Positions 1-63,777 of a DNA stretch of 63,777 nt are shown in pieces. The DNA comes from a virus (lineage: Duplodnaviria > Caudoviricetes). The notes beneath the pieces are model-generated. The model was not told the origin of the DNA. It did no database searches and worked only from the letters and a program-made list of their open reading frames with translations. How positions within the stretch are numbered: position 1 is the first letter of the stretch; each line of letters begins with the position of its first letter. The translations under genes were made by a program, and so were the position numbers. The stretch is taken from IMG/VR virus record IMGVR_UViG_3300025013_000109, positions 1 through 63,777 of that record. One strand, 5' to 3'.

Positions 1-1149
1 ATGAAGACACAGACAGAAAAATTACCCTACAAAGAAGCATTGTTAAATGACCGACAAGGTAAACTAACCAGCCGGTGGTATATCCAGTTCTGGGTTTGGA
101 GCGATGTCGAGAAAAAGACAATTCGCCGTTGGGACTATGCCATTAATAAAGAGATTGGAAAAGACGAAGCGGACACGATCCGCATCCGCAGGGCTTATGC
201 AAAAGCAAGGATTAAGGCGATCAATCAGTTGCTTGAGGAAGGATATCACATCAGCGATAAAGTTGAAGGAAAATCAATTGATTTGACTCTCCGGAAAGGG
301 ATGGAATATGCGCTTAAGATATCTGGGTTAAAGGCTGGCTCTTACAATTCGTATTCATCGTGTATGAATATCTTCCTTGAATGGGCAAAAACAAACGGTC
401 TGGATTCAATTAACCTGGACAAATTTTCCCGTAAAGATGCCTATCAGTATATTGACTGGAGAATAAGCTCCGGGATAAAAGGTAGTACTATTAATAATGA
501 TGTAAGTTATATCAAGCGGCTCTGGAGCATTCTTAAAAAGCGGGAGATAATTGTAAAAAATCCATTTTCAGAACTCGAAAAACAAAAGGAAGAGCGAAGC
601 CTTCGAAATCTAGCGTATACTGATTCTGAAATTGAATTATTAAAAAATGAAATATCTGTGTCAGATCCTGAGCTTTGGAGTTTTATTCAGATCATTTATA
701 ATTCGTTCATGCGTCCGAATGAAATCAGGCAATTAAAAGTATCTGATATCAGGCTTTCTGATCGAATGATTTATATCGATGCTTCGATATCGAAAAATAA
801 TAAAAGCGAATTTGTAACCATCCCAGATTCATTGATCGATTCAATAATTAACCTGGTTCAATTTAAAAATTCAGGTGACTGGCTTTTCCCTGGCAAAAGA
901 ACATGCATTTCGAAAAACAGGATGAACGACCGGCACCGGCCATTTTTGCAGAAACACAATTTTTCTGAAGATCACACTTTATATAGTTGGAAGCATACCG
1001 GGGTTGTCAGGGCATATAAAGCCGGGGTTGATCTGAAACGGATACAGCTCCAGTGTAGGCATCATTCAATTGCACAAACTGATACTTATCTGAAGAGCAT
1101 GGGTTTGTACGAAAACTTAGAGATCAAGTTAAAAATGCCTCCGCTTTAA
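1..1149 (+). CDS. int: Tyrosine recombinase / phage integrase
   Basis: 382 aa; catalytic motifs MRPNEI, YSWKHTGV (HxxR-like), RHHS..TDTY; N-terminal arm/SAM-like region. Confidence 0.92.
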   Translation: MKTQTEKLPYKEALLNDRQGKLTSRWYIQFWVWSDVEKKTIRRWDYAINKEIGKDEADTIRIRRAYAKARIKAINQLLEEGYHISDKVEGKSIDLTLRKGMEYALKISGLKAGSYNSYSSCMNIFLEWAKTNGLDSINLDKFSRKDAYQYIDWRISSGIKGSTINNDVSYIKRLWSILKKREIIVKNPFSELEKQKEERSLRNLAYTDSEIELLKNEISVSDPELWSFIQIIYNSFMRPNEIRQLKVSDIRLSDRMIYIDASISKNNKSEFVTIPDSLIDSIINLVQFKNSGDWLFPGKRTCISKNRMNDRHRPFLQKHNFSEDHTLYSWKHTGVVRAYKAGVDLKRIQLQCRHHSIAQTDTYLKSMGLYENLEIKLKMPPL

Positions 1150-1152
1150 AAC

Positions 1153-1182
1153 AAAAACCCCCGGACAACTCGTGACCGGGGG
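1153..1182. terminator. Hairpin terminator between convergent int and 1212..1628
   Basis: aaaaacccccgg-loop-ccggggg; A-tract reads as U-tract on the - strand. Confidence 0.6.
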
Positions 1183-1211
1183 GAACCAATAAATCTATTA
1201 ACCTAACTAAC

Positions 1212-1628
1212 CTAAACCGAAGTGTCAGCCCTGATCCTAACCGGGTGTACTGACACAATATTTCGTTGTATGAAGTTCTGACTTTGACGCATCGAGTATC
1301 TGCACAATCGTAAGTCAGTTTTACAATACTGGGTAAAATTGAGCTTTGTCACTTTTTGATTAATTAGATTAGTAGGCTGAGCAACAAGATTCAATACCTG
1401 TACTTCAACACCACCTCCTTTCCTGCAAACCAGTGGCGATTGAGTATTTACATTGCCGATCTGGCTGAAGATGTAGTTATCCTGAACCATTGCTGAAGCG
1501 GGAGCTACAAATTGATGATCGACTACAAAACAAACCTGATCGGAGTTTGCAGCCCGTGCCTGTTCGCCAGGCGGCCACACAACCAACATCCCGATCGCAA
1601 AAATGCAAAGTGCAATGAATCGTTTCAT
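1212..1628 (-). CDS. Hypothetical protein with signal peptide
   Basis: 138 aa ORF, MKRFIALCIFAIGMLVV hydrophobic N-terminus; preceded by the late-promoter motif. Confidence 0.6.
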   Translation of the reverse strand: MKRFIALCIFAIGMLVVWPPGEQARAANSDQVCFVVDHQFVAPASAMVQDNYIFSQIGNVNTQSPLVCRKGGGVEVQVLNLVAQPTNLINQKVTKLNFTQYCKTDLRLCRYSMRQSQNFIQRNIVSVHPVRIRADTSV

Positions 1629-1726
1629 GAGATGAAATTTTAATGATTAATAAATTGAAAATCAAATTTTCTAAATATTTTATACAGGAGAAAGGACAGG
1701 TTCGACAGGCTCACCTAACGATGCCA

Positions 1727-1963
1727 TCATCCTGCGTCCGCCTCGGGCCAGCACCACCGGCAACCGTTATAACCATTGTTTTTAATCAGTTTCAGCGCCT
1801 TTCGTTTGGTGATGTGTTCGCTGGTTTTGCCCGAAATGTGGTTCAGGTGACAGTTGCGGTGCTTTTCGGTAACGCGGTGGATCTCTTTGCTGCGGTGGTT
1901 AACCAGGTAACCAAACCCGAAAATGATCAGTAAAAATTCTTTAAGGCTGATTTCTGTTTCCAT
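1727..1963 (-). CDS. Small hypothetical protein, possibly metal-binding
   Basis: 78 aa; H..C and CRWC motifs; in line with lysis genes. Confidence 0.55.
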   Translation of the reverse strand: METEISLKEFLLIIFGFGYLVNHRSKEIHRVTEKHRNCHLNHISGKTSEHITKRKALKLIKNNGYNGCRWCWPEADAG

Positions 1964-1969
1964 AATGGT

Positions 1970-2572
1970 TTATTTTTTTATAAAGTTTATTTGGGTAAAA
2001 GTCCCCTCGCCACAATCGTTGAAAAGCCGGTATTTTTCGGGGCGGATGGTCCAGAATAAGAATCTTTTCTTTTTCGTTACCACTAATTGATGTGAATTGG
2101 TTGCGGTCTTTTCAGTGATTTCGAGTTTGCTGTTTTGGTCGTTTGACAAAATTTGTCCTTTCATGCCCCAGCAACCGTTGTTTGTTGAAACCGGAATCTT
2201 AAAGCTTTTATCTGGCTGCTGAATTGCCGGTAAATAAACTATCTTTTCAATAACCGTATCCTTATAAACCGTATTAATAACGGTTGCACCCCTGACCGTT
2301 TTGGGCTTGATTTTGACAGCCGCGAACAAGGAGTCAAGTTTAGCCTTATCCCTGGTCTGCATCTGCTGGTATTCGCCCAGCGTGACGTTTAATACAGCGT
2401 TGGTTTGGGTAACCTGCATAAAGTTCTCTTCTATCCGGTTCCGGTCGTGTTTCAGGTAGTCGTTCTGGTTGAAAAGATAAGCTACAATTGCAAATAGTAA
2501 CACTACTGCAACTGCCAACAACTTGATTAAATTGCCTTTAATCCAAAAGAGGGCAGCTTTTAGGAGTTTCAT
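1970..2572 (-). CDS. Membrane-anchored coiled-coil lysis accessory (spanin/Rz-like)
   Basis: N-terminal TM helix then coiled coil; downstream of endolysin and holin-like genes. Confidence 0.55.
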   Translation of the reverse strand: MKLLKAALFWIKGNLIKLLAVAVVLLFAIVAYLFNQNDYLKHDRNRIEENFMQVTQTNAVLNVTLGEYQQMQTRDKAKLDSLFAAVKIKPKTVRGATVINTVYKDTVIEKIVYLPAIQQPDKSFKIPVSTNNGCWGMKGQILSNDQNSKLEITEKTATNSHQLVVTKKKRFLFWTIRPEKYRLFNDCGEGTFTQINFIKK

Positions 2573-2940
2573 TCTGTGGTGGTTTTAGTTGATGTGCTTT
2601 CTGTTTCTATTGTTGATTTTATTCCGGCTTTTGTTTCGGCAAACTTTTGCAATGCCTTGGGCGCAAATACGGCTAATCCAAAAAATCCGAAAATAGTCCA
2701 GTTGATTACCTCCAACTGGTTCAGGAGTGTAATAAATGTTTGTTGCGATATAGCGGGTTCGGGCGTAATGCTTACCATTTTAGAAAGTACGTAAAAATGG
2801 TACTCGTAAGAGGCGCAAAAATAAATGGTTGTTAATACCCAAAACGCGAACGCCCACGATCCTGATTTTCGGGTCCAACTGTCGGCAATCATACCGTTTG
2901 GTTGTAGTTCCTGATAGGTTCCAATGTCTGACTTTTTCAT
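2569..2940 (-). CDS. Two-TM membrane protein, holin-like
   Basis: Two hydrophobic segments, charged C-terminal tail, lysis-cassette position, 4-bp overlap with next gene. Confidence 0.5.
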   Translation of the reverse strand: MKKSDIGTYQELQPNGMIADSWTRKSGSWAFAFWVLTTIYFCASYEYHFYVLSKMVSITPEPAISQQTFITLLNQLEVINWTIFGFFGLAVFAPKALQKFAETKAGIKSTIETESTSTKTTTE

Positions 2941-3066
2941 ATTTTTATAATTTAGCTAATGCATGCGAAACGGCCCACCAGATGGCTTCTTCTTTCAGGT
3001 AAAATAAATGGACGGCCTTCATCCACCCTTTCTTTTTTTCCCTTTTCTCTTTTCTATTTGTGGTTT

Positions 3067-3489
3067 TCATGGCCGTACAATTAAAAGTTCGTTTCCGGTA
3101 CAGAACCTGACATCGCTATGCACCCAGCTTACGCCGTCTTCGATGCAGGTGATACCCAATTCGTGCCAGTGTTCCTGGATATATTTCCGGACTTCTTCGG
3201 CTGGCACCGAAAATAGTTTGTCGGAAGCGCGGCCAAACGAATGCTGACTGGTTGGTGAGTAATCGGGGCTTTCTGGTGTGCGCAATCCCGACCAGTTGCG
3301 CTGACCACCGTTCCACCAGTTGTTGATCGTAACAGAACCGAACACCTCGCGTAGTTTCTGATCAGCTTCAATTAATCGGTTATCCAACAACCCGATTAAA
3401 ATGTGCGGTTTATCCTGATATTTCAGGTACAAGTCTTTTGGAATATATTCGTCCAAATACAGCTTAGCAGTAAGGTTGATGCGTTGCAT
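3067..3489 (-). CDS. Endolysin, peptidase M15 family
   Basis: SQHSFGRASD (SxHxxGxAxD) and WVHSD zinc-peptidase motifs. Confidence 0.85.
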   Translation of the reverse strand: MQRINLTAKLYLDEYIPKDLYLKYQDKPHILIGLLDNRLIEADQKLREVFGSVTINNWWNGGQRNWSGLRTPESPDYSPTSQHSFGRASDKLFSVPAEEVRKYIQEHWHELGITCIEDGVSWVHSDVRFCTGNELLIVRP

Positions 3490-3501
3490 GGTTTTAAAGT
3501 T

Positions 3502-3735
3502 TTATTTACTTCGTTCTTGCTCATTATAATCGGGTAAATTATCCCAATTCCTTAATAAATTTATGTCGTCACAAGGATGCATCCCGTCTTTACTTTTTAG
3601 TTTTTTGCCTATCAGTCGCTCTATTGTACCCCTTTTAAGCTTTTTGATTTCCCAATAACACGCTGGCGCATTTTTATAGGTAAATTTTAACGCTAGTTCA
3701 TCGTGGTGTGTTGCTCCAACAAATAAATCTGCCAT
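3502..3735 (-). CDS. Hypothetical protein
   Basis: 77 aa ORF, start overlaps the stop of the upstream gene. Confidence 0.5.
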   Translation of the reverse strand: MADLFVGATHHDELALKFTYKNAPACYWEIKKLKRGTIERLIGKKLKSKDGMHPCDDINLLRNWDNLPDYNEQERSK

Positions 3736-4235
3736 TACTCTACCAGTTTAATCCTGTATGTAAGACTGATGGTCTCGTACTTATAGTAATCGAGGTTGCC
3801 CAACATCCAATGTTCGTAAAAATCTTTTACCGTTGCGCGGCGCTGGCGTACTAAACAGATTTTCGGACGCAAAAAAAACACGCGGTTAGGAACTGTGATC
3901 GTGTAGGGCTGTATCCGGGTGTTCAGCGAGTTTTCCTTGTAATCTTTACACTTACAAAAATACCAGATGGTGTCAATGGGTTCGTTCCAGAAGTAATACC
4001 GGTCGCCCGCATGGTAGGTTGTGCCGTTCGTGGTGGTAAAGTCGGTCTTTATCTCGGTTACATGCTCGAAACCGCGGCTTCCGGGCTGCTGAATGGTATC
4101 AGGTACCATGGTGCGGCAATAGGCCGAGTATAAGAGCCATTGCGCCTGGTCGGCCTTGCGTACCCGTGTGGGTATTTGAGCGGTAACCGCACTAAAAAAC
4201 AAAAACGCGATGAGTAATAAGAGTAGGTTTTTCAT
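3735..4235 (-). CDS. Hypothetical secreted protein
   Basis: Signal peptide MKNLLLLLIAFLFFSAVTAQ. Confidence 0.6.
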   Translation of the reverse strand: MKNLLLLLIAFLFFSAVTAQIPTRVRKADQAQWLLYSAYCRTMVPDTIQQPGSRGFEHVTEIKTDFTTTNGTTYHAGDRYYFWNEPIDTIWYFCKCKDYKENSLNTRIQPYTITVPNRVFFLRPKICLVRQRRATVKDFYEHWMLGNLDYYKYETISLTYRIKLVE

Positions 4236-4247
4236 ATCGTTACGATT

Positions 4248-4694
4248 TTAGGTTATATCAGCGCCGGTTTCTTTCTCAATTTTCTTTTTAAAAATGTTTT
4301 CAAGCCCCTGAAACCCTTGCCATTTGGTTATTTTGTATCCATTTTTTCCGATACTGAAAATTAGTACTCCGGCGATGAACCAGCCTATCAGGTTGTAAGT
4401 TTGCAGAAATGACTGGTTGAAAACATCGTCCCACATATAGGCCATCATGATTAACAGGATCGATATCAACATCCGCGGCATGGTCGTTCGCCAGACTATG
4501 CGGGTACTGAACTTTTCGCCGCGCAATTTGCGGGCCGCCCAATAGCCCATCAATACATCGAGAAAAAAAAGTAGTACTATAAAATTGACCATATCCTTGA
4601 TTGGCAGAAAATAGCCGATGATTGTTCCCAATATTCCGCAGAGAAGTTCCCAGATGCCTTTTACAAGATTTGGGAAGGTTAAGTATTCGTCCAT
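4248..4694 (-). CDS. Phage holin
   Basis: 148 aa, 3 TM segments, FFLDVLMGYWAA pattern typical of phage holin family 4; head of lysis operon. Confidence 0.75.
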   Translation of the reverse strand: MDEYLTFPNLVKGIWELLCGILGTIIGYFLPIKDMVNFIVLLFFLDVLMGYWAARKLRGEKFSTRIVWRTTMPRMLISILLIMMAYMWDDVFNQSFLQTYNLIGWFIAGVLIFSIGKNGYKITKWQGFQGLENIFKKKIEKETGADIT

Positions 4695-4745
4695 AGCGTT
4701 TTGATTTCAAAGATGGGGCGAAAGCGTATTTAACGAAAGGACAAC

Positions 4746-5240
4746 TTATGAGTTGATAACCGCCCATTTAATCCACACTGTCTCGCTGGCTTCGCCTTCA
4801 ACTACGCATTTATACATAAACCCTTCGTAATAGCTTTCCTCGCCCAGGATTCCGGCATCTATTCCGGTTATTTTTTCGCCTTCTCCAAACTGTGCCGATT
4901 CTCCAGGTTCGCCCTGATCACCAGGATCGCCTTTCAGCTCGTCGCGCTGGTCTTGCGTAAAATCCTGCCACAGGAAGGGGTTTCCCTGTTCGCCCTGATC
5001 TCCGGTTGCACCCGGTTCACCCTGGTTGCCCTGTTCTCCCTTATCACCCTTATCGCCTTTCAGCGAAGCGAACCATTCTTCTTTAGTACCTTCAAAACCT
5101 CCATTCACCATCGCGTCCATATACGCCGAAAGACCCGCAACCGCCTGATTGACCTCAATAGTTACATTTTCGACCTGCTCATTAACTTCGAGGTTAACTG
5201 CAACCGGAAACTCGTTGATAATGATCTGAACTACGTCCAT
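4746..5240 (-). CDS. Collagen-like tail fibre-associated protein
   Basis: G-X-Y repeats, GLSAY..GFEGTKEEWFASLKG and FTQDQRDELKG motifs. Confidence 0.75.
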   Translation of the reverse strand: MDVVQIIINEFPVAVNLEVNEQVENVTIEVNQAVAGLSAYMDAMVNGGFEGTKEEWFASLKGDKGDKGEQGNQGEPGATGDQGEQGNPFLWQDFTQDQRDELKGDPGDQGEPGESAQFGEGEKITGIDAGILGEESYYEGFMYKCVVEGEASETVWIKWAVINS

Positions 5241-5572
5241 TATATCGAGGTTATTACGGGTTTAATGGTCCATTTTCCGCCGATGTATGTTTTGTTCCGC
5301 CCATCAATGAAAATAATTTTCAAGTCCCACTGATACGTTCCAGGTGCAAGTTTCACCAGTTGCTGCGGCACTGTAATGGTCCAGGGTTGGTTGATAACAA
5401 GCGTTCCGTCGCTGGTCTTGAATTCTTTCAGTACCGGCGACCCTACCGATGCGCGTACCTGTATTTTTACCGCGGCATAGGCCAGGCTGTACGCATCTTC
5501 GTTGGGCAGGATAAACTCAACGCCTTCGAAGGTGTTGTTCGAGTTATGGTCAGCTAAATTGTAGTTTTGCAT
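5240..5572 (-). CDS. Small baseplate/tail beta-sandwich protein (BppU N-terminal-like)
   Basis: 110 aa, GTYQWDLKI pattern; translationally coupled to the collagen-like gene. Confidence 0.55.
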   Translation of the reverse strand: MQNYNLADHNSNNTFEGVEFILPNEDAYSLAYAAVKIQVRASVGSPVLKEFKTSDGTLVINQPWTITVPQQLVKLAPGTYQWDLKIIFIDGRNKTYIGGKWTIKPVITSI

Positions 5573-5587
5573 GTGCGTTGCGTATTT

Positions 5588-5629
5588 CGGGTTACGGGTT
5601 ACGGGTTACGGGTTACGGGTTACGGGTTG
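5588..5629. repeat. Heptamer tandem repeat (cgggtta)x6
   Basis: Five perfect units and one variant, intergenic. Confidence 0.9.
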
Positions 5630-5848
5630 CCTTCGGAACTGTTTACTGAATCGAAGATAGGGAAGACGGGAAAAGGGAGAAAGGACAGAAAATTTAAGCC
5701 CGAAGGGTTGTAATGATTATAGAAAAACGATCGAATAAGCCGGGTTAAACCCCGAAGGGGTGGTATAATCCGGGCATGCCTTCGGCATTATTATCCCGTT
5801 CGCTCAGTGCGACAAATTTTCCTCCGTTTGGAGGGGTTAGGGGAGGCT

Positions 5849-8644
5849 CTAATACAACCACAATTTAGTAAAGAACGCGCTTACGTTCAGGTAGCTCCAC
5901 AGTGCTTCGGGGATTTGTAGTTCGGCATTGTATTTGGCTATTTTGGTATAGCCCGAACTATCGCGCACGCTGATGTAGGCGTATTTGGTGGCATCGAAAC
6001 AAGCTCCACCTGCATTTTTGATTCCGGCAGGGGTGATATGGGTACTGGCCGTGTTGACATCTTTAATAAAAATACAGGCATTATCGTCGGCGTTAATAAA
6101 TAGAATATTGTCGCCCAGCAGGGGTTGCAAGGTCCTTTCTTTTTGGTATGGCGACCCGACAAGCCCGGTGCGGTAATATTGCGCCGTATTCGTTTTTTCG
6201 CAATACAGTCCGTCTTCATTCACTTCGGCGACGTAAAGATGCGTGGCCGTTTCGGCAATCGCAATAAATTCGGCAGCTATATCGGCTACCTGGCTCCACA
6301 TCGTCGAAAGGCTGGCCGTGCGGAATACTTCTCCATCGCGGGTAACGGCATGGTAATAGCCACCATAATATATAAAACCGCGCAGGTGGCCGGTTCCATG
6401 ATCGAACGAGGCGGTTTGCACGGCTTCGCTGCTGACATAATCGGCCCAGACAGCATGATAAGGCTGCGCCCATGCCGCCGATCCGTTTCCGTAGCCGATC
6501 AGCAGTGTTTTGGTTGTTCCGTTGTCAACCAGGCTCACGCCGGTTACATTCATTACCCCAAAAACTGAGATCGTTTTGTACCGGATATTGTCCATATCGC
6601 TCAGGTCGCAAACGTGCAACTGGCCGCTGTTACCGCCAACAAAGAGTAATTTGTCGTCAGGAGAATAAGCTACACAGGTAAATTCCGCGTAATCGGCATC
6701 CGAAAGATTTCCGAATACCGGCATCGGGCGGGTCAAACCCGCGGCATCGACCAAAATAGGCGCACCGTATTCGGTTACCCCAACAAACATGGGGACGAAT
6801 AGCGCTCCACCGGCATGTTCGCCGCCGCCTTCGACAATATCAGGGGCCGCAACAAACACATTATCTTCGTTCTTGAAAACCGTTAACGTGGCATCAACAA
6901 ACTCTGAATTTCCGGCCTCGACCTGCATTTCTTTGATGAAAAACGAACCGTCGTGGTCGAGGTAAGGTTTATATATTTCGTTCAGTACCTTGTAAAAAAT
7001 ATTGCCCGGAAACCTGAAATTAGCTTCAACCGGCAGGGCATTCGCATAAAAGGCAGCCGTGCGGCGGTAACGTCTCGGAACGATGCTTTTCCAGTCGATG
7101 GTTAGCCCACTGGGGGTAGTTACCCCACCTGTATTGTTGCCGTTATAAAACAATAATCGCGGGGAAAAATTTTCCGTGAATTGTGAGAACTGGATGTTAT
7201 TTCCTTTCTGGTAGCCAATGGGATAGCCACTTGTATGCATCCGGAGGGTTGAAAATTTGGTCTGAATTTCTTCCGTATCATCACCTGAAGGATTGTATTT
7301 ATAATCCTGAAGGTCGATGGATATCGGCGCCCACATCAATGCCTCTATCGAATTTCCATCTTCATCATCCGTAGTCTCCTGACGGTATTCGTAGTACATT
7401 TTTTCGGAAGTTACCAGGCGGATTTCACTAATAGCGGGTTCGGCAATGGCAACCAAATCGGCATATACAGTTACCGGGTCCTGAATATCAGCTTCACGGG
7501 AGCTGATATCCGTAAAGTTTTCGTTGAATTCCTGATCGTCAGGATCGTGATCGAATTTGAATTTTAGGATCAGGTTTTGACGTTTACCGGGCAACCAACG
7601 GCTTATCCGGTATTTCGAAAGGTTGAACGACTGCATATCGAACAGGCTTTCCCGGTCAATGTTATCCACGTCGTTGATTCCGGAGAAGTGGAAAAACGTA
7701 TTGGTCAGGTTTTGTACCGACAACAGCAGCTCGTTAAGTTCCAATTTGGGCAATAACTTTTTCAGCATAAACTGATCGGTTAACCAAAGCTGCGACTGGA
7801 TCATTAATCCGGGAATGGTGCCAACGTTGCCGGTTACCAAAGCGTGATAATCAATTTTTGTTATTGATGCAAGGATACTGGGTCCATACGCCCGGCAAAT
7901 GGATGTGTTGTGATATAGGCACAGGGTTTTAAGATCGTCGTTATCCTGAATAAAATAATTACGCATGAAAAATTGATTATCGCGCAGCAACAATTCAATC
8001 AGTTTGTGAAGGAACGGGAACGGGCTTACTACTACCACTCCATTCACACCGGCAGCCGTTAATACTCCTCCTGTTACAGTATAGTTGACCTCGAACCCGA
8101 CCGTATCTTCAAATTTGCGGGTTAATATTTCGCGTTCGGTGGCATTTCCATCCAGATCGGTATAAGGTTCGCGTTTTCCTTTATCTACCCAAAAACCTGC
8201 ATTGTTCAGCCTGATGGTGCAATACAGGTCGGTATCAGGATCGTAATCGGGTTTATTCTCGAATGTGAGTTCACCCAGCAAATTGTGGTCGCCAATAAGT
8301 TTCTCGCGCTGGCTATCGCTAAGTGACCGCAGTTCGCTCTGGATGTACCCGGCGTAACCTTTTTCGGATGCGTTAGTGATGACCAGTGTGCCGTAAATAT
8401 ATAAGTAACCTCTCCAGCGCAATTCGGCCCCTGGAAATTTGCGGTCGTTGCTTTTGGCTATTTTGGCAAAGCGACCCGGAAAACCAAGATAGTTACGGTT
8501 CACATCATTATCGGGTATCGACACATCGAGCGCCAACGGTCCAGGGATCTCGTTAAAACACCAGCACGGGTTTTTATAGAGCAACGGAACCCCGAAACCG
8601 GGATCAAGGATTAACTGGCGCGAGTTGATGGTTAATGTGAACAT
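5849..8644 (-). CDS. Large tail/baseplate protein with C-terminal beta-propeller-like region
   Basis: 931 aa in the tail operon; WD40/BNR-like blades in the C-terminal third. Confidence 0.7.
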   Translation of the reverse strand: MFTLTINSRQLILDPGFGVPLLYKNPCWCFNEIPGPLALDVSIPDNDVNRNYLGFPGRFAKIAKSNDRKFPGAELRWRGYLYIYGTLVITNASEKGYAGYIQSELRSLSDSQREKLIGDHNLLGELTFENKPDYDPDTDLYCTIRLNNAGFWVDKGKREPYTDLDGNATEREILTRKFEDTVGFEVNYTVTGGVLTAAGVNGVVVVSPFPFLHKLIELLLRDNQFFMRNYFIQDNDDLKTLCLYHNTSICRAYGPSILASITKIDYHALVTGNVGTIPGLMIQSQLWLTDQFMLKKLLPKLELNELLLSVQNLTNTFFHFSGINDVDNIDRESLFDMQSFNLSKYRISRWLPGKRQNLILKFKFDHDPDDQEFNENFTDISSREADIQDPVTVYADLVAIAEPAISEIRLVTSEKMYYEYRQETTDDEDGNSIEALMWAPISIDLQDYKYNPSGDDTEEIQTKFSTLRMHTSGYPIGYQKGNNIQFSQFTENFSPRLLFYNGNNTGGVTTPSGLTIDWKSIVPRRYRRTAAFYANALPVEANFRFPGNIFYKVLNEIYKPYLDHDGSFFIKEMQVEAGNSEFVDATLTVFKNEDNVFVAAPDIVEGGGEHAGGALFVPMFVGVTEYGAPILVDAAGLTRPMPVFGNLSDADYAEFTCVAYSPDDKLLFVGGNSGQLHVCDLSDMDNIRYKTISVFGVMNVTGVSLVDNGTTKTLLIGYGNGSAAWAQPYHAVWADYVSSEAVQTASFDHGTGHLRGFIYYGGYYHAVTRDGEVFRTASLSTMWSQVADIAAEFIAIAETATHLYVAEVNEDGLYCEKTNTAQYYRTGLVGSPYQKERTLQPLLGDNILFINADDNACIFIKDVNTASTHITPAGIKNAGGACFDATKYAYISVRDSSGYTKIAKYNAELQIPEALWSYLNVSAFFTKLWLY

Positions 8645-8662
8645 CTTGCAAAATTTTAATGT

Positions 8663-10570
8663 TTAACTTACCGTCCATCCTTTAGCTTCTGCAATAGCTT
8701 TATTACAAGTAGCATACCCGGGGTTATTTGTCACATTTATGGTTTTTCCGGTTACTGTAGGCAGGGCGGTGAAAATTCTATCTATTTCTGTGGCATCTAA
8801 ATTATTTTGATCTATTCTCAATTGTGGAGAAGTTCCACTTGAGAAAGTTGAATTAGCCCAATCTATTTCGCAAGACGTTAGCAGTTTGCTTCCTACTTGA
8901 GAAAAAACTCCAAATATTGAGGCGCGTAATGTTGGTTGATTAAATGAAGTTAATAAATGATTAACTAATAGTCCGCCGGCATTTACTTGAGTGGACGGGA
9001 ATGTACAAGTGCTTATATAATTTACTTTAGGAGATACACTAGCAAATGAGGACATATCTGATATAACTGGCAAAGATAATGGTAGATTTATTGTTGTAAG
9101 CTCTGGACAATTAGCGCAACTAGACCCCATAGCAGTAAGAAGATTCATTGAGGTGGGTAATGTAATTGTTACCAAGGCATTACAATTTTGAAACCCTTGA
9201 ACTATATTAGTACATTTATTCATTGAGGTGGGTAATGTAACTGAAACCAGAGCCTTGCAATTATAGCACATAGCATAGGCTGTCAATACCTCGTTCATCG
9301 TTGCCGGAAGTGATAGTGTCGCCAATTCATAGCAATACTGACACATTTGATACATTGTTGTAACAAGTGTTTGAGCGGCAGTTATTACAATGGATGGCAA
9401 AACAGAACAATAAGAAAATGTTTGATACAGCGAAGTATTTTTTGGCATTGATGCTGGCAAGGTGACAGACATTAATGAATAATTATTGACATGCGTTCCG
9501 TTTAATGTTGTCAACTCAGGTAAAGACGAAGGGTATGCCATTGACTTCAGCGCATTGCAGTATTGAAATGTGGTTTCCAATGAAGTGAGTAAGTCCATTG
9601 AAGTTGGAAGTGTGACAGAAGCCAATAATACACAATTATAAAAAGCTGCTCTGAGGTTAGTCAAGGAATTTTGTGTTGCAGGGAATGCAACACTTTTAAG
9701 TTTAACGCAGCTACTAAACGATGAATCCATATTGGCAAGCAAAGGCATTGAACTTGGAAGTGTAACAGAAGAGAGCAAAGAACAGTTCGAATGAGCCGAA
9801 TCGAGCCTTGTTAATGCAGGCATTGAGGCTGGATAAACCAATTTCTCCAGAACTGAACAACCTCCAAAAATACCATTACAGATACTTAACAACGTAATAC
9901 TTGAAGGCCAGGTGATTCTTTTGAATGATGTGCAGTTGCTTAACATTGCCGCCATTGTTGTAACTGCATTCATAGACGAAGGTAAAATCAAATCAACCAA
10001 CGAGGAACAGCCAGAACACATGGATGCCATAGAAGTACATGAATCCATTGCTGTGAGAAATTCAAGTATTCTAAGTACATTAATGTTGTTGAATGCTGAA
10101 GCCAGCGATGTCATATTTGGAGCATTGAACTTTGCACTTAATATTCTCCAGTTTGAAACTTGATTACCACTGATATACCCGACTGCAAATGTAAGCAGGT
10201 TTAATGCGGCTGTTGGTTTAATGCTTACTTTAAAAGTTGTGTATCCATTAGCTGCATATCCGGCTCCTTCAGTAAACCGGTAGTTGTATGCTACTCCGTT
10301 GTTTTTAACCTGAGTGTCAAGCAAAGCATCGCCAGCGCCATAAACCTTAACAGTATAAGTTCCGGCAGATTGAATCGTACATGTAAAAGCTATTCTGCGG
10401 TCGCCTTCATCAGAACACAGAAGTTGAATCTCGTTAGTAACAGGATCTAGCGCTGGCCATTCAGGTTCAGGTACAAAAAAATCTGGCACATAATCATTTA
10501 CAGGGCAAAAAACCGCCGGGTCTGGCGAACCGCCGGTCATCGGTAATCTGAAACTTCCTATCTTGCTCAT
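8663..10570 (-). CDS. Leucine-rich repeat (BspA-like) tail protein, putative receptor-binding protein
   Basis: Many ~24-aa repeats LPxSMxxLTxxxxxFxxCxxLxSVT; more AT-rich than neighbours; coupled to 10567..12054. Confidence 0.75.
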   Translation of the reverse strand: MSKIGSFRLPMTGGSPDPAVFCPVNDYVPDFFVPEPEWPALDPVTNEIQLLCSDEGDRRIAFTCTIQSAGTYTVKVYGAGDALLDTQVKNNGVAYNYRFTEGAGYAANGYTTFKVSIKPTAALNLLTFAVGYISGNQVSNWRILSAKFNAPNMTSLASAFNNINVLRILEFLTAMDSCTSMASMCSGCSSLVDLILPSSMNAVTTMAAMLSNCTSFKRITWPSSITLLSICNGIFGGCSVLEKLVYPASMPALTRLDSAHSNCSLLSSVTLPSSMPLLANMDSSFSSCVKLKSVAFPATQNSLTNLRAAFYNCVLLASVTLPTSMDLLTSLETTFQYCNALKSMAYPSSLPELTTLNGTHVNNYSLMSVTLPASMPKNTSLYQTFSYCSVLPSIVITAAQTLVTTMYQMCQYCYELATLSLPATMNEVLTAYAMCYNCKALVSVTLPTSMNKCTNIVQGFQNCNALVTITLPTSMNLLTAMGSSCANCPELTTINLPLSLPVISDMSSFASVSPKVNYISTCTFPSTQVNAGGLLVNHLLTSFNQPTLRASIFGVFSQVGSKLLTSCEIDWANSTFSSGTSPQLRIDQNNLDATEIDRIFTALPTVTGKTINVTNNPGYATCNKAIAEAKGWTVS

Positions 10571-12054
10571 GGCATGGCCTCCGTTATATTAATGGTTACT
10601 CCTATATTTCCGGTGGGTGCATTGGTTGAATACAATTTCACACTTCCGGCGCTCGAAACGGTTTTCGGCAAAATATCTGCGGCTTTTACAATGGAAATAT
10701 CAGCATTATCAGGGATCACATCTACTATTGAATTGGCGGTAATATTTGCATTGGCAAGGTCGTACTCGTATAATCCGGAAACCAACGACCATGATCCGGA
10801 TGAAAGAGTTATACTGCCTACCTCTATGGGCTGTACTCCCGGAGCGCCATCATCCCCGGGAGGACCAACTAACGATGAAAGTGCAACCAAGTTAATCCAG
10901 TCCGGATCGCCAACATACCTCCATACAATATAACCTCCAGAAGTACTTAATTCAACTTCACGGCCATCGGCAATCGTTATAGAATTTGCGGTTATAGCAG
11001 TTATCCGGCCTTTGGCATCAACGGTAAGCGTGAGCGTATGCGTGGCATCGCCAAACGAGCCTGCTGTAATGATGTTTTTCAGGACTGAAGGTATCGGCGT
11101 TCCTGTTTTTCCTAAAGCAATTACATCGCCGGTAAGTTGTACGGTATCAAAAAAAACAGCAGGGGCCACCCCGGTTTGCAGCTTAATAAGGTCGAGATAA
11201 AAACCTGCGTGGGCAGTAGTTCCCTGAACCCTGCTCCATCTGATTCTTATACTATCAAAAGTGGTATCAGTAAAAGTAAAATCATCTAACATTATTACCG
11301 ATCCCTGCCAATTTGTAGTATCAGCTATTGCCCAGGTAATTGCAACTTCTTGTGATATAGCTACTCCTGCTAACTGAAACCGAATGTAAACTGCATTTTT
11401 TGTTGATGCAACAGCTTTTAGTTTTAAAAAAAGCGATAAAGTTGCGTAGTCAGCAACAGTTAAGGGAACACTATTGGTAAATGTGATCGTATTATTATTT
11501 GCAATTGTTCCTGCATCGGCACATTTAGCTCCATGAAAAGGTAAGGTAGTTGAATTAAAATTAACGGTTACACCTGATGTTGAAGGTGTCCATTCAATGT
11601 TCTCGTCGTAAATCACTTCGTCAGTGATGCCTTCGGGCTCGGTGGCATTGGCCAGTAATAAAACGCTGGTGAGTTCAATCTGGGTGGCCGGATTAACCGA
11701 AGGTTTCTGCGGATTGGCTGAAGGTTCGCCGGTGATCACTTCCACTTCGCCGGTGTTGTTAACCACAATTACATCAATACGCGAATAGGTTGGATCAGCA
11801 TCAGCCAATGTGATGATGCTGGATGGTGAAGTAAATACCTCTCCACCGATGGCATAAACCGTTTGGCTAACGGCATAACTTAAACCATACAGCCAGACAA
11901 CCGTTCCCCCGGAAATAAGCCCGTCCTGTATCAAGGCTTCAGCAGGACTTTTACGATAAAGTGCCCGGATGATCTCCGACAATTGCATATAGGTAACCGG
12001 ATTGCTCTTGCTTACCGCGCGTATTGTTTTCAAAAGTTGCTGAATGGCATCCAT
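10567..12054 (-). CDS. Tail fibre protein with carbohydrate-binding-like domain
   Basis: DPTYSRIDVIV shoulder motif, TLTVDAKGRITA fibre repeat, short collagen segment. Confidence 0.7.
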   Translation of the reverse strand: MDAIQQLLKTIRAVSKSNPVTYMQLSEIIRALYRKSPAEALIQDGLISGGTVVWLYGLSYAVSQTVYAIGGEVFTSPSSIITLADADPTYSRIDVIVVNNTGEVEVITGEPSANPQKPSVNPATQIELTSVLLLANATEPEGITDEVIYDENIEWTPSTSGVTVNFNSTTLPFHGAKCADAGTIANNNTITFTNSVPLTVADYATLSLFLKLKAVASTKNAVYIRFQLAGVAISQEVAITWAIADTTNWQGSVIMLDDFTFTDTTFDSIRIRWSRVQGTTAHAGFYLDLIKLQTGVAPAVFFDTVQLTGDVIALGKTGTPIPSVLKNIITAGSFGDATHTLTLTVDAKGRITAITANSITIADGREVELSTSGGYIVWRYVGDPDWINLVALSSLVGPPGDDGAPGVQPIEVGSITLSSGSWSLVSGLYEYDLANANITANSIVDVIPDNADISIVKAADILPKTVSSAGSVKLYSTNAPTGNIGVTINITEAMP

Positions 12055-12386
12055 TAATTTATTGACTATTTAATTATTTACTATTTACTATTAAAAAAAA
12101 CCTTATTTTCATTTTTTAACCTACTATATAACAAATCGCAATGATCAGTAAATCAAATAATTGCAAACGGTCTATTTTACATGGCATTATTGAACGTGCA
12201 GATTCAAGTTATCTGTATTGAAGTTCGATTCATAAATCGGGAGAACTTAGTAGAAAAATCGACCCTATTTGATTTCAACCTTATTACCTTAATCAATTAG
12301 GCTTCGGCGTGAGCTCAGTCGAACGGTAATAAGGTTGGTTTTTCATTTATCTCCTCTTTCTACTAAGGTTAAACCCCAGCCTTCGG

Positions 12387-13598
12387 TTAAAAATGATTAT
12401 TACGGTGTGCCTCGGTAAATACAAGCTCCAGTTCGTCGTTGATTATCAGGTCGCGCATGGTGTCGGTCAGTTCGAACTCTCCGTTTTCGAGGGTTACCGG
12501 TATGGTTTTGCCGTTCCAAACGAGCCAGATAAACCGGGAATAAATCAGGTCCTGAAGGGCTTCCATTTCGGCCACATTCAGCCGGTTGCCCGGAAAGATG
12601 GACCATTTACGCGCCGCTGTTTTGCTGGTTACAACCGTTGAGCGGTCGCGCGTGGTTGCCGTGCGGTCGAGGATTTGCAGCCCTGTTTCGCCTTCCACAT
12701 TAATACCCATCTTAATGGCGCCGGTCAGCCAGCAATCGTCAATACCGGCCAGCGAATTGGCAAAAAACAGGAAGGTGTTGTTTTCGTAATATGTATGATC
12801 GAAGATGAAGGTACGGGCTTCGCCTACCTGTGTGCCATCGTCAAACTGGTAAACTTTCATCTGTTTGGCATCGGTGGGGATTTCGAGTTTTACAGGATCG
12901 AGTATGAATTCATACAAACCATCCGGATCCAGCGTGATGATTTCGGTGATTACCACTACCTGGTCGTCGGCGTCGGTGTATTCAATTTTGATGACGCGGG
13001 TAACCTGTTCGGTTTCGGGCAGCAAATACCATAACCGCACGGGCTGATTGTACGATATGCGCTGGAAGTCGGGGCGGTGGGTCAGGAACTTATTGCCCTG
13101 GATAAAATCCTGAAAGAAGTTGGTGGCGGCTTCGTTATATTCCGATTGGCGCTGCTGGCTCATCCCTCCTTTCAGGATGCGGATGGCCACGGCTTCTTCA
13201 ACAGCTTGCCAGGCTTCAATTTTTTGCATGTATGTTAAACTCTCCAGATCATTATCAATGTAGCTGGCGCCTGCCAGAATATCAATATCGAAAGCCCGGA
13301 GCGGATGTTTCACCGCAATGGATTCGCCGTATGGATGGGTGAAATTGAAATCGGTTGGCGCATCAAGGTATTCCGAAAAATCGAAGGTTGCCATCCCTTG
13401 ACCTTCGAGAGGAGTAGGCAACGGGAGCCAGGGACGCGAGTCAATGAACGGGCCACCGGCCACTGCCCCGTCGCTACTGGTAGCCTTAAGCAATGCGCGT
13501 GGCGATTCGCCAACGATGGCGTCGTTTATGACTTCTATTTCAACTTTATTGCCTGAGAGTTGAACAGGTCCGCCGTATATGGAGTGATTGACTGCCAT
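12387..13598 (-). CDS. Tail protein (distal tail/hub-like)
   Basis: 403 aa immediately after the tape measure gene; FANSLAGIDDCWLTG pattern. Confidence 0.65.
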   Translation of the reverse strand: MAVNHSIYGGPVQLSGNKVEIEVINDAIVGESPRALLKATSSDGAVAGGPFIDSRPWLPLPTPLEGQGMATFDFSEYLDAPTDFNFTHPYGESIAVKHPLRAFDIDILAGASYIDNDLESLTYMQKIEAWQAVEEAVAIRILKGGMSQQRQSEYNEAATNFFQDFIQGNKFLTHRPDFQRISYNQPVRLWYLLPETEQVTRVIKIEYTDADDQVVVITEIITLDPDGLYEFILDPVKLEIPTDAKQMKVYQFDDGTQVGEARTFIFDHTYYENNTFLFFANSLAGIDDCWLTGAIKMGINVEGETGLQILDRTATTRDRSTVVTSKTAARKWSIFPGNRLNVAEMEALQDLIYSRFIWLVWNGKTIPVTLENGEFELTDTMRDLIINDELELVFTEAHRNNHF

Positions 13599-13772
13599 GA
13601 GAAAATATTTACTATTTATTCATTTACTATTTACGAATATAGCGTAGGGTGCGGGGTCGAGAAAGGACAGAATATTTACGATTTATTTATTTACCATTTA
13701 CTATTATAACCCCAATCGCTCCGATCAGGGCTCCAAATCGTAAATAGTAAATCGTCTAATTGTAAATGGCTG

Positions 13773-16700
13773 TTACTTTTTAAACCCTCTCATTCCAGTT
13801 TGATTAATCAGGTCGGAAACTTCGTCCAACTGCTTTTTAAATGGCACGATCGGGAATTGAACGCCGTTTTTAACCAGAAGGGCAACCGCGCGTGACATGT
13901 TATTGAGAGCGGCGGTGAGCTCGGGGTCACGGGTAGCATATGCCGATGGAGATATTGGAGTAGTAGGGCTTCCAGTTGGTATAATTTCGCTTGCAAAACC
14001 TCCGCTTTGTCTTCCATTTGGCAACGAACCCGTTGCAGCCAGTACAGTAGGTAAATTAAGCTGTGCAATGGTGCCGTTTTTTTGTGCCAGGTTAATAATA
14101 TCAAGAATTGGTTTTACCGTTGGATTTCGCACTGCCGGGGCTGAAGCGATAAATTCTTTTTTATGGTACACACCATCAACCTCATTTTCGGCGCCATCAA
14201 AATTGGCATAACCACCAGACTGTTTGCCATTCACAAAATTGCCAACAGTTTGTGCAACGATAAGACCAGTCTGTAACCCTGCAAATACATTATTTGCGCC
14301 AATTGGGGCAGCTGCCCAAGCCGCGGCCGCAGCAGGAGCCGCTGGGCCAAGTGCGGCAAATTCAACAAGTGCAGTGCCGTAAATGGCTGCATTTGTTGCC
14401 GCTGTTTTTACCCAAATATCAGCAATGGCCAGAGCCTGAGAAAACAAAAACAAAGCTTTACCTAATGCCGATTCCTGTCCAAATATGTTTCCAAGCGCTG
14501 CCACATATGACTGACCAATTTCTATTTTTCTTGAAACCATACCAAAATAGGCTTCGGTCTCATTCTTTTTTAATTCATCAATACGGTTATTATACCGTTC
14601 TTCAGCAGCTATTAACTGTTGCTGATTATCGCCTGCCAGTTTTTTCTCATATTCGTACTGTTGTTCGAGCAGCGATTTCCGGTTGTCGAAATATTGCTGT
14701 AATGTGTCAATGCTTACAAATGGAATAGAAGTATCGTTCTGAGATACCGAATTGAATTTATCGGCAATTTTTTGTTTTTTTCTTATTTCATCTGCCTTAT
14801 CCAGATCCGCCATCTTCTTCAGATGCGCCTTCTGTTTCTCCTCAATAGTCAAGTTAATCGTATCATTCAGCGCTGCTTCTTTAGCGTTAAGATCCTCTTT
14901 TTTGTTTAACTGCTTCCAAAGTCCATCTAACTCTTCCGTCCACCGTTGTTCCTCCAGCGCTTTTTCTTTTTCAATGCCATCCTTCAAATTTTCAATACCT
15001 GCAGAAGCTAATTCGTTTTGGGCTTTCAGAAGTAATTCATTTACGGTTTTCCCTTGTAATTCGTCAAGGTCGGATATTGCTTGCCGTTGATTTTTTGCAT
15101 TTTCAGCAACCATCGCACGCTCCATGTCAGTAATGATTTGGTTTTTCATTTGCTTTTTCATTAGCATCTTTTCATCCATCATTACAGCCATTCCATAACT
15201 ATCTTTCTTTATTTTCAAAATAGCTTCTTGAAGTTCTAATTCTGTTTGCCCTGTTATTTTTGCATTTTCTTTTGCCGCGTTGATTTGAGCATCCATAACA
15301 ATTTTCATGCTCTCTCCCATTTCATCAAAGGAAAGTGAATCTTTAATATTGGCTATAAGTGTAGTAATATCTCGTGCCTGAGTTTCTAAGTCAGCCATTT
15401 GTTTTTCATCAGCAATTTTGAAAGTCCCTTCATCACCTTTTACGATTAATTTTTCCCGCTCTTTCCCTATGTCTTGTAATTTTTTTTCAAGTTGAGCTAA
15501 ATACGATAGTTCTTTATCATCTGCCTTTTCGCCTTTTGAGGTACCCAGTTCATTAAGGGCGTTTATTTCCTTCTGTATGGCTTCTACCTTTTGATTGCGG
15601 GCGGCAACTTCGGCGGGAGTAGTGGCGATCATTTCTTTGGCATCGGCCAATTCTTTTTCTTTTAGCTTGATTAAATCCTGGGCTGGTTTATCTTCGCCAT
15701 TTACGGGTTTTGATCCTGGAGTAATACTACCAGCGATATTACTCCCGCTATCCATCTGTTCAGTAAGCTTCTTTTTAGTCAACATCAAAGCTTTTGTCTT
15801 TTCATTGATGTTGGAAAGGGCCGTATTTACCGACTTTCCGGCATAAACGGCTGCATTTCCGGCAGAAGTGGCCATGTTCCAGGTATCTTGCCAGAATGAT
15901 GTTTCAGCGCCTTTCCCATTTTGTAGATCAATCAACTCTTTTTCGATGTCAACCAATTTCTGAAATCCTGCCTGTGCTTTGGCTTTCTTTTTAATTGACT
16001 CGATGTATTTTTTAGTCGCATCATCTGCCTCCTTAGTCTTAATCGTTTCAAGTGTCAGATTTCCATAATATTCAGGCGATATTTCGTTGAGATCCTTGAT
16101 TGCTTTTAACCTGGTTTCTTTTGATAATTTTTCATTCTTGGCAATTTTAAGCAATTGTTCAACCTTTACTTTTTCTTCAACCATTGCTTTTTGTGCCTCA
16201 ATGTTTACCTCGTTGACTGCTTTTTGTGCCTGCTGAGCAGCTGTAAGCCCACGCGAATACATGGCCAGTGCAACAACTGCAGCAGCAAGTATTCCAACCA
16301 GCAACCCGATTGGATTCATTTTTGTTTCGATATTGAAAAGGCGCATGGCGGCTGTAGCCCTGGTCGTATTTCCGGTCATCAGCGCCTGAGCTGCTGCGGA
16401 TAATAATAGCGCTCCGCGTTCAACTCCATGCCAAAATACTTTCAGCTTTGTAAGTGCAAGTCCAATGCCTTTTTCGGCATTGCTACGGGTTTGCCACAAC
16501 GTGGCCAGTTTTATAGCAACGGTATATCCAACGATTGCAGCAGTGCTTGTAAAAATCAATCCACTATATTTTATAAATACATCGACCAGATAGGATAATA
16601 CAGCCAGTGACTTCCCAAAATAACCGGTAACCAAAGTCATGGCAGGTGAAAGTTTTTCGCCCAGGGCAATGCTGATGACATTGATCCGGTTTTTGGCCTG

Positions 16701-17993
16701 TGCCAGCTTCGCATTATTATTGTCGGTATTGATAGCAGCCTGTTCGATAGCGACATTCGTGCCGGTCATTGCTTTTTCATACCGTTTCAGTTCTTCTATA
16801 TTGGTCAAAAGAATTTGGATGGTGGCAATGTTTTCTGTTCCGAATTTTTTAGTGAGTTCAGTAACTGACAGATTTTTCTTCCCCAGGTTTTCCAAAGCAG
16901 TTGATAGACCAACAATAGCAGGGTTGGTATCATCGGCTCCGGTTTGCATGTCGATTAACACACCTTTTAACGAACGCCCTGCAATTTCAGGCTGTGTAAT
17001 TCGTGGTGCCAGGGTTTCAATTGTCGCCCCAAGGGTTTCGATGCTGATTCCTGCCAGGGAAGCAACTGTTCCGGCTTTTTCAAATGCTGTAGTCAGATAA
17101 GGTATTTCTCCTGCGCCTTCTTTTGAACCTGCAGCCAATACATTAATGATTCGCCTGGCTTCGCTTGCCGGAACATTGTATTGGTTCATGACCATTGTTA
17201 ATGCTTCAATGGCCGGATAGAGTTCGGTTTTGGCAGCGTTAGCCAGTATAATGGCTTCCTGAGTCGTTTCTGCCAGAGCTTCTTTATTTTTGAGTAATTC
17301 AGGCCGGGCAGAACCGGTTTTGGTAAAAGCGTCAACAATATCCTGAGCGCTTTGCTTTACACGTATATTGCCTTCGAGTGTTGATGTGGAAAGGTCTTTT
17401 GCTTTCTGGCTTAACCAGTCGAGATCTTCACCTGCGAGTCCGGTTAGGGCTGATAAGTTATCGACTCGTTCTTCGTAGTCGTTAAACGATTGAACGACTT
17501 GTTTCATTCCCAAAACCAGACCTGCCAATGATGCCGCTCCTGCAGTAATAACGCTGAAATATTTATTGGCTCCATTGGCCATTCGGCTCCAAAGCGGCTC
17601 ATGTACTTTTTGTTCATTGCTAAGTTCTCCCAGTTTAGTTTTAAGGGCAACTACTTTTTGCTGCTGGGCCTGATAACCCGGATCGGTCTGCTGCATTTTC
17701 TTCAGGTCGTTGGTTGCTTTTCGAACTGCCTGTGACAATTCGTTAAAGCTGGCGCCATTGATATTTTTCAATACCCGGTCAACATCGAAGGCTTCTTTCT
17801 TCAGGTTTCGGATCTCGGTTGTTGTAGCCTTAAGCTGTTGTTGAAATCGTTTTTCCTTTTGAGGATCACCGGCCGCAGCGGCCTCCATCATTGCATCGCG
17901 GAATTTCTTTGCTTTGTTGGTAAGGTTCTCCAGTTCCTGCTCGGCCTGTTTGCCATCGAGTATTACTTTTGGGCGGGCTACTTCGTTCTTCAT
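13773..17993 (-). CDS. Tail tape measure protein
   Basis: 1406 aa, long helical/coiled-coil, TP901-type core (INVLAAGSKEG, AGRSLKGVL), hydrophobic mid-segment. Confidence 0.92.
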   Translation of the reverse strand: MKNEVARPKVILDGKQAEQELENLTNKAKKFRDAMMEAAAAGDPQKEKRFQQQLKATTTEIRNLKKEAFDVDRVLKNINGASFNELSQAVRKATNDLKKMQQTDPGYQAQQQKVVALKTKLGELSNEQKVHEPLWSRMANGANKYFSVITAGAASLAGLVLGMKQVVQSFNDYEERVDNLSALTGLAGEDLDWLSQKAKDLSTSTLEGNIRVKQSAQDIVDAFTKTGSARPELLKNKEALAETTQEAIILANAAKTELYPAIEALTMVMNQYNVPASEARRIINVLAAGSKEGAGEIPYLTTAFEKAGTVASLAGISIETLGATIETLAPRITQPEIAGRSLKGVLIDMQTGADDTNPAIVGLSTALENLGKKNLSVTELTKKFGTENIATIQILLTNIEELKRYEKAMTGTNVAIEQAAINTDNNNAKLAQAKNRINVISIALGEKLSPAMTLVTGYFGKSLAVLSYLVDVFIKYSGLIFTSTAAIVGYTVAIKLATLWQTRSNAEKGIGLALTKLKVFWHGVERGALLLSAAAQALMTGNTTRATAAMRLFNIETKMNPIGLLVGILAAAVVALAMYSRGLTAAQQAQKAVNEVNIEAQKAMVEEKVKVEQLLKIAKNEKLSKETRLKAIKDLNEISPEYYGNLTLETIKTKEADDATKKYIESIKKKAKAQAGFQKLVDIEKELIDLQNGKGAETSFWQDTWNMATSAGNAAVYAGKSVNTALSNINEKTKALMLTKKKLTEQMDSGSNIAGSITPGSKPVNGEDKPAQDLIKLKEKELADAKEMIATTPAEVAARNQKVEAIQKEINALNELGTSKGEKADDKELSYLAQLEKKLQDIGKEREKLIVKGDEGTFKIADEKQMADLETQARDITTLIANIKDSLSFDEMGESMKIVMDAQINAAKENAKITGQTELELQEAILKIKKDSYGMAVMMDEKMLMKKQMKNQIITDMERAMVAENAKNQRQAISDLDELQGKTVNELLLKAQNELASAGIENLKDGIEKEKALEEQRWTEELDGLWKQLNKKEDLNAKEAALNDTINLTIEEKQKAHLKKMADLDKADEIRKKQKIADKFNSVSQNDTSIPFVSIDTLQQYFDNRKSLLEQQYEYEKKLAGDNQQQLIAAEERYNNRIDELKKNETEAYFGMVSRKIEIGQSYVAALGNIFGQESALGKALFLFSQALAIADIWVKTAATNAAIYGTALVEFAALGPAAPAAAAAWAAAPIGANNVFAGLQTGLIVAQTVGNFVNGKQSGGYANFDGAENEVDGVYHKKEFIASAPAVRNPTVKPILDIINLAQKNGTIAQLNLPTVLAATGSLPNGRQSGGFASEIIPTGSPTTPISPSAYATRDPELTAALNNMSRAVALLVKNGVQFPIVPFKKQLDEVSDLINQTGMRGFKK

Positions 17994-18099
17994 AACTTCC
18001 TGAGTTTAAAGTTTCAAGTTTCAGGTTCCAAGTTAGGGCTGGATGGAGGCGAAATAAAGGACATCTTAGATGTGCTGCGCTGCTCAGGTACCGCAAAAG

Positions 18100-18128
18100 A
18101 AAAACCCGCTGAGTGAGCGGGTTTTTTT
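18100..18128. terminator. Bidirectional intrinsic terminator
   Basis: aaaaacccgct-gagtg-agcgggtttttt. Confidence 0.8.
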
Positions 18129-18242
18129 GTTATATGATGCCGAGTAAATATAGTACGGATGATAAAAGAATGAGGATAAGCCCAGGAATAAGGTAGGGTT
18201 TAATACGGTAACGCCAGATTTGTTTTGAGAGGTTGGACATGG

Positions 18243-18791
18243 TTACCAGTTATCAGTTGATTTCATTTTAATTTTTAAGGATTCAATTGTTTTTTGAAAT
18301 TCCAGGTTTGATCCTTCATAAATAGCAGCATTAAATGCCGCTGTTTTTTTTAACAGCTTATCTGACGGATTATTCATACCTGCATCTTTCATAACTTGCC
18401 TGGCGCCTTCAATCGTTGAAGCATTCTTATATTCATCAATGGAATGTGGTCCGCCACTATCAATGAAAATAGAGCCAATTTCATATTTATATGTTGAGTC
18501 TTTAACTGACACCTTTATTGTAAACTCCAGAGATAATTTAATTGGCAAAGTCATTAATGCTGAATTATATGGAAGTACAATAATTAATGATCCTTTTCCA
18601 ATCAATTTTCCTGATATAGGATCATCCATTTGCAATACATTATTTGCAGATTTGAATGATTCTGCAAACCATTCACGGCCGGAAACGTAAAGCTGATTCT
18701 TGTTTTTACCTGGTACTTTTATCACTTCGGAATAATTCTGTGCGAAGGAAATGAATGGGATTAAAAGGATGAATAATAAAAGTTTTTTCAT
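18243..18791 (-). CDS. Secreted protein, DUF4468-like (moron)
   Basis: Signal peptide; WFAESFKSANNVLQMDD..GKLIGKG pattern; AT-rich. Confidence 0.65.
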   Translation of the reverse strand: MKKLLLFILLIPFISFAQNYSEVIKVPGKNKNQLYVSGREWFAESFKSANNVLQMDDPISGKLIGKGSLIIVLPYNSALMTLPIKLSLEFTIKVSVKDSTYKYEIGSIFIDSGGPHSIDEYKNASTIEGARQVMKDAGMNNPSDKLLKKTAAFNAAIYEGSNLEFQKTIESLKIKMKSTDNW

Positions 18792-18796
18792 GGTTA

Positions 18797-19678
18797 TTAG
18801 AGTAAATCAATGAAATAAAGCAAAGGTATAATTTTAATACTAGCCTTGCCAGAAGAGTTTAAGGCATCTATTTTTGTTAGTTTCGCTGGCCCTACTCCAA
18901 TTCCAGCGATTAAAAAATCAAGATTAGAACTTATATCTTCTTTGATAATTCCACCTTTTGCAATAATTGCTTTTTTAATTTTATCTCTTGAAAATGATTC
19001 AATGGAATCTCCTGAAATAATAAAGGATTTATCTTTAAAATCAATAGTCTTCAGTTCTGCATAAGTTATCTGATATTTTTCTTCAGCATCTTCAATGCTA
19101 TTATTATAAACATCTGATTTTATAAATGAAATAGGAAAAGCATCTTTCAGATATTTGTTGATTTTGAATTTTGGGCTTTTTGAAAGCTCTAAAAATAACT
19201 TTCCTAATGCAACTGCATCTTCATCCGATTTGTGGTTATCTGAATATGGAATGTTGTAAAGATTGCATAACTCCTTCATCCCAAATTTATTAACGTCTAC
19301 CTTTAAATTTTTAGCAATTTCAAGCGTTGAAATATATTTAAAATCAACCTGATCAAGTTCATACAATTCAATACACTTGCGAATTACAGAAATATCAGTT
19401 GCTGTTTGATGAACGATAACAATATTCTCTCTGACCAGTGATTTAAGAACTTTATTCCACAGTTCAATAAAATCGGGCGCATGTTTAACCTTTTCGTAGG
19501 TTAGTCCGTGTTTTCCTATACTTATTTGATTAAAGATTGTTGTCCTTGGATTTATCAGAGAAAAGAAAGTCTGATCAAAATTCAATTCGTTGTTTTCGAT
19601 TTTTACAATGCCTACAGAAATCGGAGTGGTTCTTTGTTCACTTGCAGTTTCAAAGTCAATGGCGATAAAATTATTCAT
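18797..19678 (-). CDS. DEDDh 3'-5' exonuclease (DnaQ-like) with C-terminal BRCT domain (moron)
   Basis: IAIDFETA, HKSDEDA motifs; C-terminal FSRDKIKKAIIAKGG..LDFLIAG..GPAKL BRCT pattern. Confidence 0.85.
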   Translation of the reverse strand: MNNFIAIDFETASEQRTTPISVGIVKIENNELNFDQTFFSLINPRTTIFNQISIGKHGLTYEKVKHAPDFIELWNKVLKSLVRENIVIVHQTATDISVIRKCIELYELDQVDFKYISTLEIAKNLKVDVNKFGMKELCNLYNIPYSDNHKSDEDAVALGKLFLELSKSPKFKINKYLKDAFPISFIKSDVYNNSIEDAEEKYQITYAELKTIDFKDKSFIISGDSIESFSRDKIKKAIIAKGGIIKEDISSNLDFLIAGIGVGPAKLTKIDALNSSGKASIKIIPLLYFIDLL

Positions 19679-19727
19679 TGGTTGATTTTTGGTTTACCCA
19701 TACAAGTTATAACAATTTGATGGAATA

Positions 19728-19762
19728 AAAAAACCCTCCGGCATTTTTACCGAAGGGTTTAC
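19728..19762. terminator. Intrinsic terminator ending the DGR1 operon
   Basis: aaaaaaccctccgg-catttta-ccgaagggttt. Confidence 0.65.
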
Positions 19763-19797
19763 TTTTTTTCTTTTTCCCTTTTTCCAACGCCTCTTTT

Positions 19798-20115
19798 CTA
19801 TTTAAACACGTACCCGTGCTCGTTTACGATGGTTGCTTTAAAGGGCAGGTCTTCGGGTTTTACCTGGCTGATCTGGTCGATCAGGTACATGTAGCTGCCC
19901 CAGAGTACGCGTTTTTGTCCACCAACTTCAATTTGAAGGTACAGGCACTCTTTTCGCTCGCCTTTCCAGTTAGGGTCGTTTTCTTTGCTTAGTTTGCTGG
20001 CGCGTACTTCGTAATCGAGTACAATAATTTCGGCGCCTTCAATCTTTTCAATCTTGATTTTATCGCCAACAAACCTCCTGTTTGTGGTTACCCCAAGTTC
20101 GCTGAATGACTTCAT
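19798..20115 (-). CDS. DGR-linked ~100-aa protein, homolog of 60060..60365
   Basis: Shares F.GDKIK..KI...EI.V, CL.LQI and PF..TIV motifs with 60060..60365; downstream of RT1. Confidence 0.8.
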   Translation of the reverse strand: MKSFSELGVTTNRRFVGDKIKIEKIEGAEIIVLDYEVRASKLSKENDPNWKGERKECLYLQIEVGGQKRVLWGSYMYLIDQISQVKPEDLPFKATIVNEHGYVFK

Positions 20116-20124
20116 GCAAAGCCA

Positions 20125-20736
20125 TTAAAACAAAAAGGGCTGAAACTGGGCTTCGATGGCTGCAACGTCTTCGGCACGAATTCTGAATCTTTGTGCTACT
20201 TTTAAATCAGAAAACGAATTGATTGCCGTAACTGTTGTTTCGCGTACCTGGTTGGTATAAGCAATAAGGCCTTCCAACTGTGCATTTCCGGAGCCGTTAA
20301 TTAACCTTGCTCTTGTTGCCAATAACGTGAATTTGTTGATCGTAACCGAAAACTCTTTCAGCAGCTTGGCTTTTACCTGGTCGAGCGTTAGGCTTATATC
20401 TTCTCCAACACCTTCGCTGGCACACTTTGCTTTAATGGCTTCAACAAAATTGTTGAAGGCAATAAACTCGGCATTGGTGGCATCTACAATGCCTTTACGC
20501 AGTGCGGCTGTGTCTTCGCCATCGGGGTAATTGGCCTGTATTACCGCATTGATGATACGGGCACGGGTTGCAGGGTTGGTTACACGGTACTGCTCGGCGG
20601 TAATAATCACATTGCGGGGCTGGCCCGTTTGCTCGTCGGTTACTACTTCGGCGCGACGGTCGAAATTGACGTACGAATGACCGGTTTTTAGGTCTTCGAT
20701 AAATACGTCGGCGTTAATTTGTACGTTTTTTTGCAT
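20125..20736 (-). CDS. Hypothetical protein within the DGR1 operon
   Basis: 203 aa ORF overlapping the RT1 stop. Confidence 0.7.
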   Translation of the reverse strand: MQKNVQINADVFIEDLKTGHSYVNFDRRAEVVTDEQTGQPRNVIITAEQYRVTNPATRARIINAVIQANYPDGEDTAALRKGIVDATNAEFIAFNNFVEAIKAKCASEGVGEDISLTLDQVKAKLLKEFSVTINKFTLLATRARLINGSGNAQLEGLIAYTNQVRETTVTAINSFSDLKVAQRFRIRAEDVAAIEAQFQPFLF

Positions 20737-21694
20737 GATTGTCCAATTCTAAAATGTTATAAATTAAATGTCTGGAATCACACCATTTCAGCATTCCCTT
20801 GTACGAGGCAACCGATTTGGCATTGTGCCGTTTCTTTATAAAATTCTTTTTAATCCGCTTCCGGATTCGCGTGTGCGTATGCCTGAAAACATAGCCCACA
20901 TAATCAATGCCCCGTTCGTCGACTTCAAAGATCTGCCAGTTTTTCTTCAGCTCCAGTTCAAGGTTATACCACAAATAATTGCGGACGCGCCACAGTGCCT
21001 GGTGCAGGCTTGGTTTATCGGCGGCCAGAAAAACCATATCGTCGGCATAGCGGTAATAATACCTCACTTTCAGTTCTTCCTTGATGTAATGATCGAGCCG
21101 GTTGACGTAGGTATTCGAAAATATCTGCGAAAGCAGGCCGCCAATGCTTAATCCATCGGTGGTATCGAGTACTTCGTCGATAATTGCCAGGAACCATTTG
21201 TCTTTGATGTAACGCCGCAGCTCTTCTTTAATTCGGTTACACGGCACCGAAGGATAAAACTTCCGGATATCTATTTTCAGGCAATATCTGGTTCCCTCCG
21301 GATCGACGTGCAAGTCGTGTTTGAGCCTTTGATTGAGCAAATGTATGCCGCGATGCTTGATGCTGTTGAACGTGTTTGCAATAAATGAGCGGGTAAGCCG
21401 CTCTTCGATCATGTTTAAAATGGCATGATGCGCAATCCGATCGGGAAAATAGGGCATTTTGGTAATCTCCCTCACTTTACCGGCATCGGCCATCATGGTA
21501 AATGTTTTAGGCTTGCTCGATCGGTACCGGTCTTCGGTGAACAGTTTAATCAGTTCCTGAAGGTTTCCCTCCCTGTTTTTGTCGAATTGTATTACTCCGT
21601 ACGTGTCGGCCTTATTTTTACGGGCTTTCCGTTCGGCTTTGTCGAAATTGGCATACGTTAAAAATTCGTCCCTGATATTTCCTTTTCGTTTCAT
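20714..21694 (-). CDS. DGR reverse transcriptase (RT1)
   Basis: FPDRIAHHA, KIDIRKFYPS, GLSIGGLLSQ (DGR-type SQ), RYADD, IDYVGY; no maturase/endonuclease domain; adjacent TR/VR pair. Confidence 0.95.
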   Translation of the reverse strand: MKRKGNIRDEFLTYANFDKAERKARKNKADTYGVIQFDKNREGNLQELIKLFTEDRYRSSKPKTFTMMADAGKVREITKMPYFPDRIAHHAILNMIEERLTRSFIANTFNSIKHRGIHLLNQRLKHDLHVDPEGTRYCLKIDIRKFYPSVPCNRIKEELRRYIKDKWFLAIIDEVLDTTDGLSIGGLLSQIFSNTYVNRLDHYIKEELKVRYYYRYADDMVFLAADKPSLHQALWRVRNYLWYNLELELKKNWQIFEVDERGIDYVGYVFRHTHTRIRKRIKKNFIKKRHNAKSVASYKGMLKWCDSRHLIYNILELDNHAKKRTN

Positions 21695-21817
21695 ACTTTT
21701 TGTTTCGCTGGTGCATCCGTGCTGCCACCACGCCAGGTTTCAGTTTCCCTACTAACAGGCTTTTGTTTTTGTCGTGTTCCGGCATCCTGCCGGGGCTCTC
21801 ATTCCTTTAATTCCTTG

Positions 21818-21932
21818 GCACGTTAGCTGCTGCCGATGTTCACGTTCGAATTCGAAGGACCGTTGTTCGCATTCGCCGACCCGAGGGCGCAATTGCTACC
21901 GTTATTCAAGTTCGCCCCGAAAAGCACACCGC
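21818..21932 (-). repeat. DGR1 template repeat (TR1)
   Basis: 115 bp ungapped match to 22166..22280; 19 mismatches, all at TR adenines on the - strand; AAC/AAT-rich. Confidence 0.95.
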
Positions 21933-22115
21933 AGAGAATGAGCCGCCCAGCCCCACCCCTACCCTCCCCGCACTTCGACAAGCTCAGTGACCAGGAGGGA
22001 GGAAGAAAGGCTTCGTTTATCTTCATTTTAAAATTCAATTTCATTCAATTCACTTTTTTCAAGTTTTTCGCTTTGCCAGGACTTTCAATTTTGAGGAGCC
22101 CGGCTGCGGTTTCGG

Positions 22116-22133
22116 CCTCGCTGAAACGCGAGG
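22116..22133. promoter_or_regulatory. GC hairpin just downstream of VR1 (candidate DGR target-recognition stem-loop)
   Basis: cctcgc-tgaaac-gcgagg, 16 nt past the target stop codon. Confidence 0.55.
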
Positions 22134-22149
22134 ATTTTTCGACCCCGAT

Positions 22150-23445
22150 TTATCCGGACACGTTAGCACGGAAGCCGCCGCCGATGGACACGTTCGAACT
22201 CGAAGGACCGTAGAACGCACCCGCCGACCCGAGGGCGCAAGCGCTACCGTAAAGCAAGGACGCCCCGAAAAGCACACCGCGTCGCACAGTTCCAGAAGCT
22301 GGTAGGTTGGCGTTCCAATTGTAGGCGCAGCCATAGGTTGTTTCTCCAACTCCTGTATTTACATTTCCATAGAGTGTTCCCGGAAAAATTGTTTTTGCCC
22401 ATCCATCAGTTCGCGGAAGTTCTCCAATCAGTGTGTAAGCATTTTTAAATGCAAAACTGGCATCGCTGTGGTTAGCATCCAGAAGCGCATTGTTATAACA
22501 CACATAAAGAAATGTTTTGCCACCATCGGCAACTGATTGCATTTCGATATCGATTCCAGATATCCATGCCCATAAATTTCCCCACAATAAATTTTTACCC
22601 CGGTAAACCGGTACTTGTGTATTGTATGCCGGACTTGTAAATACGCGGGTGTATATGCCCGTCATGTAACCTTTGGTGTTTATTCCGGAAGTATTGGAAA
22701 GAGCTAACTGCGCTTCGAACATTTTAATTACCGGATAGTAACCGTTGTAGGTATTCCAGTCGGCGCTTGACCAGTTCGATGCTCCCGGTCCATTGGCCAC
22801 CTTTAAATTTTTAGTGCGGTATTCGATATACATCATACAAGCCAGGTACAGGCGGTCGAGATAAGTAAGCGCCAGCCAACTTGCACCCTTGGCTGCTGCT
22901 GCCGTTTCGTAGCCATAGCGCGAAATACTTGTGCGCGGATAGCCTAGACCCCCGGCTGTATTACCCGATCCGGAACCTGCAAAGTTTGCAGTTTCGTTGC
23001 GTATCGAGCGCGATTTGCCTGTAGTGCGGTCGATGGTACAATAATCGGGGCTATCGACAAAGCGTGGCATTTCAATAGCCACGTCGGCGCCATAAGTAAA
23101 TGGCTGTGCACATACAATCCAGCGTTCGTAAACCGGATCGGTGCCACCCAGTATCATCCAGCAGGCGGGGTTATCGATCATCACATCCAGCCCGTCGGAT
23201 CCGTCGAGAACCGAAGCTGATTCATCGGCGTTTTTGGTCCAGTCGGTAGGTTTCAGGTAATTCACAATCTGGCGGCTTTCGTTTACCTTACACGCCCTGA
23301 TCTGGTTGTGAAGTGGTAAACTGGCGTGTAAATCGGCATCGCCAATGAGGTATGGGAACGAGGGGTCGGAAACACTACGGAGCCGTTCGACCCCGTAGAT
23401 GCCTTGTCCCGCTTTCTTTTTTGCCAATATAGGGATGAGATCCAT
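22150..23445 (-). CDS. DGR1 target protein (C-type-lectin/FGE-like C-terminus), likely receptor-binding/tail protein
   Basis: NLLWGNLWAW motif and terminal VR ending GFR; start reassigned to ATG 23445, which overlaps the upstream stop (TAATG). Confidence 0.85.
   Translation of the reverse strand: MDLIPILAKKKAGQGIYGVERLRSVSDPSFPYLIGDADLHASLPLHNQIRACKVNESRQIVNYLKPTDWTKNADESASVLDGSDGLDVMIDNPACWMILGGTDPVYERWIVCAQPFTYGADVAIEMPRFVDSPDYCTIDRTTGKSRSIRNETANFAGSGSGNTAGGLGYPRTSISRYGYETAAAAKGASWLALTYLDRLYLACMMYIEYRTKNLKVANGPGASNWSSADWNTYNGYYPVIKMFEAQLALSNTSGINTKGYMTGIYTRVFTSPAYNTQVPVYRGKNLLWGNLWAWISGIDIEMQSVADGGKTFLYVCYNNALLDANHSDASFAFKNAYTLIGELPRTDGWAKTIFPGTLYGNVNTGVGETTYGCAYNWNANLPASGTVRRGVLFGASLLYGSACALGSAGAFYGPSSSNVSIGGGFRANVSG
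22166..22280 (-). repeat. DGR1 variable repeat (VR1)
   Basis: Encodes C-terminal RGVLFGASLLYGSACALGSAGAFYGPSSSNVSIGGGFRA of the target. Confidence 0.95.
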
Positions 23446-24344
23446 TACAGTTGGGTTAGGGTAAAAGTGAAATCGATGAACCCGCCCGAAGTTGGGGTGA
23501 ACGCTGTGAGGGTTTGAACCCGCAATTTCAGGTCTTTGCTGGCTGCATCGCACACATAGTTCCACACCGGCGAATTCTGTCCGAGAACTGAGGAACTACC
23601 GGCCAACAGCGAATTAAATTTCACGTCAATATAATGACGGCCATTGGTAATGTTTGCCGTGCTATTGGTCATGGCTACATTATCGCCAACAATTCCGGTT
23701 GGCTCGGTGCGGTAAAACCACAGCCTTAGCGTTGCATCGGCCAGGTTAAGCATATCGCTGGCTGCATCAATCTGCATCAGGTATCCACCACGCCCATTGG
23801 CTAAAGCCATATCGGGCAGATTAAGTGATACCGGGGCTCCAACGCTCGAATTGATTGCATCGTTGGCCGCATATTGAACGGTATCTGACGGACGTGTAAG
23901 CCTTACTTCGACAAACGCGGCCTTTGAGCTTGGCAGTGGCGCAGCGCGAAGCTGTGTGTCGGTTAAAGGGCCTGAGACTGGAACTGCGGAAGCACGAAGT
24001 TGGGTGTCGGTGACAGGTCCTGAGACTGGTAATGCGGTTGCACGAAGCTGGGCGTCGGTTAATGCACCGGTTACCGTAATGGCAGCTCCCGGATCTGCCC
24101 CGGGATCGAAAAAAGTAGCGGTAGCTGCATCAAGTTCAGCAAAATTGGCATAAGGAGAGCCATCGGCCTTTAAAAACTCACCAACCAATTTATTGGCAAT
24201 AAACTGTTTTCCATTTCCAGTCAGATAGATGTCAATCCTGGTGCGGTCGGCTGAAGGATCGATGCGAAATTTTCCGGACTGACAAGCACTGTCTGTGGTT
24301 CTGCCAAAGATGAACTTGCCGGATGTTTTTTCGAATATGTACAT
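23445..24344 (-). CDS. Putative virion protein with three 17-aa repeats
   Basis: V(T/S)G(A/P)(L/V)TD(A/T)QLRA repeated three times; first gene after a late-promoter motif. Confidence 0.65.
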   Translation of the reverse strand: MYIFEKTSGKFIFGRTTDSACQSGKFRIDPSADRTRIDIYLTGNGKQFIANKLVGEFLKADGSPYANFAELDAATATFFDPGADPGAAITVTGALTDAQLRATALPVSGPVTDTQLRASAVPVSGPLTDTQLRAAPLPSSKAAFVEVRLTRPSDTVQYAANDAINSSVGAPVSLNLPDMALANGRGGYLMQIDAASDMLNLADATLRLWFYRTEPTGIVGDNVAMTNSTANITNGRHYIDVKFNSLLAGSSSVLGQNSPVWNYVCDAASKDLKLRVQTLTAFTPTSGGFIDFTFTLTQL

Positions 24345-24713
24345 GATAAACTGTTTTAAGTGATTACTTCACGAATATATAACGTGGGCACATGCTGGCA
24401 AAGGACAAAAAAACAGCTTGTAATTTTTGAAAAGTAGTATGGTAATACTTAATTCGGAATTGACCTGCTCACTGCTCATGCTTAAAAATCGGGTTATGTC
24501 GTTTTTACTATTGGCATAAAAGACCCCGATAGCAGGTTGCCAAACCACACATTCAGTATCAGAACATCTAACGCTGAAATTGCTACCGGGGAAAACCTTC
24601 CCTTCAGCAATGTTCTGATATATGATATATGTGTGTGTTTGGCGCTGTAAATATAGAGATAAATGTGAAAAAGAAAACCGGCATTAATAAACTCTGATAT
24701 ATAGATTTTAATC

Positions 24714-25002
24714 TTACACTTTCACTTTATCGATCAGTTCCCAAATCAGATCGAGCTGCATGAATGAATAATGATCCTGAATACCGGCAATTTCAATTTT
24801 TGATTCTATATGTTTGCCATAATCCCAAATCAATTGATTTTTATTGAGTAACAAAATCGCCACCATGAATGTGGCAAGCAGCACGGCACGATCCGGCGCT
24901 CTCGTACTGGTTTTCGGGTTTGGTGATGGAGAACCAAAATTGTGCAGTAATACTCCTGTTTACATTGGCAGCACATACGAATAAAATGTTTTTATCATCC
25001 AT
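24714..25002 (-). pseudogene. Disrupted low-molecular-weight protein tyrosine phosphatase-like gene
   Basis: MDDKNILFVCAANVNRSITAQ (CX5R P-loop); TAA at 24841-24843; the C-terminal part (IQDHYSFMQLDLI) continues in another frame. Confidence 0.7.
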
Positions 25003-25023
25003 TGTTTTTGCGGTTTTACTGAA

Positions 25024-25548
25024 TTAGTATCCTCGTCCCCTAGCCTTATCGTAAGCTTTTGCTGTTGGATTTGTATTCGATCCGGCTGATTGCGAACTTT
25101 TATTTTCCCGTTGTTGTGCACTTTTAGATGAAATTATTTTCTCCCCTTCAGCATCGAACGATTCCAGGTTGATCATGATTACCTGTGATGCTTTCATGGC
25201 ATATTTTTCGGCGAGTAATTCACGAAGGACCTGCAACTGATGATAGAATGTTTTGCTGTACCAGGGCTTTGCATGTCGGCCATTCATTCCGGCAGCAACC
25301 AGTTCGGTTGCTTCTGATTTGGATACCCCATTTCCCACGCCCATATCAACAAACTTGCCGTAATACAAAAATGCAAACTCAATACGCTCCGGATCACCGT
25401 TGGCATTGGTAATGACATGGTGTGCAAAGCTGTTGTATAAAGCATGGCTGTAATTGATATTCAGACGAATGATCTTTTCGAGCCAGGTCTTAATTACAAT
25501 CTCTGCCCATGCTTCGATGGTGAGTGATAGGTTGATGTTATCGGACAT
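25024..25548 (-). CDS. Putative neck/tail-completion protein
   Basis: FAFLYYGKFVDMGVG..KPWYSK motif; position after head-tail genes. Confidence 0.6.
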   Translation of the reverse strand: MSDNINLSLTIEAWAEIVIKTWLEKIIRLNINYSHALYNSFAHHVITNANGDPERIEFAFLYYGKFVDMGVGNGVSKSEATELVAAGMNGRHAKPWYSKTFYHQLQVLRELLAEKYAMKASQVIMINLESFDAEGEKIISSKSAQQRENKSSQSAGSNTNPTAKAYDKARGRGY

Positions 25549-25648
25549 CGTGAAAAAGTTTGCCTTCGACTGCTTCGCGCTCAGGCAACGTAGCTTTGAA
25601 CAATGCGCCGCCCACTGAGCAGCGAAGCGTGTCGAAGTGGGTTGTTAA

Positions 25649-26152
25649 TTAGCTCCAATCGTTTGTATTGTATACTAACCGAGAATCTCCATCGGTTACG
25701 GTGAACGAAAACATGACTCCGTGAAAGTTTACACCAACAGGTCCCACGTTTTGATAAGGAACGCTGGTAAAGTCGAGAAAATCGAGTCCGTTTAATCCTA
25801 ACCTTTTTTCACGGATCATTCGGGAAAGGATTTTAAATCCGTCGGTTTTACAATTCTGTTTGGCCAGTTCTTCAGAATCAAAATCGTTGTAATTCTCAAC
25901 CTTTTCGAGCACATAAAAAACGTAATAAGGCGAATCCAAAAAATTGTCGGAATGTACCATATCTCCCACAGATCCTTCCTCATTGTTATGAATAACCAAT
26001 ACGCGGCCAGTGATATCGGTCTGTTGATTAAGCAACTCTTCCAATCCGGCAATTCCGGAGCAGCGAAAAAAACGATGCACATAATCGGTGTGGCCAATGG
26101 TTTTTAACCGGGTGGCACAGTCGAGCATGTATGTTTTGAAGTTGAAAGCCAT
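25649..26152 (-). CDS. Putative tail terminator-like structural protein
   Basis: Structural operon position; likely start MAFNFK at 26152. Confidence 0.55.
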   Translation of the reverse strand: MAFNFKTYMLDCATRLKTIGHTDYVHRFFRCSGIAGLEELLNQQTDITGRVLVIHNNEEGSVGDMVHSDNFLDSPYYVFYVLEKVENYNDFDSEELAKQNCKTDGFKILSRMIREKRLGLNGLDFLDFTSVPYQNVGPVGVNFHGVMFSFTVTDGDSRLVYNTNDWS

Positions 26153-26243
26153 GATATTGAGTTTTGCCTTCCCCTTCGACACGCTACGCTGCTCAGGGAG
26201 TAGCGCTGGCTGAGCAGCGTAGCGTATCGAAGCCAGAAGTGGG

Positions 26244-27071
26244 TTATTTTTTCACTGGTTTTTGTTTTTCGATCATTCGTTCGAGCAGGTCTAAAACATC
26301 CCATCCCGGTGAGTTGAAAATCTGTTCGTTTTTAGTGACGTCGCCCTGATTAAGATCTGATACCAATTGGATAAAACCTTTTACCGGACTTGCCGGGGCT
26401 TCGGATGAAACGCCTGAAGGCTTAAACACCTGCGGATGAGCTTCGACCATGGCATTGCGGCAACCGGCATAGAAGGTATAAATGGCATAACGTTTATTCA
26501 TTGAAAGCAAACGGAATCGGTTTGCACGGCGCGGATAGACAAAATCATTAAACGGCTGACGACGATCTCCGTTATAATCGGGCCTCATGGGGTGATAATG
26601 CGGTTGCTGCGGACGATACAAAACTGCACAAAGCATATTCAGGTAAAAAACTTTGCGCTGTGATTTGGCGTTATTATATGCAAAAAACTGGCCTTCGGCA
26701 TGAATGAATTCTTTCCACGAAATATTACGGCATTCTTTACATGGACCCCAGTAACGACGAATGCCAATACGGAATGACGGAAACAGATTGACGGTTAACC
26801 TGCAATTTTCGGTCAGGTAATTGACAAATTGAAGAAACCAGGTTAATTCCATGTCGGTTAACCAAAATACTTCTTTTCGTTTTTTGAATGCCCAGTACAC
26901 CTGATCCTTTTCGATTTTCTGAGGTAGCGCCTTAATTCCCGTAAGGTTCAGAAATGCCTTGAGCCGAAAAGTATTTTGGTCGAATCCGTTCCGGAACAGT
27001 TGGCAGATATACAACAACTGTTTACGGGTGAGTTCGTTCCATTTGGGCAGGTGAAGGTTTATTTCGTTCAT
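26244..27071 (-). CDS. Phage structural-module hypothetical protein
   Basis: 275 aa, 4-bp overlap with upstream gene; LCAVLYRP motif. Confidence 0.65.
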   Translation of the reverse strand: MNEINLHLPKWNELTRKQLLYICQLFRNGFDQNTFRLKAFLNLTGIKALPQKIEKDQVYWAFKKRKEVFWLTDMELTWFLQFVNYLTENCRLTVNLFPSFRIGIRRYWGPCKECRNISWKEFIHAEGQFFAYNNAKSQRKVFYLNMLCAVLYRPQQPHYHPMRPDYNGDRRQPFNDFVYPRRANRFRLLSMNKRYAIYTFYAGCRNAMVEAHPQVFKPSGVSSEAPASPVKGFIQLVSDLNQGDVTKNEQIFNSPGWDVLDLLERMIEKQKPVKK

Positions 27072-27970
27072 CCGGTTATTCCTCCAATAAAAAAGCCGTA
27101 AGCATCGCCATCGTCATCGGTAGCAGTGGCATTGTCAAAAGGGGCTTCGTAGGCGTTGTCGGCATAGGTTGTATAGGTATCGAGGTTATTTCGCAAATAC
27201 GAGAGCGCAACACTTAATGCGGTAAGATATTTATTGAGCAAAAACGAATGATCGCCCACCGGGTCTACTGATGCCTGAAAATGAATTTCTGCTTTTAGTG
27301 CCAATGCCTGCTGAATAAGCGGTTTAACAGCGATATCGTTTCCGTCACGTAATTCGGTCAGAAATTCGGCGCTGAATACGTTGGTAAACGTGGTTAGTTC
27401 CTCGAAGTTAATGTGCCTTTTTAGATCGACAAAGCGGCGACGACTGCAGCTGATATCAATGAACTGATCGAACACTGAAGCTGAAGGAATCAAACTTCCG
27501 GTATTGATGCAGGATTTGTTCCAGGAGCTATAAGTTGCCACATTTTGTTCGAGGTAATACAACAGCCGGTCTAAGCCATCGTTGGCAGCCTGGAGGCAGG
27601 AATCTTTCAGATCTCGGACGCGCTCCATGCTGGCAGGCGCCTGATTGGGATTACTGACGATGCCAAAACCTGATCCGGTGGCCACCAGGTTAAACTGCGG
27701 AATGCTTTCGAGAATGGTTAGGTTGGCCAGTACTGGTTTGAGCTTCAAGAGCAGCGATTCATAAATTTCAGATTCAGGATAGATAACCACGTCTGACCCA
27801 CCGTCCGAAACAAGGAGCAATCCTTCGTATAGTTGTTCAACCACTTCTTCGCCCAGGTATTTCGGCAGGTATTTAAAGAATGCCCGGATCTCGAATGGTT
27901 CGTATTTTGAGCCGTCGGTTATTGAATTTAGCGGCAAATATTCCTTGATGTTGTCGATGGTAAGTATCAT
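27068..27970 (-). CDS. Putative head-tail adaptor
   Basis: 300 aa directly after portal; GFGIVSNPNQAPASMERV motif. Confidence 0.6.
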   Translation of the reverse strand: MILTIDNIKEYLPLNSITDGSKYEPFEIRAFFKYLPKYLGEEVVEQLYEGLLLVSDGGSDVVIYPESEIYESLLLKLKPVLANLTILESIPQFNLVATGSGFGIVSNPNQAPASMERVRDLKDSCLQAANDGLDRLLYYLEQNVATYSSWNKSCINTGSLIPSASVFDQFIDISCSRRRFVDLKRHINFEELTTFTNVFSAEFLTELRDGNDIAVKPLIQQALALKAEIHFQASVDPVGDHSFLLNKYLTALSVALSYLRNNLDTYTTYADNAYEAPFDNATATDDDGDAYGFFIGGITG

Positions 27971-29373
27971 TTTGTTGGGTCGTTTACTTTAGTTACACTT
28001 CCGGTTTTATTGTTGTCGAGCGTGGTAAGCTCCAGGTTGGGGATTACAAAATGAAGATCGGCAGGCCACTTGTTAATTGATTTGATCAGGTAAAGCGGGC
28101 GAAGTATCCGGTCGCGGAATGGTTTCATGAGCGCCTGCTTAATGATGAACAGTTCGCGGGCTTCTGTTCCGTTAATGGTTTTATTTTTACCAGGCGATGG
28201 ACCTACCAGCGATGGTTGCGTTAGCATTCCGTAGGCAATCAGGTTCGATATTTCTTCCGAGTCTTCGATGTAGGCGCCATCTTTTATTTCATTTTTCACA
28301 ACCTCAATTTTGATCATGGGGTATGGCTGTCCCTGCGGGTCTTTTTTCTGGAAGGTGATAATCGATTTTCCGCTGTTCTCATTGCCCTTTATGAAATCAT
28401 TGATGTCTTTATATTCTTTTTTGATCCGGGCCTTTTGTTCTTTATCGGCGGTAATGCTCTCGCGACGGAATATTTCTTTGAAATAGTCCGGATCGAGCAG
28501 GATGATGTAATTGATCAATGCCTGATTTTTCATGATGGCATCCTTAAACGGGATAATCTTCATGGCAAAATCGTATAGGCCACCGGCAAAAATCGCATAC
28601 CAGTAGGGCTTCTGATAATAGTTGCGACCTGGTGAAGGGAAGTTTACCGGAACGATAAACCGGTTACGACGGGCTTTCACCGCTTTTTTTTCATCTTCCT
28701 TCATAAGTTCACGCAAATGGCGCAACGGGCTGTAATTATCGAGCACGTTGGTTGCAGTGCAGGGATATTCGTCGCCGGGCGTCTTCTCGCCCCAATAGGC
28801 AAAATAATAATGCCATTCAATCCGTCCGTTTTCTTTGTTCATTTCGCTCCAGCGCGAGAAACAAGCTTCTTTACTCCTAATCTCCACGATCTTTCTTTTT
28901 TCGCCATCCTCTGCATTGAAAATAATTTCGGGGAAACAATTGAAAAACCAATGCATGTCGCTCATTTGTTCGAGCAGGTATAATTGCATGTCGTTTTCTT
29001 CGAAAAAGCGATCAACCTCTGCATTCCCGATATAGGATTCAATCTTTTTTGTTTCGCCTTCACCTATAATTTTTACGGGTTTAATGCCGTCGCCGTAACT
29101 GAGCAATACGTTAAACCACAGATTGGCATTCATCTGTGCCAAAGTTCCGGCCTTCTCTATGATTTGTTTAGGCAAATCGTTGGTTGTTCCCCAGGGGACC
29201 ATTTTAGGCATATTATCTTTTTCGCGACCTTTTACCGCAATTTGGGAAGGATCCCGGTCGGGAGTTGAGAACATATTGGAAGAGTCGGATGTTTGCAAAA
29301 AAACGGCAGATGTACCCGTTGCATAAGCAGTGGTTCCGTCGTAATGCATGATTATTTCTTCCTTGTTTTTCAT
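27967..29373 (-). CDS. Portal protein
   Basis: 468 aa; VPWGTTNDLP, YYQKPYW, G.ENSGKS, GTEARELF patterns; position in head module. Confidence 0.75.
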   Translation of the reverse strand: MKNKEEIIMHYDGTTAYATGTSAVFLQTSDSSNMFSTPDRDPSQIAVKGREKDNMPKMVPWGTTNDLPKQIIEKAGTLAQMNANLWFNVLLSYGDGIKPVKIIGEGETKKIESYIGNAEVDRFFEENDMQLYLLEQMSDMHWFFNCFPEIIFNAEDGEKRKIVEIRSKEACFSRWSEMNKENGRIEWHYYFAYWGEKTPGDEYPCTATNVLDNYSPLRHLRELMKEDEKKAVKARRNRFIVPVNFPSPGRNYYQKPYWYAIFAGGLYDFAMKIIPFKDAIMKNQALINYIILLDPDYFKEIFRRESITADKEQKARIKKEYKDINDFIKGNENSGKSIITFQKKDPQGQPYPMIKIEVVKNEIKDGAYIEDSEEISNLIAYGMLTQPSLVGPSPGKNKTINGTEARELFIIKQALMKPFRDRILRPLYLIKSINKWPADLHFVIPNLELTTLDNNKTGSVTKVNDPTK

Positions 29374-29615
29374 ATCATTACCTCCATACCATTAACATTA
29401 AAAAGCAACTGGGCGTGGACGGTGCGAACCTCGCCACTTTCGGGATATTTAAAATTGAACGTATCGTTTTTGAAATTTGACGATGTGCAGACGACCCGTG
29501 CATTGACTACGGTGCCGTCTTTTTCGCCGTAAACTACATCGAAGGGTTTACGCTCGACAGACCGGTCGAATGGATCGAGCAGGTGACGAAGTGCTTTCAG
29601 GAAAATTTGTTTCAT
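29370..29615 (-). CDS. Small protein preceding portal
   Basis: 81 aa, 4-bp overlap with portal, after a late-promoter motif. Confidence 0.65.
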   Translation of the reverse strand: MKQIFLKALRHLLDPFDRSVERKPFDVVYGEKDGTVVNARVVCTSSNFKNDTFNFKYPESGEVRTVHAQLLFNVNGMEVMI

Positions 29616-29773
29616 AGTAAAAAGTTAGAAGCCTCACCCCGACCCTCTCCGAAGGAGAGGGAGGAAAAATGGCTTCGATTGTTTATGATTCAAATATCAG
29701 AGATGCTTTATTTTAACAAAAGGACAATAAATAGATTGCTTCGTACCTCGCAATGACGACGAACAGTGCGATT

Positions 29774-30706
29774 TTAAGCTCTACCCCGTGGGGAGGGTTT
29801 GGGTGGGGCTGTGAGATATCCATTATAGTAATCTGAAATGTATTCCTGAAGGGCGGTTTTCCATGGGCGCATGTGATTCACTGCACGTAAATCGAGTTTA
29901 CGGGTTGATAAGCGTTCGGAGGCAGGGCGATCGGCAAAATAGGTTTGCTTAAAGTAGTCGGATGTTACCGGGGTAATTTTTACCTGATCGTGCAGCCCGG
30001 TTATTCTAAGCAGTTCCTGGGCCACTTCAAAGCGGCTGGTTTGGCCTCCGCACACACAATTATACAGGCCCCAGTATTCTTTTTCGAGCAATGCCCTTAC
30101 CGTCCTGGCAAAATCGTGCGTATAGGTTGGCGTGCCATCTTTATCGTTCACCACAAAAAGTTCTTTTTTGCCGTCCTTTAATTGATGCATTAGTTTTTGA
30201 ATGAATTTTTTATCTTTTTGCGGACCGGCGCCCATCATCCATCCGGCACGGCATACCAGGTAACGGGTTGCATTTTCGACCACAAAACGTTCGCCCATAT
30301 ATTTCGAGCGGGCATAAACCCCCAAAGGGTTCGGTGTGTCCCAGTCGTCGTACAATGCTTTTTGGCCATCAAATATTCCGGCAGTACTGATATACAGAAT
30401 TGGAATGTTTAATTGGTTGGCCAGGTAAACGGCATTTTCGACGCCCAATGTATTGGTGAGGTATGTTTCATCCGGATTGTGTTCACAGAATTCGAGATCG
30501 GTATATGCTCCCAAGTGAAAAAGATAATCGGCATTGAAATTGAAAACATCTTCACGATAGGCATTGAAATCGCGGAAATCGAGAAATGAAAGCCAATCGT
30601 CGTTCACATCTTTATCGGTACATTTCAGTATATAATCGGCGCTGAACTGTTTATAAAAGGCTTCGCCGAGCATTCCGCCACAACCGGCGATGTAGATTTT
30701 TTTCAT
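29774..30706 (-). CDS. rmlD: dTDP-4-dehydrorhamnose reductase-like SDR
   Basis: GCGGMLG, AYTDLE, YIST, YARSK, GTPTYT motifs. Confidence 0.8.
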   Translation of the reverse strand: MKKIYIAGCGGMLGEAFYKQFSADYILKCTDKDVNDDWLSFLDFRDFNAYREDVFNFNADYLFHLGAYTDLEFCEHNPDETYLTNTLGVENAVYLANQLNIPILYISTAGIFDGQKALYDDWDTPNPLGVYARSKYMGERFVVENATRYLVCRAGWMMGAGPQKDKKFIQKLMHQLKDGKKELFVVNDKDGTPTYTHDFARTVRALLEKEYWGLYNCVCGGQTSRFEVAQELLRITGLHDQVKITPVTSDYFKQTYFADRPASERLSTRKLDLRAVNHMRPWKTALQEYISDYYNGYLTAPPKPSPRGRA

Positions 30707-30787
30707 CTTAAACTATTTACAATTTAACTATTTACAATTTACTATTGAACCCCAATTGCGCTGATCAAGGCGCAAATAGTAAATTGT

Positions 30788-32668
30788 CTAATTGTCAATT
30801 TTTAATTCTTTCTTTTCCCTTGCCAAAAATTCGTGATAGCCTTCGGGGCGGCGGCCTTCTTTTTCGTAAACACGGTAACGGATTAAAACATCAGGAAGAT
30901 TGGCGATGATATAACCGGCTTTTAAAAACTTACACCACAGGTGATAATCTTCGGCCCATCCCTGTTTGGTGTAACCATAACCGCCGACTTTTAGCAGGGC
31001 AGCTTTTCGCATGGCAACGCCTGGGTGGTTGACAAACCAATGATTGGGCATGTTGGCAGCCAGTTGCCTGGTGACCCGTTCGGGGTGATGTGTAATGAGT
31101 TGTTTGGCGCCAAAAAACTGAAGCTGAACGCCGCAAACACTAATTTGAGGATTCTCAAACATAAAATTAACCAGGGTCGTGATGAGCCGGGTATTGGCAA
31201 TGTCGTCGTGATCCATCCGCACAATAATTTCACCACTGCAAAGCGATACGCCAACGTCGAGCACTTCTGAAAACTGAAGGGTATCATTGTCAACTTCGTG
31301 GTAAATCACAGGTCTTTCAGGATTTGTTTTTTGTTCGGCCAGTTTTTTAATTATGGATGATTTACTTAACCTGGAATCGTGATTGACAATGACCAGTTCC
31401 ATTTCTCCGGCATAGTTTTGCTTCAGTACACTGTCAATAGCCAATTCGATCCATTCTTCGTTTGGATCACGGGTTGGCATAAGGACACTTACTTTTTGAA
31501 AATCCGCGTTACGGGTTGCAGGTTGCGGGTTCGGGGTTCCGTTTAAGAATTTAAGAAATTCGATTTCCTGGTATTTTAAACTTCTGTTTTGGCAAATAAA
31601 CTTCCGGGCAGCATTGGCCAATTGCTTTATGTTCGTGGTATTCTTATAAAGTGAAGAAATAGCGGTGACAAATAGATGAATTTCCTGCTGAGTATAGCAG
31701 GGATCGGCAAATATTTCACGGGCTTCGTACCGCTGCCGGATTGAAATAACAATACCTCTTGAGGTAAGCACACCGGGGATATCTCCAACGCCAGGCATGA
31801 CACAACAAATACCGGCAGCCATCATTTCGAGCAGCGCAATTGGCAAACCTTCGGATGGTGAACAATTCAGGCCAAGATCAAAAGCCTGCATGGTTTGATA
31901 CACCTTCTCCATTTCAAGGTTACCCGTAATTTTAATAATTTTCCGGAGCCGAATGTCGCCTTGAATGTATGTGTTTACTTTTTTGAAATAATTCTGGCTT
32001 TGTATATTTTCTGAAGGACCGCCAACGATCAGTAATTTCGCATTTAGGGTTATGGGAAGCTGCCTGATTATTTTAAGGGCATCGAGAATATTTTTATCCT
32101 GGGCAACGCGCGTAATCATTCCTATTACAAAATCCTGACTGGTAAACCCGAAGCTTTTTCTAATCGAAGACCGGTTGATGTGTGATGCTTTATCAATCAG
32201 ATCAACATCGACACAGTTGGGTATGACCATAAATTTTCGGGCATCGATACCATCCCAACTGGTAAATGAATCCACTATTTTTTGATGAATGGCATAGTAC
32301 CCGTCGGTAAACTGATCATACTTTAGCACCTGCGCATAAATATGGTCGATTTGGGTATGCAAAATGGTTAAATACCTGAATCCAAGTTTTTGTTTTAACG
32401 ACGTTACAGCTGGCATCATGCCACCGGCATTGCAGTTAAAAACGACATCGCAACCAATCAAAAATGGTTCAATGATTTTACTTTCAGGACAGAGGCCAAC
32501 TACCACGATGCGTACACCTGCAGCTTTAATTAAATCGTAAAATTTACCGGTTGTACCACTGAGCACAATCACATCCAGGCCGTTTCGATATGCCATTAAA
32601 ACGTGGTGGTATGAAACGAATTCGGCACCGCCAATGTCGTTGGTGCCAATAAGAAAGGCTATTTTCAT
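30788..32668 (-). CDS. Bifunctional glycosyltransferase (GT4 + GT2)
   Basis: IGGAE and EGLPIALLEMMAAG (GT4); VSVLMP, RMDHDD, AEDYHLW (GT2). Confidence 0.9.
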   Translation of the reverse strand: MKIAFLIGTNDIGGAEFVSYHHVLMAYRNGLDVIVLSGTTGKFYDLIKAAGVRIVVVGLCPESKIIEPFLIGCDVVFNCNAGGMMPAVTSLKQKLGFRYLTILHTQIDHIYAQVLKYDQFTDGYYAIHQKIVDSFTSWDGIDARKFMVIPNCVDVDLIDKASHINRSSIRKSFGFTSQDFVIGMITRVAQDKNILDALKIIRQLPITLNAKLLIVGGPSENIQSQNYFKKVNTYIQGDIRLRKIIKITGNLEMEKVYQTMQAFDLGLNCSPSEGLPIALLEMMAAGICCVMPGVGDIPGVLTSRGIVISIRQRYEAREIFADPCYTQQEIHLFVTAISSLYKNTTNIKQLANAARKFICQNRSLKYQEIEFLKFLNGTPNPQPATRNADFQKVSVLMPTRDPNEEWIELAIDSVLKQNYAGEMELVIVNHDSRLSKSSIIKKLAEQKTNPERPVIYHEVDNDTLQFSEVLDVGVSLCSGEIIVRMDHDDIANTRLITTLVNFMFENPQISVCGVQLQFFGAKQLITHHPERVTRQLAANMPNHWFVNHPGVAMRKAALLKVGGYGYTKQGWAEDYHLWCKFLKAGYIIANLPDVLIRYRVYEKEGRRPEGYHEFLAREKKELKIDN

Positions 32669-32765
32669 AAATTCTGAAGTTTGATCAGATCAAATTTTCA
32701 GAATTTTAGCAGGCAGGGAAAGGACAGGAGAAGTGGTCAGTGGTCAGTCGCAGTTTTCAGTAAAA

Positions 32766-32921
32766 TCAATTTTCGGGTGGGGATAAAAGTTTTTCGAGTT
32801 CTTTTATTTTGCGTTTGATGCGGAGAAGTTGGTTTTTGGCCTGATCGAATTGAACCCGTGCAGCTTCCTCGAGATGACGGAGTTCAATGAGTTGTTGACG
32901 GATATCGGTTGCGCGTATCAT
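32766..32921 (-). CDS. Small coiled-coil protein behind a structured leader
   Basis: MIRATDIRQQLIELR..; follows the 32945..33043 hairpin. Confidence 0.5.
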   Translation of the reverse strand: MIRATDIRQQLIELRHLEEAARVQFDQAKNQLLRIKRKIKELEKLLSPPEN

Positions 32922-33178
32922 AAAAGCCCCTCCCATCTTAATTTGCACAACACTACCCTCAAGGATAAATGTATATAAGACAGAAAGGGCCAAAAGTGTG
33001 ACCCGTTCTGTCCTTGAGGGAATAATGGATAAAAGTGTTGTGCGGGGGTAAAGATAAAGAGATTTACAATTTATTCATTTACGATTTGCGATTTAGGTAG
33101 AAAAAAAGCCTCACATTTTTGCGAGGCATTCGTTCCATAGCTGCGGAGAGCTTATTCGATATCCTACTTTTTTTGTTT

Positions 33179-33925
33179 TTAAAATAATTTTAGCTGCTGT
33201 GTTTTGTTTTGAATAAGTAAATCGTCGAGAATATCTGTTTGTTCGGAAATTTCCGAAATTGTTACGGATTGCGGGTTGCGTGTTACATTTTTGGGCATTT
33301 TAAGTACGATTTGGCTTTCGGATTCGGTGATTGGTAAAATGTATAATCCTTTGCCGGTGGGATGAAGTTGCACCTGCCAAGCTCCGTAGAATTGATTTGA
33401 TAGTGAGTTCATCCAAGCTACTTCGCCAAACATTCCGTTCAGGCACATGTTTATCAGGCACATCATACAACAGTTACGGTCGATATCGGCTCCGTAAAAC
33501 AGTGCATTGCGGTTGATCTTAGCGGCTGCCATCAGTATGCGTCCACTTCCACAGGCGCAATCGAGAATGCGGTCGCCAAAGCTGATAGGATCATTAAGTA
33601 GTGCCATAAGGTCGCAAATTGGTTCGGGTGTGAAGAACTGTCCGTTATGTCCAAAGCTGATGTGCTCCATGAAGAAATCGCCAAATACATCGCGTAATCC
33701 TTCGCCGTTGTTATCCATTTCGATGACCAGTGCGCCAAATGCTTCTGTCATGAGGTAGGCTTCGGGTTTATCATATCCGCGTACTATTTCGAGGTACCGA
33801 TTTTCCATAGCTCCCAGCGACAGGGCGCAAACTGCCATTTCCAAGAAGTCGCTGAATACGTTACTGATGCTGTTCCGACGCGCCAACTGCTGCATGTACT
33901 GGGCAAAGCTTTTCTGTTTTTCCAT
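33179..33925 (-). CDS. N-6 DNA methylase-like (HsdM-like) protein
   Basis: GQFFTPEPI and ILDCACGSG SAM-binding motifs; no NPPY/F motif seen. Confidence 0.8.
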   Translation of the reverse strand: MEKQKSFAQYMQQLARRNSISNVFSDFLEMAVCALSLGAMENRYLEIVRGYDKPEAYLMTEAFGALVIEMDNNGEGLRDVFGDFFMEHISFGHNGQFFTPEPICDLMALLNDPISFGDRILDCACGSGRILMAAAKINRNALFYGADIDRNCCMMCLINMCLNGMFGEVAWMNSLSNQFYGAWQVQLHPTGKGLYILPITESESQIVLKMPKNVTRNPQSVTISEISEQTDILDDLLIQNKTQQLKLF

Positions 33926-33928
33926 GTC

Positions 33929-34108
33929 TCAGTCTTTTACAATTATTATCATTTTCCCGTTTTCGACTGTGACATGCACTGTTTGGTGTGGCTGAAACCC
34001 GGCATCGGCCAACCAGTTTCCTTTTAGTGTGAGTTTTGGCACCTGGTGGTAATTGTCGTGGTACTTGCCTTTTACATACTCGGGTTGAAGCTTAATCACT
34101 TTTGTCAT
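33929..34108 (-). CDS. symE: SymE-family (type I toxin-like, AbrB fold) protein
   Basis: PKLTLKGNWLADAGF..V.V.VENGKMII signature; likely start ATG 34108. Confidence 0.8.
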   Translation of the reverse strand: MTKVIKLQPEYVKGKYHDNYHQVPKLTLKGNWLADAGFQPHQTVHVTVENGKMIIIVKD

Positions 34109-34145
34109 TTGTTGTACCACTGCCCTGTGGATTTATGTAGGCTGG

Positions 34146-34333
34146 CTCTCCTGTTAATTTTGAGCCAACACTGAATTGAGCAGACCGGAATTAGTCAAGG
34201 GCCACTTCGACACGTTCGGTTCGACTGCTTCGCGCTCACCGACCGTCTCAGTGACCGATCGAAGTGAGCTTGTATTACCCTTTACTTTTCCGGGATGCGA
34301 TCAATACCTTCGGGGCAAAATTGAGTGAGAGAG
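34146..34333 (+). promoter_or_regulatory. Long imperfect hairpin, Frpo-like ssDNA promoter A
   Basis: Arms attgagcagaccgga..gtcaaggg and ccctttacttttccgggatgcgatcaat; unpaired TACCTTCG -7 box; REP elements in the loop. Confidence 0.65.
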
Positions 34334-34472
34334 AACCTTCTGTGATTTACGATTAGCCTATTTACTATTTACAATTTGGGGTTAACAATGTGGACACCTC
34401 TGGAAACAATGTGGACACCTCGGGGCACAAAAAAAGGAGGCGTGAGCCTCCTCAGATTTGAAGTTGAAACGA

Positions 34473-34646
34473 TTAACTTCCGTAACAACTGATGTAAGCG
34501 TTGTATTCGAAAGAAACGAGTTCTTTGTCAAGCAATTCGGCTGCTCCTTCGAAATAAACCGAATCGAGATAAGTAACGAAGGCTTCCCAAAGGTTGGTAC
34601 TGTTTTCCTGAACTTCTGCGGCTGATTTTAATCTGTAAGTTTTCAT
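34473..34646 (-). CDS. 57-aa protein (not in ORF track)
   Basis: MKTYRLKSAAEVQENSTNLWEAFVTYLDSVYFEGAAELLDKELVSFEYNAYISCYGS; own hairpin upstream and terminator (34427..34452) downstream. Confidence 0.65.
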   Translation of the reverse strand: MKTYRLKSAAEVQENSTNLWEAFVTYLDSVYFEGAAELLDKELVSFEYNAYISCYGS

Positions 34647-34647
34647 A

Positions 34648-34823
34648 CTGTAGTTTTGTTAAAAATTATATGCAGTTTTTCACGGTCAAACATCTGGGGT
34701 AAACAAAGAGGAACTGGAATAACGGATCGAAGTGAGTATATGCCGGGAAAATCCTTGTTTAGGTGAAACCCTTAGCCCAGGATATTGACCGTTTCTTAGC
34801 GTGTAATTTTGCTACAAAACCAG
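34648..34823 (+). promoter_or_regulatory. Hairpin, Frpo-like element B (second family)
   Basis: cacggtcaa/ttgaccgt and aaaattatatgc/gcgtgtaatttt pairing; TAATTTTG box; core shared with element C. Confidence 0.55.
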
Positions 34824-35040
34824 AGTGGAAACACCAAATGCAGAGAGCAGTGGGCGTTGAGAAAACAGCAACGCAGGGAAGCTCACCAACCTAAGATCGG
34901 TTTATGGGGCGGCTGGAATTGCCTGTAAATATGAGATTGCTTCCCGCTTCGTGCCTCGCGGTCGCAATGACGGCCCTTCGACTGGCTCAGGGATCCGGAG
35001 CGACATAAAAAAAAGCCTTTCGGCTTTTCTTGGGTTTCAG

Positions 35041-35352
35041 TTAAAATGGAAGGTCGTCTTCGGCGGGTTTTGCTTGTTTTTTTCGTGATGGCTTTTGTGC
35101 CTTTTTTTGTTCTTCAGGACCATAGGGCTGTGTTGGGATGGCTGCCGAAACTTTGGTCTGATAATAACAGGTGTGGGTGCGTCCGAATTTGTCTTCTTGT
35201 TTCAGTTTAGCCACTTCAAATGAGAGGTACTTTACTCCGTTCTTTTCGAACACGGCTTTTTCGAGGCCTTCAACTGGTAATACAATTCTCACGATGTCGA
35301 GGTTTTCTACCTGAGTTCCTTTTCCGATGTAATGTTTTTCAAAAGTTGCCAT
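35041..35352 (-). CDS. Small protein with SSB-like acidic tail
   Basis: Start MATFEKHYIGKG at 35352; ends EDDLPF. Confidence 0.7.
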   Translation of the reverse strand: MATFEKHYIGKGTQVENLDIVRIVLPVEGLEKAVFEKNGVKYLSFEVAKLKQEDKFGRTHTCYYQTKVSAAIPTQPYGPEEQKKAQKPSRKKQAKPAEDDLPF

Positions 35353-35530
35353 AATATTGAATTTAAGGTTATAAAAAAAATTTATACCGGGTGAACTTAT
35401 TCTGAATGAGGGTGGCAATGGAGGAACTGGAATACCGGAACGTAGCGAGGATATGCCGGGAAAATCCATTGACGGGAACCACCTTGAAAGAATACACCTT
35501 TGTATATAATTTTGACTAACACTCAATATT
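35353..35530 (+). promoter_or_regulatory. Hairpin, Frpo-like element C (second family)
   Basis: TTG-20 nt-TAATTTTG in the right arm; core gaggaactggaata..atatgccgggaaaatcc shared with B. Confidence 0.6.
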
Positions 35531-35927
35531 CTGTCAACCATAGAAAATTTGCACCGGCGAATGGGTACTAAGGTAAACCGGGAGATTGGGATAGTATTGT
35601 TGCCAGGTGATGGCCTGATCGTGTTCGGTAGAATATCGGTGAAGTAACTATTGAGGCTGTGCCAACGAAACGAAGATGACCGGCGGCCCACGTTAATCAG
35701 ACCATGGCGGCGACATCAACAGCATGGTGTCCGGAACAAAAACACAAAAGGAGCGAACAAGCATTCCGGAAGATGGCCTTACCAACTGAAACTAAATGAC
35801 GAAAGGCTTTTAGGGGAGCGGTGGTTCGACTGCTCGGTTCGATACGCTTCGCTACTCACCCACCATCGGTGAGTGCGACAATTTATGAGTTAGCGAATAA
35901 AAAAGGGGAGCGTTAGCTCCCCTTTGG

Positions 35928-36305
35928 TTAAAGATTGATCAGTTCTTCAACGTCGTGCACTTTCACGTCAAGTGTCCGTTTCATTTCGTCGATCACTGAG
36001 CTGATCACTGCCGAGTTTGAAGTTTTGAACTCGTTCCCGCTTGCATCCCGCAGACTAATCACAGAACTCAGCGAATCGGCCCCGATCTGGAAGGTCTGTA
36101 ACTTCCGGCGCGAATCGTTCAACGTTTTCCACCGGTCAATCAGCATCGACAAATCTTCCACCCGCTGGATGCGTTCTTCGAGGGTCATTTTACGAGCTGC
36201 TTCTTCAACTACGTCTTTCACAACTGTCATAGTTGGAGTAACTTCTACCACTTCAACAACTTCAGCAACACTGGCTGCTTTTTCGGCATTATTTGATTTA
36301 CCCAT
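35928..36305 (-). CDS. Hypothetical protein
   Basis: 125 aa ORF with hairpin upstream and terminator (35899..35926) downstream. Confidence 0.7.
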   Translation of the reverse strand: MGKSNNAEKAASVAEVVEVVEVTPTMTVVKDVVEEAARKMTLEERIQRVEDLSMLIDRWKTLNDSRRKLQTFQIGADSLSSVISLRDASGNEFKTSNSAVISSVIDEMKRTLDVKVHDVEELINL

Positions 36306-36357
36306 AACATTTTGCCCATGCCCTTGGGTCTTATTTTGGCATCTGGCTCGCCGGTTA

Positions 36358-36570
36358 AAATTAAATTACGGGTAGTATCCATTGAGCCGGGCGGAATCTA
36401 GTCAAGGGCGAATGTCAGGTTTAACGAGTTGCGGGTTTCGGGTTACGTGTTACGAGTTAAAGGTGACCGAGTGCGAAGCAAGGTTTAGTTATGTCTATAC
36501 CGCTAAACTAAACCACTAAACCTCCCTTTACTTTTCCGGGCGGCGATCAATAACTTTATCCGGAATTTGA
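36358..36570 (+). promoter_or_regulatory. Hairpin, Frpo-like element D
   Basis: attgagccgggcgga..gtcaaggg / ccctttacttttccgggcggcgatcaataacttta. Confidence 0.6.
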
Positions 36571-36648
36571 GTGTAACTACTTTCTCCGTCATCACCGGTA
36601 AGCCTGATTTTTAGAAACAACCAAAAAAAGGGGCGAAAGCCCCTTGAG

Positions 36649-36801
36649 TTACAATCCCGGATCAGCATCTGAATACCCATCGTAAACTTCACCGTAATAA
36701 TTAAGTTCATCATCCTGATTACAGATATCTTCATCTTCATGATAGGCTGAACATACTGTACAATCACCATCCGGACGGCAACAATTTGAATTTTGAAACA
36801 T
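36649..36801 (-). CDS. 50-aa acidic Cys-containing protein (not in ORF track)
   Basis: MFQNSNCCRPDGDCTVCSAYHEDEDICNQDDELNYYGEVYDGYSDADPGL; preceded by the repeated leader motif, followed by a terminator. Confidence 0.65.
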   Translation of the reverse strand: MFQNSNCCRPDGDCTVCSAYHEDEDICNQDDELNYYGEVYDGYSDADPGL

Positions 36802-36856
36802 AGTTTTTGCCGCTGCCCTGCGGACTTATAAAGGCATCTGGCACGCCTGGTTGTTT

Positions 36857-37342
36857 TTACTGAATGAAATTTTCCTGATTAGCAAACTTTGATTCCACTT
36901 GTTCGCATCCCCATGCATCGCGCATATCTTCCATCGACATGATTTTACCTGACTTCTTGAAATATTCTCCTTTGTGCCAGTACCATGCCGTTTTCGGATG
37001 TGAGAATCGGTAACCTTCGCCTTTCAAAGTTTCCCTTACTGCGAAGGTGTTTCCGGTAATCCAGATCCATGAGCCAATCAGTTCGATTGTAATATCTGGT
37101 AAGCAGATGATCCGATCAAGCCGCTCGCGCATTTCTTCTGAAACCTGCTGCTCATATTCCTTCCTTGCTTCCGAAAAATCAGTATTACTGTTGATAAGCT
37201 TTCTTGAAAGCCGGTCATACAAATCATTGATCACCTGCATGATTGCCGTATCACCACCTTTGTCCGGGTGATACAAGAAAGCAAGGCGACGGTACTCCTT
37301 GCGCAATTCATCCAACGTCTTAACACCTTCAAAAAATTTCAT
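36857..37342 (-). CDS. J-domain (DnaJ-like) protein
   Basis: LRKEYRRLAFLYHPDKGGD (HPD motif) plus C-terminal GSWIWITGNT domain. Confidence 0.88.
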   Translation of the reverse strand: MKFFEGVKTLDELRKEYRRLAFLYHPDKGGDTAIMQVINDLYDRLSRKLINSNTDFSEARKEYEQQVSEEMRERLDRIICLPDITIELIGSWIWITGNTFAVRETLKGEGYRFSHPKTAWYWHKGEYFKKSGKIMSMEDMRDAWGCEQVESKFANQENFIQ

Positions 37343-37379
37343 AGTTTTTACCGCTGCCCTGCGGATTTATGTAGGCTGG

Positions 37380-37569
37380 CTCTCCTGTTAATTTTGAGCC
37401 AGCACCAATTGAGCAGACCGGATTCTAGTCAAGGGCGAATGTCAGTTTCGAGGCACGCAGAAAGTGACCGAGCGCGAAGCGTTGTTTATGCAAATCACAT
37501 CCGGGAAGCACAAACCCTTTACTTTTCCGGGATGCGATCAATAACTTCGGGCCAAAATTGTAGGAGAGA
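37380..37569 (+). promoter_or_regulatory. Hairpin, Frpo-like element E
   Basis: ctctcct/aggagag, aattttgagcc/ggccaaaatt, attgagca/tgcgatcaat, gtcaaggg/ccctttac pairing; TAACTTCG in a bubble. Confidence 0.65.
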
Positions 37570-38161
37570 TAATACCTCTCTGCCTGAATAGGCGCTTAGT
37601 CGGCATTCTCTTTTGGTTCTTTTCTCTGATGCCGGGCGGAAAATCTAAGTAGCAAAATCAGAGAAAAGAACGGCGCAAAATTTTCAGGCCGTAGGTGGTC
37701 CCTGAAAATTCAGATCCCGAGTACTCGGGAGATGGCGCAAGGTTCTTTTTGCCCGCTTTTTCTTACAAGAAAAAGCGTAGAGAAAGTTCTGTGCTTAGAA
37801 TCAATCTAAATAGTATTGATTTTCGCATCTAAAAAAAAGCAAAAAACTAAAATTCAAATAAATAGGTATCTAAAAGGGTGGAAAAACACCCTTCTACTTA
37901 TAGTTAATCCCGAACCGCCCTGATCGTCTTTTGTGCGCACAAGGTCAAAAATGGCGTTATATGCTGAAAGTTGCATATGTTCTGTATAGTGGAGGCTCTA
38001 TCCAAAAACCCATCGCACGGACGAAGGTAGTGCGATACCGAATGTGTTTGAAAGCAAAAAACAGGTGAATGCGAAGCACATTCTCCTGTTGTGGGTAGTG
38101 GAACAATCATTCTGAATTGAATGAAAGGATGTAATGAAATTATGAATGTTTGTGTATCGGG

Positions 38162-39817
38162 CTATTGGTTAAACACCGTTGACATTGGTATTGATGTGAC
38201 TTGCCTTGGAAAGAAGTTCAATCCAATAAACAGATCATCCCATGCATCAGTACCGTCGGTACGAAGTTCGAGCGGATCATCTTCAGTCTCTCCAAGTTTC
38301 TCGCCAGCCTTATTCTTTTCAAAACCAGTACGGCCAATTCGGATCCCACACATCTCCATTGATGGAAGCAATGCCGGATTGTTCGCCCGGTTAAACTTTG
38401 GAAACAGATACTTCCGACCCTTAAGTGAATCATCTATAACCTGATGCTTTACTTTGTGTGTCCAGGTATTGCCGATATAAACCGGTTCAACACTCCAGCC
38501 ACGGCGCGACAGTTCTTCAACAACTATCTCCTGAAAGTTTGGTGCATCTTCATCAGCATAAGCGCCATCCAATGCAGTGGAGTTGTAATAGTAGATCACA
38601 TCCTTATTGCGGATGTACTGGTAGTAGTCGCACCAATCGCGGCAGAGTTCCCTGATCTTTCGGTTGAACTTCACATACTTGCTCGATAGGGTTTTCATAA
38701 CAGGCTCAGCACGTTGGCCTGTTATGATCCAATTGATGTTTGCATTATAGTCTAATGTAATGGCTAGTGGCACTGATGGATCAATGTCACCATCCTTCAG
38801 GCAATTGTCTTCAGCAATGCGGTCAAGGTCGAGTGTGCCTTTTGCGGTCCGGAGGTTATCCAGATAAGTAGTATTGTCGGCATCATAGTAATGCACTTCA
38901 GGTGTAAGATTAGGATAGAAACCATCAGTCAGTTTGCGTATCCGTTTGTTCATGATTGAAGTCATGAAGATGACCGGCGGCAAAATAAGTTTCTGCTTTT
39001 TAATGTATTCGATACCAACTATTTCAAGGTTTTCAATGGTGTCGTATTCTTTGTACAGGAAAGCGTTTTGCCTCAGGAAAAACAGTTCGTCGCGTTGCTG
39101 TTGCATTTTCCTGACAGCATTCGCGGGCATTTCAGGCATAAACCGGTATTTGTCTTTCAGGTAATTGATATGGGCAATCGTATTTTCAATGGCCTGTATC
39201 AATTCAGGGTCCATAAGCTTTTCCTGGTCAAGTATCCATTGACCTTCTTTACTGGTTGGCATATCCGAAACAATGGTATAGCCTTTCCATTTATGGCAAC
39301 TTTCGAAGCGAGGTTCTGTGCCCGACAATGTTGGCATAACTTCCTCAAAAAGTTTTTCCTTATTGATTGATCGTCCTTCGTCAATCTTTCCCCAATCAGT
39401 TGTTAATGAGTTGGCCGAAAACCTCACGTCCTGGCTTAATAAATAAACACAAGTTCCATTATAAAAATGTATTGCCTGGTCCCAACTAACAGGTTCAACT
39501 ATCGGAAGCTTAAAGTTCATCCATTTGGGAGCTTTGCGGCCAACAAAATAATGAACATCGCGCTGATATCCGTAACGTTTCAAAAAGGCAAGGGTGTGTG
39601 ATAATGTTTTACCAAGCAACTGTTTGAAGTTGCGCTGGTAAAGAAAACCTGATGAGCCTGGCATGTTTTGAATATCGTATAATAAATCAGGACCTTCAAT
39701 GCCGTCAGATTTTCCGAAACGGCGGGCGCCAACGATACATTTACTGTTTGGGCTGATCTCGTGCACGTACATTTGTGCCGGGTTGAAATACGCTTTCTTA
39801 TTCGCTTTCTTCTCCAT
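38162..39817 (-). CDS. terL: Terminase large subunit
   Basis: Walker A GARRFGKS, Walker B KIDE, C-terminal nuclease acidic residues (ITLDYN, TDGTDAWD). Confidence 0.85.
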   Translation of the reverse strand: MEKKANKKAYFNPAQMYVHEISPNSKCIVGARRFGKSDGIEGPDLLYDIQNMPGSSGFLYQRNFKQLLGKTLSHTLAFLKRYGYQRDVHYFVGRKAPKWMNFKLPIVEPVSWDQAIHFYNGTCVYLLSQDVRFSANSLTTDWGKIDEGRSINKEKLFEEVMPTLSGTEPRFESCHKWKGYTIVSDMPTSKEGQWILDQEKLMDPELIQAIENTIAHINYLKDKYRFMPEMPANAVRKMQQQRDELFFLRQNAFLYKEYDTIENLEIVGIEYIKKQKLILPPVIFMTSIMNKRIRKLTDGFYPNLTPEVHYYDADNTTYLDNLRTAKGTLDLDRIAEDNCLKDGDIDPSVPLAITLDYNANINWIITGQRAEPVMKTLSSKYVKFNRKIRELCRDWCDYYQYIRNKDVIYYYNSTALDGAYADEDAPNFQEIVVEELSRRGWSVEPVYIGNTWTHKVKHQVIDDSLKGRKYLFPKFNRANNPALLPSMEMCGIRIGRTGFEKNKAGEKLGETEDDPLELRTDGTDAWDDLFIGLNFFPRQVTSIPMSTVFNQ

Positions 39818-40403
39818 TGCTCACCTCGGTATAACTGACCTCTTCAACTTGTACACCATATTTTTTCCGGAGTTTTGCCTGAATTTCTTTCAAATTTGCG
39901 ATAGGTTTTCTGCCGATAACCGAAACGTCGGTTGATGGCTCCAGGTCGAGTGGTACAATATCTTCCCAGGGCAGCGCTTCCGATTCATCTTTATCCAATT
40001 TGTTCACTTTTACCAGGGCCTGACCGGCACGGATCATGGCTTCGGCCTGTTTTACCTCCAGCAAACTTTCTGCATCAACGGCCATCTTATAACCTTCTCG
40101 GATCATGTGGTTTGCCGTGTGCCGGTGAAATTCGCGGCTAACGCTTTTCACGTTTCCTATTAATATTTTTACCCGTGGAAGATCGCGGTAAGCTGTTGAT
40201 TGGCTTACATCATAAGTTTCCGTGATGTAATTAATCATTTCACTGTCGTTTTTCTCCGGATGGGCAAGCCAGTGAACGTAAGCATCCCTGAGGCGGATGA
40301 TCATGTTTTGTTCGTCGGCATCAAAATGAACGGGGAGTTCAGATTGATCATCAAACAGGTATTTGTTGCACTTTTCCAGAAAACTATCGGTCTCTTTTTG
40401 CAC
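39798..40403 (-). CDS. Putative terminase small subunit
   Basis: HTH-like YDVSQSTAYRD; overlaps terL start. Confidence 0.6.
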   Translation of the reverse strand: MQKETDSFLEKCNKYLFDDQSELPVHFDADEQNMIIRLRDAYVHWLAHPEKNDSEMINYITETYDVSQSTAYRDLPRVKILIGNVKSVSREFHRHTANHMIREGYKMAVDAESLLEVKQAEAMIRAGQALVKVNKLDKDESEALPWEDIVPLDLEPSTDVSVIGRKPIANLKEIQAKLRKKYGVQVEEVSYTEVSNGEESE

Positions 40404-40680
40404 GGCGTTCGGCTAAGGTTTGTTGAGTGATCATTTGTTTGGCCATTTCTTCAGCCTGAGGGCTTCCATGTTTAGCCATTTTCACAATGTTAGTGTGGAT
40501 ATCCTTTTTGCTTTCAGTTTTTCCCCGGAAATAAGCGTTCCATATATTGCCTTTTTTTTTCCGGATATCGTTCATAAATTCAGCTTCGTCTAGATCCAGC
40601 AAAATGGCTATTTCTTCAGGCTCCAGGAATATTCCCGAAAACGATTCAATTTCTTTGAGTTGTACTTCAGTTAAATTCAT
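40384..40680 (-). CDS. Small HTH-like packaging-module protein
   Basis: 98 aa, EEIAILLD..AYFRGK..AKHGSPQA; overlaps neighbours. Confidence 0.6.
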   Translation of the reverse strand: MNLTEVQLKEIESFSGIFLEPEEIAILLDLDEAEFMNDIRKKKGNIWNAYFRGKTESKKDIHTNIVKMAKHGSPQAEEMAKQMITQQTLAERRAKRDR

Positions 40681-41173
40681 CCGGAGTTACTTTTAAACTT
40701 TCAGCATACCAGGTTTCGTAATGGATTAACATTGATTGATAATGCCAGGGATTGGTAATGATTACACCGGCTTCTTTTTTGTCGTTGATGTTCAGGTTCG
40801 CGCTGGTGATGACAAGCACTTTCCAATTCTCGTTTTCGATGAAAACCAATTTTGCATGAATGTTCGTCATCCCAATTTCGCTAACAACATTCGACGCGAA
40901 AAAGAGCAATCCAACACGGTACCGCTTTACGCTCAGGTCGAACAGACAGGTAAGCGATGTGATCATGCCTGATTCCTGAAGGTGCAGAAAACTCCGGATA
41001 GCAGTTTCGGTAATCGAAAACGAACTGATCCGGACTATGGCAGGCCCTGTCTGATCCAACAAATGGGCAATCAGCTCATGGGTCGAAAAATCAGCATCCG
41101 AAACGTATGGGATTGTGCTGTCAGGCTTAAGCCGTATTGAAATCTGATTTTTCAATGTCTTCGGTATAATCAA
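40667..41173 (-). CDS. Phospholipase D-like (HKD) nuclease
   Basis: IHAKLVFI..ITSANLN..E motif; true start may be slightly downstream. Confidence 0.75.
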   Translation of the reverse strand: MIIPKTLKNQISIRLKPDSTIPYVSDADFSTHELIAHLLDQTGPAIVRISSFSITETAIRSFLHLQESGMITSLTCLFDLSVKRYRVGLLFFASNVVSEIGMTNIHAKLVFIENENWKVLVITSANLNINDKKEAGVIITNPWHYQSMLIHYETWYAESLKVTPDEFN

Positions 41174-41882
41174 TTCCCCAACCTTCCAATTCTTTCATCC
41201 GGGCAGCAAGTTCATCCGCTTTTTTACCGGTTCCGTAAGTTCTCCGGATATAGGTTTTGTTGGCCTTAATGCGCTTCAGTTTATCAACGGCATCCCTTCC
41301 GGCCTTGTCGGCAATGCGCTGCTCCATGGCTTTATCTTTGTTTTCGGCCCACCACCGGTCAATATCATCCCAAAACTGGCGGACCGTCTTTTTGTTGTCA
41401 ATTATTTGAGCGCTCAGCTCACCACGGCGCTCCTTTTTCGTCGGTTCATCAATCAGTTGCTTCAGTTCAGCATGAAGCGTTTTGTTCTGATTCGACAATT
41501 CGCCGGCTTGTTTGTATTTATCCTGGAATACTGCAGGCAATTCTTCAAACCGTACAACCGGGTTCGCATCAATCGTTACCCGCCCTGATCCTCCGGTAGT
41601 TTTTTCAGTACCGACGACTTTACTCACTGCATTTCTTACTCCCTCCCCCCGCGGGGAGGGCCGGGGAGGGGCTGTAGTTATTTTTGCCTTTATCTCATAC
41701 ACCCTCGCGTAATGCTGCAATTTATTCCGGAGCATGTTAACATGGATTTTGCCGGGGTTTGGAGTACTCAAAAAATTATTTGCATCCTGGTCAACACCCA
41801 GGTTTTTGAAAATCCGGACACCAGCCGGGTAATCCTTCATTCCGGTGGCCAGGTAATTGGCCAATTCTTCCTGTGGGGTCAT
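41127..41882 (-). CDS. Hypothetical coiled-coil protein
   Basis: 251 aa; contains REP-derived APPRPSPRGEG. Confidence 0.7.
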   Translation of the reverse strand: MTPQEELANYLATGMKDYPAGVRIFKNLGVDQDANNFLSTPNPGKIHVNMLRNKLQHYARVYEIKAKITTAPPRPSPRGEGVRNAVSKVVGTEKTTGGSGRVTIDANPVVRFEELPAVFQDKYKQAGELSNQNKTLHAELKQLIDEPTKKERRGELSAQIIDNKKTVRQFWDDIDRWWAENKDKAMEQRIADKAGRDAVDKLKRIKANKTYIRRTYGTGKKADELAARMKELEGWGIDYTEDIEKSDFNTA

Positions 41883-41887
41883 GTTAT

Positions 41888-42118
41888 TTAAGTTGTTCGT
41901 TTATACCAAATAAAAGTAAATCCAAGTAGTGTACACCATAAGCAATTCTTTGGATTATAGAACCTCAAGAACCACAACCAGGGTTTTGGGGTCGAAAATT
42001 TTAGATTGTCATACCGAAGCAAACTATTCCAACTGATGTGCCATCTACCTTTATTAATTAACCGATACGATTTCCATATCGTTCCCCGATTGTATAATGG
42101 GTTCACAAAGTCTTTCAT
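41888..42118 (-). CDS. Small aromatic/basic hypothetical protein
   Basis: 76 aa, AT-rich, co-oriented. Confidence 0.45.
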   Translation of the reverse strand: MKDFVNPLYNRGTIWKSYRLINKGRWHISWNSLLRYDNLKFSTPKPWLWFLRFYNPKNCLWCTLLGFTFIWYKRTT

Positions 42119-42145
42119 AGTTCGTTTTTTTAATATCTTCTATTT

Positions 42146-42349
42146 TTAATTGCTTCGCTTGAAATAAAGTTCAACTGTTTGGCAGATTTTACTTATTTCC
42201 GATATTAATTCAACAGCAACATTTACAACTATATTGCTGCAATCTTTTGGAAGGGGAATAACCTCGAAATCAGTGAATCCTTTTAAAATAAGTTCTTCTT
42301 TGAATTTATTGACTTTATAATTATCGCAAACTATTCCAACCTTTTTCAT
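42146..42349 (-). CDS. Hypothetical protein
   Basis: 67 aa, 4-bp overlap with upstream gene. Confidence 0.55.
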   Translation of the reverse strand: MKKVGIVCDNYKVNKFKEELILKGFTDFEVIPLPKDCSNIVVNVAVELISEISKICQTVELYFKRSN

Positions 42350-42828
42350 GAGCCAACTCTTTCATTCGTTCCATCCCACACAAACTCATTAACTGGCAGA
42401 TGCTTTTGGCAGAAGCAACAGTAAGTTGCCCCGTAGAATTTAGGATCTCTGGCATAGGTTTCAGCAATGGTTAGGTTCATTGTAGTGAACGATCCACAAC
42501 CACCAATATTTTTTCCAACATTATCAACTTCTTTCTGTGTGAGTGCCTTACCTACTAAAGGAGATTCAGATTCAGGATAACGTAAGAAGGCAACATACTT
42601 ATCAGGATCGCCAAATCTGGATGCTTCTTCTCTTGATAGTGGTTCAATTGTTCCACCCTTCAATTCAGTTATTTTGCCTACATGAATATATGACCTCCTG
42701 ACAGGCCGGATAAATCCCTTGGCAATTTCTTCTGCAGAAAGTACCAAATAGACTTCGTTTTGTGGAACGGGTTGGTCGTCTGCTCCATGTCCAAGCCTGG
42801 GATCGCGGGAATCTGTTGTTAAACTCAT
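42346..42828 (-). CDS. Zinc-finger-like phage protein
   Basis: CG..T.M..IAETYARDP.FYGATYCCFC; likely start MSLTTD at 42828. Confidence 0.65.
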   Translation of the reverse strand: MSLTTDSRDPRLGHGADDQPVPQNEVYLVLSAEEIAKGFIRPVRRSYIHVGKITELKGGTIEPLSREEASRFGDPDKYVAFLRYPESESPLVGKALTQKEVDNVGKNIGGCGSFTTMNLTIAETYARDPKFYGATYCCFCQKHLPVNEFVWDGTNERVGS

Positions 42829-42926
42829 GATAATGGATTTATTATTTGTGCTAAACATCCTTTTTTTGTGCGCACAAAAAAAGGACGATAAAAAAAGCCC
42901 CGATTACCCAGGGCTTTACAATTCGT

Positions 42927-43757
42927 TTACTTTTCGAATCGCGACTTATCAGGAAACAGCTTCATAATTACCTTTTTAATTTCTTCGCTCATTCCTCCCT
43001 CCGAATTATTAAGGTATTTCTTCACCTTCATTTGGGCTTTCATATTTTCCCAGTTGGGATATGGCCGGTTAATGCAAAATCCCTGGTTGTTTTTCAAGTC
43101 CAAAGCGCTCCAGTACGGTAAAAAATCTTTAAACCAGTAGTTATAATAAATTTGCTCCAACACAATCGGATCGGCAAGCATATTATATTTTTCAACCAGG
43201 TATTTTACCTTGCTTTTTTCGAAACGGTGCGGAATATGTACCGCATAGTTCCATGTTGGTAAACCTTCCTGCTGTAATAACTTGAGGCTTCTGAGGTTGT
43301 CGCGGCCCCAAACAGTTTGCAGTGATAGCATTGGAGCCTTGCTGTTTAAATCGTTAACCGCTACGGGCAGGCATAAATCGGCATACATCACTTTATTGAT
43401 CAGGTAGATGTCGTCATTCATCCAGAAATATTCTTCGTTTACATCCGGGTGATTGATCACTGCCATGTGTTTGTGCAAAATATCGATGCGCGGGGTTTCG
43501 CCGGAATATTCAACCGGGATAAAATGAACTTCATCGGTGTTAATCCACTCCGGAAGTTCGCCAACGATCAAAATCCTGAATTTTACTACGGTCAGGTTTT
43601 TTTCGAGCGACCGGAGCGAATATTTCATTTCTTCCCATTGAACAAACTTTTTAACATTGGGGTATATCACATCAACTACACGTTCACCATTCCGGTAAGC
43701 GTCCAGTTCATTCTGGAGCTTCTTTATTTCATTTTCAAGTTTAATTTTTGTTGCCAT
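42927..43757 (-). CDS. Stealth-like glycosyl/phosphotransferase
   Basis: EEMKYSLRSLEKN, GELPEWIN, YFWMNDDIYL motifs resembling Stealth CR2. Confidence 0.7.
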   Translation of the reverse strand: MATKIKLENEIKKLQNELDAYRNGERVVDVIYPNVKKFVQWEEMKYSLRSLEKNLTVVKFRILIVGELPEWINTDEVHFIPVEYSGETPRIDILHKHMAVINHPDVNEEYFWMNDDIYLINKVMYADLCLPVAVNDLNSKAPMLSLQTVWGRDNLRSLKLLQQEGLPTWNYAVHIPHRFEKSKVKYLVEKYNMLADPIVLEQIYYNYWFKDFLPYWSALDLKNNQGFCINRPYPNWENMKAQMKVKKYLNNSEGGMSEEIKKVIMKLFPDKSRFEK

Positions 43758-43767
43758 TATTTAGGTA

Positions 43768-43800
43768 TAAAAAAAGCCCCCGAGTACTCGGGGGCTTTCT
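43768..43800. terminator. Terminator after capsid/tail-tube genes, built on the cccgagtactcggg palindrome
   Basis: aaaaaaagcccccgagtactcgggggcttt. Confidence 0.8.
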
Positions 43801-43817
43801 GATATTTCAAAGAGCGC

Positions 43818-44363
43818 TTAAACTCCCAAATCCATTGCTGAATCAACAGGAATTGCTCCTTCGTAAATTGGGCAGGGGCCAAAACCACTGTCAGCGATGG
43901 TGAAGGTTACACCCTTACGGTCGGTTACTGCAGTACCGGTAGTGTCGTTGGCCGAAACTTCAGCAGGAAAGGAAGGAGATCCGTGTAAACGGTATTTACC
44001 ATCATGTTCCTGATACACGAAAAACATTCTCCGGTTCTGAAATTTCAATGCAGCTCCCAGCGTTTTCTTGCTGGTAGTTGGGTAAAACCATGTAGCTGTA
44101 CGTTTAGTGCTTTTACCGTCGCGTTCGCCCTGGCTTTCACCATTTAAACCGGCAGTTTCAGCAGTTCCATACATCGAGTACATTGTTTTTCCGGCTTTCA
44201 GAACAATATCTTCGGTGATCACGATCGATTCTTCCAATGTTGCAGGAGCTGCCGGAAGTTCCGGGAACGATTCAACATCGGCAATAAAGCCGTAATAACC
44301 GATCGAGCGTAAACCGCCCATATTGTTCATGCCTTCCTCAAAATCTAATACATCAAAGTTCAT
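43818..44363 (-). CDS. Putative major tail tube protein
   Basis: 181 aa beta-rich protein right after the capsid gene. Confidence 0.6.
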   Translation of the reverse strand: MNFDVLDFEEGMNNMGGLRSIGYYGFIADVESFPELPAAPATLEESIVITEDIVLKAGKTMYSMYGTAETAGLNGESQGERDGKSTKRTATWFYPTTSKKTLGAALKFQNRRMFFVYQEHDGKYRLHGSPSFPAEVSANDTTGTAVTDRKGVTFTIADSGFGPCPIYEGAIPVDSAMDLGV

Positions 44364-44393
44364 AGTAGTTCCTCCTTTTTTAGATTTTTTAGA

Positions 44394-45449
44394 TTATACT
44401 CCGAGATCTGCACCCGAGCCGGTGTAATCTCCTGAAAGTTCATTACCAGTTACTGAACCATCGCTGATCATGAATCCGTTTTTGTTCAGATTTTTGATAC
44501 GCATACCAATTTCAAACTGGTTCCAGAACTGTACTTCGTTAGGATCTTCGAAAGGTGAACGGACCTGAACAAAACCGGCATCGCCGAAAGTGTTCATACC
44601 CAAATCGAGGTTACCAGGTTGGGTAAGCATCAGGCGATCTCCAATACCCAAACAGTAGTGCGATACAATCTGCAAATTAGGAATTCCGGCATCTTCCTGC
44701 AGCTGGGTGAGCAAGCTGGCAAAAGTCACATCCTTGTACGATGTTTTTTTGTTTTCCAGCGAATCTTTCACGTTGATCAGCGAATTGTAAGGAATATACA
44801 GAACGGCAGGTTTCTGACGCCATTTTGGATAGATGTTACGCAACCAGTCGCGAAGGCTGTTGAAAGCAGTCAGGTCAGTTGCATTGGCAGGAGCAGTCAA
44901 ATCACCGCAGGCAACCAGGTTACCTTTGGCTTCAGAAATGTCACCGGCAACAATCTCTGCATCGGCAAGGGTATAGAAACCATTGGCCATACCTTGTGGG
45001 GTTTGGTCGGCTACATTACGAACTGCATGGAAAAGGCAGTCGATAATATCTTCACCAACAGTGGTAATAATGTCGGCAATAATATCGCGTTCGAGCGGAT
45101 GTTGTTTGCTTTGATTATTAACCTTGTTTTTTGCAGCATCGAACAATACCTGTTTGGTACTGTAATTCGTAATGTTGTCCCGAATAGGAGCAACAGCACG
45201 GTAGGTTTGCAATTCGCGTTCGATCAAACGTGAAATTTCGTTTTTGTAGTTTATCGTTCCGGCCACGTATGGACGGGCAGCGCCGCCAGCACGTTCTTTC
45301 ACAATCACAATGTCTTTATTGTTCACCTCAAGCATCGAGATTTTAAGCTCTTGCAATACAGGAATCAATACAGCATAAGGGAGCAGCATGAAATCTTTCT
45401 GATAAGTTACAGCTGCCCTTTGTAGTCCGCTAATATTTACAGCATCCAT
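44394..45449 (-). CDS. Major capsid protein
   Basis: 351 aa directly after protease/scaffold; size and position typical. Confidence 0.75.
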   Translation of the reverse strand: MDAVNISGLQRAAVTYQKDFMLLPYAVLIPVLQELKISMLEVNNKDIVIVKERAGGAARPYVAGTINYKNEISRLIERELQTYRAVAPIRDNITNYSTKQVLFDAAKNKVNNQSKQHPLERDIIADIITTVGEDIIDCLFHAVRNVADQTPQGMANGFYTLADAEIVAGDISEAKGNLVACGDLTAPANATDLTAFNSLRDWLRNIYPKWRQKPAVLYIPYNSLINVKDSLENKKTSYKDVTFASLLTQLQEDAGIPNLQIVSHYCLGIGDRLMLTQPGNLDLGMNTFGDAGFVQVRSPFEDPNEVQFWNQFEIGMRIKNLNKNGFMISDGSVTGNELSGDYTGSGADLGV

Positions 45450-45457
45450 TATATAAA

Positions 45458-46852
45458 TTATTTAAGGGTTTTACCAAGGTATTCCTGTGATACAGCTTCG
45501 AGCTGTGAACCAAGGTCTTCGTGTTTAGAACTTACCGCGCCAGGTTTTACTGCGCCATCAACGTCTTGTTCTGTAACAGCAATGGCAGCTTGTTCGGCTG
45601 GTCCTGCTTTGAGGGTAGCGATTTCGCCCTGTAACGAGGCGATAGCCTGGTCGCGTTCGGTAACCAACTGTTCAGCGGCCGTTGCGGCCTCCTGGGCAGT
45701 TTGCAAACTGGCTTCAGCAGCAAGTCTGGCCGAATTTTCCAGTTCAAGTTGGTGTTCCAGTTCGGCTGAACCGGGTTCACCAATAGCAGTTTCGAGCGCC
45801 GTCATTTCATCTTCGGTGAAAGTGCGGCGACCATCGGCTTCGAATTCAAGTGAATCCTGGGCCAGGGCGGATTGGATTTTTGGAAACTTCATGGATGACT
45901 TAATTTTTGAATTATTATTTTCCGTCTGACCTCCTGAATTGGAAGCAGGGATTTCTTTTTTAGTGTAGTTGGCCAGCTCAATCACGCGGTTAACGGCATC
46001 GTCAAAACTTCCGATCCGGTCAACCAGTGAGCCTATCACTTCACCGGCCTGGAATGTGCGTCCATGCAGATGCTTATCTTCCACTCCCGAAAGTTGAGCC
46101 TTCATGTCGTTCACAAATTGAATCATATGAGGATTCAGTATTCTTTCTTTGGCAAGTTTGAAATCGAATTCATTAATGGCCGTTTCATATTCCTCGTTTT
46201 TTTCGAAAGCATCATCGGCATAAATGGTTACCTCGCGTTCTTTCATCATGTCTTCATCGCTTTTCGCAATGCGGCCCGAATAAACCAACATGGTACCAAT
46301 GCAACCAACCAGGTCGGTTGGTCTGGATGCAATACGCTCATTTGCAAACGCGCCAACATACATGTGCGCGCTGGCCATCATGCCATCGACCCACACTACA
46401 ATTGGTTTGGTACATTTCTGTATGGCATCGGTTAATTCCGGCACGGCATTGGCAGCACCACCCGGTCCTTCAATAATCATTACATGGCCAATTACCGATT
46501 CATCGTTATCAGCATTTATCAGCCTGCGGGCTAATGTTCTGGATCCAACCGGACCACATATCATATCGTTCTTCATCAGTACGCCACGTACCGGTAGTAC
46601 ATGCACTACTTTTTCGTAAGTAGGCTCATCAACTTCCGGAGCGTCATCGTCCTCGTCATCGTCCCAATAACTGGCGACTGGAGTAAGGGTGTTGGCTGAA
46701 ATGGCAAAAGGAATATTTTCTTTGGGTTCTGTTTCTTCAACAATCATGGCGCCGCCCAGCATCCCGCGAACGATTGGCATATATTGCTGTAATCCTCGTG
46801 CATGCAAATACCAGGGTGAACCAAAAATGTCTTTCGCGATAGAGTATTGCAT
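45458..46852 (-). CDS. S49-family prohead protease with C-terminal scaffold
   Basis: GPGG, MMASAHM, VGCIGT motifs; acidic coiled-coil C-terminus; start MQYSIAK at 46852. Confidence 0.88.
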   Translation of the reverse strand: MQYSIAKDIFGSPWYLHARGLQQYMPIVRGMLGGAMIVEETEPKENIPFAISANTLTPVASYWDDDEDDDAPEVDEPTYEKVVHVLPVRGVLMKNDMICGPVGSRTLARRLINADNDESVIGHVMIIEGPGGAANAVPELTDAIQKCTKPIVVWVDGMMASAHMYVGAFANERIASRPTDLVGCIGTMLVYSGRIAKSDEDMMKEREVTIYADDAFEKNEEYETAINEFDFKLAKERILNPHMIQFVNDMKAQLSGVEDKHLHGRTFQAGEVIGSLVDRIGSFDDAVNRVIELANYTKKEIPASNSGGQTENNNSKIKSSMKFPKIQSALAQDSLEFEADGRRTFTEDEMTALETAIGEPGSAELEHQLELENSARLAAEASLQTAQEAATAAEQLVTERDQAIASLQGEIATLKAGPAEQAAIAVTEQDVDGAVKPGAVSSKHEDLGSQLEAVSQEYLGKTLK

Positions 46853-46913
46853 AGTTGTAGCTTTTAAGCATACAACTTTACAATAGAACAAAGGGTAAAT
46901 AAAGGACTAAAGG

Positions 46914-47378
46914 CTATGGAAGGTCTGTAATTACAGGTGATTCGCTGATTGAACTGCCGGTCAAATTCACCATTATGGCATTAATTGAAGTTATTTGCCC
47001 CGGAATTTGTTTTTTTCTCAAAATTCTGACCGGAAAAACCAAAAAACTGGTATTATTCATATCGGTAACCAAAGCGGCATTCTTCCGGTTTTCGAAGGTT
47101 TTAAGCCCCGCGATGATTTCAGACCTGATTTTTGGAATCTGGATGTTAATTTCCTTTTTCCATACACTTCCGGCATTGGTCCTGTCTTCATTTTCACTGA
47201 ACGATCCGGTATCGGGAGTAAAGTATATCTCCTGAAATGCGCTGCCTGAATTAAAACTTAGATCATTGAAACTAATTTCACCGGCTAAAGGCTCGGGTAT
47301 TGTAAGCAAGTCGTCAAGTGCAATCAAACTGATATAACTTATACCTCCCAGGTTTTGGCATTCAGGTGCTGTGTTCAT
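46914..47378 (-). CDS. Hypothetical protein, tail-tube-like N-terminus
   Basis: NLGGISYI resembles NMGGLRSI of 43818..44363. Confidence 0.55.
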   Translation of the reverse strand: MNTAPECQNLGGISYISLIALDDLLTIPEPLAGEISFNDLSFNSGSAFQEIYFTPDTGSFSENEDRTNAGSVWKKEINIQIPKIRSEIIAGLKTFENRKNAALVTDMNNTSFLVFPVRILRKKQIPGQITSINAIMVNLTGSSISESPVITDLP

Positions 47379-47446
47379 GATGGCTGTTTTTTCTAATATA
47401 TATCACTGTATTTGATCTGCATTTTAGAAAAATATTTTTCGGATTG

Positions 47447-47971
47447 TTAAGCTGTTGATAATCTTTGTCTTAATATTCGCTTCGACCGTTCGCGTATCTC
47501 CGACTTTGTTTTTCGGTAGTCACGTTTTTTGATTTGGTCGAAGTTTGCTGTATTCATCCGCTGGTTTAAAATATCCAAAACCGATTCAATAATATCGAGC
47601 TGGCAAAGATTCATCGCATATCCATCCTGAAAGAAAACGTCAATCCATTTATTAAAAAATACCTCGATGCGGTCAATAATTTGCTCCTGGTCTTCCCTGC
47701 TAATATACACATACATGGTCTCCAGCGAGTACCAATTGTGAGGGGTTCGCGGTATCAGGATGTGAACAGGATTTTCGGACGGGATATGGTCAGGTGGCTT
47801 GGTCGATTTCGATAGAAAAGCATTGATCAGTTTCCCAAATTCGGTTTTTCTGGTCACTACTATTTCGGTCTGATCTTTGGGAGTTTCGGTAGCAAAGCGC
47901 AGAAAGGCTTCGAGAATGGGCGGAATATCGATAACTACTGAGGGCTTAATCGGTTGATTTTTATCGGACAT
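47447..47971 (-). CDS. Hypothetical protein at the early/late boundary (candidate late regulator)
   Basis: 174 aa, basic helical C-terminus; function inferred from position only. Confidence 0.55.
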   Translation of the reverse strand: MSDKNQPIKPSVVIDIPPILEAFLRFATETPKDQTEIVVTRKTEFGKLINAFLSKSTKPPDHIPSENPVHILIPRTPHNWYSLETMYVYISREDQEQIIDRIEVFFNKWIDVFFQDGYAMNLCQLDIIESVLDILNQRMNTANFDQIKKRDYRKTKSEIRERSKRILRQRLSTA

Positions 47972-48156
47972 ACGGAAATATTCATGGGTTAAAGGTTGAC
48001 TCTTAAAACCGGTGAATGAAGCGGACTAATATACATATAAAAATAGATATAGACTTGAATATTTATAAACTATTTCTCCGGACTGAATTAAAAAAGCCAG
48101 ACCCCGAGTGCTCGGAGTATCTGGCTGCGGTTGAGATGGTTTCAGCATCTAATCAT

Positions 48157-48417
48157 TTATCGCCCCCACTTTCTTTTGCCTGGGAAGTATATTGACTTTT
48201 TATCATCTGGCAAATTCATTCCTTGCCCTGCAACTTTCTGTATCAATTCAGGTGATAATATTTCGTCAGGCTTAAGAAATTTATAGCCTGAACATGGTCG
48301 GGTTGTGCAATACGATGCTCTTACCCATCCTAACTCATTTTCTTGCCATAATACTGCAACTTCCGAAATTTTGTTGTCTTCGTAGACTTGATGTACTTCG
48401 ATAATTTTGTAGCTCAT
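48157..48417 (-). CDS. Hypothetical protein
   Basis: 86 aa; followed by terminator-like hairpin 48089..48126. Confidence 0.6.
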   Translation of the reverse strand: MSYKIIEVHQVYEDNKISEVAVLWQENELGWVRASYCTTRPCSGYKFLKPDEILSPELIQKVAGQGMNLPDDKKSIYFPGKRKWGR

Positions 48418-48455
48418 AATTTTTGTTTTAAAAAGGTTTTATAATGGTATTGAAT

Positions 48456-48674
48456 CTATACTCCTATCCGTATCGGTCTCCTGGGTACCGGATAAACAAA
48501 TACTGCCAGCGCTTCAGTTTTGTTATCCGCAATAGTCTGGCCGGTTACCTGGTACCACTGCCCATGCTGTTCGATGTATTGACCGTTCATGATCAGGCTG
48601 CATTCCTGGCTGAACAGGTAATTGCCCACGGTAGGTGCTAACTGTTCGTTGCTGGTGTAAAAATCTACTTTCAT
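48456..48674 (-). CDS. Hypothetical protein
   Basis: 72 aa, 4-bp overlap with the MTase stop. Confidence 0.6.
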   Translation of the reverse strand: MKVDFYTSNEQLAPTVGNYLFSQECSLIMNGQYIEQHGQWYQVTGQTIADNKTEALAVFVYPVPRRPIRIGV

Positions 48675-50455
48675 ACGGCTATTTTATTATAATATATTTC
48701 AATGGCTTTACTATTGCTTTTTACCAATGCTTTGGCAACTACCGGAACTACAGCATTTCCGATAAACTTCTTTTGCTCAGTTTGAGTGCCTTCTAGCTTA
48801 TATCCATCCGGAAAACCCTGAATTCTCAGGAGCTCGTCAATGATCAGCATCCGCATTTTTATATCTACGATTCCGTAAATGGCCATGAACATCCTGATCT
48901 TTTGCATCGTTGCACATTCGCGTTCAAAGATTGGCATGGCGAAGATCTTCCCGGAACTGGCGGCAACAATGTATGGTGGCATTTTATCCATTCTGGCAAT
49001 TAAAGTAAAGCAAGGTTTATCAAGTGATCCTCCTTTATTGGCATATTGTGGATTCAGTAAAAAATGTTCTGCTGATATCAGATTTAATTTGGGGTTGCTG
49101 GTAATCGTTCCTGCCGGTTCTTCAATGCTCGATGGTTTTGAGTGGCCATATTGTTGGTCCATAAAGTTTATGGTAGTCAGTCGTTGTTTAGGTACTCCTG
49201 TAATGGTTGGGTTTGGTTGTTCAATGCTGCCCAGCTGTCCGCCGCCTGAATAATAGTTCTGAATAAACTGCGATTCAATCTTTGCAACCCGTTCTTTGGT
49301 GGTGATGGTTGGGCAAGGATCATCCAATGAAGTGTTGAATCCATTGCCATAATAATGACTCAGGAAAACTGCTGAATGGCTGTCTTTCGTGGTGATGGAT
49401 CCAGCCGGTTGATTAACTGATATGTTCTTGCTTTCCGGATGGCCGGAATAATACTTCGAAAGGAAAACTGACTTAATCAATCCATGTCGGTTACTGGTGG
49501 CAATTGCTCCCAATGGGTTCAATACCGATTTCGATTTCTCTTTCATATCGCCACCGTTGTAACGGATGGTAAATAGATCTTCACCACCGGCAACGAACTT
49601 GACCAGACCGGCATAAATACGCTCCAGTGTTTTTTCTGAGAGTGGTTTCTTTCGGGTAAATATGCTCCGGCCTTCGTCTTCCAGATCGAGTACTTCGCGC
49701 ACGGGTTTCCATTTGGCTTTGGCGCCGAATAATCCACCATGATCAGGAGACTTTGAATGTGTTGTTTCAGGCCATTTCATGGGTAGTCCAATCTTTGCAA
49801 ATTGCCCGAAATACCTTTCTCGGCTGGTATATGCTCCGTGATCGGCTGAATTGATCAGCTGGTAATCGTACTGATATCCGTAACTGCATAATTCTTTAAT
49901 CCAGCGCAGGTAATCGCGGCCATTCAGTTTTGATATCGGACGGCCTTTTTCGTCCAAAGGGCCCCAACTCATAAATTCCCGAACATTTTCGATGTACACG
50001 TAATCGGGCTGCAATTCTTCGATGTACATAAACAGGGCATGTGCCAGGGTTCGGCTGTCGGCATCGCGGGGTAAACCGCCTTTGGCTTTACTGTAGTTGG
50101 TACATTCCAGACTGGCCCACAGGTTAATCACGCATTCCGGAAATTGCGACCGTAATTCGGCAACCAGGTTACTCAGGGCAACAACTACTTTAAAGTCGCG
50201 AACATCTTCAACAAAGTGCATGCAGTCTGGATGGTTGTGCCAGTGACTCATCAGCGCATTGTGATCGTGGTTCACACAGGCCACAACCTTTACATTTTCC
50301 AATCCGGCCAGATGGATACCTGTTGTAGTTCCGCCAGCTCCGGCAAATAAATCGATCCAGAAGATCATTCGTCCATTGGCCACATCGTAACCTTTATTTA
50401 GGTGCAACATCAACGGGCCTAACTTTATTTCTTCGAATAGGTGTTGTGGTTTCAT
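48671..50455 (-). CDS. C5-cytosine DNA methyltransferase
   Basis: DLFAGAGG (I), ASLECTNYS (IV), IENVREF (VI), TSRERYF (VIII), RIQGFP, IGNAV (X). Confidence 0.92.
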   Translation of the reverse strand: MKPQHLFEEIKLGPLMLHLNKGYDVANGRMIFWIDLFAGAGGTTTGIHLAGLENVKVVACVNHDHNALMSHWHNHPDCMHFVEDVRDFKVVVALSNLVAELRSQFPECVINLWASLECTNYSKAKGGLPRDADSRTLAHALFMYIEELQPDYVYIENVREFMSWGPLDEKGRPISKLNGRDYLRWIKELCSYGYQYDYQLINSADHGAYTSRERYFGQFAKIGLPMKWPETTHSKSPDHGGLFGAKAKWKPVREVLDLEDEGRSIFTRKKPLSEKTLERIYAGLVKFVAGGEDLFTIRYNGGDMKEKSKSVLNPLGAIATSNRHGLIKSVFLSKYYSGHPESKNISVNQPAGSITTKDSHSAVFLSHYYGNGFNTSLDDPCPTITTKERVAKIESQFIQNYYSGGGQLGSIEQPNPTITGVPKQRLTTINFMDQQYGHSKPSSIEEPAGTITSNPKLNLISAEHFLLNPQYANKGGSLDKPCFTLIARMDKMPPYIVAASSGKIFAMPIFERECATMQKIRMFMAIYGIVDIKMRMLIIDELLRIQGFPDGYKLEGTQTEQKKFIGNAVVPVVAKALVKSNSKAIEIYYNKIAV

Positions 50456-50727
50456 AGGCGGTCGTATAGAGGTTCTGTTAATTTCAAAATTGACCGCTCT
50501 AATCCTTCCAGATAATAAAGCAATTTGTAATTGCCTTCGATCCCGAGCTCCTTACTTCTTTTCAATATCCGTTCATCTTCAATCTTTTTCCAATAGGCAT
50601 CCATTTCAAGTCTATATTGAAGAAGTTCGTCATAATGTTCTTCAAAGCCTTCTGTTAGTTCGATGTCCCAACACGGATCACATCTCCAGTCGGTTTTTAA
50701 ATCGAGTAATTCTTGTTTTGTTTTCAT
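50452..50727 (-). CDS. Hypothetical protein
   Basis: 91 aa, W..DPCWDIE.TEGFEEH motif; coupled overlaps. Confidence 0.65.
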   Translation of the reverse strand: MKTKQELLDLKTDWRCDPCWDIELTEGFEEHYDELLQYRLEMDAYWKKIEDERILKRSKELGIEGNYKLLYYLEGLERSILKLTEPLYDRL

Positions 50728-51095
50728 AGATTAATTGTTAATTGAATTGGTTTATTCCTGTTTTTATATGCCAATTGACTTGCCTTAAAACGCTTGTTTG
50801 TTTCAAATTGTCCGACTGCCTCCCAGGTAGTATGATACTTTACAAAACAATTACCACACAAACACTGGTTGGTATAATGTTTAATGTAATGTGCACCGCA
50901 TTTATAGCAGTTATCATCCACGTAATTGTAATTCTCCCAATGATCAATCATCCAGATTGAACCTGGTTTGGGAATTACATCTTCCTGTCGTTCAAGAAAC
51001 TTGCCGATCAGATACGCTTCATCTATTCTGAACTGTTTGCAGTCCTCTTCAGTAATCAGAGCTTGCCTGCACCAATTGTGGTCGTATGAAATCAT
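50724..51095 (-). CDS. Zinc-finger-like hypothetical protein
   Basis: CYKC..CLCGNC; coupled overlaps. Confidence 0.6.
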   Translation of the reverse strand: MISYDHNWCRQALITEEDCKQFRIDEAYLIGKFLERQEDVIPKPGSIWMIDHWENYNYVDDNCYKCGAHYIKHYTNQCLCGNCFVKYHTTWEAVGQFETNKRFKASQLAYKNRNKPIQLTINL

Positions 51096-51364
51096 AGTTT
51101 CTGATTTTTAGGTGTTAATTCCATCGCAATACGGCCAGATATTACATCTTTTAAACCTCGTTTTTTATTCAGCAATGCTTTTAATTTCTGAAGTTTAAGC
51201 AAATCATTGATCATATTCAGTTCGTTCATTAATTGTTCAGGTTCTGCTATTGCCGGATAAACTTCGCCGTCCTGGTCTACCTGATCGTTACTTAATACAT
51301 TAATCCAAACAACCAGTTCGTCGTTCTTAATCATGCTTAATCCGAGTACGCTTTCGTGTTTCAT
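51092..51364 (-). CDS. Hypothetical protein
   Basis: 90 aa; first gene after hairpin element F. Confidence 0.6.
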   Translation of the reverse strand: MKHESVLGLSMIKNDELVVWINVLSNDQVDQDGEVYPAIAEPEQLMNELNMINDLLKLQKLKALLNKKRGLKDVISGRIAMELTPKNQKL

Positions 51365-51386
51365 AATTTTTACGTTTTAGGTGAAA

Positions 51387-51504
51387 CTTAATTTTAGCTT
51401 CCTGATCATTGAGCAGTGCCGGATTCTGTCAAGGGTAGCTGGGTGGAGCAGCTTCGTTCCCCTTGACTTTTCCGGGATGCGATCAATAACTTTGCGCAAT
51501 TAAG
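51387..51504 (+). promoter_or_regulatory. Hairpin, Frpo-like element F (compact copy)
   Basis: attgagcagtgccgga..gtcaaggg / cccTTGacttttccgggatgcgatcaaTAACTTTG, consensus TTG-21-TAnnTTTG. Confidence 0.65.
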
Positions 51505-51688
51505 TTTCAAGTCTCTCCGCTGCTTCAGTAAGCCCTGATTTTGTTCGCTCAATGAGTTCGTTGTATTCATCAACAGGTACGATCGCAAATTCGCAGTAAG
51601 GCTTGTTTGCTCCATCTTCAATCAGCTGGAGCGTAATAATCCTTTGTTTTGAATTGCATGATAATAATTCTCCAAATTGGGTGCTCAT
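51500..51688 (-). CDS. Hypothetical protein
   Basis: 62 aa ORF with A-rich start context. Confidence 0.5.
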   Translation of the reverse strand: MSTQFGELLSCNSKQRIITLQLIEDGANKPYCEFAIVPVDEYNELIERTKSGLTEAAERLET

Positions 51689-51689
51689 T

Positions 51690-52232
51690 TTATTAGTTTT
51701 TTATTGTTTTTTACAAAATTGTTAAATAGTTTTTTGGGTTACTTTTTATCACTTTTCTAATTTTTTGAACATTTTTTAATATTATTCGATTCAAAAAATC
51801 TATTGATTATTAAAAATTAATAAGCTGACATTGTTTTATTTGCTGTTTTTGATCGTTTTTCGGGCAAAAAAAATATTTTTTTTTTCAGAAGGTCTTTTTT
51901 TGTCCTTTCTCTATCCCGCGTTCCCGCGACTATCCGCATCGGATTAACACATTAATTTTCAACACCTTATTTTTATTAAAAGTTGGGGCACGGCTAAAAA
52001 CGTCCGTCCCGCCGTGACCCAGCGTGACCCAATTTTTAGTAATTTTTAGAGCGTGACCCAGCGTGACCCAGCGTGCCCGCAACACAGATAGAGAGATTAT
52101 TGGTTTTTTTATCATTATTATTATCCTTTATCGGTCTGGTTTTCAATGGCATGAGTTTTGAAAATTCGTTTTACTCTAATTTTTTGAGAGCGTGGGGCGC
52201 GGGGTGCGGGAACGCGGGAACGCGGGAACACC
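51690..52232. other. Putative replication origin
   Basis: AT-rich tract, four cgtgaccca iterons (52013..52070), inverted tcccgcgttcccgc (51915) / gcgggaac x3 (52206..52229); directly downstream of primase-helicase. Confidence 0.6.
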
Positions 52233-52322
52233 CTTTTGACTGTCAGTTGCTTTTTTTATTATTTTTTTCCTTGCACTGAGCTTGTCGAAGTGACCGTTGC
52301 TTGATTATGGAAATGTCCGGCT

Positions 52323-55300
52323 TCAGTATGGCAACCCATCTCCTTTTCCATTCGGATACATCTGCAATTGCAAACTGACGGCCTGTTGTTCGGGCGATGG
52401 TGGCTTCGCGCTCTCCATCTGGCTCGAACTACCCAAATCAATACCCAGCTTCTCGTAGTCCAACGCAATGGCGCTGGTGCGTTTCGATTCTTCGAACATG
52501 GTCGAAATTACCCTACCGCTTCCATCGTCGGCCAGATTGCGTATTTCGTTCTGCCATGTGAATGTGGTATGCTTTACCGCTCCCAGATAGGCTGGGTGAT
52601 CTTTCAGGTAGTTCTGGAGGTTGTTCATTTTCAAATGTTCCTGTATACCTACCTTATCCCGGTATTTGGGATGGATCACTTCCAAACGAACAAACAATAC
52701 TCTCTTTGGCCCTTCTTCAAAAGTCTTGATACTGCTGTTCTTTTGCCCTTCGCGAATGGTGATATCGTCGAGCAATTCAATCTTGTATTCCTTTCCACGG
52801 ATCAATCCATTGCGGGTATCTTCGGTGAGTTGTACAAACGTATCGAAGAACACGGCCAAGCGGTTCGAACTGGTAATGCTTTCGCTCTGGTGGATCAGCT
52901 GCTTTCGTGCAATCTGGTAAAACTCCTTGTAAGTGAATGGTAATTCCAGTCCGGGAATATGCTCTTCGAATAATTTCACCATGGCCAGAAACAGTGAAAT
53001 AGTATTCAATACGCGGTTTTGAAATCCGGAATGATCGTCGATTAAATCTTTTCGAAGTTCCTTTTGCACAATGCGAAGTTTGTTCTGGTAATGATCTCTA
53101 ACAATGGTGCGGCATTTCAATACTTCTACCAGTATCTCTGTAAGCCCTTCCTTCTCCCAGCGTTTCAGGAGTTGGAAATTGGCAATCTCGTTATCGCTCC
53201 ACAATTCTCTTTTTTGTACACTCAGTAGAACTGCTCTATTGCCAAGTGATGCATCATCACGTTCCGGAGCTTCCTGCCCCAACAAAATCGGAACGGCATT
53301 CACCTGGCTAACATCAAGCGCCATTCCTTGGGCGCCTTGCCGTTTGGTTTTTCCTTCACCGTCGTAAATACTGGCTTTAATTCCCTGAAACTTAATATCA
53401 GATATCTGCTGGTCGTTGTATTCTTCCATGATGACCGGAGCATCCCGGTAACGCTGGAGCATAGTAAAGAATGCGGCATCGGTTCCGGAGTTTAGGTTAA
53501 ACATCGGCGCATCGGGATGAATATACAGTGCACGGATCGATTGTGCCAATTGCGATTTTCCGCACTCTGTAGGGCCGATAAAAAACAGAGTGGTAAATAA
53601 CCGGTCAATCTTGAAAATGTCGCTCCGGAAGGCGCACATAATAGCCATAAGAACCGTCCAGCATCCATTGTCGTTGTATTTATATACTTCGCGCACCAGG
53701 GCAGCCCAGTCCTTGAAATTGACGTTTTTGTTTTCGCGGTAAATAAAAAAACGGTCGAGTGCAAACTGATCTTCATCCTTTCGAACGTCCTTATAGATGA
53801 CCGATATGGATGGCGAATAAAACGTGGTATCACCGTGCTCGATGAGCCCAAGTTCGTCCATGTATTTGATCTTGTTTTCGGCAAATACCGCATTACTGAA
53901 GGCATAGAAATCTTCGTTCTGCTGACCGAAAATGGTTAGTTCGTAGGCTACCGGGAACTGAAGCGCAATCGAGTCAAGAATGGTATCCAAATGAAATACT
54001 TTGGCATTCCGGAGCAGGTAAGGACCCTGACGAAATAGAAACTTTTTGAATGCCCCAAATTCAATCATTTCGTTGCTGGGGATCTCCACGTATTTCGACG
54101 AGCGCAAATCGGCATGGTTAAGTTTGCAGATGCGTTTATTCTTCAGCGGATCGTCGGAGAATACCTGAAACTGAGGTTCCATGTAGAAGTTACCAACCTT
54201 GGTCAGGGTGCCATGTTCGGTAGCAAATACATAGAATATCTTTTTGCCGTCTTTATTCTGGGCTGCAAAGTGATTGTATTTATTGAAGAACTTCTGATCG
54301 ACGTAATCGGGTAGTTTCTCAATCGAAAAAACGTAATGCTCATCGTCGATCATGATTTCCTCATTGCGCTGCTGTACCTTATTCTTTACCTTGCTCAGGA
54401 AAGGTTTCAGCACTTGCGCAAAATCGGCTTTCGAAAGACCGAAACGCTTGGCAATTTCGGCAGTCTTAATCGATATCGTTGTATTGTCCAGCTTACTCAG
54501 GAATTCGGCAGCCGTTTCAACAGCTTCTTTCTTCGAATCCGGATCATAAGCTTTCACACTTTCGGCCAGATAGTCAAAATAAAAGGTAGAGAACGACACG
54601 TATTCCTGATCATTTCCATACCGGTCGCCACAATTTAACGAAACTGCAAATCCGTTCTCGGCCAGAAACTTCATTTGCTTGACCTGCCGTTGAATTTTAA
54701 TAAGTTCTTCCGGAGATACTCCTGAGCCTGCGCGAATTGATGCAGAATGTTCGTAGTCAAACTCTTCGGCAAAAACTAAATTCTTAGTTATACCTGAAAG
54801 TTTTCCAATCTGTACGGCGGTCAATAATCCGGAGATAACAATCGAATTTGTTTCAAGATCCGATCCGGTATTGGCAAAAGCGGTTTCTTTTGAAGTGTAG
54901 ATAAATACCTGGTCTTTTTCGCGGATGGCTGTTTCGTTCACAATCATTCCGAATAGTTCGTCAGCCTTTTCTTCCTTGAAAATTCCGGCTTCTACCTTTT
55001 TGCGGTCGATACCGAATTTGTTGGCAACTTCCGAAAAGTAAGTTTCACGGGTAACCAGATCAGGAACTTTCTTAACAGTATCCAGTAACTCATTGATCAG
55101 CTTTCCTTTTTCGGCAGGTTTTTGCTCAATGTCTTTTGCGGCCAAATCGCACATCAGCAAAATAAAATCTTTCTCATTATCTTCAATCCAACGGTACAGT
55201 TCGTCGCGGCTTTTTCCTTTGGCAAACGTGTCGGGATCTTCACCTGTTGGCAATAGTGCCACATACACATTCAGCCCTTCGGCAATACAGATATCGATGC

Positions 55301-56258
55301 CTTTCACTGCTGCTTTCAAGCCTGCGCCGTCGCCATCGAACAGGATAGTCAGGTTACTGGTAAACCGGCGGATCAGCCGGGCATGTTCAACCGTTAAAGC
55401 GGTTCCCGAAGTGCAAATAGTATTGGTCAGTCCTTGTTTATGAAAGCGGATCACATCGGTATTGCCTTCAACCAGGTATGCCTTGCCCTCTTTTACGATG
55501 GCCGCTTTGGCCTGAAACAAACCGTACAATAACCGGCCCTTATGGAACAATTCAGTTTCCGGAGAATTAAGGTATTTGGAGTCGTTTTTACCCGGATTCG
55601 GGTCGAGTATACGTCCGGTAAAGCCAACCACATGCCCCATCAGATCGAAATACGGGAATATCACCCGATCGCGGAAGCGGTCGAAGTATTTACCGTTATC
55701 GCTTTTGCTTAATAAACCGGCTTTATGCAATTGCTGCGGATTATATCCCAGCGAACTCATGTATTCCAGTAATCCGCCCCAGGCAGTGGCAATACTTCCC
55801 AATTCAAATTTTGCCAGATCCATCCGGTCAAAATCGCGATCTTTCAAATAATTGATAGCCTGTCCGTGGTTTTTCAGGTTGTCGGCGTAAAATGTGGCTG
55901 CTACACGGTTCATCAGGAACATCGTATCGCGCTCACTCCGCTGCTGAAGTTCATCAGCGGTCATTTCAACCTTCGGAATCTCGACATGGTATTTTTTAGC
56001 CACGTATTCAATCGCTTCCGGATAAGTCATAACTTCATGCTCCATCACAAAGCTGATGGCATTACCTGCCTTTCCGCAGCCAAAGCATTTAAAAATACCC
56101 TTGGCCGGGCTGACGATCATTGACGGGGTTTTCTCGTTATGAAAAGGGCATACGCCAAGGTAATTTACGCCTTTCTTCTTCAGGTTCACAAATTCGGAAA
56201 CCACTTCGGTAATATTGGCGGCTGACAGTACTTTCTGGATAGTATCTTGTGGAATCAT
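52323..56258 (-). CDS. DNA primase (CHC2 zinc finger + TOPRIM) fused to a P-loop helicase-like domain
   Basis: CPFHNEKTPS..CFGC, KYLNSPET, VEGNTD, FDGDGAG; Walker A GPTECGKS, Walker B IMEEY. Confidence 0.9.
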   Translation of the reverse strand: MIPQDTIQKVLSAANITEVVSEFVNLKKKGVNYLGVCPFHNEKTPSMIVSPAKGIFKCFGCGKAGNAISFVMEHEVMTYPEAIEYVAKKYHVEIPKVEMTADELQQRSERDTMFLMNRVAATFYADNLKNHGQAINYLKDRDFDRMDLAKFELGSIATAWGGLLEYMSSLGYNPQQLHKAGLLSKSDNGKYFDRFRDRVIFPYFDLMGHVVGFTGRILDPNPGKNDSKYLNSPETELFHKGRLLYGLFQAKAAIVKEGKAYLVEGNTDVIRFHKQGLTNTICTSGTALTVEHARLIRRFTSNLTILFDGDGAGLKAAVKGIDICIAEGLNVYVALLPTGEDPDTFAKGKSRDELYRWIEDNEKDFILLMCDLAAKDIEQKPAEKGKLINELLDTVKKVPDLVTRETYFSEVANKFGIDRKKVEAGIFKEEKADELFGMIVNETAIREKDQVFIYTSKETAFANTGSDLETNSIVISGLLTAVQIGKLSGITKNLVFAEEFDYEHSASIRAGSGVSPEELIKIQRQVKQMKFLAENGFAVSLNCGDRYGNDQEYVSFSTFYFDYLAESVKAYDPDSKKEAVETAAEFLSKLDNTTISIKTAEIAKRFGLSKADFAQVLKPFLSKVKNKVQQRNEEIMIDDEHYVFSIEKLPDYVDQKFFNKYNHFAAQNKDGKKIFYVFATEHGTLTKVGNFYMEPQFQVFSDDPLKNKRICKLNHADLRSSKYVEIPSNEMIEFGAFKKFLFRQGPYLLRNAKVFHLDTILDSIALQFPVAYELTIFGQQNEDFYAFSNAVFAENKIKYMDELGLIEHGDTTFYSPSISVIYKDVRKDEDQFALDRFFIYRENKNVNFKDWAALVREVYKYNDNGCWTVLMAIMCAFRSDIFKIDRLFTTLFFIGPTECGKSQLAQSIRALYIHPDAPMFNLNSGTDAAFFTMLQRYRDAPVIMEEYNDQQISDIKFQGIKASIYDGEGKTKRQGAQGMALDVSQVNAVPILLGQEAPERDDASLGNRAVLLSVQKRELWSDNEIANFQLLKRWEKEGLTEILVEVLKCRTIVRDHYQNKLRIVQKELRKDLIDDHSGFQNRVLNTISLFLAMVKLFEEHIPGLELPFTYKEFYQIARKQLIHQSESITSSNRLAVFFDTFVQLTEDTRNGLIRGKEYKIELLDDITIREGQKNSSIKTFEEGPKRVLFVRLEVIHPKYRDKVGIQEHLKMNNLQNYLKDHPAYLGAVKHTTFTWQNEIRNLADDGSGRVISTMFEESKRTSAIALDYEKLGIDLGSSSQMESAKPPSPEQQAVSLQLQMYPNGKGDGLPY

Positions 56259-56316
56259 TCGGTTTGGATATTGTGTGTTACGGGTTATTTGGTTTAACTT
56301 TTAAAATTGACTGTTT

Positions 56317-57039
56317 TTATAGCCTGTATAAATATTCTGTTGACATTGGAATTTCTGTTATTCCTGACATATAAATCATTCGATTACAATCCCTGTCAAA
56401 AAAAACAACATTTCTTCTTGGCGTAATATATTTGGTATATATCTTGATTTTATTCCCTCTAGCATCATACATTTTTTTAATTGTTTCCCTGAAGCTATCT
56501 GATTTTGAATTGCCAATGTAGCATTCAAAGCAAATTGTTGTTGTTTTACAGAGTATAAATACAGGCTGTCTGGAACCACATATTTCACAAGTCCTAATTG
56601 CCAATTCGGTTCCCCAAAAACAGTTTATAGTGTCTATTTTAGATTTATTCTGTCTGGTAGTTTCTTTGCCTTTTTCCCAACATTGAAAAGCCGTTAAGCC
56701 TGATTCAATCACTTCTCCAGTTGCTATATTAAGCTGAAGTATGGGTTTTACTTCTAAACCGGAAATAACATAAAACATGCGACTAAAAACATTAAGTAAC
56801 CATTTTTCGAACCTATATTGAATTCCGTTAATGGTATTGCCTTTTTTAGTAAATAGGTATTGTTTTAAGTATGTTGAGAACTGCATTTCACGTATTTCGA
56901 ATGGAATACTTAAAAAGTAAAATGTCAATATCCCGATTGATAAACTATCTGAATTGCATTCAAAATAGGGCTCATGCGTAAAATGCCGTTCTCTAAACCC
57001 ATTTGTATGGCTAAGAATTACCCAATTAATCTGGTTCAT
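56317..57039 (-). CDS. AT-rich hypothetical protein with CxxC motifs
   Basis: 240 aa, CEIC..CFEC; composition differs from neighbours. Confidence 0.55.
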   Translation of the reverse strand: MNQINWVILSHTNGFRERHFTHEPYFECNSDSLSIGILTFYFLSIPFEIREMQFSTYLKQYLFTKKGNTINGIQYRFEKWLLNVFSRMFYVISGLEVKPILQLNIATGEVIESGLTAFQCWEKGKETTRQNKSKIDTINCFWGTELAIRTCEICGSRQPVFILCKTTTICFECYIGNSKSDSFRETIKKMYDARGNKIKIYTKYITPRRNVVFFDRDCNRMIYMSGITEIPMSTEYLYRL

Positions 57040-57051
57040 TTTCTTATAGTG

Positions 57052-57384
57052 TTAATCCTTGTTATCCGTAGTTTTCACCTTTTTAAACAGAAAAAAAGCA
57101 ATCATGCTATCCTCCTCCAGATAAGGGTATTTTTGTTTCAGGTGGCGGCTGGTCCATGCGGCATCGTGGCCGTAAGTAATCTCACAAATCAGGTTGCTCA
57201 TTGTGCCGAGTGGGTATCTGAAAAAATCGCCACGTATCACCTTTGTTTCGTTTTTACCGTCAACAATCACCATTTCAGTGGGATTCTCGGCAATATCAAT
57301 CAGGTCTTTTTGTGGCGCTGGAAATGCCAGAAAAAACGTTGCGGTATCGGGGATTTGTGCTTCAATGCGTTTGGGTTCGGTCAT
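57052..57384 (-). CDS. Hypothetical protein
   Basis: 110 aa co-oriented ORF. Confidence 0.6.
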   Translation of the reverse strand: MTEPKRIEAQIPDTATFFLAFPAPQKDLIDIAENPTEMVIVDGKNETKVIRGDFFRYPLGTMSNLICEITYGHDAAWTSRHLKQKYPYLEEDSMIAFFLFKKVKTTDNKD

Positions 57385-57397
57385 TTTATATCTCTAA

Positions 57398-58135
57398 TTA
57401 TAATAGTGTGTATTGCACTCCGTAATTGTAATCCCTGCTTAACTCCTCCAGTGCTTTCATTCCCTTTGCCATTGTTGGTGAGTTCATCGAACCAGCCATT
57501 TCGGGAGTTACCTCAATCGTTTTGCTTGTTTGCTCCAGCTCCAATTTAAAGCCTGCTGCTTTTATTTTTCGGTTCAGGTAATACTTGCGATCATAAGTTT
57601 CGAGGCTTTTAACTGGCGGCATTAATTCAAAAGCCTTAAACAGGGTTTCTTTTTCCCATCCTTTTACCAACTCAAAAACTGCCGTCTGGATCCGTACATA
57701 TTTAAAAGTCTTCCTGGGCAAAATGGTGATCGATTTCAACCCAAATGTTTTCAGGTACCGGAGTCGAACGTCTGAATCGGAAATGGTGAATAATGGCATC
57801 AGGGCAATAATGCGATCCGACATTTTCATACACTCCTGAAGGATATAGTATCCAAGTCGTAATCCTTTCAAATTAAGGTCTTCCGGGACTCTAAACGCAT
57901 ACTTCATCGAGAAAGGCGGGTTCATGATGATACAATCATATCGCGATGGATCCAGCGTGAAAAAATTATCGGGAGCGGTTACCTGAAAATCTTCCAAAAA
58001 TTTCAGGATATTTCCTTCACCGGGAGTTGGCTCCAATATGGTTACGGTTTCTTTTGGAATCAAACTACACATGTATTCGGCAACTGCTGCAGGTGTTTGG
58101 AATTCGGCTCCGATTTCAAATTTGGTTTGGGTCAT
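57398..58135 (-). CDS. Amino (N6-adenine type) DNA methyltransferase
   Basis: FQTP, ILEPTPGEGNI, IIMNPPF motifs. Confidence 0.85.
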   Translation of the reverse strand: MTQTKFEIGAEFQTPAAVAEYMCSLIPKETVTILEPTPGEGNILKFLEDFQVTAPDNFFTLDPSRYDCIIMNPPFSMKYAFRVPEDLNLKGLRLGYYILQECMKMSDRIIALMPLFTISDSDVRLRYLKTFGLKSITILPRKTFKYVRIQTAVFELVKGWEKETLFKAFELMPPVKSLETYDRKYYLNRKIKAAGFKLELEQTSKTIEVTPEMAGSMNSPTMAKGMKALEELSRDYNYGVQYTLL

Positions 58136-58162
58136 AAATCGATGGATTGAAGGATTGAATTA

Positions 58163-58915
58163 TTAAAGGATTGATTGCGGCCTGCCGGTGGTTGACAACA
58201 CTTTAACTTTCACCACCCAAACCCACGGGTTTTGCTCCCAGCTTTCGGGTCCGTTAATTTTACCCCACAGAGATTGAAAGGAAGTGATAGCCTGGAGAAA
58301 ACCGGATTTATCGTCTGGATTATTATAATTTTTAAACCTCCAGTTGATCGTAAAAAATCTTGTTACACCTTCAGCAATCGCGTCTTTCTCCGTAACATCC
58401 TGCAACCGTTCCACCTTTATTTCTTCAATCTGTAACCAAATTCGGGCGGCGGATTTGGGCATAAACCGGGGCGACTTCCATTTCACTTCTTTGGCCAAAG
58501 CTTCGTCGTGCCACTGACAGGCGGTTTCGCCTTTCATATCATCGTTCGGGTAAAAACTCCAGTGAAAACTGTCGGCAAAATAGCTGTAAGTTGTTTCCGG
58601 CTCATACTTGCCCAATGTGCAGGCGAATTTTTCCCGCACCCAAAGCACATCACCCGGTTGACCGTAAGGGCATTCTATGGGTTCAACGCAATAGCCTGGG
58701 CTTTCAATAATTGAATTTGAATTTTTATCAAAAATAAATGGCTCTTTGGGTTGTGGTTTTACAATTCTCCTGGTCAGGGTTTTCCGGCCTTCCAGATTTG
58801 CCTGCACCATTGGGGTACTGTAGATGATTGGTTTTGAAGCCCCACCCCAACCCTCCCCAAACGGGGAGGGAGCCGGAACCGCTTCGTTTAACATTTTTGT
58901 TTTTTGCATGATCAT
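58163..58915 (-). CDS. ASCH/PUA-like phage protein
   Basis: GRKTLTRR, CPYGQPGDVLWVRE, FMPKSAARIWL, SWEQNPWVWV; in-frame REP near N-terminus. Confidence 0.8.
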   Translation of the reverse strand: MIMQKTKMLNEAVPAPSPFGEGWGGASKPIIYSTPMVQANLEGRKTLTRRIVKPQPKEPFIFDKNSNSIIESPGYCVEPIECPYGQPGDVLWVREKFACTLGKYEPETTYSYFADSFHWSFYPNDDMKGETACQWHDEALAKEVKWKSPRFMPKSAARIWLQIEEIKVERLQDVTEKDAIAEGVTRFFTINWRFKNYNNPDDKSGFLQAITSFQSLWGKINGPESWEQNPWVWVVKVKVLSTTGRPQSIL

Positions 58916-58979
58916 AGATTTATTTTATTCAATGCGACACCCCCTCCGTTTGCCTGCCTGTCCGGTAGGCAGGGAGGGG

Positions 58980-59993
58980 TTAGGGGAGGCTTTTCGGCCA
59001 TTCGTGCCATTCCTTCCCATCAAGCAGATCACCGGCAGCTTTGCGGCCAACTTTAGCATAAACCATACGATGATCAGTTATGCCTTTTAAAATCGAAAGC
59101 GGATATTTTTTTACATCTCCTATATTGGCCGATACCCATTCCCCCCACTGCTTAAAGAAAAACGGCACTCCGGCTTTCTGGCATTGATCTCGGATCGTTC
59201 TAACCCAATCGGGGTGCATGGGCCGGGCCTTGGGTCCCGATTCACCTCCACAGATTACCCAATCGAGTCCTTTTTCAATGACATTATTATCGTGCGTAAT
59301 TGAATTATTATCAAGCGAATCAATAGCATGAATTGAACTATCTGCAATCCAGGCTAAATCCACCGGCCCCAGCATCGGCTCAATGCTCACAAACCGTTTG
59401 GCGGCAGGTATCTGGAGTAAGATTGGGATTCGTTTATTGGCTTCCTCCTGATTTTCGGCGGTAACTCCGAGCCATAGGTTTGGAAAATTGGCGGCAACAT
59501 TACTATTCTTAAGCCAGGAGAAAAACTTCGCCATGCTTTCGGGACGTTTGGTAAGAACGACGAAAATATGAGTTGGTTTGTCGTGGATAACCTGAAAAAC
59601 CAACTTTTTAAATTCGTGTGAAACTGATTCGTGAAACAGGTCGCCCATAGAGCATACGAAGATCATGCGTGGAGTTTTCCATTTAAAGGGGATAAGAAGC
59701 TGCTCCTGACGAAAAATCGTATGGCCGTTCCATGAAGTTTGTTTGTTATTTTGATCTGGAAACAGGACGCATTTGTAGTCAAGGCTTACTGACTGATTGG
59801 GCATTGAAGCCAAACGTACAGCCATTCGTTCGGCATAGCAATTGTCGCATCCTGGCGATACTTTGCTACAACCAACAATCGGGTTCCATGTTTCGGGTTT
59901 GTAGCCTGGCATATTGAGCCAGGAGATTTTATGCAGTTTGCCGCGTTGTCCGGCTTCAATCTGATCGTGGTAATGTTCTTTGGTCGCTGACAT
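58980..59993 (-). CDS. DUF5131 / Gp37Gp68-family protein
   Basis: WNPIVGCSKVSPGCDNCYA, FVCSMGDLFH, WVICGGESG, PFFFKQWG. Confidence 0.9.
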   Translation of the reverse strand: MSATKEHYHDQIEAGQRGKLHKISWLNMPGYKPETWNPIVGCSKVSPGCDNCYAERMAVRLASMPNQSVSLDYKCVLFPDQNNKQTSWNGHTIFRQEQLLIPFKWKTPRMIFVCSMGDLFHESVSHEFKKLVFQVIHDKPTHIFVVLTKRPESMAKFFSWLKNSNVAANFPNLWLGVTAENQEEANKRIPILLQIPAAKRFVSIEPMLGPVDLAWIADSSIHAIDSLDNNSITHDNNVIEKGLDWVICGGESGPKARPMHPDWVRTIRDQCQKAGVPFFFKQWGEWVSANIGDVKKYPLSILKGITDHRMVYAKVGRKAAGDLLDGKEWHEWPKSLP

Positions 59994-60059
59994 GATTTTA
60001 AAATTTACTATTTTGTTATTTACTATTTACTATTTGTTGTTTGGGTGAGAGAGGGGGCA

Positions 60060-60365
60060 TTAGGTAAATAAGTATCTCTCATTTTCTTCAACTATTGTGG
60101 TGGTAAAAGGGAATCCGGTTTCCGGAATCTTCTGAATCACTTCAATCAAGCCGGTTGATCCGGTAAAAACAACATGTTTTCGCTGATCAAATGATATTTG
60201 CAAACACAAACATTTACCTGATCCTCGCTCTTTAAATACTTTCGAGTCTTCAATTCTGAAATGATGGACCACAATTTCACGGTTCATAATCTTCGACATT
60301 TTAATCTTGTCTCCTTCAAAAGCCTGGCTTTCGACCTTGATATTGAACTGGCTAAACGTGTTCAT
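60060..60365 (-). CDS. DGR-linked ~100-aa protein, homolog of 19798..20115
   Basis: Overlaps the RT2 stop; motif similarity to 19798..20115. Confidence 0.8.
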   Translation of the reverse strand: MNTFSQFNIKVESQAFEGDKIKMSKIMNREIVVHHFRIEDSKVFKERGSGKCLCLQISFDQRKHVVFTGSTGLIEVIQKIPETGFPFTTTIVEENERYLFT

Positions 60366-61311
60366 GGAGCAATTTTTTCAGAAGGTTTTTACTGTCGCAG
60401 TGCGATGCCCATCCATTGTATGATGCAATTGATTTGGCGTTCCGGTTACGGACCATCATCCGTGCAAAGTTTTTCTTGATGCTCTTCCGGAGCAGCGTAT
60501 GAGTGTGACGGAAGACATAACCGACAAAATCAATTCCCCGTTCATCGACCGGGAATATTTGATAGTTACCTTTGACGGTAAGCTTCAGCCGGTCATTCAG
60601 ATAAGTCCTGATTTCAGCAAGTAATTGATGTAAATAATGCTTGCTGCTTGAAAGGATTACAAGATCATCGGCATAGCGGAAATAGTATCTCACCTGTCTA
60701 TTTTCCTTCATCCAGTGATCAAAATAGCTCAGGTAAAAATTGGCAAAATACTGGCTCAGGTAATTTCCGATCGGAAGGCCATCGGTTGAATCAATAATCT
60801 CATTGAGAAGCCACAGTAGGTCATTATCCTTTATTTTTCGACGGAGCAGCTGCTTGAGTATTTCATGATCAACATTCGGGTAAAACTTGGTGATGTCCAG
60901 CTTCAGGCAGTATTGGGTATTGTCAACATCTTTCAGGGCACGTTTCACCGCATTGGCCGCAGCGTGGATGCCTTTGCCTTTGATGCAACTGTAAGTATCG
61001 GCAGTAAATGTTGAGACAAAAATCGGCTCAAGGACGTTCATCACAGCGTGATGGGTGATCCGGTCAGGAAAATAAGGCAACCGGAAGATCAGCCGCTCTT
61101 TAGGTTCAAAGATGGTGAACGTGGTATATTCAGACGTTTGATAAGTTTTCTCCTTCAGCATTTCATGAAGCTTTTGAATGTTTTCTTCCCGATTCCGGTC
61201 ATGCTCGATTACTCCAGGTTGTTTCGATTTACCTTTCCGGGCAATCGTATCAGCCAACTGGAGGTTTTCGATGCTGTAAATTTTCTCGTACAAATTATTG
61301 ATCCGTTTCAT
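60352..61311 (-). CDS. DGR reverse transcriptase (RT2)
   Basis: FPDRITHHA, KLDITKFYP, GLPIGNYLSQ, RYADD, IDFVGY; start reassigned to MKRINNLY at 61311. Confidence 0.95.
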   Translation of the reverse strand: MKRINNLYEKIYSIENLQLADTIARKGKSKQPGVIEHDRNREENIQKLHEMLKEKTYQTSEYTTFTIFEPKERLIFRLPYFPDRITHHAVMNVLEPIFVSTFTADTYSCIKGKGIHAAANAVKRALKDVDNTQYCLKLDITKFYPNVDHEILKQLLRRKIKDNDLLWLLNEIIDSTDGLPIGNYLSQYFANFYLSYFDHWMKENRQVRYYFRYADDLVILSSSKHYLHQLLAEIRTYLNDRLKLTVKGNYQIFPVDERGIDFVGYVFRHTHTLLRKSIKKNFARMMVRNRNAKSIASYNGWASHCDSKNLLKKLLHEHV

Positions 61312-61444
61312 GTTTGGTTCCTGAGCCCGTCGAAGGGCCTTTGCTTTTAATGGATCGTTTTCTCCCGAGTACTCGGGATACCAACGCTCCGTTAAAGAAT
61401 TCGTTATTTTTTGCACTGTTGGCAAGGTCTACACTGAAAGTTTC

Positions 61445-61525
61445 GCATAGGTGAGAGCTGACATTCGTATTCGTGTTATCGTAGTTGTAATTCGAGTTCG
61501 AAAAACTGAAACTGGAAGACAGAAC
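61445..61525 (-). repeat. DGR2 template repeat (TR2)
   Basis: Matches 61639..61719 (17/81 mismatches) and 62052..62129 (16/78); all mismatches at TR adenines. Confidence 0.95.
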
Positions 61526-61557
61526 TAACAGCAACGCAGCGTACAACCTTTTTTATT

Positions 61558-61965
61558 TCACTCCGGATACAGGAAGAATTCCTGGTATTCGGCCTTGAAC
61601 TGTTCTGCTATATAAAGGGCCTTTTCACTTGTATCAGTGCAAAGGCGAGAGCCGACACACGTATGCGAGTAAGCGCAGAGGTAACCCGAGTACGAAAAAC
61701 CGAAACCGGAAGACAGAACCCTATACCATGGGAAGTATTTGTATTGCGATAATTTGCTCCAGTCTGGACGCCATCCGTCGTTTATCGCCTTGAAAATAAT
61801 CAGGAGTTTATAAGCGTTGATGATTGGCTTTCTGAACTCTTTCGGGATCATCGATACATCGGGCAATGCAGTTGGATCAATGTTTTCTTTTGTACAAGCA
61901 TCCTCGAATGTTTTGATTGTTCTGAAATCGAATACAGGTTGGTTTTTCACTGATTTTTTGGCCAT
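61558..61965 (-). CDS. DGR2 target protein A
   Basis: 135 aa; contains VR2a; paralog of 61971..62435. Confidence 0.9.
   Translation of the reverse strand: MAKKSVKNQPVFDFRTIKTFEDACTKENIDPTALPDVSMIPKEFRKPIINAYKLLIIFKAINDGWRPDWSKLSQYKYFPWYRVLSSGFGFSYSGYLCAYSHTCVGSRLCTDTSEKALYIAEQFKAEYQEFFLYPE
61639..61719 (-). repeat. DGR2 variable repeat VR2a
   Basis: Encodes VLSSGFGFSYSGYLCAYSHTCVGSRLC. Confidence 0.93.
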
Positions 61966-61970
61966 GATTT

Positions 61971-62435
61971 TTATTTTTTAATGGTTATAAATTGTTCGTA
62001 GATATCAAGGAATTGCTTGGCTGCATAAGTGCATTTAGCCTCAGACTCGAAGCAAAGGCGAGAGCCGACAGACGTAAACGTGACAACGTAGTAGTAACAC
62101 GAGTACGAAAAACCGAAACCGGAAGACAGCTTGAAGTAAGGCCACCATTTTTGCTGATTGGCATTGTCCCAATCGGGTGTCCAGTTCTGGTTAATTGCCT
62201 TTGCGATAACCTTTAATTTTTTGTAGGCTACTTCATCAGAGCAGTCATTTGCGTTGAATACATCTTCCGGATATATTTCCAGTTCTTCGCAAGCATCCTC
62301 AAAGGTTTTAATGTCTTCGAAGGTTTTTTTCTTGAAACAGTCATCTCCAAATGTTTCGGTTAATACTTTCCGGAACCACTCTGGTGATTCGGGATAGAGT
62401 TTTTTTGCAGTTGTTTTTTCAAGTGTTAATTTCAT
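61971..62435 (-). CDS. DGR2 target protein B
   Basis: 154 aa; IKTFEDAC..AYKKL..I.KAIN..W.PDW shared with target A; contains VR2b. Confidence 0.9.
   Translation of the reverse strand: MKLTLEKTTAKKLYPESPEWFRKVLTETFGDDCFKKKTFEDIKTFEDACEELEIYPEDVFNANDCSDEVAYKKLKVIAKAINQNWTPDWDNANQQKWWPYFKLSSGFGFSYSCYYYVVTFTSVGSRLCFESEAKCTYAAKQFLDIYEQFITIKK
62052..62129 (-). repeat. DGR2 variable repeat VR2b
   Basis: Encodes LSSGFGFSYSCYYYVVTFTSVGSRLC. Confidence 0.93.
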
Positions 62436-62635
62436 GATTTTAAAGTTGTTTTTATTACTTGGTTACTATTCAATTGCTTTTTATCAGCAGCCGGTGCATA
62501 AGTCCCATGCATCGTTTTTTGATGGCGTGGCGAGTTCAGGAGTAAATCAGTTTCAATTAATTCTTCACGGGAACAGTTGCGGAGAAATTGCTCCGGAGTT
62601 ACCTCCAGCGAGAACATCTTATCGAGTTTTGGCAT
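62432..62635 (-). CDS. Hypothetical protein
   Basis: 67 aa, 4-bp overlap with target B. Confidence 0.6.
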   Translation of the reverse strand: MPKLDKMFSLEVTPEQFLRNCSREELIETDLLLNSPRHQKTMHGTYAPAADKKQLNSNQVIKTTLKS

Positions 62636-62656
62636 AAAAGTTAACTTATAGGTTAA

Positions 62657-62881
62657 TTATTGTAAAAATTGGAAGGGCCAGTGACCAATCGGACGCATTG
62701 ACCAATAGAAATTTTGCCTTTGCGACCGGTCTATTTTTAGTTTTCCGTGCAACCTTATTTCCTTCTGTATCAGCTTGCAATTGTGTTGCCTGATGGCGTA
62801 TTTCATAGATGTGCATCCGGTAAATGATGACAATTGCAACCACAGAACCAGAAGTGCAATAACTTTTACTGATCTTTTCAT
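62657..62881 (-). CDS. Putative small lipoprotein
   Basis: Basic + hydrophobic N-terminus and FTGC lipobox-like motif. Confidence 0.5.
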   Translation of the reverse strand: MKRSVKVIALLVLWLQLSSFTGCTSMKYAIRQHNCKLIQKEIRLHGKLKIDRSQRQNFYWSMRPIGHWPFQFLQ

Positions 62882-63270
62882 TTGGCTAATTTTCGGCGGT
62901 GATATTCGGTCGGAACGTATGATTTTCGGATGACTTCGTGAAAAAGTTGCCCTTCGCCTTTACAGGTTGTACATGGGTGAAATTCAATTTCTTCTTTTCG
63001 GTCATCAGGGAATATCTTCCGGCATTGGCTACCTCCACAATCAGGACAGGTAATAATCATTCCATGTGTTTTCTGGAATATGGCAGGCCGGTCTTCATTG
63101 GCCGGGTCTTCCAACATTCGTTTCAGCTTCATTGCACGGTCGCGTAGTTCTATTGATCCGAATTGATGGGAGAGCATGGCTTCCATGGCTTCGCGTACCA
63201 GATACTTCGTTTCTTGGTCCATCTGCAGCGATTGTTCGTGGTGGTCAGTTTTGGTGAGTTTTGTAATCAT
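62878..63270 (-). CDS. Hypothetical protein with CxxCxGxG zinc finger
   Basis: CPDCGGS and CTTCKGEG. Confidence 0.65.
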   Translation of the reverse strand: MITKLTKTDHHEQSLQMDQETKYLVREAMEAMLSHQFGSIELRDRAMKLKRMLEDPANEDRPAIFQKTHGMIITCPDCGGSQCRKIFPDDRKEEIEFHPCTTCKGEGQLFHEVIRKSYVPTEYHRRKLAK

Positions 63271-63542
63271 TGGTTTTGGAGGTTAATAAATTCGGTCATT
63301 AGTTTTTTAAAGCACCGGTGACTTTCGCTTGGTATTAGTCCACGTATTTCGCTGCGGTGATGGTCCCAGAACCGGCGCATTTTATCGTCGGTATTGTAAG
63401 GATAGAATTCAAGCTGATTTTTTAAATGCTCGCGGGCTTGCTTAACTGCGCCGTGATCGATGTACCGGTAACCTTTCGCTTCAATTTTTTTCTGAAGGCG
63501 AATCAGCTTCTCGATATATTGTCGGGCTTCCTGGGCAAACAT
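63267..63542 (-). CDS. Hypothetical protein
   Basis: 91 aa, coupled overlap. Confidence 0.6.
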   Translation of the reverse strand: MFAQEARQYIEKLIRLQKKIEAKGYRYIDHGAVKQAREHLKNQLEFYPYNTDDKMRRFWDHHRSEIRGLIPSESHRCFKKLMTEFINLQNQ

Positions 63543-63564
63543 GGGACGAATATTTACGATTTAT

Positions 63565-63777
63565 TTATTTGCTATTTACCATTTCAATCATCTGTTCACC
63601 AAAATCGCGCGACATGCGGGTGTATTGCAACGATAGGGCGGCGATGGTAATTTGTCGTTCCAGGTCAGGATCCTTCTCGGCAGCTTCGGCAAGCTTATCG
63701 CCAAAGTCGGTAACCTCGCCACCATAAATAATAATCCTACGGCTGCCGTCTTTTAAATTGGCTATTCCTGATTTCAT
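63565..63777 (-). CDS. Hypothetical protein at window edge
   Basis: 70 aa ORF starting at the last base of the window. Confidence 0.5.
   Translation of the reverse strand: MKSGIANLKDGSRRIIIYGGEVTDFGDKLAEAAEKDPDLERQITIAALSLQYTRMSRDFGEQMIEMVNSK

Follow-up and report, generated by a model that had tools for sequence, protein, structure and literature searches.

A small, previously unnamed protein family, here called acc, is tied to reverse transcriptases (RTs) of the DGR type. From sequences and structure models, we lean towards reading it as an RT-bound, nucleic acid-binding subunit of a DGR lineage that lacks Avd, and not as an Avd equivalent by position; in such Avd-less DGRs, it probably fills the place of the absent helper. 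Two copies lie in the window, the whole viral stretch of 63,777 nucleotides that was analyzed (IMG/VR record IMGVR_UViG_3300025013_000109; Table 1). Ever since Wu et al. 2018 (PMC5758913), the question has stood of how DGRs can function when Avd is absent, and the mechanistic and structural DGR literature that we found is all concerned with the bRT-Avd complex.

Table 1. Features of the two DGR cassettes in the window
Feature	Position	Strand	Remarks
acc1	19798..20115	-	105 aa; acc2 paralogue; acc-profile match E 3.9e-41 (genome search)
orfX	20125..20736	-	203 aa, pI 5.6; conserved ORF separating RT1 from acc1
RT1, DGR-type reverse transcriptase, cassette 1	20714..21694	-	PF00078 E 4.6e-15; phrog_1423 E 6.7e-93
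TR, cassette 1	21815..21932	-	repeat family D1; 19/20 mismatches at TR adenines
Cassette 1 target gene, tail protein	22150..23565	-	471 aa; VR 22163-22280; phrog_5302 tail protein E 1.4e-48
acc2	60060..60365	-	101 aa; OB-like (predicted); candidate DGR accessory subunit; 14-nt overlap with RT2 stop
RT2, DGR-type reverse transcriptase, cassette 2	60352..61425	-	PF00078 E 6.9e-18; phrog_1423 E 1.4e-133
TR, cassette 2	61445..61522	-	repeat family D1; mismatches to both VRs all at TR adenines
tgtA, target gene	61558..61965	-	135 aa; VR 61639-61716; phrog_11581 E 3.7e-24
tgtB, target gene	61971..62435	-	154 aa; VR 62052-62129; phrog_11581 E 1.6e-26

Both loci are genuine DGRs, with adenine-specific TR/VR pairs beside RVT_1 RTs: TR adenines account for 19 of 20 mismatches in cassette 1 and, in cassette 2, for 17/17 against the VR of tgtA and 16/16 against that of tgtB. 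The original prediction, made from the letters alone, held that the same gene stands downstream of both RTs in neighborhoods that are otherwise unrelated. The two copies do align end to end (36 of 101 positions, or 36%, identical and 54 of 101 positive; E 4e-16) and both are downstream, although orfX separates acc1 from RT1. The neighborhoods, however, are not wholly unrelated: both are DGR cassettes of the same prophage, and their RTs are 48% identical. acc2 matches phrog_19665, a profile of unknown function (E 8.7e-11, residues 2-100 of 101), and acc1 matches no PHROG profile at E≤0.01. The intervening orfX has no Pfam or PHROG match; its N-terminal 110 residues share 44-53% identity with ORFs lying between RT and acc at loci L052 and L053 (E 1e-30 and 6e-42), and it is more weakly linked to ORFs at L048 and L050. 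Judged by these relatives, it is possibly a second DGR accessory gene.

That the cassettes lack Avd is borne out. PF05635 (Avd; the 23S_rRNA_IVP four-helix-bundle family) has no match at E≤0.1 in acc1, acc2, orfX, or any cassette ORF scanned. Searched with PF05635 in all six frames, the complete assembly returned 18 matches at E≤1, 14 of them over the cut-off, and none of the 18 is on the contig that holds the window (C92). Neither acc1 nor acc2 matches any Pfam family at E≤0.1. When 137 members of the acc family were scanned, none matched PF05635 at E≤0.05, and the 16 Pfam families that did appear were found in a single member each, with none in common. Taken with a predicted beta barrel where Avd has a helix bundle, this indicates that acc is not homologous to Avd.

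The family comprises 851 representative clusters, nearly all of about 100 residues and with no Pfam match; its members measure 96-105 aa and are mildly basic (mean pI 8.3 ± 0.8). Only 7 of the 120 homologues listed carry a source name, six being “hypothetical protein” and one the JGI label “stress-induced morphogen.” In a first scan of IMG/VR, an RT stood directly upstream in 32/32 evaluable loci (35 loci in all). After pooling and deduplication, 103 of the 154 loci among those listed hold a near-full acc, which amounts to at least 77 distinct sequences in 36 clusters at 70% identity; these counts are lower bounds from a sample drawn partly with the motif FxGDKIKxxxI and thus skewed to acc2-like members. 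Among the matches listed, 75 of the 77 distinct sequences lie immediately downstream of a same-strand RT, one is without an RT, and one is not evaluable; the adjacency counts are not independent, because most IMG/VR loci represent one cassette lineage. At L119 acc stands with no RT, and at L103 the RT is truncated. Single-protein locus scans with acc1, P0152, and P0232 gave 1, 2, and 0 loci, respectively. Among 400 other genomes of the phylum (Bacteroidota), three have an acc match, each with an RT upstream.

The same order of target, TR, RT, and acc recurs in the archaeal viruses ANMV-1 and Methanosarcinales virus vir525, with RTs 39-43% and acc proteins 31-37% identical to those of the window; the acc profile matches both archaeal proteins at E about 1e-22. 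For ANMV-1, the legend of Fig. 1b in Paul et al. 2015 mentions an “Avd” arrow; target and RT are separated there by a single ORF, which is 64 aa long, overlaps the TR, and does not match PF05635.

The two genes are also closely joined. The acc start codon (ATG) lies 1-23 nt inside the 3' end of the RT gene in 64 of 71 loci, most often at -14 nt (n=32), then -4 (n=18) and -8 (n=8). Natural RT-acc single polypeptides, 411-439 aa long, are known from at least three groups of sequences: P0208 and P0302 (411 and 439 aa); P0288 with four more 420-aa sequences, from three sources; and P0299, P0300, and P0301 (415-416 aa). In all of these, Pfam RVT_1 spans the N-terminal portion, and the final ~100 residues are acc. 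Group II intron RTs carry a C-terminal DNA-binding (D) domain, a nucleic acid-binding module after the thumb; the fusions would place acc likewise, a likeness of architecture only, with no homology claimed. Distances between RTs and between acc proteins co-vary (Pearson 0.83 over 45 pairs; 0/999 permutations as high), as is expected because the genes are linked. The claim that the family travels with the RT has thus fared well, and at the loci listed its homologues sit mostly beside DGR-type RTs, not away from them.

Might acc nonetheless be a passenger, such as a regulator or some small phage protein with no relation to the DGR, that stays with the RT only since the cassette moves as a block? 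Inheritance within one cassette lineage does explain part of the adjacency, acc is missing beside many related RTs, and the copy at L119 has no RT. However, the pair has been kept down to 31-37% acc identity, in both bacterial and archaeal viruses, and with targets as different as tail proteins and small phrog_11581 proteins; repeated in-frame fusions and start-stop overlaps would not be expected of a bystander. We consider a passenger role very improbable.

The confident AlphaFold model of acc (pLDDT 90.6, given for acc2) agrees with the earlier view that the protein is beta-rich. Five to six strands accompany a single main helix of seven residues (strands 30-40, 51-59, and 62-68, helix 71-77, strands 87-94 and 97-100). 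When the model was compared using VIA-align, OB nucleic acid binders made up most of the top 50. The best was the OB domain of RuvBL2 (Z 6.4, rmsd 3.2, 68 aligned), followed by Rim1 (Z 5.6), bacterial and mitochondrial SSBs (Z 5.1-5.5), and the PRD1 SSB P12 (Z 4.2), with PriB and editosome OB proteins also represented; sequence identity to acc over ranks 1-30 is 2-16%. No chain reached Z 8, and according to the tool's own note, values under 8 may mean merely a common arrangement. A Foldseek search of the PDB found no match at E≤1e-3, and an acc sequence profile gave 0 matches at E≤10 among all PDB chains. Overall, the model fits an OB-like barrel, by the order of its strands and helix and by its best structural matches (Z 4-6.4, which is modest).

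Acc shares with the OB-fold binders of single-stranded DNA (SSB, PriB, RPA, and the Teb1/CST OB domains) a similar size and, as predicted by the model, the order strand-strand-strand-helix-strand-strand; it differs in reaching only Z 4-6.4 and in having no PDB sequence-profile match. Teb1/CST domains, which act beside the reverse transcriptase telomerase, are among its best structural matches. Among viral structures (BFVD), the top matches are themselves RTs, with E 5e-6 and TMq 0.74 at rank 1 and E 2.4e-4 at rank 2; rank 8 is the RT of a crAss-like phage, aligned over 77 columns with an rmsd of 1.5 (E 0.011).

These matches bear on a further explanation, in which acc acts after reverse transcription, coating or protecting the single-stranded cDNA and either delivering it to the VR in retrohoming or shielding it from host nucleases, with RT catalysis unaffected. 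The closest solved folds are indeed single-stranded DNA binders of the SSB/PriB/RPA type, viral SSBs occupy ranks 9, 30, 36, 40, and 44 of the BFVD list (E 0.01-0.1), and, as a lead only, Phi29_Phage_SSB is annotated on 44% of the members of an Atlas neighbor cluster (score 0.93). Yet a fold likeness at Z 4-6 does not establish binding to single-stranded DNA, and a generic SSB would need neither fusion to an RT nor translational coupling with it. We therefore hold a purely downstream role to be quite unlikely.

Comparison with Avd of Bordetella phage BPP-1 is instructive. Both are small DGR-cassette proteins encoded beside the RT, acc is likewise predicted to bind RT and nucleic acid, and it occurs where Avd is absent. 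The differences are as follows: Avd is described as a pentameric helical barrel (PMC5758913, bioRxiv 10.1101/2023.10.23.563531), whereas acc is a predicted beta barrel with no sequence match to it; acc follows the RT, whereas avd lies between target and TR; acc is fused to, or would sit at, the C-terminus of the RT, whereas Avd is reported to contact the N-terminal extension of bRT (bioRxiv 10.1101/2023.10.23.563531); and acc is the less basic protein, with a mean pI of 8.3 against the 9.5 given for Avd (PMC5758913). The same preprint describes bRT as being without the extra subdomains of group II intron RTs.

Could acc then be a true functional replacement for Avd, activating the RT and tethering it to the DGR RNA stem-loop so that cDNA synthesis depends on it absolutely? 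BPP-1 bRT is reported to be inactive without Avd (bioRxiv 10.1101/2023.10.23.563531), neither the cassettes nor the contig encode Avd, acc is besides the RT the sole gene common to both cassettes, and the linkage is tight enough to have produced fusions. Against this stand the different predicted fold class, the place of acc at the opposite end of the RT in the fusions, and the lack of any acc trace at four of the five related Avd-less RT loci fetched, the fifth being equivocal; those RTs therefore work without acc or use something else. We judge full replacement unlikely. Of the original prediction of an OB-like substitute for Avd, the OB-like fold thus stands as a prediction, but the equivalence is made doubtful by the lack of homology, the different position, and the absence of acc beside related RTs.

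Those related RTs deserve a closer look. In the phage collection, RT2 has its closest counterparts in crAss-like RTs, at 50-60% identity. An RT2-like RT (E≤1e-20) is present in 124 phage records, yet a tblastn match to acc2 came from the two archaeal viruses alone, even at E≤10, and the acc profile found nothing significant (best E 1.1) at the loci of the crAss-like cr55_1 and cr60_1, Perkons, Versailles, and vir215. Because acc is undetectable beside many related RTs, it is not a general requirement of Avd-less DGRs. In cr60_1, the gene after the RT encodes a holin.

The C-terminal extension of crAss-like RTs is suggestive of a diverged acc. In hhalign, a single extension sequence aligned with acc over 31 columns (Prob 13.6%, E 0.002), and a 12-sequence alignment did so over 66 colinear columns (Prob 27%, E 6.6e-4). 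The model of the extension (pLDDT 71, core 80-88) has strands 46-54, 59-65, and 68-74, helix 77-84, and strand 90-93. Its best PDB matches are small barrels; they include the same RuvBL2, Rim1, and SSB entries, but Z does not exceed 4.8, and Mop and ribosomal-protein barrels appear among them.

In published terms, our cassettes resemble lineage 3 or architecture A DGRs, given as “target-TR-RT, no accessory gene” by Wu et al. 2018 (PMC5758913) and including crAssphage LMMB (PMC7290462). The cassette order is the same, avd is lacking, and the hosts and phages are those of Bacteroidota; by this likeness, and not by placement in the published tree, RT1 and RT2 would belong to lineage 3. Architecture A is described there without an accessory gene, whereas our cassettes carry a conserved gene downstream of the RT. 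Wu et al. (PMC5758913) also describe CH1 and PAG1-4, small conserved hypothetical genes that flank Avd-less DGRs in Bacteroides and relatives. By its description, CH1 (160-169 aa, acidic, pI 4.7) is set apart from acc (96-105 aa, pI 8.3); acc may be one of PAG1-4, which are known here by description alone.

Returning to an RT-bound subunit as the preferred reading, we infer for acc RT binding, nucleic acid binding, and any need for it in mutagenic retrohoming. It would be co-translated with the RT from the overlapping start codon, dock at or near the RT C-terminus on the thumb side, and bind nucleic acid in single-stranded form, whether the scaffold of TR-RNA or the adenine-mutagenized cDNA as it is made. 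In this way, it would give the RT an extra nucleic acid-binding surface, as Avd does in the Bordetella phage system.

Conserved, RT-linked, sometimes RT-fused, and OB-like by prediction, acc is a concrete candidate for how Avd-less DGRs work, and its small size should make expression, deletion, and co-purification easy. Annotation of Avd-less cassettes in metagenomes from phages and the gut should change accordingly. Directed-evolution tools built on DGRs, which are described as currently relying on bRT and Avd, may be affected too. More tentatively, and with some doubt on our part, Avd-less DGRs may not be accessory-free at all but may carry an OB-fold module at the RT C-terminus, present either as the overlapping gene acc or as an extension of the RT. 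Avd-less DGRs account for roughly one quarter of DGRs overall and are the dominant kind in gut Bacteroidota and crAss-like phages. If the reading is true, they would constitute a second class of DGR ribonucleoprotein with a mechanism of its own, common to bacterial and archaeal viruses.

Both DGRs in the window are genuine. The mismatches between template and variable repeat fall on TR adenines in 19/20, 17/17, and 16/16 positions for the three TR/VR pairs. Cassette 1 sits in the tail module and cassette 2 in the replication module, and the two reverse transcriptases, RT1 and RT2, are 48% identical. Each cassette also carries a copy (acc1, acc2) of acc, a family of ~100-aa proteins encoded downstream of DGR-type RTs (see the table).

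The window corresponds to C92:21959-85735 (minus strand) within a 5.0-Mb, 105-contig assembly. Because it encodes a tape measure protein, a primase-containing protein, tail proteins, a head maturation protease, an endolysin, and several DNA methyltransferases, and because 67 of its 74 ORFs (non-overlapping, ≥70 aa) lie on the minus strand, we read it from this gene content as a prophage or phage-derived contig. The host is probably a member of the Bacteroidota, since the source-named acc homologues come from Paludibacter and Prolixibacteraceae bins.

Coordinates of the DGR cassettes, of other genes in the window, and of features at homologous loci
Feature	Location	Strand	Remarks
Tape measure protein	window 13773-17993		
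RNase_T-BRCT fusion	window 18797-19678	-	directly downstream of acc1
acc1	window 19798-20115	-	
orfX	window 20125-20736	-	203 aa
RT1	window 20714-21694	-	
Cassette 1 TR	window 21815-21932	-	
Cassette 1 target, tail protein	window 22150-23565	-	phrog_5302; VR 22163-22280
ORF with 48-nt repeats	window 23445-24344		repeats at 23925-24068
Primase-containing protein	window 52323-56258		1311 aa
acc2	window 60060-60365	-	
RT2	window 60352-61425	-	
Cassette 2 TR	window 61445-61522	-	
tgtA, cassette 2 target	window 61558-61965	-	135 aa; phrog_11581; carries VR
tgtB, cassette 2 target	window 61971-62435	-	154 aa; phrog_11581; carries VR
orfX counterpart	L052:1228-1566		
orfX counterpart	L053:3670-4011		
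orfX counterpart	L048:1791-2153	-	
orfX counterpart	L049:1151-1468		
orfX counterpart	L050:1779-2090	-	
acc with RT remnant	L103:4956-5375	-	
acc without RT	L119:3403-3714	-	
Two acc-profile matches	L051:3-392 and 1921-2232	+	
ANMV-1 64-aa ORF	L044 (KP703175.1) 4678-4872		overlaps TR (4663-4780)
cr55_1 RT	L170 (MT774376.1) 2917-4242		441 aa

Some neighboring features deserve mention in their own right. For a DGR, the targets of cassette 2 are unusual: two tandem, very small proteins (function not assigned) encoded outside the tail module, in the replication/early module. Between DGR1 and the tape measure gene lies a fusion of an epsilon-like 3'-5' exonuclease (RNase_T, E 6.7e-12) with a BRCT domain (E 3e-6). 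The gene that immediately precedes the DGR1 target contains three tandem 48-nt repeats (71-73% identity), which specify the repeated peptide LTDTQLRA..PVSGP.

The original prediction held that the same small gene follows both RTs and that Avd, the helper protein of the Bordetella phage BPP-1 DGR, is absent. Both points are confirmed: acc1 and acc2 align end to end with 36% identity (E 4e-16), and the Avd family PF05635 matches none of the cassette ORFs, with 14 matches over cut-off in the whole assembly and none on the window's contig. Neither acc1 nor acc2 has a Pfam match, and a Pfam scan of 137 acc members gave no family common to any two; acc2 does match phrog_19665, a family of no assigned function. 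By profile search, acc1 and acc2 are the only copies in the assembly. A word-indexed search with acc2 gave 301 homologues and one with acc1 gave 29, almost all of them 99-105 aa long; among 1.84 billion representatives, a 37-member profile matched 851 representative clusters with E≤1e-3, 393 of them also passing E≤1e-10. The mean pI of these 37 members is 8.3 ± 0.8, near-neutral to mildly basic.

How closely does acc follow the RT? A first scan of IMG/VR gave 35 loci with relatives of acc2 (47-97% identity); an RT lies directly upstream in all 32 with upstream sequence, and the other three end at a contig edge. A second survey, a motif scan followed by an HMM search, yielded 119 loci among the matches listed, 74 of them with acc: 71 have a same-strand RT immediately before it (truncated in one, L103), two are cut at the locus end, and one (L119) is without RT. 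Pooled, the IMG/VR loci number 154, of which 103 hold a near-full acc; with duplicates removed, these represent 77 distinct acc sequences, which group at 70% identity into 36 clusters. Among the matches listed, 75 of these 77 have an RT directly upstream, one is not evaluable, and one has none, although such counts overstate independence because the IMG/VR loci largely belong to a single cassette lineage (tgtB-tgtA-TR-RT-acc).

The distant RT-acc pairs weigh more. Three of 400 other genomes sampled from the phylum carry acc, each with an upstream RT 46-52% identical to RT2. The GenBank phage collection gave only two matches, both archaeal viruses: ANMV-1, described by Paul et al. 2015 (PMC4372165) as the first archaeal-virus DGR, and Methanosarcinales virus vir525. 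Both have a TR/VR pair upstream and match the acc profile at E about 1e-22, and acc immediately follows the DGR RT, after a 2-nt gap in ANMV-1 and with an 8-nt overlap in vir525. That the family travels with DGR RTs, as had been proposed, is thus borne out. RT and acc divergence also co-vary (Pearson 0.83 over 45 pairs, a value reached by 0 of 999 permutations), as expected for co-inherited genes. We consider it highly improbable that acc is a passenger gene.

Three loci stand out within these surveys. In L119 no RT occurs within 7 kb upstream of acc, and in L103 acc is preceded by an RT remnant of only 140 aa; both look like decayed cassettes in which acc has outlasted the RT. In L051 the two acc-profile matches are 1.5 kb apart on either side of an RT gene, and may mark two adjacent cassettes. 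For ANMV-1, the legend to Fig. 1b of Paul et al. names an "Avd" arrow; since the sole annotated ORF between target and RT overlaps the TR and has no Avd match, this arrow may not represent a real Avd homologue.

In 64 of 71 loci acc starts before the RT gene has ended, the overlap being 1-23 nt; the most frequent values are 14 nt in 32 loci, 4 nt in 18, and 8 nt in 8. Such overlaps are typical of translationally coupled partners, and coupling seems likely here. Moreover, at least three groups of sequences have a complete RT and a complete acc domain in one polypeptide: P0208 and P0302 (411 and 439 aa); P0288 and four further 420-aa sequences (ENA, JGI, and Logan); and P0299, P0300, and P0301 (415-416 aa). 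In each, the N-terminal part is RVT_1 and the last ~100 residues are acc, which starts only a few residues past the conserved C-terminal motif of the RT and is therefore placed with its N-terminus next to the RT C-terminus.

In the six cassettes with a gap between RT and acc, a small ORF of the orfX type fills it every time. The acidic orfX itself has no match in Pfam or PHROG; its N-terminal 110 aa share 44-53% identity with the counterparts in L052 and L053, and three gap ORFs from Bacteroidota genomes are weakly related to it (E 1e-3 to 2e-4). Cassettes of the acc1 type may have a further accessory gene in orfX.

An AlphaFold2 model of acc (137-sequence alignment; pLDDT 90.6, pTM 0.77) has strands at 30-40, 51-59, and 62-68, a helix at 71-77, and strands at 87-94 and 97-100, the succession of elements seen in OB folds. 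A Foldseek search of the PDB gave no match at E≤1e-3. In an exhaustive VIA-align comparison with the PDB, OB nucleic-acid binders prevail over acc residues 24-101, led by the RuvBL2 OB domain (Z 6.4) and Rim1 (Z 5.6), followed by bacterial, plastid, and mitochondrial SSBs (Z 5.1-5.5) and the PRD1 SSB P12 (Z 4.2); PriB, editosome OB proteins, HIN domains, Teb1, CST, and RPA also appear. The predicted OB-like fold is thereby supported, and we regard it as likely but not proven, because no chain reached Z 8 and lower values can reflect a mere common arrangement. Two predicted viral structures match significantly, and both carry an RT annotation (E 5e-6, TMq 0.74; E 2.4e-4, TMq 0.61); the RT of crAss-like phage cr7_1 ranks eighth (E 0.011, rmsd 1.5 over 77 columns), with several viral SSBs after it. 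That acc acts in handling the cDNA after synthesis seems to us quite unlikely.

By sequence, acc does not accompany every Avd-less DGR. An RT2-like RT occurs in 124 phage records, and tblastn with acc2, at a cut-off as loose as E≤10, hit none of them but the two archaeal viruses. A search with the acc profile gave no significant match in five phage loci (cr55_1, cr60_1, Perkons, Versailles, and vir215), where RT identity to RT2 reaches 60%. A holin gene comes after the RT in cr60_1, and the ORFs overlapping the RT end in Versailles (142 aa), vir215 (138 aa), and Perkons (449 aa) are unrelated to acc. The crAss-like phage RTs (cr55_1 and IMG/VR loci L175-L230) have a C-terminal extension of about 90-110 aa, which in large crAss-like contigs is 32-36% identical to that of cr55_1. 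This extension is colinear with acc over 66 columns (hhalign Prob only 27%), is modeled as strand-strand-strand-helix-strand, the same order as acc, and resembles small barrels in the PDB (Z≤4.8). Given the weak alignment, the shared order, and the cr7_1 structural match, a fused, diverged acc-like domain in these RTs is plausible but unproven.

We lean toward acc being an RT-bound nucleic-acid-binding subunit that would dock on the RT's thumb side and there grip the TR-RNA scaffold or, alternatively, the cDNA as it emerges. Its position is not that of Avd. The bRT-Avd-RNA structure (bioRxiv 10.1101/2023.10.23.563531) is described as having Avd in contact with the N-terminal extension of bRT, the BPP-1 RT, and with a spacer-RNA stem-loop, and bRT as without extra DNA- or RNA-binding subdomains, whereas acc adjoins the RT C-terminus in the fusions. 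The interpretation first offered is supported in part, for linkage to the RT and the OB-like fold; replacement of Avd, in its strict form, we keep as an unlikely alternative to an RT-bound subunit.

Wu et al. 2018 (PMC5758913) describe four accessory classes (Avd, HRDC, MSL, and CH1), four tenuous candidates (PAG1-4), an "Architecture A" consisting of TR-RT with no accessory gene, and a lineage 3 without avd. The LMMB cassette of crAssphage is likewise described as lacking an accessory gene or avd (PMC7290462). By its description in Wu et al., CH1 (160-169 aa, acidic) does not fit acc; acc may be one of PAG1-4. Full-text searches on DGR accessory genes, Avd-less DGRs, and OB fold/SSB/RT extension, with most subscription journals outside their coverage, found no paper describing acc. 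We rate the system as a DGR whose accessory module had not been described before, and acc offers a candidate, open to testing, for explaining how DGRs function without Avd.

Follow-up and report, generated by a model that had tools for sequence, protein, structure and literature searches.

What drives the small genes that lie between the large terminase and portal genes of this virus, and where do they come from? In the window (the whole 63,777-nt stretch analysed), an accessory array of five units, all on the minus strand, fills the gap between two homologues that matched nothing in Pfam or PHROGs: a large terminase upstream (38162-39817, minus strand, 551 aa; 32% identity and E 2e-77 to annotated large terminases by tblastn) and a portal downstream (27967-29373, minus strand, 468 aa; 28.6% identity and E 1e-45 to annotated portals). 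A preliminary description had listed these units with their genes and terminators, and all were recovered through open reading frames, profile matches and a terminator scan. The feature exceeds the interval first given for it (33179-37342), as the leader of unit 1 extends to roughly 37575 and the final terminator to 33108. An intrinsic terminator-like site on the minus strand closes each unit: 36628-36645 for unit 1, 35902-35925 for unit 2, 35011-35028 for unit 3, 34434-34453 for unit 4 and 33108-33127 for unit 5. That of unit 3 is palindromic and is listed by the scan on the plus strand; its sequence was inspected. Across the region the scan gave 15 sites, compared with 6.0 +/- 2.5 in shuffles. 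Because each unit ends in a terminator, each needs a promoter of its own, and the island is best explained as five autonomous accessory cassettes, each comprising one or two small genes between a leader and a terminator.

The cargo is varied. Unit 1 encodes a J-domain protein (36857-37342, minus strand, 161 aa) with its HPD in "...LYHPDKGGD"; it matches phrog_15863 (E 1.6e-35) and falls just below the Pfam DnaJ cut-off (E 3e-6; 27.7 bits against 27.8). The second gene of the unit encodes a 50-aa acidic protein (36649-36801, minus strand; 13 D/E to 1 R by sequence) that had been proposed as a DNA-mimic or anti-CRISPR candidate. The protein is real, and conserved yet rare; its four conserved Cys and unvarying YSDADPGL end suggest metal binding no less than DNA mimicry. 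Unit 2 encodes a 125-aa, coiled-coil-like protein (35928-36305, minus strand; phrog_19224, E 1.7e-5), copies of which are 85-86% identical on contigs C102 and C103. The 103-aa protein of unit 3 (35041-35352, minus strand), whose true start is the ATG at 35352 and not at 35343, consists of a conserved N-terminal domain of about 68 aa, a K/E/Q-rich linker and an invariant DDLPF end (alignment A3); none of its 186 homologues had a functional name or a Pfam domain. Unit 4 (34473-34754, minus strand) holds a copy of repeat D4 (34754-34708), a promoter-like TTG-N18-TAATTTTT on the coding strand with a start at 34689, and a 57-aa open reading frame (34646-34473). Unit 5 encodes a SymE-family protein (33929-34108, minus strand, 59 aa; PF08845, E 7.3e-14), whose start was set to the ATG at 34108 in keeping with the leader spacing described below, and a truncated HsdM-like protein (33179-33925, minus strand, 248 aa; N6_Mtase, E 1.2e-11). 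The latter covers only positions 6-117 of the 311 in the N6_Mtase profile and aligns only to residues 184-282 of 3lkd_A. It has a SAM-binding motif and lacks the NPP[FYW] motif; there is no PP dipeptide anywhere in its 248 aa. The genes had been inferred to be immediately expressed anti-defence genes, and in a PADLOC screen this methyltransferase-like domain was the sole match.

The main feature of the island, absent from the preliminary description, is a structured leader. This type-1 leader, a conserved multi-helix element of 190-300 nt, heads units 1, 2 and 5 and a gene at 51.4 kb, always on the minus strand. In unit 1 (37343-37575; repeat families D1-D3, alignments A1 and A2, pair counts, P5 scan and DNA folds) its boxA lies at 37531-37515, its boxB at about 37436-37408 and its last hairpin, P5 (CCGC-AGGGCA-GCGG), at 37364-37351. 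The leader of unit 2 (36306-36584; repeats, P5 scan, A1, A2 and pair counts) has P5 as CCCA-AGGGCA-TGGG at 36328-36315, and that of unit 5 (34109-34340; repeats, P5 scan and A1) as CCAC-AGGGCA-GTGG at 34130-34117. A short 3' module of the leader also precedes the 50-aa gene (within 36649-36856, minus strand; P5 hairpin at 36823-36810, repeat D5). Outside the island, a short copy (51365-51512) stands upstream of a 90-aa open reading frame and a C5 methylase; its outer helix, GAAACTTAATT/AATTAAGTTTC, is 11-12 bp long and unlike the other copies in sequence. This copy folds with z of -4.45 and -4.46, matched by 0 of 200 shuffles; the unit-1 leader folds little above shuffles (z -1.44 and -1.15). 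Unit 3 has a second leader type (35353-35540, minus strand; repeat D4 at 35467-35421).

Comparison of 77 distinct leaders (alignment A2, where a homologous copy from locus L004 stands for the SymE-type leader) supports the helices. Standard pairs fill 88.2% of pair cells, against 81.1 +/- 0.3 when shuffled (reached in 0 of 500), and sliding the helix partners lowers the share to 28.6-45.3%. Changes on both sides affect 238 cells, compared with 87 +/- 10.6 in shuffles (0/500), and occur in 19 of 49 base pairs, a count reached by 1 of 500 shuffles. Compensatory pairs number 3/3 in P2, 7/9 in P3 and 4/4 in P5, and one boxA/boxB pair occurs as AU 58 times, CG 16 times and GC once. In 101 of 117 modules, P5 and the start codon are 8-9 nt apart. 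These observations bear on one account of the island, that the genes are ordinary phage morons and the repeats host-type, REP-like intergenic repeats without specific function. The apices of the leaders do hold GC-rich palindromic units that are also present in other intergenic DNA of the island. An ordered multi-helix architecture kept over 77 distinct copies with compensatory changes is not what such repeats would predict, however, and the leader copies in a host assembly are all on phage-like contigs, adjoining the same gene families. We consider this account very improbable.

The leader also contains a predicted promoter, which faces away from the gene. The Bacteroidota -7/-33 consensus is TAnnTTTG/TTTG (PMC2483708). 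Within one hairpin arm, at the leader's 5' end, the antisense strand carries TTG-N20/21-TAnnTT[T/C]G in 64 of 77 leaders; the strict form, TTG-N19-21-TAnnTTTG, occurs in 54 (chance 0.004 per window searched) and is found on the coding strand in none of the 77. The two "n" positions of the promoter coincide exactly with the variable columns of alignment A2. The short leader at 51.4 kb has the strict form from 51463 on the plus strand, with TAACTTTG at 51487-51494. The three island leaders have weakened boxes, with TTT for TTG and with TTCG or TTTA in the -7 box: on the plus strand, unit 1 has TAACTTCG at 37542-37549 and, at the -33 position, CCCTTTAC at 37515-37522 (TTT replacing TTG), unit 2 has TAACTTTA at 36551-36558 and unit 5 has TACCTTCG at 34305-34312. 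A strict match in the unit-3 leader (35484, plus strand) is not conserved, being present in 1 of 25 homologous upstream regions. When the antisense strand was folded with DNA parameters, the TTG was fully paired in 60 of 64 leaders and the -7 box was 69% unpaired, compared with 43% for the sequence overall. Against dinucleotide shuffles, z for the 5' domain was -3.01 (antisense) and -2.69 (sense), the antisense value being lower in 49 of 76 (p 0.029). The outer helix P0 formed in just 24 of the 64 folds, and at least 6 of 7 positions of the -7 box were unpaired in just 25.

Because they hold an inverted host promoter, these hairpins resemble promoters that work in single-stranded DNA. We tentatively regard the leader, at a little under an even chance, as a putative Bacteroidota analogue of the Frpo/ssi promoters followed by a short 5' UTR hairpin. 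The 5' two thirds would be the promoter, adapted to a Bacteroidota sigma factor: a long imperfect hairpin with boxA and boxB paired, inner helices P2 and P3 and outer helix P0, with TTG-N20/21-TAnnTTTG in the non-coding strand of its gene-distal arm. As a duplex, the leader would have this promoter directed away from its gene, and none on the coding strand; once the template strand folds, the boxA/boxB stem would take in the TTG and an internal loop the -7 box, and the promoter would point toward the gene. Transcription is predicted to start near the 3' arm of P0, at about 37396-37392 in unit 1 and about 51395-51391 in the short leader. A 5' UTR would then occupy the final 60-75 nt, with a 4-bp hairpin that has an AGGGCA loop, followed by an A-rich stretch of 8-9 nt ahead of the AUG. 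Conservation of boxA and boxB far exceeds what a promoter spacer needs, so another factor probably binds there. Cargo driven in this way would be expressed while the DNA is single-stranded and would serve establishment or counter-defence. Such timing suits conjugative entry, and leaves a single-stranded or extruded state in phages without explanation. Several findings count against it: the carrier is a tailed phage, whose DNA enters double-stranded; all nine leaders of one complete chromosome sit in prophages; and, as given above, the three island leaders have weakened boxes, the unit-1 leader folds little above shuffles, and only a minority of folds form P0 or leave the -7 box largely unpaired.

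Close known systems include promoters of plasmid leading regions. Frpo has been described (PMC11541004), and in leading-region operons a repeated large hairpin upstream of each is reported to reconstitute -35/-10 boxes, with mapped starts (PMC12672017). As described for the leading regions of F, ColIb-P9 and pESBL (classes 1-3), large imperfect hairpins recur in one orientation, precede each small establishment or anti-defence operon, and make host promoter boxes usable through intrastrand pairing only, which here would be predicted; the cargo likewise includes methyltransferase-like, toxin-like and SSB-tail genes (PMC11541004, PMC12672017). The likeness is one of layout, cargo and predicted use of the boxes. 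Unlike Frpo/ssi, the leaders use Bacteroidota -33/-7 boxes (TTG, TAnnTTTG) in place of -35/-10, their -7 box is predicted in the internal loop that separates two helices, and their carriers are integrated conjugative elements and, more surprisingly, tailed phages. A double-stranded phage with hairpin promoters does exist: the early genes of N4 have promoters that are template-strand hairpins extruded with the help of SSB, each with a 5-7 bp stem and a 3-nt loop, and read by a virion RNA polymerase. No virion RNA polymerase was seen in the window, however, and the boxes match a host sigma factor.

Alternatively, the whole leader could be transcribed as a structured 5' UTR, a cis-regulatory RNA, with the antisense promoter making a separate divergent or antisense RNA. 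It might then be a translational-repressor site, a stability element or a device for processive antitermination through the cassette terminators. Wobble pairs bear on this. Read on the coding strand, G.T exceeds A.C in P3 (28 to 10) and P5 (7 to 2), the 117 P5 hairpins show 11 T.G/G.T and 2 C.A, and variation in P4 is chiefly coding-strand U.G (33 cells). This P4 pattern would put P4 inside the RNA, which conflicts with the start predicted above. Wobble in P0 favours the non-coding strand (A.C 22, G.T 6) and the overall count in P4 is balanced (35 to 36). The fixed distance of P5 from the start codon also fits an RNA, as does the A-rich stretch after it, which resembles the TAAAA ribosome-binding consensus (PMC2483708), and an RNA leader would account for the element being well maintained in double-stranded phages. 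On the other hand, no leader has a canonical coding-strand promoter, conservation fades upstream of the leader, at the terminator of the preceding cassette, and the exact conservation of TA-nn-TTTG on the opposite strand is left without explanation. With RNA parameters the sense strand was the more stable in only 19 of 77 leaders, and in the P3 domain sense was favoured in 11 and antisense in 44, a difference to which base composition contributes. The type-1 leader matched no Rfam family. Overall, we judge an RNA leader rather unlikely.

As to origin, leader and cargo genes recur within Prolixibacteraceae, on further phage contigs as well as in prophages and CTnDOT-type conjugative elements, and the carrier of the island is best explained as a phage, or a prophage, whose host is a Bacteroidota of the Prolixibacteraceae type. 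The likeness to a conjugative leading region noted in the preliminary description is thus supported in part, by homology of the cassettes and leader to those of CTnDOT-type elements, although the window represents a phage and no conjugative element. Identity to the copies in such elements is 69-73% for the J-domain protein, 60-65% for the HsdM-like protein and 65-68% for the DDLPF protein. The shared pool comprises the J-domain protein, RadC, DUF6573, the 125-aa protein, SymE, YAcAr/SLOG and the truncated HsdM-like protein, and cargo is 60-90% identical between carriers (65-90% across phage contigs), while the terminase and portal of those phage contigs are at 24-27%. This disparity is also what would be expected if the leader were mainly a recombination element moving cassettes between phages and conjugative elements, whether by PeSL-like homologous exchange, an attC-like folded single-stranded site or an invertible promoter switch. 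Behind one leader type the first gene can differ (SymE here, RadC elsewhere) next to a constant HsdM-like second gene. At 34318|34319, precisely where the unit-5 leader has its 5' edge, 2368 nt are inserted in one metagenome contig, and contigs of a second run diverge at the same base; further loose ends at 33061/33094, 35444/35475 and 37376 are all close to cassette borders. The 51.4-kb copy, with perfect inverted repeats of 11-12 bp and an outward promoter, looks like an inverton in the OFF state.

PeSL cassettes of T4-type phages offer a parallel, as they are described as repeated regulatory sequences flanking small accessory ORFs in a hyperplastic region with modular shuffling (PMC2839356, PMC4122927). 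PeSLs as described act in duplex DNA and are short motifs that combine an early promoter with a terminator, whereas the leader is 190-300 nt long, has several covarying helices and a promoter facing away from the gene, and belongs to a family common to conjugative elements. Integron attC sites adjoin promoterless cassettes and are imperfect inverted repeats whose centre varies, and Bacteroidales invertible promoters place an outward-facing promoter between inverted repeats. The leader shares the imperfect inverted repeats and outward-facing promoter; unlike those systems, it is tied to its downstream gene at a fixed AUG distance and has no integron integrase or invertase nearby. No recombinase is linked to the cassettes; the phage integrase (1-1149), roughly 32 kb distant, is the only integrase seen. 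Flipped copies were looked for and not seen in assemblies, which show the majority state only: the reverse-complement boxA/boxB pattern was present in 0 of 20 upstream regions without boxA, and a pattern scan of all the DNA searched gave a single match, an ordinary leader lying on the opposite strand. The outer repeat of most leaders spans only 6-7 AT-rich bp, and recombination alone leaves the covariation in P2, P3 and P5 and the fixed start-codon distance unexplained. We doubt that recombination is the main role of the leader, although that role and a promoter are mutually compatible.

The conjugative carriers add context to the single-stranded promoter that we tentatively favour. CTnDOT-type elements with cassettes carry TraG, TraJ, TraM, TraN, RteC, a relaxase and a coupling protein; in every element where both were seen, the cassettes are co-oriented with the relaxase or coupling-protein gene, as this reading would have it; a distance of 20-35 kb between cassettes and the likely oriT in two elements counts against it. 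Relatives of the J-domain protein occur in 2685 plasmid records, 2168 of them typed conjugative, and in only 15 of 50,697 phage records. One IncX4 plasmid was inspected, and there such a relative precedes taxA/taxC in the same orientation.

Apart from a tyrosine integrase at 1-1149 (phrog_1, E 1.9e-41), the only plus-strand gene of note, the genes of the window lie on the minus strand. A large terminase homologue (551 aa, 39817-38162, minus strand; 32% identity, E 2e-77 to annotated large terminases) and a portal homologue (468 aa, 29373-27967, minus strand; 28.6% identity, E 1e-45 to annotated portal proteins) enclose a gap of 8.8 kb. It contains all five units of the island together with a 75-aa ORF, a 626-aa double glycosyltransferase and an RmlD-like reductase. 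By their sequence matches, the tail protein (phrog_5302), a reverse transcriptase and the integrase confirm that the window is phage or prophage, and since the contig runs on 22 kb and 74 kb past it, this phage is probably an integrated prophage. The five units as first described (J-domain protein plus 50-aa acidic protein; 125-aa protein; DDLPF-tailed protein; 57-aa protein; SymE plus HsdM-like protein) were borne out, with an intrinsic-terminator-like site 3′ of each. The start of the DDLPF protein was corrected to 35352 (103 aa), and that of SymE is most likely the ATG at 34108 (59 aa). The glycosyltransferase, a GT4 + GT2 domain fusion, and the reductase (E 8.5e-56) occupy 29774-32668 and resemble morons that modify surface sugars. 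A 21-nt sequence (AACAATGTGGACACCTC..., repeat family D8) stands twice in tandem at 34384-34425, between the unit-4 terminator and the unit-5 leader.

The preliminary description gave each unit a hairpin of its own. Those hairpins belong to a larger element. Searching for repeats and aligning them revealed one conserved leader of ~230-280 nt 5′ of the J-domain, 125-aa and SymE genes, with a short form at 51512-51365 and a 3′ fragment preceding the 50-aa gene. On the coding strand the leader begins with a conserved ACTCTCACTCAATTTT-like stretch, followed by C(A/G)AAG(T/G)TATT and then by boxA, which ends in ...CGCNNNCCGGAAAAGT(C/A)AAGG. After a variable centre of 25-160 nt comes boxB (CCCTTGACNAGAATCCNNNNNGCTCAAT), which repeats boxA imperfectly in inverted orientation, then a conserved AAAATTAACNGGNGAGCCAG, an A-rich stretch and P5, a 4-bp hairpin with an AGGGCA loop placed 8-9 nt 5′ of the ATG. 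At gathering score Rfam gave 0 matches across the whole window, and at E <= 1 over 32500-38300 nothing but MicF, at chance level and away from the leaders. The TTGACA of boxB was considered as part of a sigma-70-type promoter and rejected, there being no conserved -10 downstream.

The fold of the leader was assessed in an alignment of 77 distinct full leaders, whose sequences are related to each other; RNAalifold recovered the boxA/boxB pairing and P5 from it. Pairs were counted over a nine-helix structure written from the first row of the alignment. Standard pairs filled 88.2% of cells against 81.1 ± 0.3 in shuffles (0 of 500 reached the observed value), a figure flattered because the structure came from one of the aligned sequences; slid partners gave only 28.6-45.3%. 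Both sides had changed in 19 of 49 pairs, a count reached by 1 of 500 shuffles, and in 238 cells versus 87 ± 10.6 in shuffles. The per-helix compensatory counts are the more telling part of these statistics: 3/3 pairs in P2, 7/9 in P3 and 4/4 in P5, and one boxA/boxB pair is AU in 58 leaders, CG in 16 and GC in 1. Helix P4 is uncertain because it has no both-side-changed pair and is absent from 125-aa-type leaders. In the short leader at 51.4 kb the outer helix differs in sequence (GAAACTTAATT/AATTAAGTTTC); this copy forms a clean long hairpin (z about -4.45 on either strand, with 0 of 200 shuffles as good). The folding energy of the unit-1 leader of the window is unremarkable (z -1.44 and -1.15), and its boxA/boxB stem carries an A.G mismatch.

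The reverse complement of C(A/G)AAG(T/G)TATT is AATA-nn-TT(T/C)G, that is, TAnnTTTG. Bacteroidota promoters have a -7 box of this sequence (PMC7641319; also PMC2483708, which adds a -33 TTTG). The 'nn' positions are exactly the two variable columns of the alignment. Upstream of the -7 box, at a distance of 20 or 21 nt, is the TTG contained in boxA's reverse complement (CCCTTGAC), and the usual Bacteroidota -33/-7 spacing is about 19-21 nt. Antisense TTG-N20/21-TAnnTT[T/C]G occurs in 64 of the 77 leaders and the strict promoter consensus in 54, where genome-wide motif density predicts 0.004 per scan window by chance. The coding strand carries the strict motif in no leader (0/77), and in none (0/77) does TAnnTTTG occur within the last 110 nt before the ATG. 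From these counts it follows that in duplex DNA the canonical promoter faces away from the gene, which is left with no recognisable promoter and a terminator just upstream. In the SymE/SymR type I toxin-antitoxin system a cis-antisense RNA, SymR, covers the 5′ end of the SymE gene; here a single promoter-like motif is present on the strand opposite SymE, some 200 nt upstream and pointing away from it. A strict promoter match at 35484 (+) had prompted the idea of an inverted promoter in the second leader type as well (D4, units 3 and 4); that idea was dropped, the match being present in only 1 of 25 homologous upstream regions.

An inverted promoter of this kind could serve the gene if the template strand were to fold on itself. 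The complement of boxA would pair with that of boxB, and the promoter-bearing arm would then be the non-template strand for the arm running into the gene. Antisense strands of the 64 leaders were folded with DNA parameters. The TTG was fully paired in 60 of 64, and the -7 box was 69% unpaired against 43% for the sequence overall; at least 6 of its 7 positions were unpaired in only 25 of 64 folds, and the outer helix was predicted in only 24 of 64.

A fold of the template strand competes with a second explanation, in which the whole leader is transcribed as a structured 5′ UTR. For the 5′ domain, z is -3.01 on the antisense strand versus -2.69 on the sense strand, the antisense value being lower in 49 of 76 cases (p 0.029, dinucleotide shuffles). 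On the antisense strand P2 reads GCGAAGC, an exceptionally stable DNA mini-hairpin. Mismatch types give a mixed strand preference overall: the outer helix P0 favours the antisense strand (A.C 22 versus G.T 6), P4 is balanced, and P3 (G.T 28 versus A.C 10) and P5 (G.T 7 versus A.C 2) favour the coding strand. A P5 formed within RNA fits both explanations, and the coding-strand preference of P3 is better matched by a transcribed 5′ UTR than by a single-stranded DNA (ssDNA) promoter. An asymmetry over the whole leader under RNA parameters also favoured the antisense strand; it was discarded as proof because the coding strand is A+C rich and base composition confounds the comparison.

Promoters acting in ssDNA are known from a few enterobacterial plasmids. 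PMC11541004 and PMC12672017 describe large stem-loops 5′ of each leading-region operon that reconstitute promoter boxes, fall into three sequence classes and have starts mapped by 5′ RACE. In PMC11541004, Frpo-acrIIA4 fusions on a mobilizable plasmid were compared in both orientations with respect to oriT. The leader resembles these Frpo/ssi elements in having a large imperfect stem-loop directly upstream of an operon, seen in covariation, pair counts and DNA folds, and, as motif and fold suggest, in host boxes that folding would reconstitute on the template strand, facing the gene. Taking motif, fold and context together, we favour the explanation that the leader may be a hairpin promoter gated by ssDNA and joined to a 5′ UTR hairpin, a reading that we hold tentatively and at slightly less than even confidence.

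The leader is widely shared. The leader profile matches the host assembly (4.99 Mb, 105 contigs) at 16 places, which lie on C92, the window's contig, and on C9, C15, C21, C87, C94, C102 and C103. The latter contigs are phage-like; the cargo genes that they share with the window are highly identical (J-domain 87%, 125-aa 85-86%, DDLPF 76-78%, HsdM-like 70%, 57-aa 65%); their core genes are 27.5% (terminase) and 24.5% (portal) identical to those of the window. This host may be infected or lysogenised by several related phages; alternatively, their contigs may have been binned jointly with it. Beyond the host, 7 of 80 IMG/VR loci retrieved by terminase have a leader match, the boxA pattern occurs in 17 further viral stretches, and at least 113 stretches of species-representative genomes match a stricter leader pattern. 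Among the matches listed, nearly all are from metagenome-assembled genomes of Prolixibacteraceae or unclassified Bacteroidales/Bacteroidia, joined by Tangfeifania diversioriginum DSM 27063. All DNA examined yielded 117 distinct 3′ modules. Clustering of the 101 ORFs of at least 30 aa downstream of such modules gave RadC (38), J-domain (19), DUF6573 (17) and 125-aa (8) proteins, followed by a 69-aa zinc-ribbon-like protein (5), a 135-aa protein (5), SymE (4), one pair and three singletons, one of them YAcAr/SLOG.

Both phages and conjugative elements carry these cassettes. On one 7.2-Mb chromosome all nine leader matches (9/9) lie 0.8-15 kb downstream of a terminase homologue, of which there are four, and on the same strand. 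On three other chromosomes the cassettes lie inside conjugative elements, recognised by matches to TraG P-loop (E 4e-141), TraM (E 9e-38), DUF4138/TraN (E 2e-53) and RteC (E 1.5e-65), and to TraJ, YWFCY/TraG-D coupling proteins and PF03432 relaxases; no terminase homologue was found near the cassettes there. They are co-oriented with the relaxase or coupling-protein gene wherever both are seen, and their position varies: just upstream of the relaxase operon in one element, 7-20 kb downstream of the coupling protein in two, and upstream of RteC and the tra operon in one. The literature yielded nothing usable on the published direction of CTnDOT transfer. Relatives of the J-domain protein occur in 2685 plasmid records (2168 typed conjugative) versus 15 phage records. 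In the one plasmid inspected, IncX4 plasmid NZ_LC511660.1, a J-domain relative (27% identity over 77% of the query) lies 3.5 kb upstream of taxA/taxC in the same orientation. It is the first of several small unnamed genes, all in that orientation, that precede hicAB, taxA and taxC, which suggests that the family is a leading-region gene widespread among conjugative plasmids. A search of phage DNA with the island gave no match. The likeness to a conjugative leading region is partly supported by homology; the window itself is phage, with terminase, portal, tail protein and integrase.

There are signs that the cassettes move. The region 32000-39000 was compared with the few assembled contigs (not reads) of four metagenome runs, leaving out the uncovered parts in runs X14 and X16. 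One contig carries 2368 extra letters exactly between 34318 and 34319, inside CAATT|TTG at the 5′ edge of the unit-5 leader. Contigs of a second run diverge at the same point, one of them entering an alternative 5′ flank known from other leaders, and more loose contig ends fall at 33061/33094 (just past the last terminator), 35444/35475 (second leader type) and 37376. The gene before the HsdM-like gene is SymE in the window (33929-34108) and a RadC JAB-domain gene in C103 (16712-17185) and in a further compared locus, L218 (18804-19343). Other phages as well as conjugative elements have the RadC version, preceded by this leader type too. This is a clean single-gene swap within a cassette, and it points in the same direction as the contig breakpoints, to cassette mobility. 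A search for a flipped leader copy, as an inverton would give, found none; its sole pattern match was a normal leader seen from the other strand. Shared, exchangeable cassettes with a conserved structured leader are well supported.

The preliminary description took the cargo for anti-defence genes. PADLOC returned no defence or anti-defence family beyond methyltransferase models. Between the HsdM-like protein and type I methyltransferase subunits, the alignment is confined to a stretch that opens at the FxTP motif and closes shortly after the SAM-binding motif (3lkd_A residues 184-282). It includes motif I (DCACGSG) and stops short of motif IV. The protein has neither NPP[FYW] nor any PP dipeptide, and because the NPP[FYW] motif is missing, activity as a methyltransferase is unlikely; a SAM-binding or subunit-decoy role is a guess. 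In the DDLPF family (186 members, all lacking functional names and Pfam domains) a conserved N-terminal domain of ~68 aa is joined by a charged linker to an invariant (E/D)DDLPF end; bacterial SSB has this architecture and tip. AlphaFold2 (29 sequences; mean pLDDT 53, pTM 0.21) gave a DDLPF model too poor for a fold search on a possible OB fold of the N-terminal domain. The 50-aa protein has a net charge of about -12. Four Cys are conserved and the YSDADPGL end is invariant across 7 distinct homologues from the DNA examined, and the protein falls in one cluster only in a collection of 5.8 billion proteins. The J-domain protein has its HPD motif and scores 27.7 bits in Pfam against a cut-off of 27.8; its relatives are annotated 'J domain-containing'. 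The SymE domain is PF08845 (E 7.3e-14). Leading regions typically hold an orphan methylase, SSB, toxin/antitoxin and anti-restriction genes; possible counterparts here are the methylase-like protein without catalytic motif, SymE and the SSB-like DDLPF tail, with RadC and YAcAr in sister cassettes.

A bolder proposal, to which we give little credence, is that Bacteroidota tailed phages took over hairpin promoters of conjugative elements, firing only from single-stranded or extruded DNA, and use them to time a shared, freely exchanged set of establishment and counter-defence genes. If true, ssDNA-gated transcription would be generally employed by mobile elements, not only by proteobacterial plasmids; it would function through the unusual Bacteroidota -33/-7 promoter, and viruses injecting duplex DNA would use it too. 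On the favoured reading as an ssDNA promoter, the leader, with its more than 100 copies, its strong covariation and a Bacteroidota promoter sitting perfectly on the 'wrong' strand, would extend the mechanism to a further phylum and to conjugative elements that integrate, and would raise the question of its role in a tailed phage. The family also offers a ready marker for early or establishment genes in Bacteroidota mobile elements, among them conserved uncharacterised proteins (DDLPF-tail, 125-aa, Cys4 acidic, DUF6573, truncated HsdM-like), and shows that phages and conjugative elements exchange cassettes from one common pool. Literature searches on ssDNA promoters with leading region and conjugation returned plasmid work only; nothing relevant came up on Frpo in Bacteroidota or on Frpo hairpin promoters in phages, and no paper on an ssDNA promoter in an integrative and conjugative element. 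In PMC11541004, candidate searches are based on the E. coli -35/-10 consensus, 'Bacteroid' occurs 0 times, and the main text is without DnaJ, RadC and SymE; its supplementary tables of enriched leading-region families may list J-domain or RadC families. Within the limits of these searches, we found no earlier description of the leader family, of an ssDNA promoter of the -33/-7 type or of such elements in phages.

Three further features of the window may be recorded. At 20714-23565 the reverse transcriptase (RVT_1, E 4.6e-15, 326 aa) adjoins the tail protein (E 1.4e-48), a layout that suggests a diversity-generating retroelement. At 48671-51364 the short leader is followed by a small operon leading into the gene of a C5 cytosine methylase (594 aa; PF00145, E 6e-28), similar to the orphan-methylase arrangement reported for leading regions. 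Between this leader and a 1311-aa primase (DnaG zinc ribbon, Toprim and DnaB-binding domains), an AT-rich non-coding stretch at 51700-52300 holds short tandem repeats, GGGTCACGCT-like units and three copies of GTTCCCGC, and may be an origin of replication or a region of early control.

Follow-up and report, generated by a model that had tools for sequence, protein, structure and literature searches.

The closest known systems to the elements considered here are the single-stranded DNA (ssDNA) promoters Frpo1 and Frpo2 of F, ssi1-3 of ColIb-P9 (class 1), and the class 2 and class 3 elements of pESBL. In the published descriptions, the folded strand of Frpo/ssi is the template of the downstream genes (PMC9849209; PMC11541004; PMC12672017), and each of the six leading-region operons of pESBL, that of an orphan methyltransferase included, has its own hairpin ssDNA promoter (PMC12672017). 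As described there, Frpo/ssi share with the hairpins analysed here as family 1 an imperfect stem-loop of one strand with promoter boxes in duplex form, the arrangement of one element per operon with several in a row, and a cargo of anti-restriction genes, orphan methyltransferases and toxin-antitoxin-like genes. Frpo/ssi are also described as inactive once the DNA is duplex, and the same is proposed for family 1. There are also differences. Frpo arms are about 150 nt long whereas those of family 1 are about 55 nt, with no sequence similarity, and the boxes of family 1 are of the Bacteroidota type (TTG/TAnnTTTG) whereas Frpo/ssi use TTGACA/TATAAT. Frpo/ssi lie in the conjugative leading region near oriT, whereas family 1 is found in tailed prophages and small chromosomal islands and is described here from in silico analysis. 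When folded here, the T strand upstream of ssb in F formed a hairpin some 330 nt long (-110 kcal/mol, z -7.4); a sigma-70 scan of this hairpin found no boxes, and the comparison with Frpo therefore rests on the published descriptions. A family-1 copy compared by blastn with PLSDB (72,556 plasmids, F included) gave no match.

The window (the whole 63,777-nt stretch of DNA that was analysed) contains a tailed prophage with an integrase, tape measure, tail protein, head protease, terminase-like protein and DnaG-type primase. The phage integrase (positions 1-1149) is the only recombinase seen, and a cassette array is placed between the terminase-like gene and a 468-aa gene. The original prediction counted six Frpo-like hairpins in this window, of which the four assigned to family 1 lie where predicted; the two of family 2 exist but are not retained as Frpo-like.

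Family-1 hairpins and their cassettes

The four family-1 copies are real and far beyond chance:

34147..34336, + strand folds: family-1 hairpin, subtype a, loop of 78 nt, covariance model match of 88.7 bits
36354..36582, + strand folds: family-1 hairpin, subtype b, loop of 117 nt, covariance model match of 89.9 bits
37381..37573, + strand folds: family-1 hairpin, subtype a, loop of 81 nt, covariance model match of 95.7 bits
51381..51515, + strand folds: family-1 hairpin, subtype c, minimal loop of 26 nt, covariance model match of 120.3 bits

Folding as ssDNA bears out four long imperfect hairpins (z -2.1 to -4.8). The copies at 34, 36 and 37 kb reach -32.5, -32.8 and -30.3 kcal/mol (z -2.66, -2.13 and -2.20), with 4-5 of 200 shuffles folding equally well, and the copy at 51 kb reaches -24.9 kcal/mol (z -4.82), equalled by none of 200 shuffles. 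Loops were rightly said to vary, from 26 to about 160 nt across the family. Conservation of the arms had been claimed for both families; it holds for family 1, whose 25-nt right-arm core occurs four times, always on the + strand (expected 0.00), but in family 2 a central core is conserved instead. The claim of REP inserts in the loops is loosely right, as stretches of 19-69 nt that recur on the genome's other contigs are present in three of the four window loops and in two inter-cassette spacers. This genome has 10 family-1 covariance model matches, with at least six copies beyond the window on other contigs.

Each window cassette has a terminator at its end, and the genes and sites that accompany the hairpins are as follows:

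33108..33127, - strand: terminator-like site ending the SymE/methyltransferase cassette
33179..33925, - strand: N6 DNA methyltransferase-like protein, 248 aa (PF02384, 1e-11), in the SymE/methyltransferase cassette of the 34 kb hairpin
33929..34108, - strand: SymE-like small protein (PF08845, 7e-14), the gene nearest to the 34 kb hairpin, with its ATG at 34108
35928..36305, - strand: 125-aa coiled-coil protein, following the 36 kb hairpin
36857..37342, - strand: J-domain protein, 161 aa (phrog_15863, 2e-35; PF00226, 3e-6, at 27.7 bits just below the cut-off of 27.8), following the 37 kb hairpin
48671..51364, - strand: 51 kb operon of 90-, 123- and 91-aa ORFs, then a C5 DNA methyltransferase (48671-50455, PF00145, 6e-28)
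34434-34453, 35011-35028, 35902-35925 and 36628-36645: further terminator-like sites
37351..37364, - strand: 4-bp hairpin with loop AGGGCA on the gene strand, 7-8 nt before the ATG
34117-34130 and 36315-36328: further small hairpins with AGGGCA loops

A 50-aa ORF is also downstream of the 37 kb hairpin. The AGGGCA-loop hairpin has at least 10 Watson-Crick stem variants plus U.G on the gene strand, and its sequence variation suggests that it is probably an mRNA 5'UTR element.

The covariance model retrieved 147 distinct family-1 copies from Bacteroidota prophages and viral and metagenome contigs, with pairing and orientation kept. After removal of 13 copies at locus edges, 134 were scorable, and in 128 of these an ORF starting with ATG lies on the opposite strand, at 3-118 nt from the 5' arm; none of the 147 is flipped. 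Distances from hairpin to start codon are fixed (16, 38-42 or 46-49 nt). The subtype goes with the downstream gene and is co-inherited with it; subtype b, for example, stands before the 125-aa family regardless of the upstream neighbour. The 125-aa coiled-coil protein is the commonest cargo (41 of 128 first genes), and methyltransferases, RadC (19), DUF6573 (24), SLOG (10), ArdC (2), SymE-like (4) and J-domain proteins are found across the family, a cargo that by analogy resembles plasmid leading regions. The elements had been suggested to belong to the phage, but they are not confined to it: other arrays sit in chromosomal islands that carry restriction-modification genes and have no genes of phage type in the vicinity.

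A selfish palindromic repeat of MITE- or REP-like type, with no role in expression and a box arising by chance in AT-rich DNA, would account for the many copies per genome (10 matches here), for loops that take insertions and contain short dispersed repeats, and for the ease with which exact TAnnTTTG arises by chance (28 on the + strand of the whole window). It is nevertheless a very improbable explanation. Such a repeat would not be expected to keep a single orientation to the gene (128/134) or to be co-inherited by subtype with downstream genes; family 1 is confined to cassette arrays rather than scattered over the chromosome, only 4 of 151 genomes of the order carry any copy, and positions 5-8 of the box are kept while its nn positions and the facing strand vary.

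Pairing, folding strand and the box on the 3' arm

Pairing was scored on alignments fitted to the + strand model, in which 93.0% of cells pair among 55 distinct copies, versus 24-46% when the partners are slid, and compensatory changes are seen at 13 of 30 pairs. In an independent metagenome set of 97 distinct copies, 94.1% pair and 14 of 30 pairs are compensatory; none of 500 shuffles reached any measure in either set, although these counts overstate independence because the copies are related, and templated mutation within quasi-palindromes is able to mimic covariation. Both basal and inner helices covary and, judging from the alignments, the family-1 hairpin is selected for pairing. At paired columns G.T outnumbers A.C by 84:15 and 132:18 in the two sets (39:15 and 60:18 without the first pair), and of 138 copies, 115 under DNA parameters and 128 under RNA parameters have the lower minimum free energy for the whole element on the + strand. 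By these models the folding strand is the +, the template of the adjoining gene. In family 1 the folded strand is always the template of the adjoining gene, as the published descriptions have it for Frpo/ssi.

Promoter-like boxes on the right arm had been predicted on the + strand, facing away from the gene, and are present in all four window copies:

34305..34312, + strand: -7-like box TACCTTCG in the 3'-arm bubble of the 34 kb hairpin, from sequence and box profile
36551..36558, + strand: -7-like box TAACTTTA of the 36 kb hairpin
37542..37549, + strand: -7-like box TAACTTCG of the 37 kb hairpin
51463..51494, + strand: TTG (51463-51465), 21 nt and TAACTTTG (51487-51494), a full match to the Bacteroidota promoter consensus

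The last had been singled out as the best case, which it is, and in duplex DNA TTG-21-TAACTTTG is directed away from the gene. The -7 box had also been placed in a mismatch bubble; the window boxes do lie in columns left unpaired by the consensus structure, and in three of four copies the box is not an exact TAnnTTTG. Base counts for the box, from 136 of 143 distinct copies, are T129 A130 n n T129 T131 T102/C29 G120/A14, with both n positions free to vary, positions 5-8 having been part of no search pattern. The box is exact in 91 of the 136, and the 6 nt that follow it show no conservation. Information on the 5'-arm side of the bubble is 0.3-0.8 bits per column versus 1.1-2.0 on the 3' side. 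In the host genome TAnnTTTG occurs 360 times at 20-49 nt before ATGs versus 64 in controls (5.6-fold); TAnnTTTA is enriched 3.4-fold before host genes, and TAnnTTCG, which makes up 19 of 102 strict-pattern boxes, only 1.6-fold. By sequence, the conservation profile of the 3'-arm bubble is that of the host's own -7 consensus. The layout on the 3' arm is cTTG-N21-TAnnTTTG, of which the host check covers the -7 box; the -33 element could not be validated there.

Duplex DNA offers another account, which we consider unlikely: the + strand box would drive divergent or antisense RNA, and the inverted repeat would be an inverton or a protein-binding repeat homogenised by recombination or templated repair. 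Bacteroidota commonly carry invertons, in which, as in family 1, a promoter flanked by inverted repeats is in one state directed away from the gene; if the segment between the basal repeats were inverted, the box would come to stand before the gene, and the junction would be identical to that made by folding. The box is moreover a good host promoter in duplex DNA, and repeat homogenisation is able to mimic covariation. Unlike invertons, however, family 1 has no flipped copy among 147, its arrays have no invertase, and its entire interior is self-complementary and covarying; one crossover site cannot account for covariation in both inner and basal helices. Neither the strand-specific G.T bias nor the better + strand fold is predicted by duplex DNA, and loops of 26 to about 160 nt speak against a spaced protein site. 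A divergent promoter would also find no + strand gene to its right, where an ORF is present in only 12 of 147 copies, 11 of these being 43-66 aa.

An RNA element, that is, a 5' leader on the gene strand (such as a processive antiterminator, a stabiliser or a riboregulator) transcribed from an upstream promoter or by read-through, is also improbable: the gene strand folds worse in those same 115 (DNA) and 128 (RNA parameters) of 138 copies, and the mismatch A.C, to which G.U would correspond on the gene strand, is less common than G.T. None of the 48 copies scored has an exact TAnnTTTG on the gene strand over the 150 nt past the hairpin, a stretch where the terminator of the upstream gene is often located. 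Rfam 15 gave no match at gathering score in the window and none even at E<=1 in 34100-37650. The hairpin does lie immediately before the start codon, the second leader hairpin with its AGGGCA loop and gene-strand U.G looks mRNA-like, and there is a precedent in the pLS20 establishment genes, described as controlled from a duplex promoter with antitermination (PMC6294495).

Closer to the gene, 31 of 45 copies, all of subtype a, lack TAnnTTT[GA] on the gene strand over the 130 nt nearest the ATG. In subtype b, TAATTTTA lies on that strand at 58 nt upstream of the ATG, and in one copy of subtype c TAAGTTTA lies at 26 nt; for the 14 of 45 copies with gene-strand boxes, a conventional promoter is thus possible. 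The box on the 3' arm points away from the gene and can serve it only if the + strand folds alone.

A proposed promoter for single-stranded DNA

Pairing, folding strand, box, orientation, scarcity of gene-strand boxes and cargo together lead us to read family 1, with a slight balance of probability in favour, as a promoter analogous to Frpo/ssi that works only on ssDNA and is suited to the housekeeping sigma factor of Bacteroidota. Once the + strand, which the cassette gene has as its template, becomes single-stranded, the two arms of about 55 nt would pair, the -33-like TTG and 21-nt spacer would become duplex, and TAnnTTTG on the 3' arm would stay unpaired in the bubble, like a pre-melted promoter. 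RNA polymerase would start near the top of the basal stem and use the 5' arm and then the adjoining gene as template, with predicted - strand mRNA 5' ends at about 51390 and 37393. In duplex DNA the box faces away from the gene and the cassettes would be silent. Support in silico covers pairing, folding strand, box, orientation rule, terminators and cargo; polymerase binding, start site and above all the occasion of + strand ssDNA are what we infer.

We know of no ssDNA stage of a tailed dsDNA prophage. Conjugative mobilisation had been suggested, but neither the PF03432 relaxase nor the PF12696 coupling protein, the two families searched, was found in the 92%-complete genome. From GC skew and ORF bias of the flanks, the window + strand would be the leading-strand template in host replication, a weak indication that it is not exposed there. 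The + strand could become single-stranded during displaced-strand or rolling-circle replication, at the 51 kb copy when the origin melts, or, in the islands without phage genes, on entry as ssDNA. A wider proposal, which we put forward tentatively and regard as somewhat doubtful, is that in Bacteroidota temperate tailed phages, and in related small islands, the template strand of the accessory array is single-stranded at some stage, and that anti-defence, methylase and toxin-like morons are fired only then by hairpin promoters for the host sigma factor. If true, phages would have an equivalent of the zygotic induction of conjugative plasmids, and the copy beside the origin could double as a primer promoter for replication.

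Priming leads to a further alternative, that of a single-strand initiation site at which RNA polymerase, recruited by the folded + strand, would make primers for synthesis of the complementary DNA strand, gene expression being incidental. The sso of rolling-circle plasmids (ICEBs1 has one) and the M13 minus-strand origin are strand-specific hairpins with promoter-like boxes used by host RNA polymerase. The anatomy would be identical to that of a promoter, and in 1997 Masai and Arai reportedly described Frpo as doing both. The 51 kb hairpin, 16 nt from the ATG of the operon ending in the C5 methyltransferase, is also about 200 nt from an iteron/AT-rich region. We nonetheless hold this alternative to be quite improbable: the primers of sso and M13 are unlinked to a start codon, whereas priming would leave unexplained why start-codon distances are fixed in 128 of 134 copies, why the leader is conserved, why subtype is linked to gene and why five elements occur in 3.4 kb, and the phage has its own DnaG-type primase.

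The ssDNA promoter proposed for family 1 can also be set beside other hairpins and cassettes. The early promoters of phage N4 are DNA hairpins in a dsDNA phage, helped by SSB, with stems of 5-7 bp and 3-nt loops extruded from supercoiled duplex and used by the virion RNA polymerase; family 1 differs in its 55-nt arms, loops of 26 to about 160 nt and host-sigma box. Integron attC sites, which separate small cassettes, are likewise imperfect hairpins specific to one strand of ssDNA, and they too have bulges and a terminal loop that varies. However, attC belongs to the preceding ORF whereas family 1 is linked to the following gene and conserves its sequence, not its shape alone, and no IntI-type integrase was found beside family-1 arrays. 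Phage morons resemble the cassettes as autonomous promoter-gene-terminator units inserted between phage genes, but use ordinary duplex promoters, unlike family 1 as proposed.

Family 2

The two remaining elements of the window belong to family 2:

34648..34823, + strand: family-2 element before the 57-aa ORF at 34473-34646
35353..35530, + strand: family-2 element before the 103-aa ORF at 35041-35352

These hairpins fold weakly (z -2.4 and -2.0, respectively). As Frpo-like promoters they fail the family-wide test, the + strand box being present in only 6 of 27 distinct relatives, and the six elements of the window thus reduce to four that are well supported. TAnnTTT[TA] is found on the gene strand 14-32 nt before the ATG in 18 of the 27 family-2 relatives.

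Hairpins and cassettes in the prophage

The window corresponds to the minus strand of contig C92 (21959-85735) in a 4.99-Mb, 92%-complete genome, and nearly all of its long ORFs lie on the - strand. The element carrying it is a tailed temperate prophage, the publicly named relatives of which are MAGs of Prolixibacteraceae, Bacteroidales and Odoribacter. The four family-1 elements were found where the original prediction had placed them, and folding makes each a long imperfect hairpin as ssDNA. The 25-nt right-arm core common to family 1 occurs four times, always on the + strand, against 0.00 occurrences expected. Repeat finding with 9-nt seeds missed these hairpins because their pairing is too imperfect.

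Features of the window
1-1149, integrase
13773-17993, tape measure protein
22150-23565, tail protein
33108-33127, terminator-like site closing a cassette
34147-34336, + strand, family-1 hairpin, subtype a
34434-34453, terminator-like site closing a cassette
34648-34823, family-2 element before a 57-aa ORF
35011-35028, terminator-like site closing a cassette
35353-35530, family-2 element before a 103-aa ORF
35902-35925, terminator-like site closing a cassette
36354-36582, + strand, family-1 hairpin, subtype b
36628-36645, terminator-like site closing a cassette
37381-37573, + strand, family-1 hairpin, subtype a
38162-39817, terminase-like 551-aa protein; its closest neighbours in the Atlas are terminase clusters (0.99; in one scoring 0.98, 25% of members have Terminase_6N)
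45458-46891, head maturation protease
51381-51515, + strand, family-1 hairpin, subtype c (51 kb copy)
52323-56258, DnaG-type primase, 1311 aa

In all four family-1 copies the hairpin ends 16-48 nt from a - strand start codon. With hairpins or elements close to start codons and a terminator for each cassette, the region at 33-38 kb resolves into five autonomous units in a row, in each of which one or two genes follow an upstream element and are closed by a terminator. As first genes, the units carry a SymE-like gene (followed by an N6-MTase), the 57-aa ORF, the 103-aa ORF (its product matched no Atlas family), a 125-aa coiled-coil gene and a J-domain protein gene. Downstream of the 51 kb copy there are three small ORFs and then a C5-MTase. 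Relatives of the window phage carry the array between the terminase-like gene and a 468-aa gene; for the 551-aa and 468-aa proteins, PDB sequence searches yielded no useful match.

Several smaller features accompany the array. A 17-nt direct repeat, AACAATGTGGACACCTC, is present in two copies 4 nt apart (34384-34400 and 34405-34421) between the terminator and the 34 kb hairpin, and looks like an operator. Subtypes a and b carry on the gene strand, 7-8 nt before the ATG, a 4-bp hairpin with the loop AGGGCA (34117-34130, 36315-36328, 37351-37364), set within a conserved leader, GAGCCAG..GCC.A.ATAA.TCC. Since its stem occurs in at least 10 Watson-Crick variants and contains U.G pairs on the gene strand, this small hairpin resembles an mRNA element. 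Two genes at 29774-32668, one glycosyltransferase-like (626 aa) and one for a nucleotide-sugar epimerase, separate the array from the 468-aa gene; they were not seen at the equivalent position in the related contigs that were compared.

An AT-rich, iteron-bearing region at about 51.7-52.3 kb, directly after the primase gene, is a likely replication origin (51700-52260). It adjoins the repeats GCGTGACCCA (at least 4 copies) and CGCGGGAA, and the inverted pair TCCCGCGTTCCCGCG / CGCGGGAACGCGGGA, 284 nt apart, lies in the same region. The prophage also has two RVT_1 reverse transcriptase genes (20714-21694 and 60352-61425), which may belong to diversity-generating retroelements. The second matches phrog_1423 (1e-133) and comes after two paralogous small ORFs (61558-61965, 61971-62435); the two reverse transcriptases align to one stretch of another locus, L009, with 46% and 84% identity.

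Pairing, folding strand and orientation of family 1

A covariance model of family 1 was built on 11 short-loop copies. Set 1, with 59 matches of which 55 are distinct, comes from the window, the remainder of its genome, contigs of IMG/VR and genome records of Bacteroidota; set 2 adds 103 matches, 97 of them distinct, in 80 metagenome loci. A loose pattern search of genome contigs returned 117 stretches, mostly chance matches in unrelated phyla, from which a stricter motif kept about 17 elements, in Bacteroidota records. Pairing is found in 93.0% of cells in set 1, against 24-46% with slid partners, with compensatory changes in 13 of 30 pairs, and in 94.1% of cells in set 2, with compensatory changes in 14 of 30 pairs; these numbers overstate independence because the copies share ancestry and were aligned by fitting to the model, yet the slid-partner controls retain that relatedness and fail. 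None of 500 shuffles reached any of five measures in set 1, and the result was again 0/500 in set 2. Compensatory changes are spread over the basal helix, the two-pair helix beside the bubble and the inner helices. As originally described, loop length varies, from 26 nt up to about 160 nt, and the arms are fixed.

Wobbles of the + strand (G.T) exceed those of the - strand (A.C) at paired columns, by 84:15 in set 1 and 132:18 in set 2, and by 39:15 and 60:18 when the nearly invariant first pair is dropped; the contrast is weaker when counted per column (13 vs 9 and 16 vs 9). Of 138 distinct copies, 115 have their lower whole-element MFE on the + strand when DNA parameters are used (the difference averages -5.2 kcal/mol) and 128 when RNA parameters are used, and the arms alone favour the + strand in 30/39 and 33/39. 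Judged from these sequence comparisons, the + strand is therefore the folding strand of family 1, and it serves as template for the adjacent gene. This counts against the hairpin as an mRNA leader structure, a reading that we consider improbable.

An ORF with an ATG on the opposite strand begins 3-118 nt from the 5' arm in 128 of 147 distinct elements, with distance modes at 16, 38-42 and 46-49 nt. Of the other 19, 13 lie at locus edges and six are without such an ORF; four of these six were inspected and turned out to have an alignment cut short, an ORF that is short or decayed, or a start codon visible after all. No flipped copy was found among the 147 distinct elements, which argues against an inverton; that family 1 is an inverton or another element acting in duplex DNA is unlikely. 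The inverton, the attC site, the MITE and the 5'UTR RNA were each considered as readings of family 1 and rejected.

Promoter-like boxes in family 1 and family 2

Host use of the Bacteroidota -7 consensus was checked first, on 2,915 ORFs of at least 200 aa.

Host counts of -7-like boxes on the sense strand, 20-49 nt before the ATG, and in the control
Box, before ATG, control
TAnnTTTG, 360, 64
TAnnTTTA, 211, 62
TAnnTTCG, 46, 28
TAnnTTTC, 59, 55

Family 1 holds this box at a fixed place on the 3' arm. Column counts over 136 of 143 distinct copies are T129 A130 n n T129 T131 T102/C29 G120/A14, with the exact TAnnTTTG in 91/136, and the remaining seven copies show the same box by eye. The n positions vary (AC 63, CC 30, AA 16, CA 8, others) and the next six bases are unconserved. 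Because the search patterns fixed positions 1-2 of the box and left 5-8 free, the conservation of TTTG beside a variable nn matches the consensus without bias from the search. In the family-1 consensus structure the box is unpaired, which bears out its predicted position in a bubble, and the 5'-arm side of the bubble facing it is poorly conserved (0.3-0.8 bits vs 1.1-2.0 on the box side). In the paired part, 21 nt upstream of the box, there is a TTG (CCCTTGAC in 87 of the 102 copies matched strictly), and the host promoter profile gave no validation of a -33 element. Three of the four window copies have weaker box variants (TACCTTCG, TAACTTTA, TAACTTCG), and only the 51 kb copy has the exact one.

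Promoters of the ordinary kind were looked for on the gene strand. An exact TAnnTTTG within 150 nt beyond the 3' arm was found in 0/48 copies, and many copies have the terminator of the upstream gene there instead. No gene-strand TAnnTTT[GA] is present within 130 nt of the ATG in 31 of 45 copies, all subtype a. The other 14 carry one, which in subtype b is TAATTTTA or a variant at 58-59 nt (one at 78 nt) and in one subtype c copy is TAAGTTTA at 26 nt, and for these a conventional promoter in the basal stem is possible. A + strand RNA covering both arms would have to start from a promoter in the gene or in its 16-49 nt leader, and none that starts before the basal helix was seen there.

The regions upstream of 60 RadC relatives in viral contigs (L331-L390, 53 scorable) were surveyed for independent hairpin families with this geometry. 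An exact reverse-strand TAnnTTTG is present in about 30/53 loci, and a gene-strand TAnnTTTG in 5/53, none at the usual 20-60 nt. The boxes inspected here, other than family-1 copies, are not within comparable hairpins; L363 offers one possible case, with an uncertain gene start.

The original prediction counted six Frpo-like elements. The observation holds for the four of family 1, and the two of family 2 are unsupported as Frpo-like, because a + strand TAnnTTTn box is present in the right arm of only 6/27 copies and a gene-strand TAnnTTT[TA] lies 14-32 nt before the ATG in 18/27. The exact TAnnTTTG is limited to 4/27, namely the two window copies and two close relatives; TAnnTTTT is weakly enriched in the host (157 vs 110). 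The family-2 core (GAGGAACTGGAATAnCGGA ... ATATGCCGGGAAAATCC) was found in 55 IMG/VR stretches, with 27 distinct full copies scorable. About 65 nt long (34705-34770 and 35418-35485 in the window; L164-L208 elsewhere), it is nearly invariant over these 27 viral-contig copies, and its fold has two invariant G.T pairs on the + strand and one covarying pair; the outer arms of the element are variable. Family 2 mostly precedes homologues of the 103-aa protein, and its core parts ACTGGAATACCGG and CCGGGAAAA resemble the family-1 inner arms, on the other side of the loop.

A candidate ssDNA promoter, its cargo and its spread

An ssDNA promoter accounts most simply for the covarying hairpin on the + strand, the host -7 box within its conserved 3'-arm bubble, the fixed orientation and the terminators upstream. 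We regard family 1 as a candidate of this kind, on balance the probable and the best-supported explanation. In the publications consulted, ssDNA promoters are described for conjugative elements only, mostly enterobacterial plasmids (PMC9849209, PMC11541004, PMC12672017). Frpo/ssi fold on the transferred strand into stem-loops that rebuild -35/-10 boxes, and keep leading-region genes expressed up to synthesis of the complementary strand (PMC9849209, PMC11541004). In pESBL, such hairpins stand at all six leading-region operons, including one with an orphan MTase, and comprise three unrelated classes with mapped start sites (PMC12672017). In the F plasmid (NC_002483), the ssb-upstream region of the T strand folds as a hairpin of about 330 nt, located to the 3' side of the template of the gene; a sigma-70 scan of this region found no boxes and did not reproduce the published box positions. 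Family 1 has the topology and the kind of cargo in common with these promoters; sequence, size, sigma motif and genomic setting differ.

No report placing ssDNA promoters in phages or Bacteroidota was found in the literature, leaving aside supplementary material such as the Frpo candidate lists of PMC11541004 and Fig. S3 of PMC12672017. If family 1 works as read, it would be a fourth, unrelated class of ssDNA promoters, for a different sigma factor, and would imply that a tailed-phage lineage passes through a single-stranded stage not recognised so far, or couples expression to replication. The element is short, well defined and amenable to direct testing.

Conjugative mobilisation, the first exposure route suggested, found no support, as neither a PF03432 relaxase nor a PF12696 coupling protein was detected in the 92%-complete genome; both searches matched Bacteroides thetaiotaomicron among the controls. 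GC skew is positive in the prophage flanks, and their ORFs are biased to the contig's + strand, so the window + strand would be the leading-strand template during host replication, which weakly disfavours exposure there. The + strand could instead be exposed by a fork moving against the genes or by rolling-circle displacement. Origin melting might expose the 51 kb copy, whose transcript would then also be in position for priming leftward synthesis; a role of family 1 as a priming site is in itself improbable.

First genes behind family-1 hairpins
First gene, count
125-aa coiled-coil protein, 41
DUF6573, 24
RadC-like JAB, 19
J-domain 161-aa protein, 16
YspA/SLOG, 10
SymE-like, 4
90-aa protein, 3
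ArdC (ArdcN + zincin peptidase), 2

The remaining first genes are singletons, and the window adds MTases. If the ssDNA-promoter reading is true, the 125-aa coiled-coil, DUF6573, J-domain, SLOG and RadC proteins would be candidate early anti-defence functions.

The elements had been taken to belong to the phage. The array is indeed present in relatives of the window phage, but many metagenome loci have cassettes without its other genes, and one three-cassette array (L212:3400-7400) has a histidine kinase on one side, an AraC regulator on the other and no phage gene close by. A selfish repeat is a very improbable reading of family 1. A Pfam tally of 101 large neighbouring ORFs contains, among the 25 listed of 123 families, restriction-modification, four phage integrases and plain chromosomal genes. 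Family 1 is sparse, with a copy in 4 of 151 genomes sampled across the order, and had no match among 72,556 plasmids (PLSDB), 50,697 GenBank phages or Rfam.

The L212 cassettes carry a coiled-coil gene, a SLOG gene, and DUF6573 with a SymE-like and a zinc-ribbon ORF; a methylase-like fragment adjoins the array. ArdC serves conjugative plasmids as an antirestriction factor and is said to bind ssDNA. At another locus (L291:1739-2596), an ArdC-type antirestriction gene (ArdcN 1e-30, MPTase-PolyVal 4e-34) lies directly behind a family-1 hairpin.
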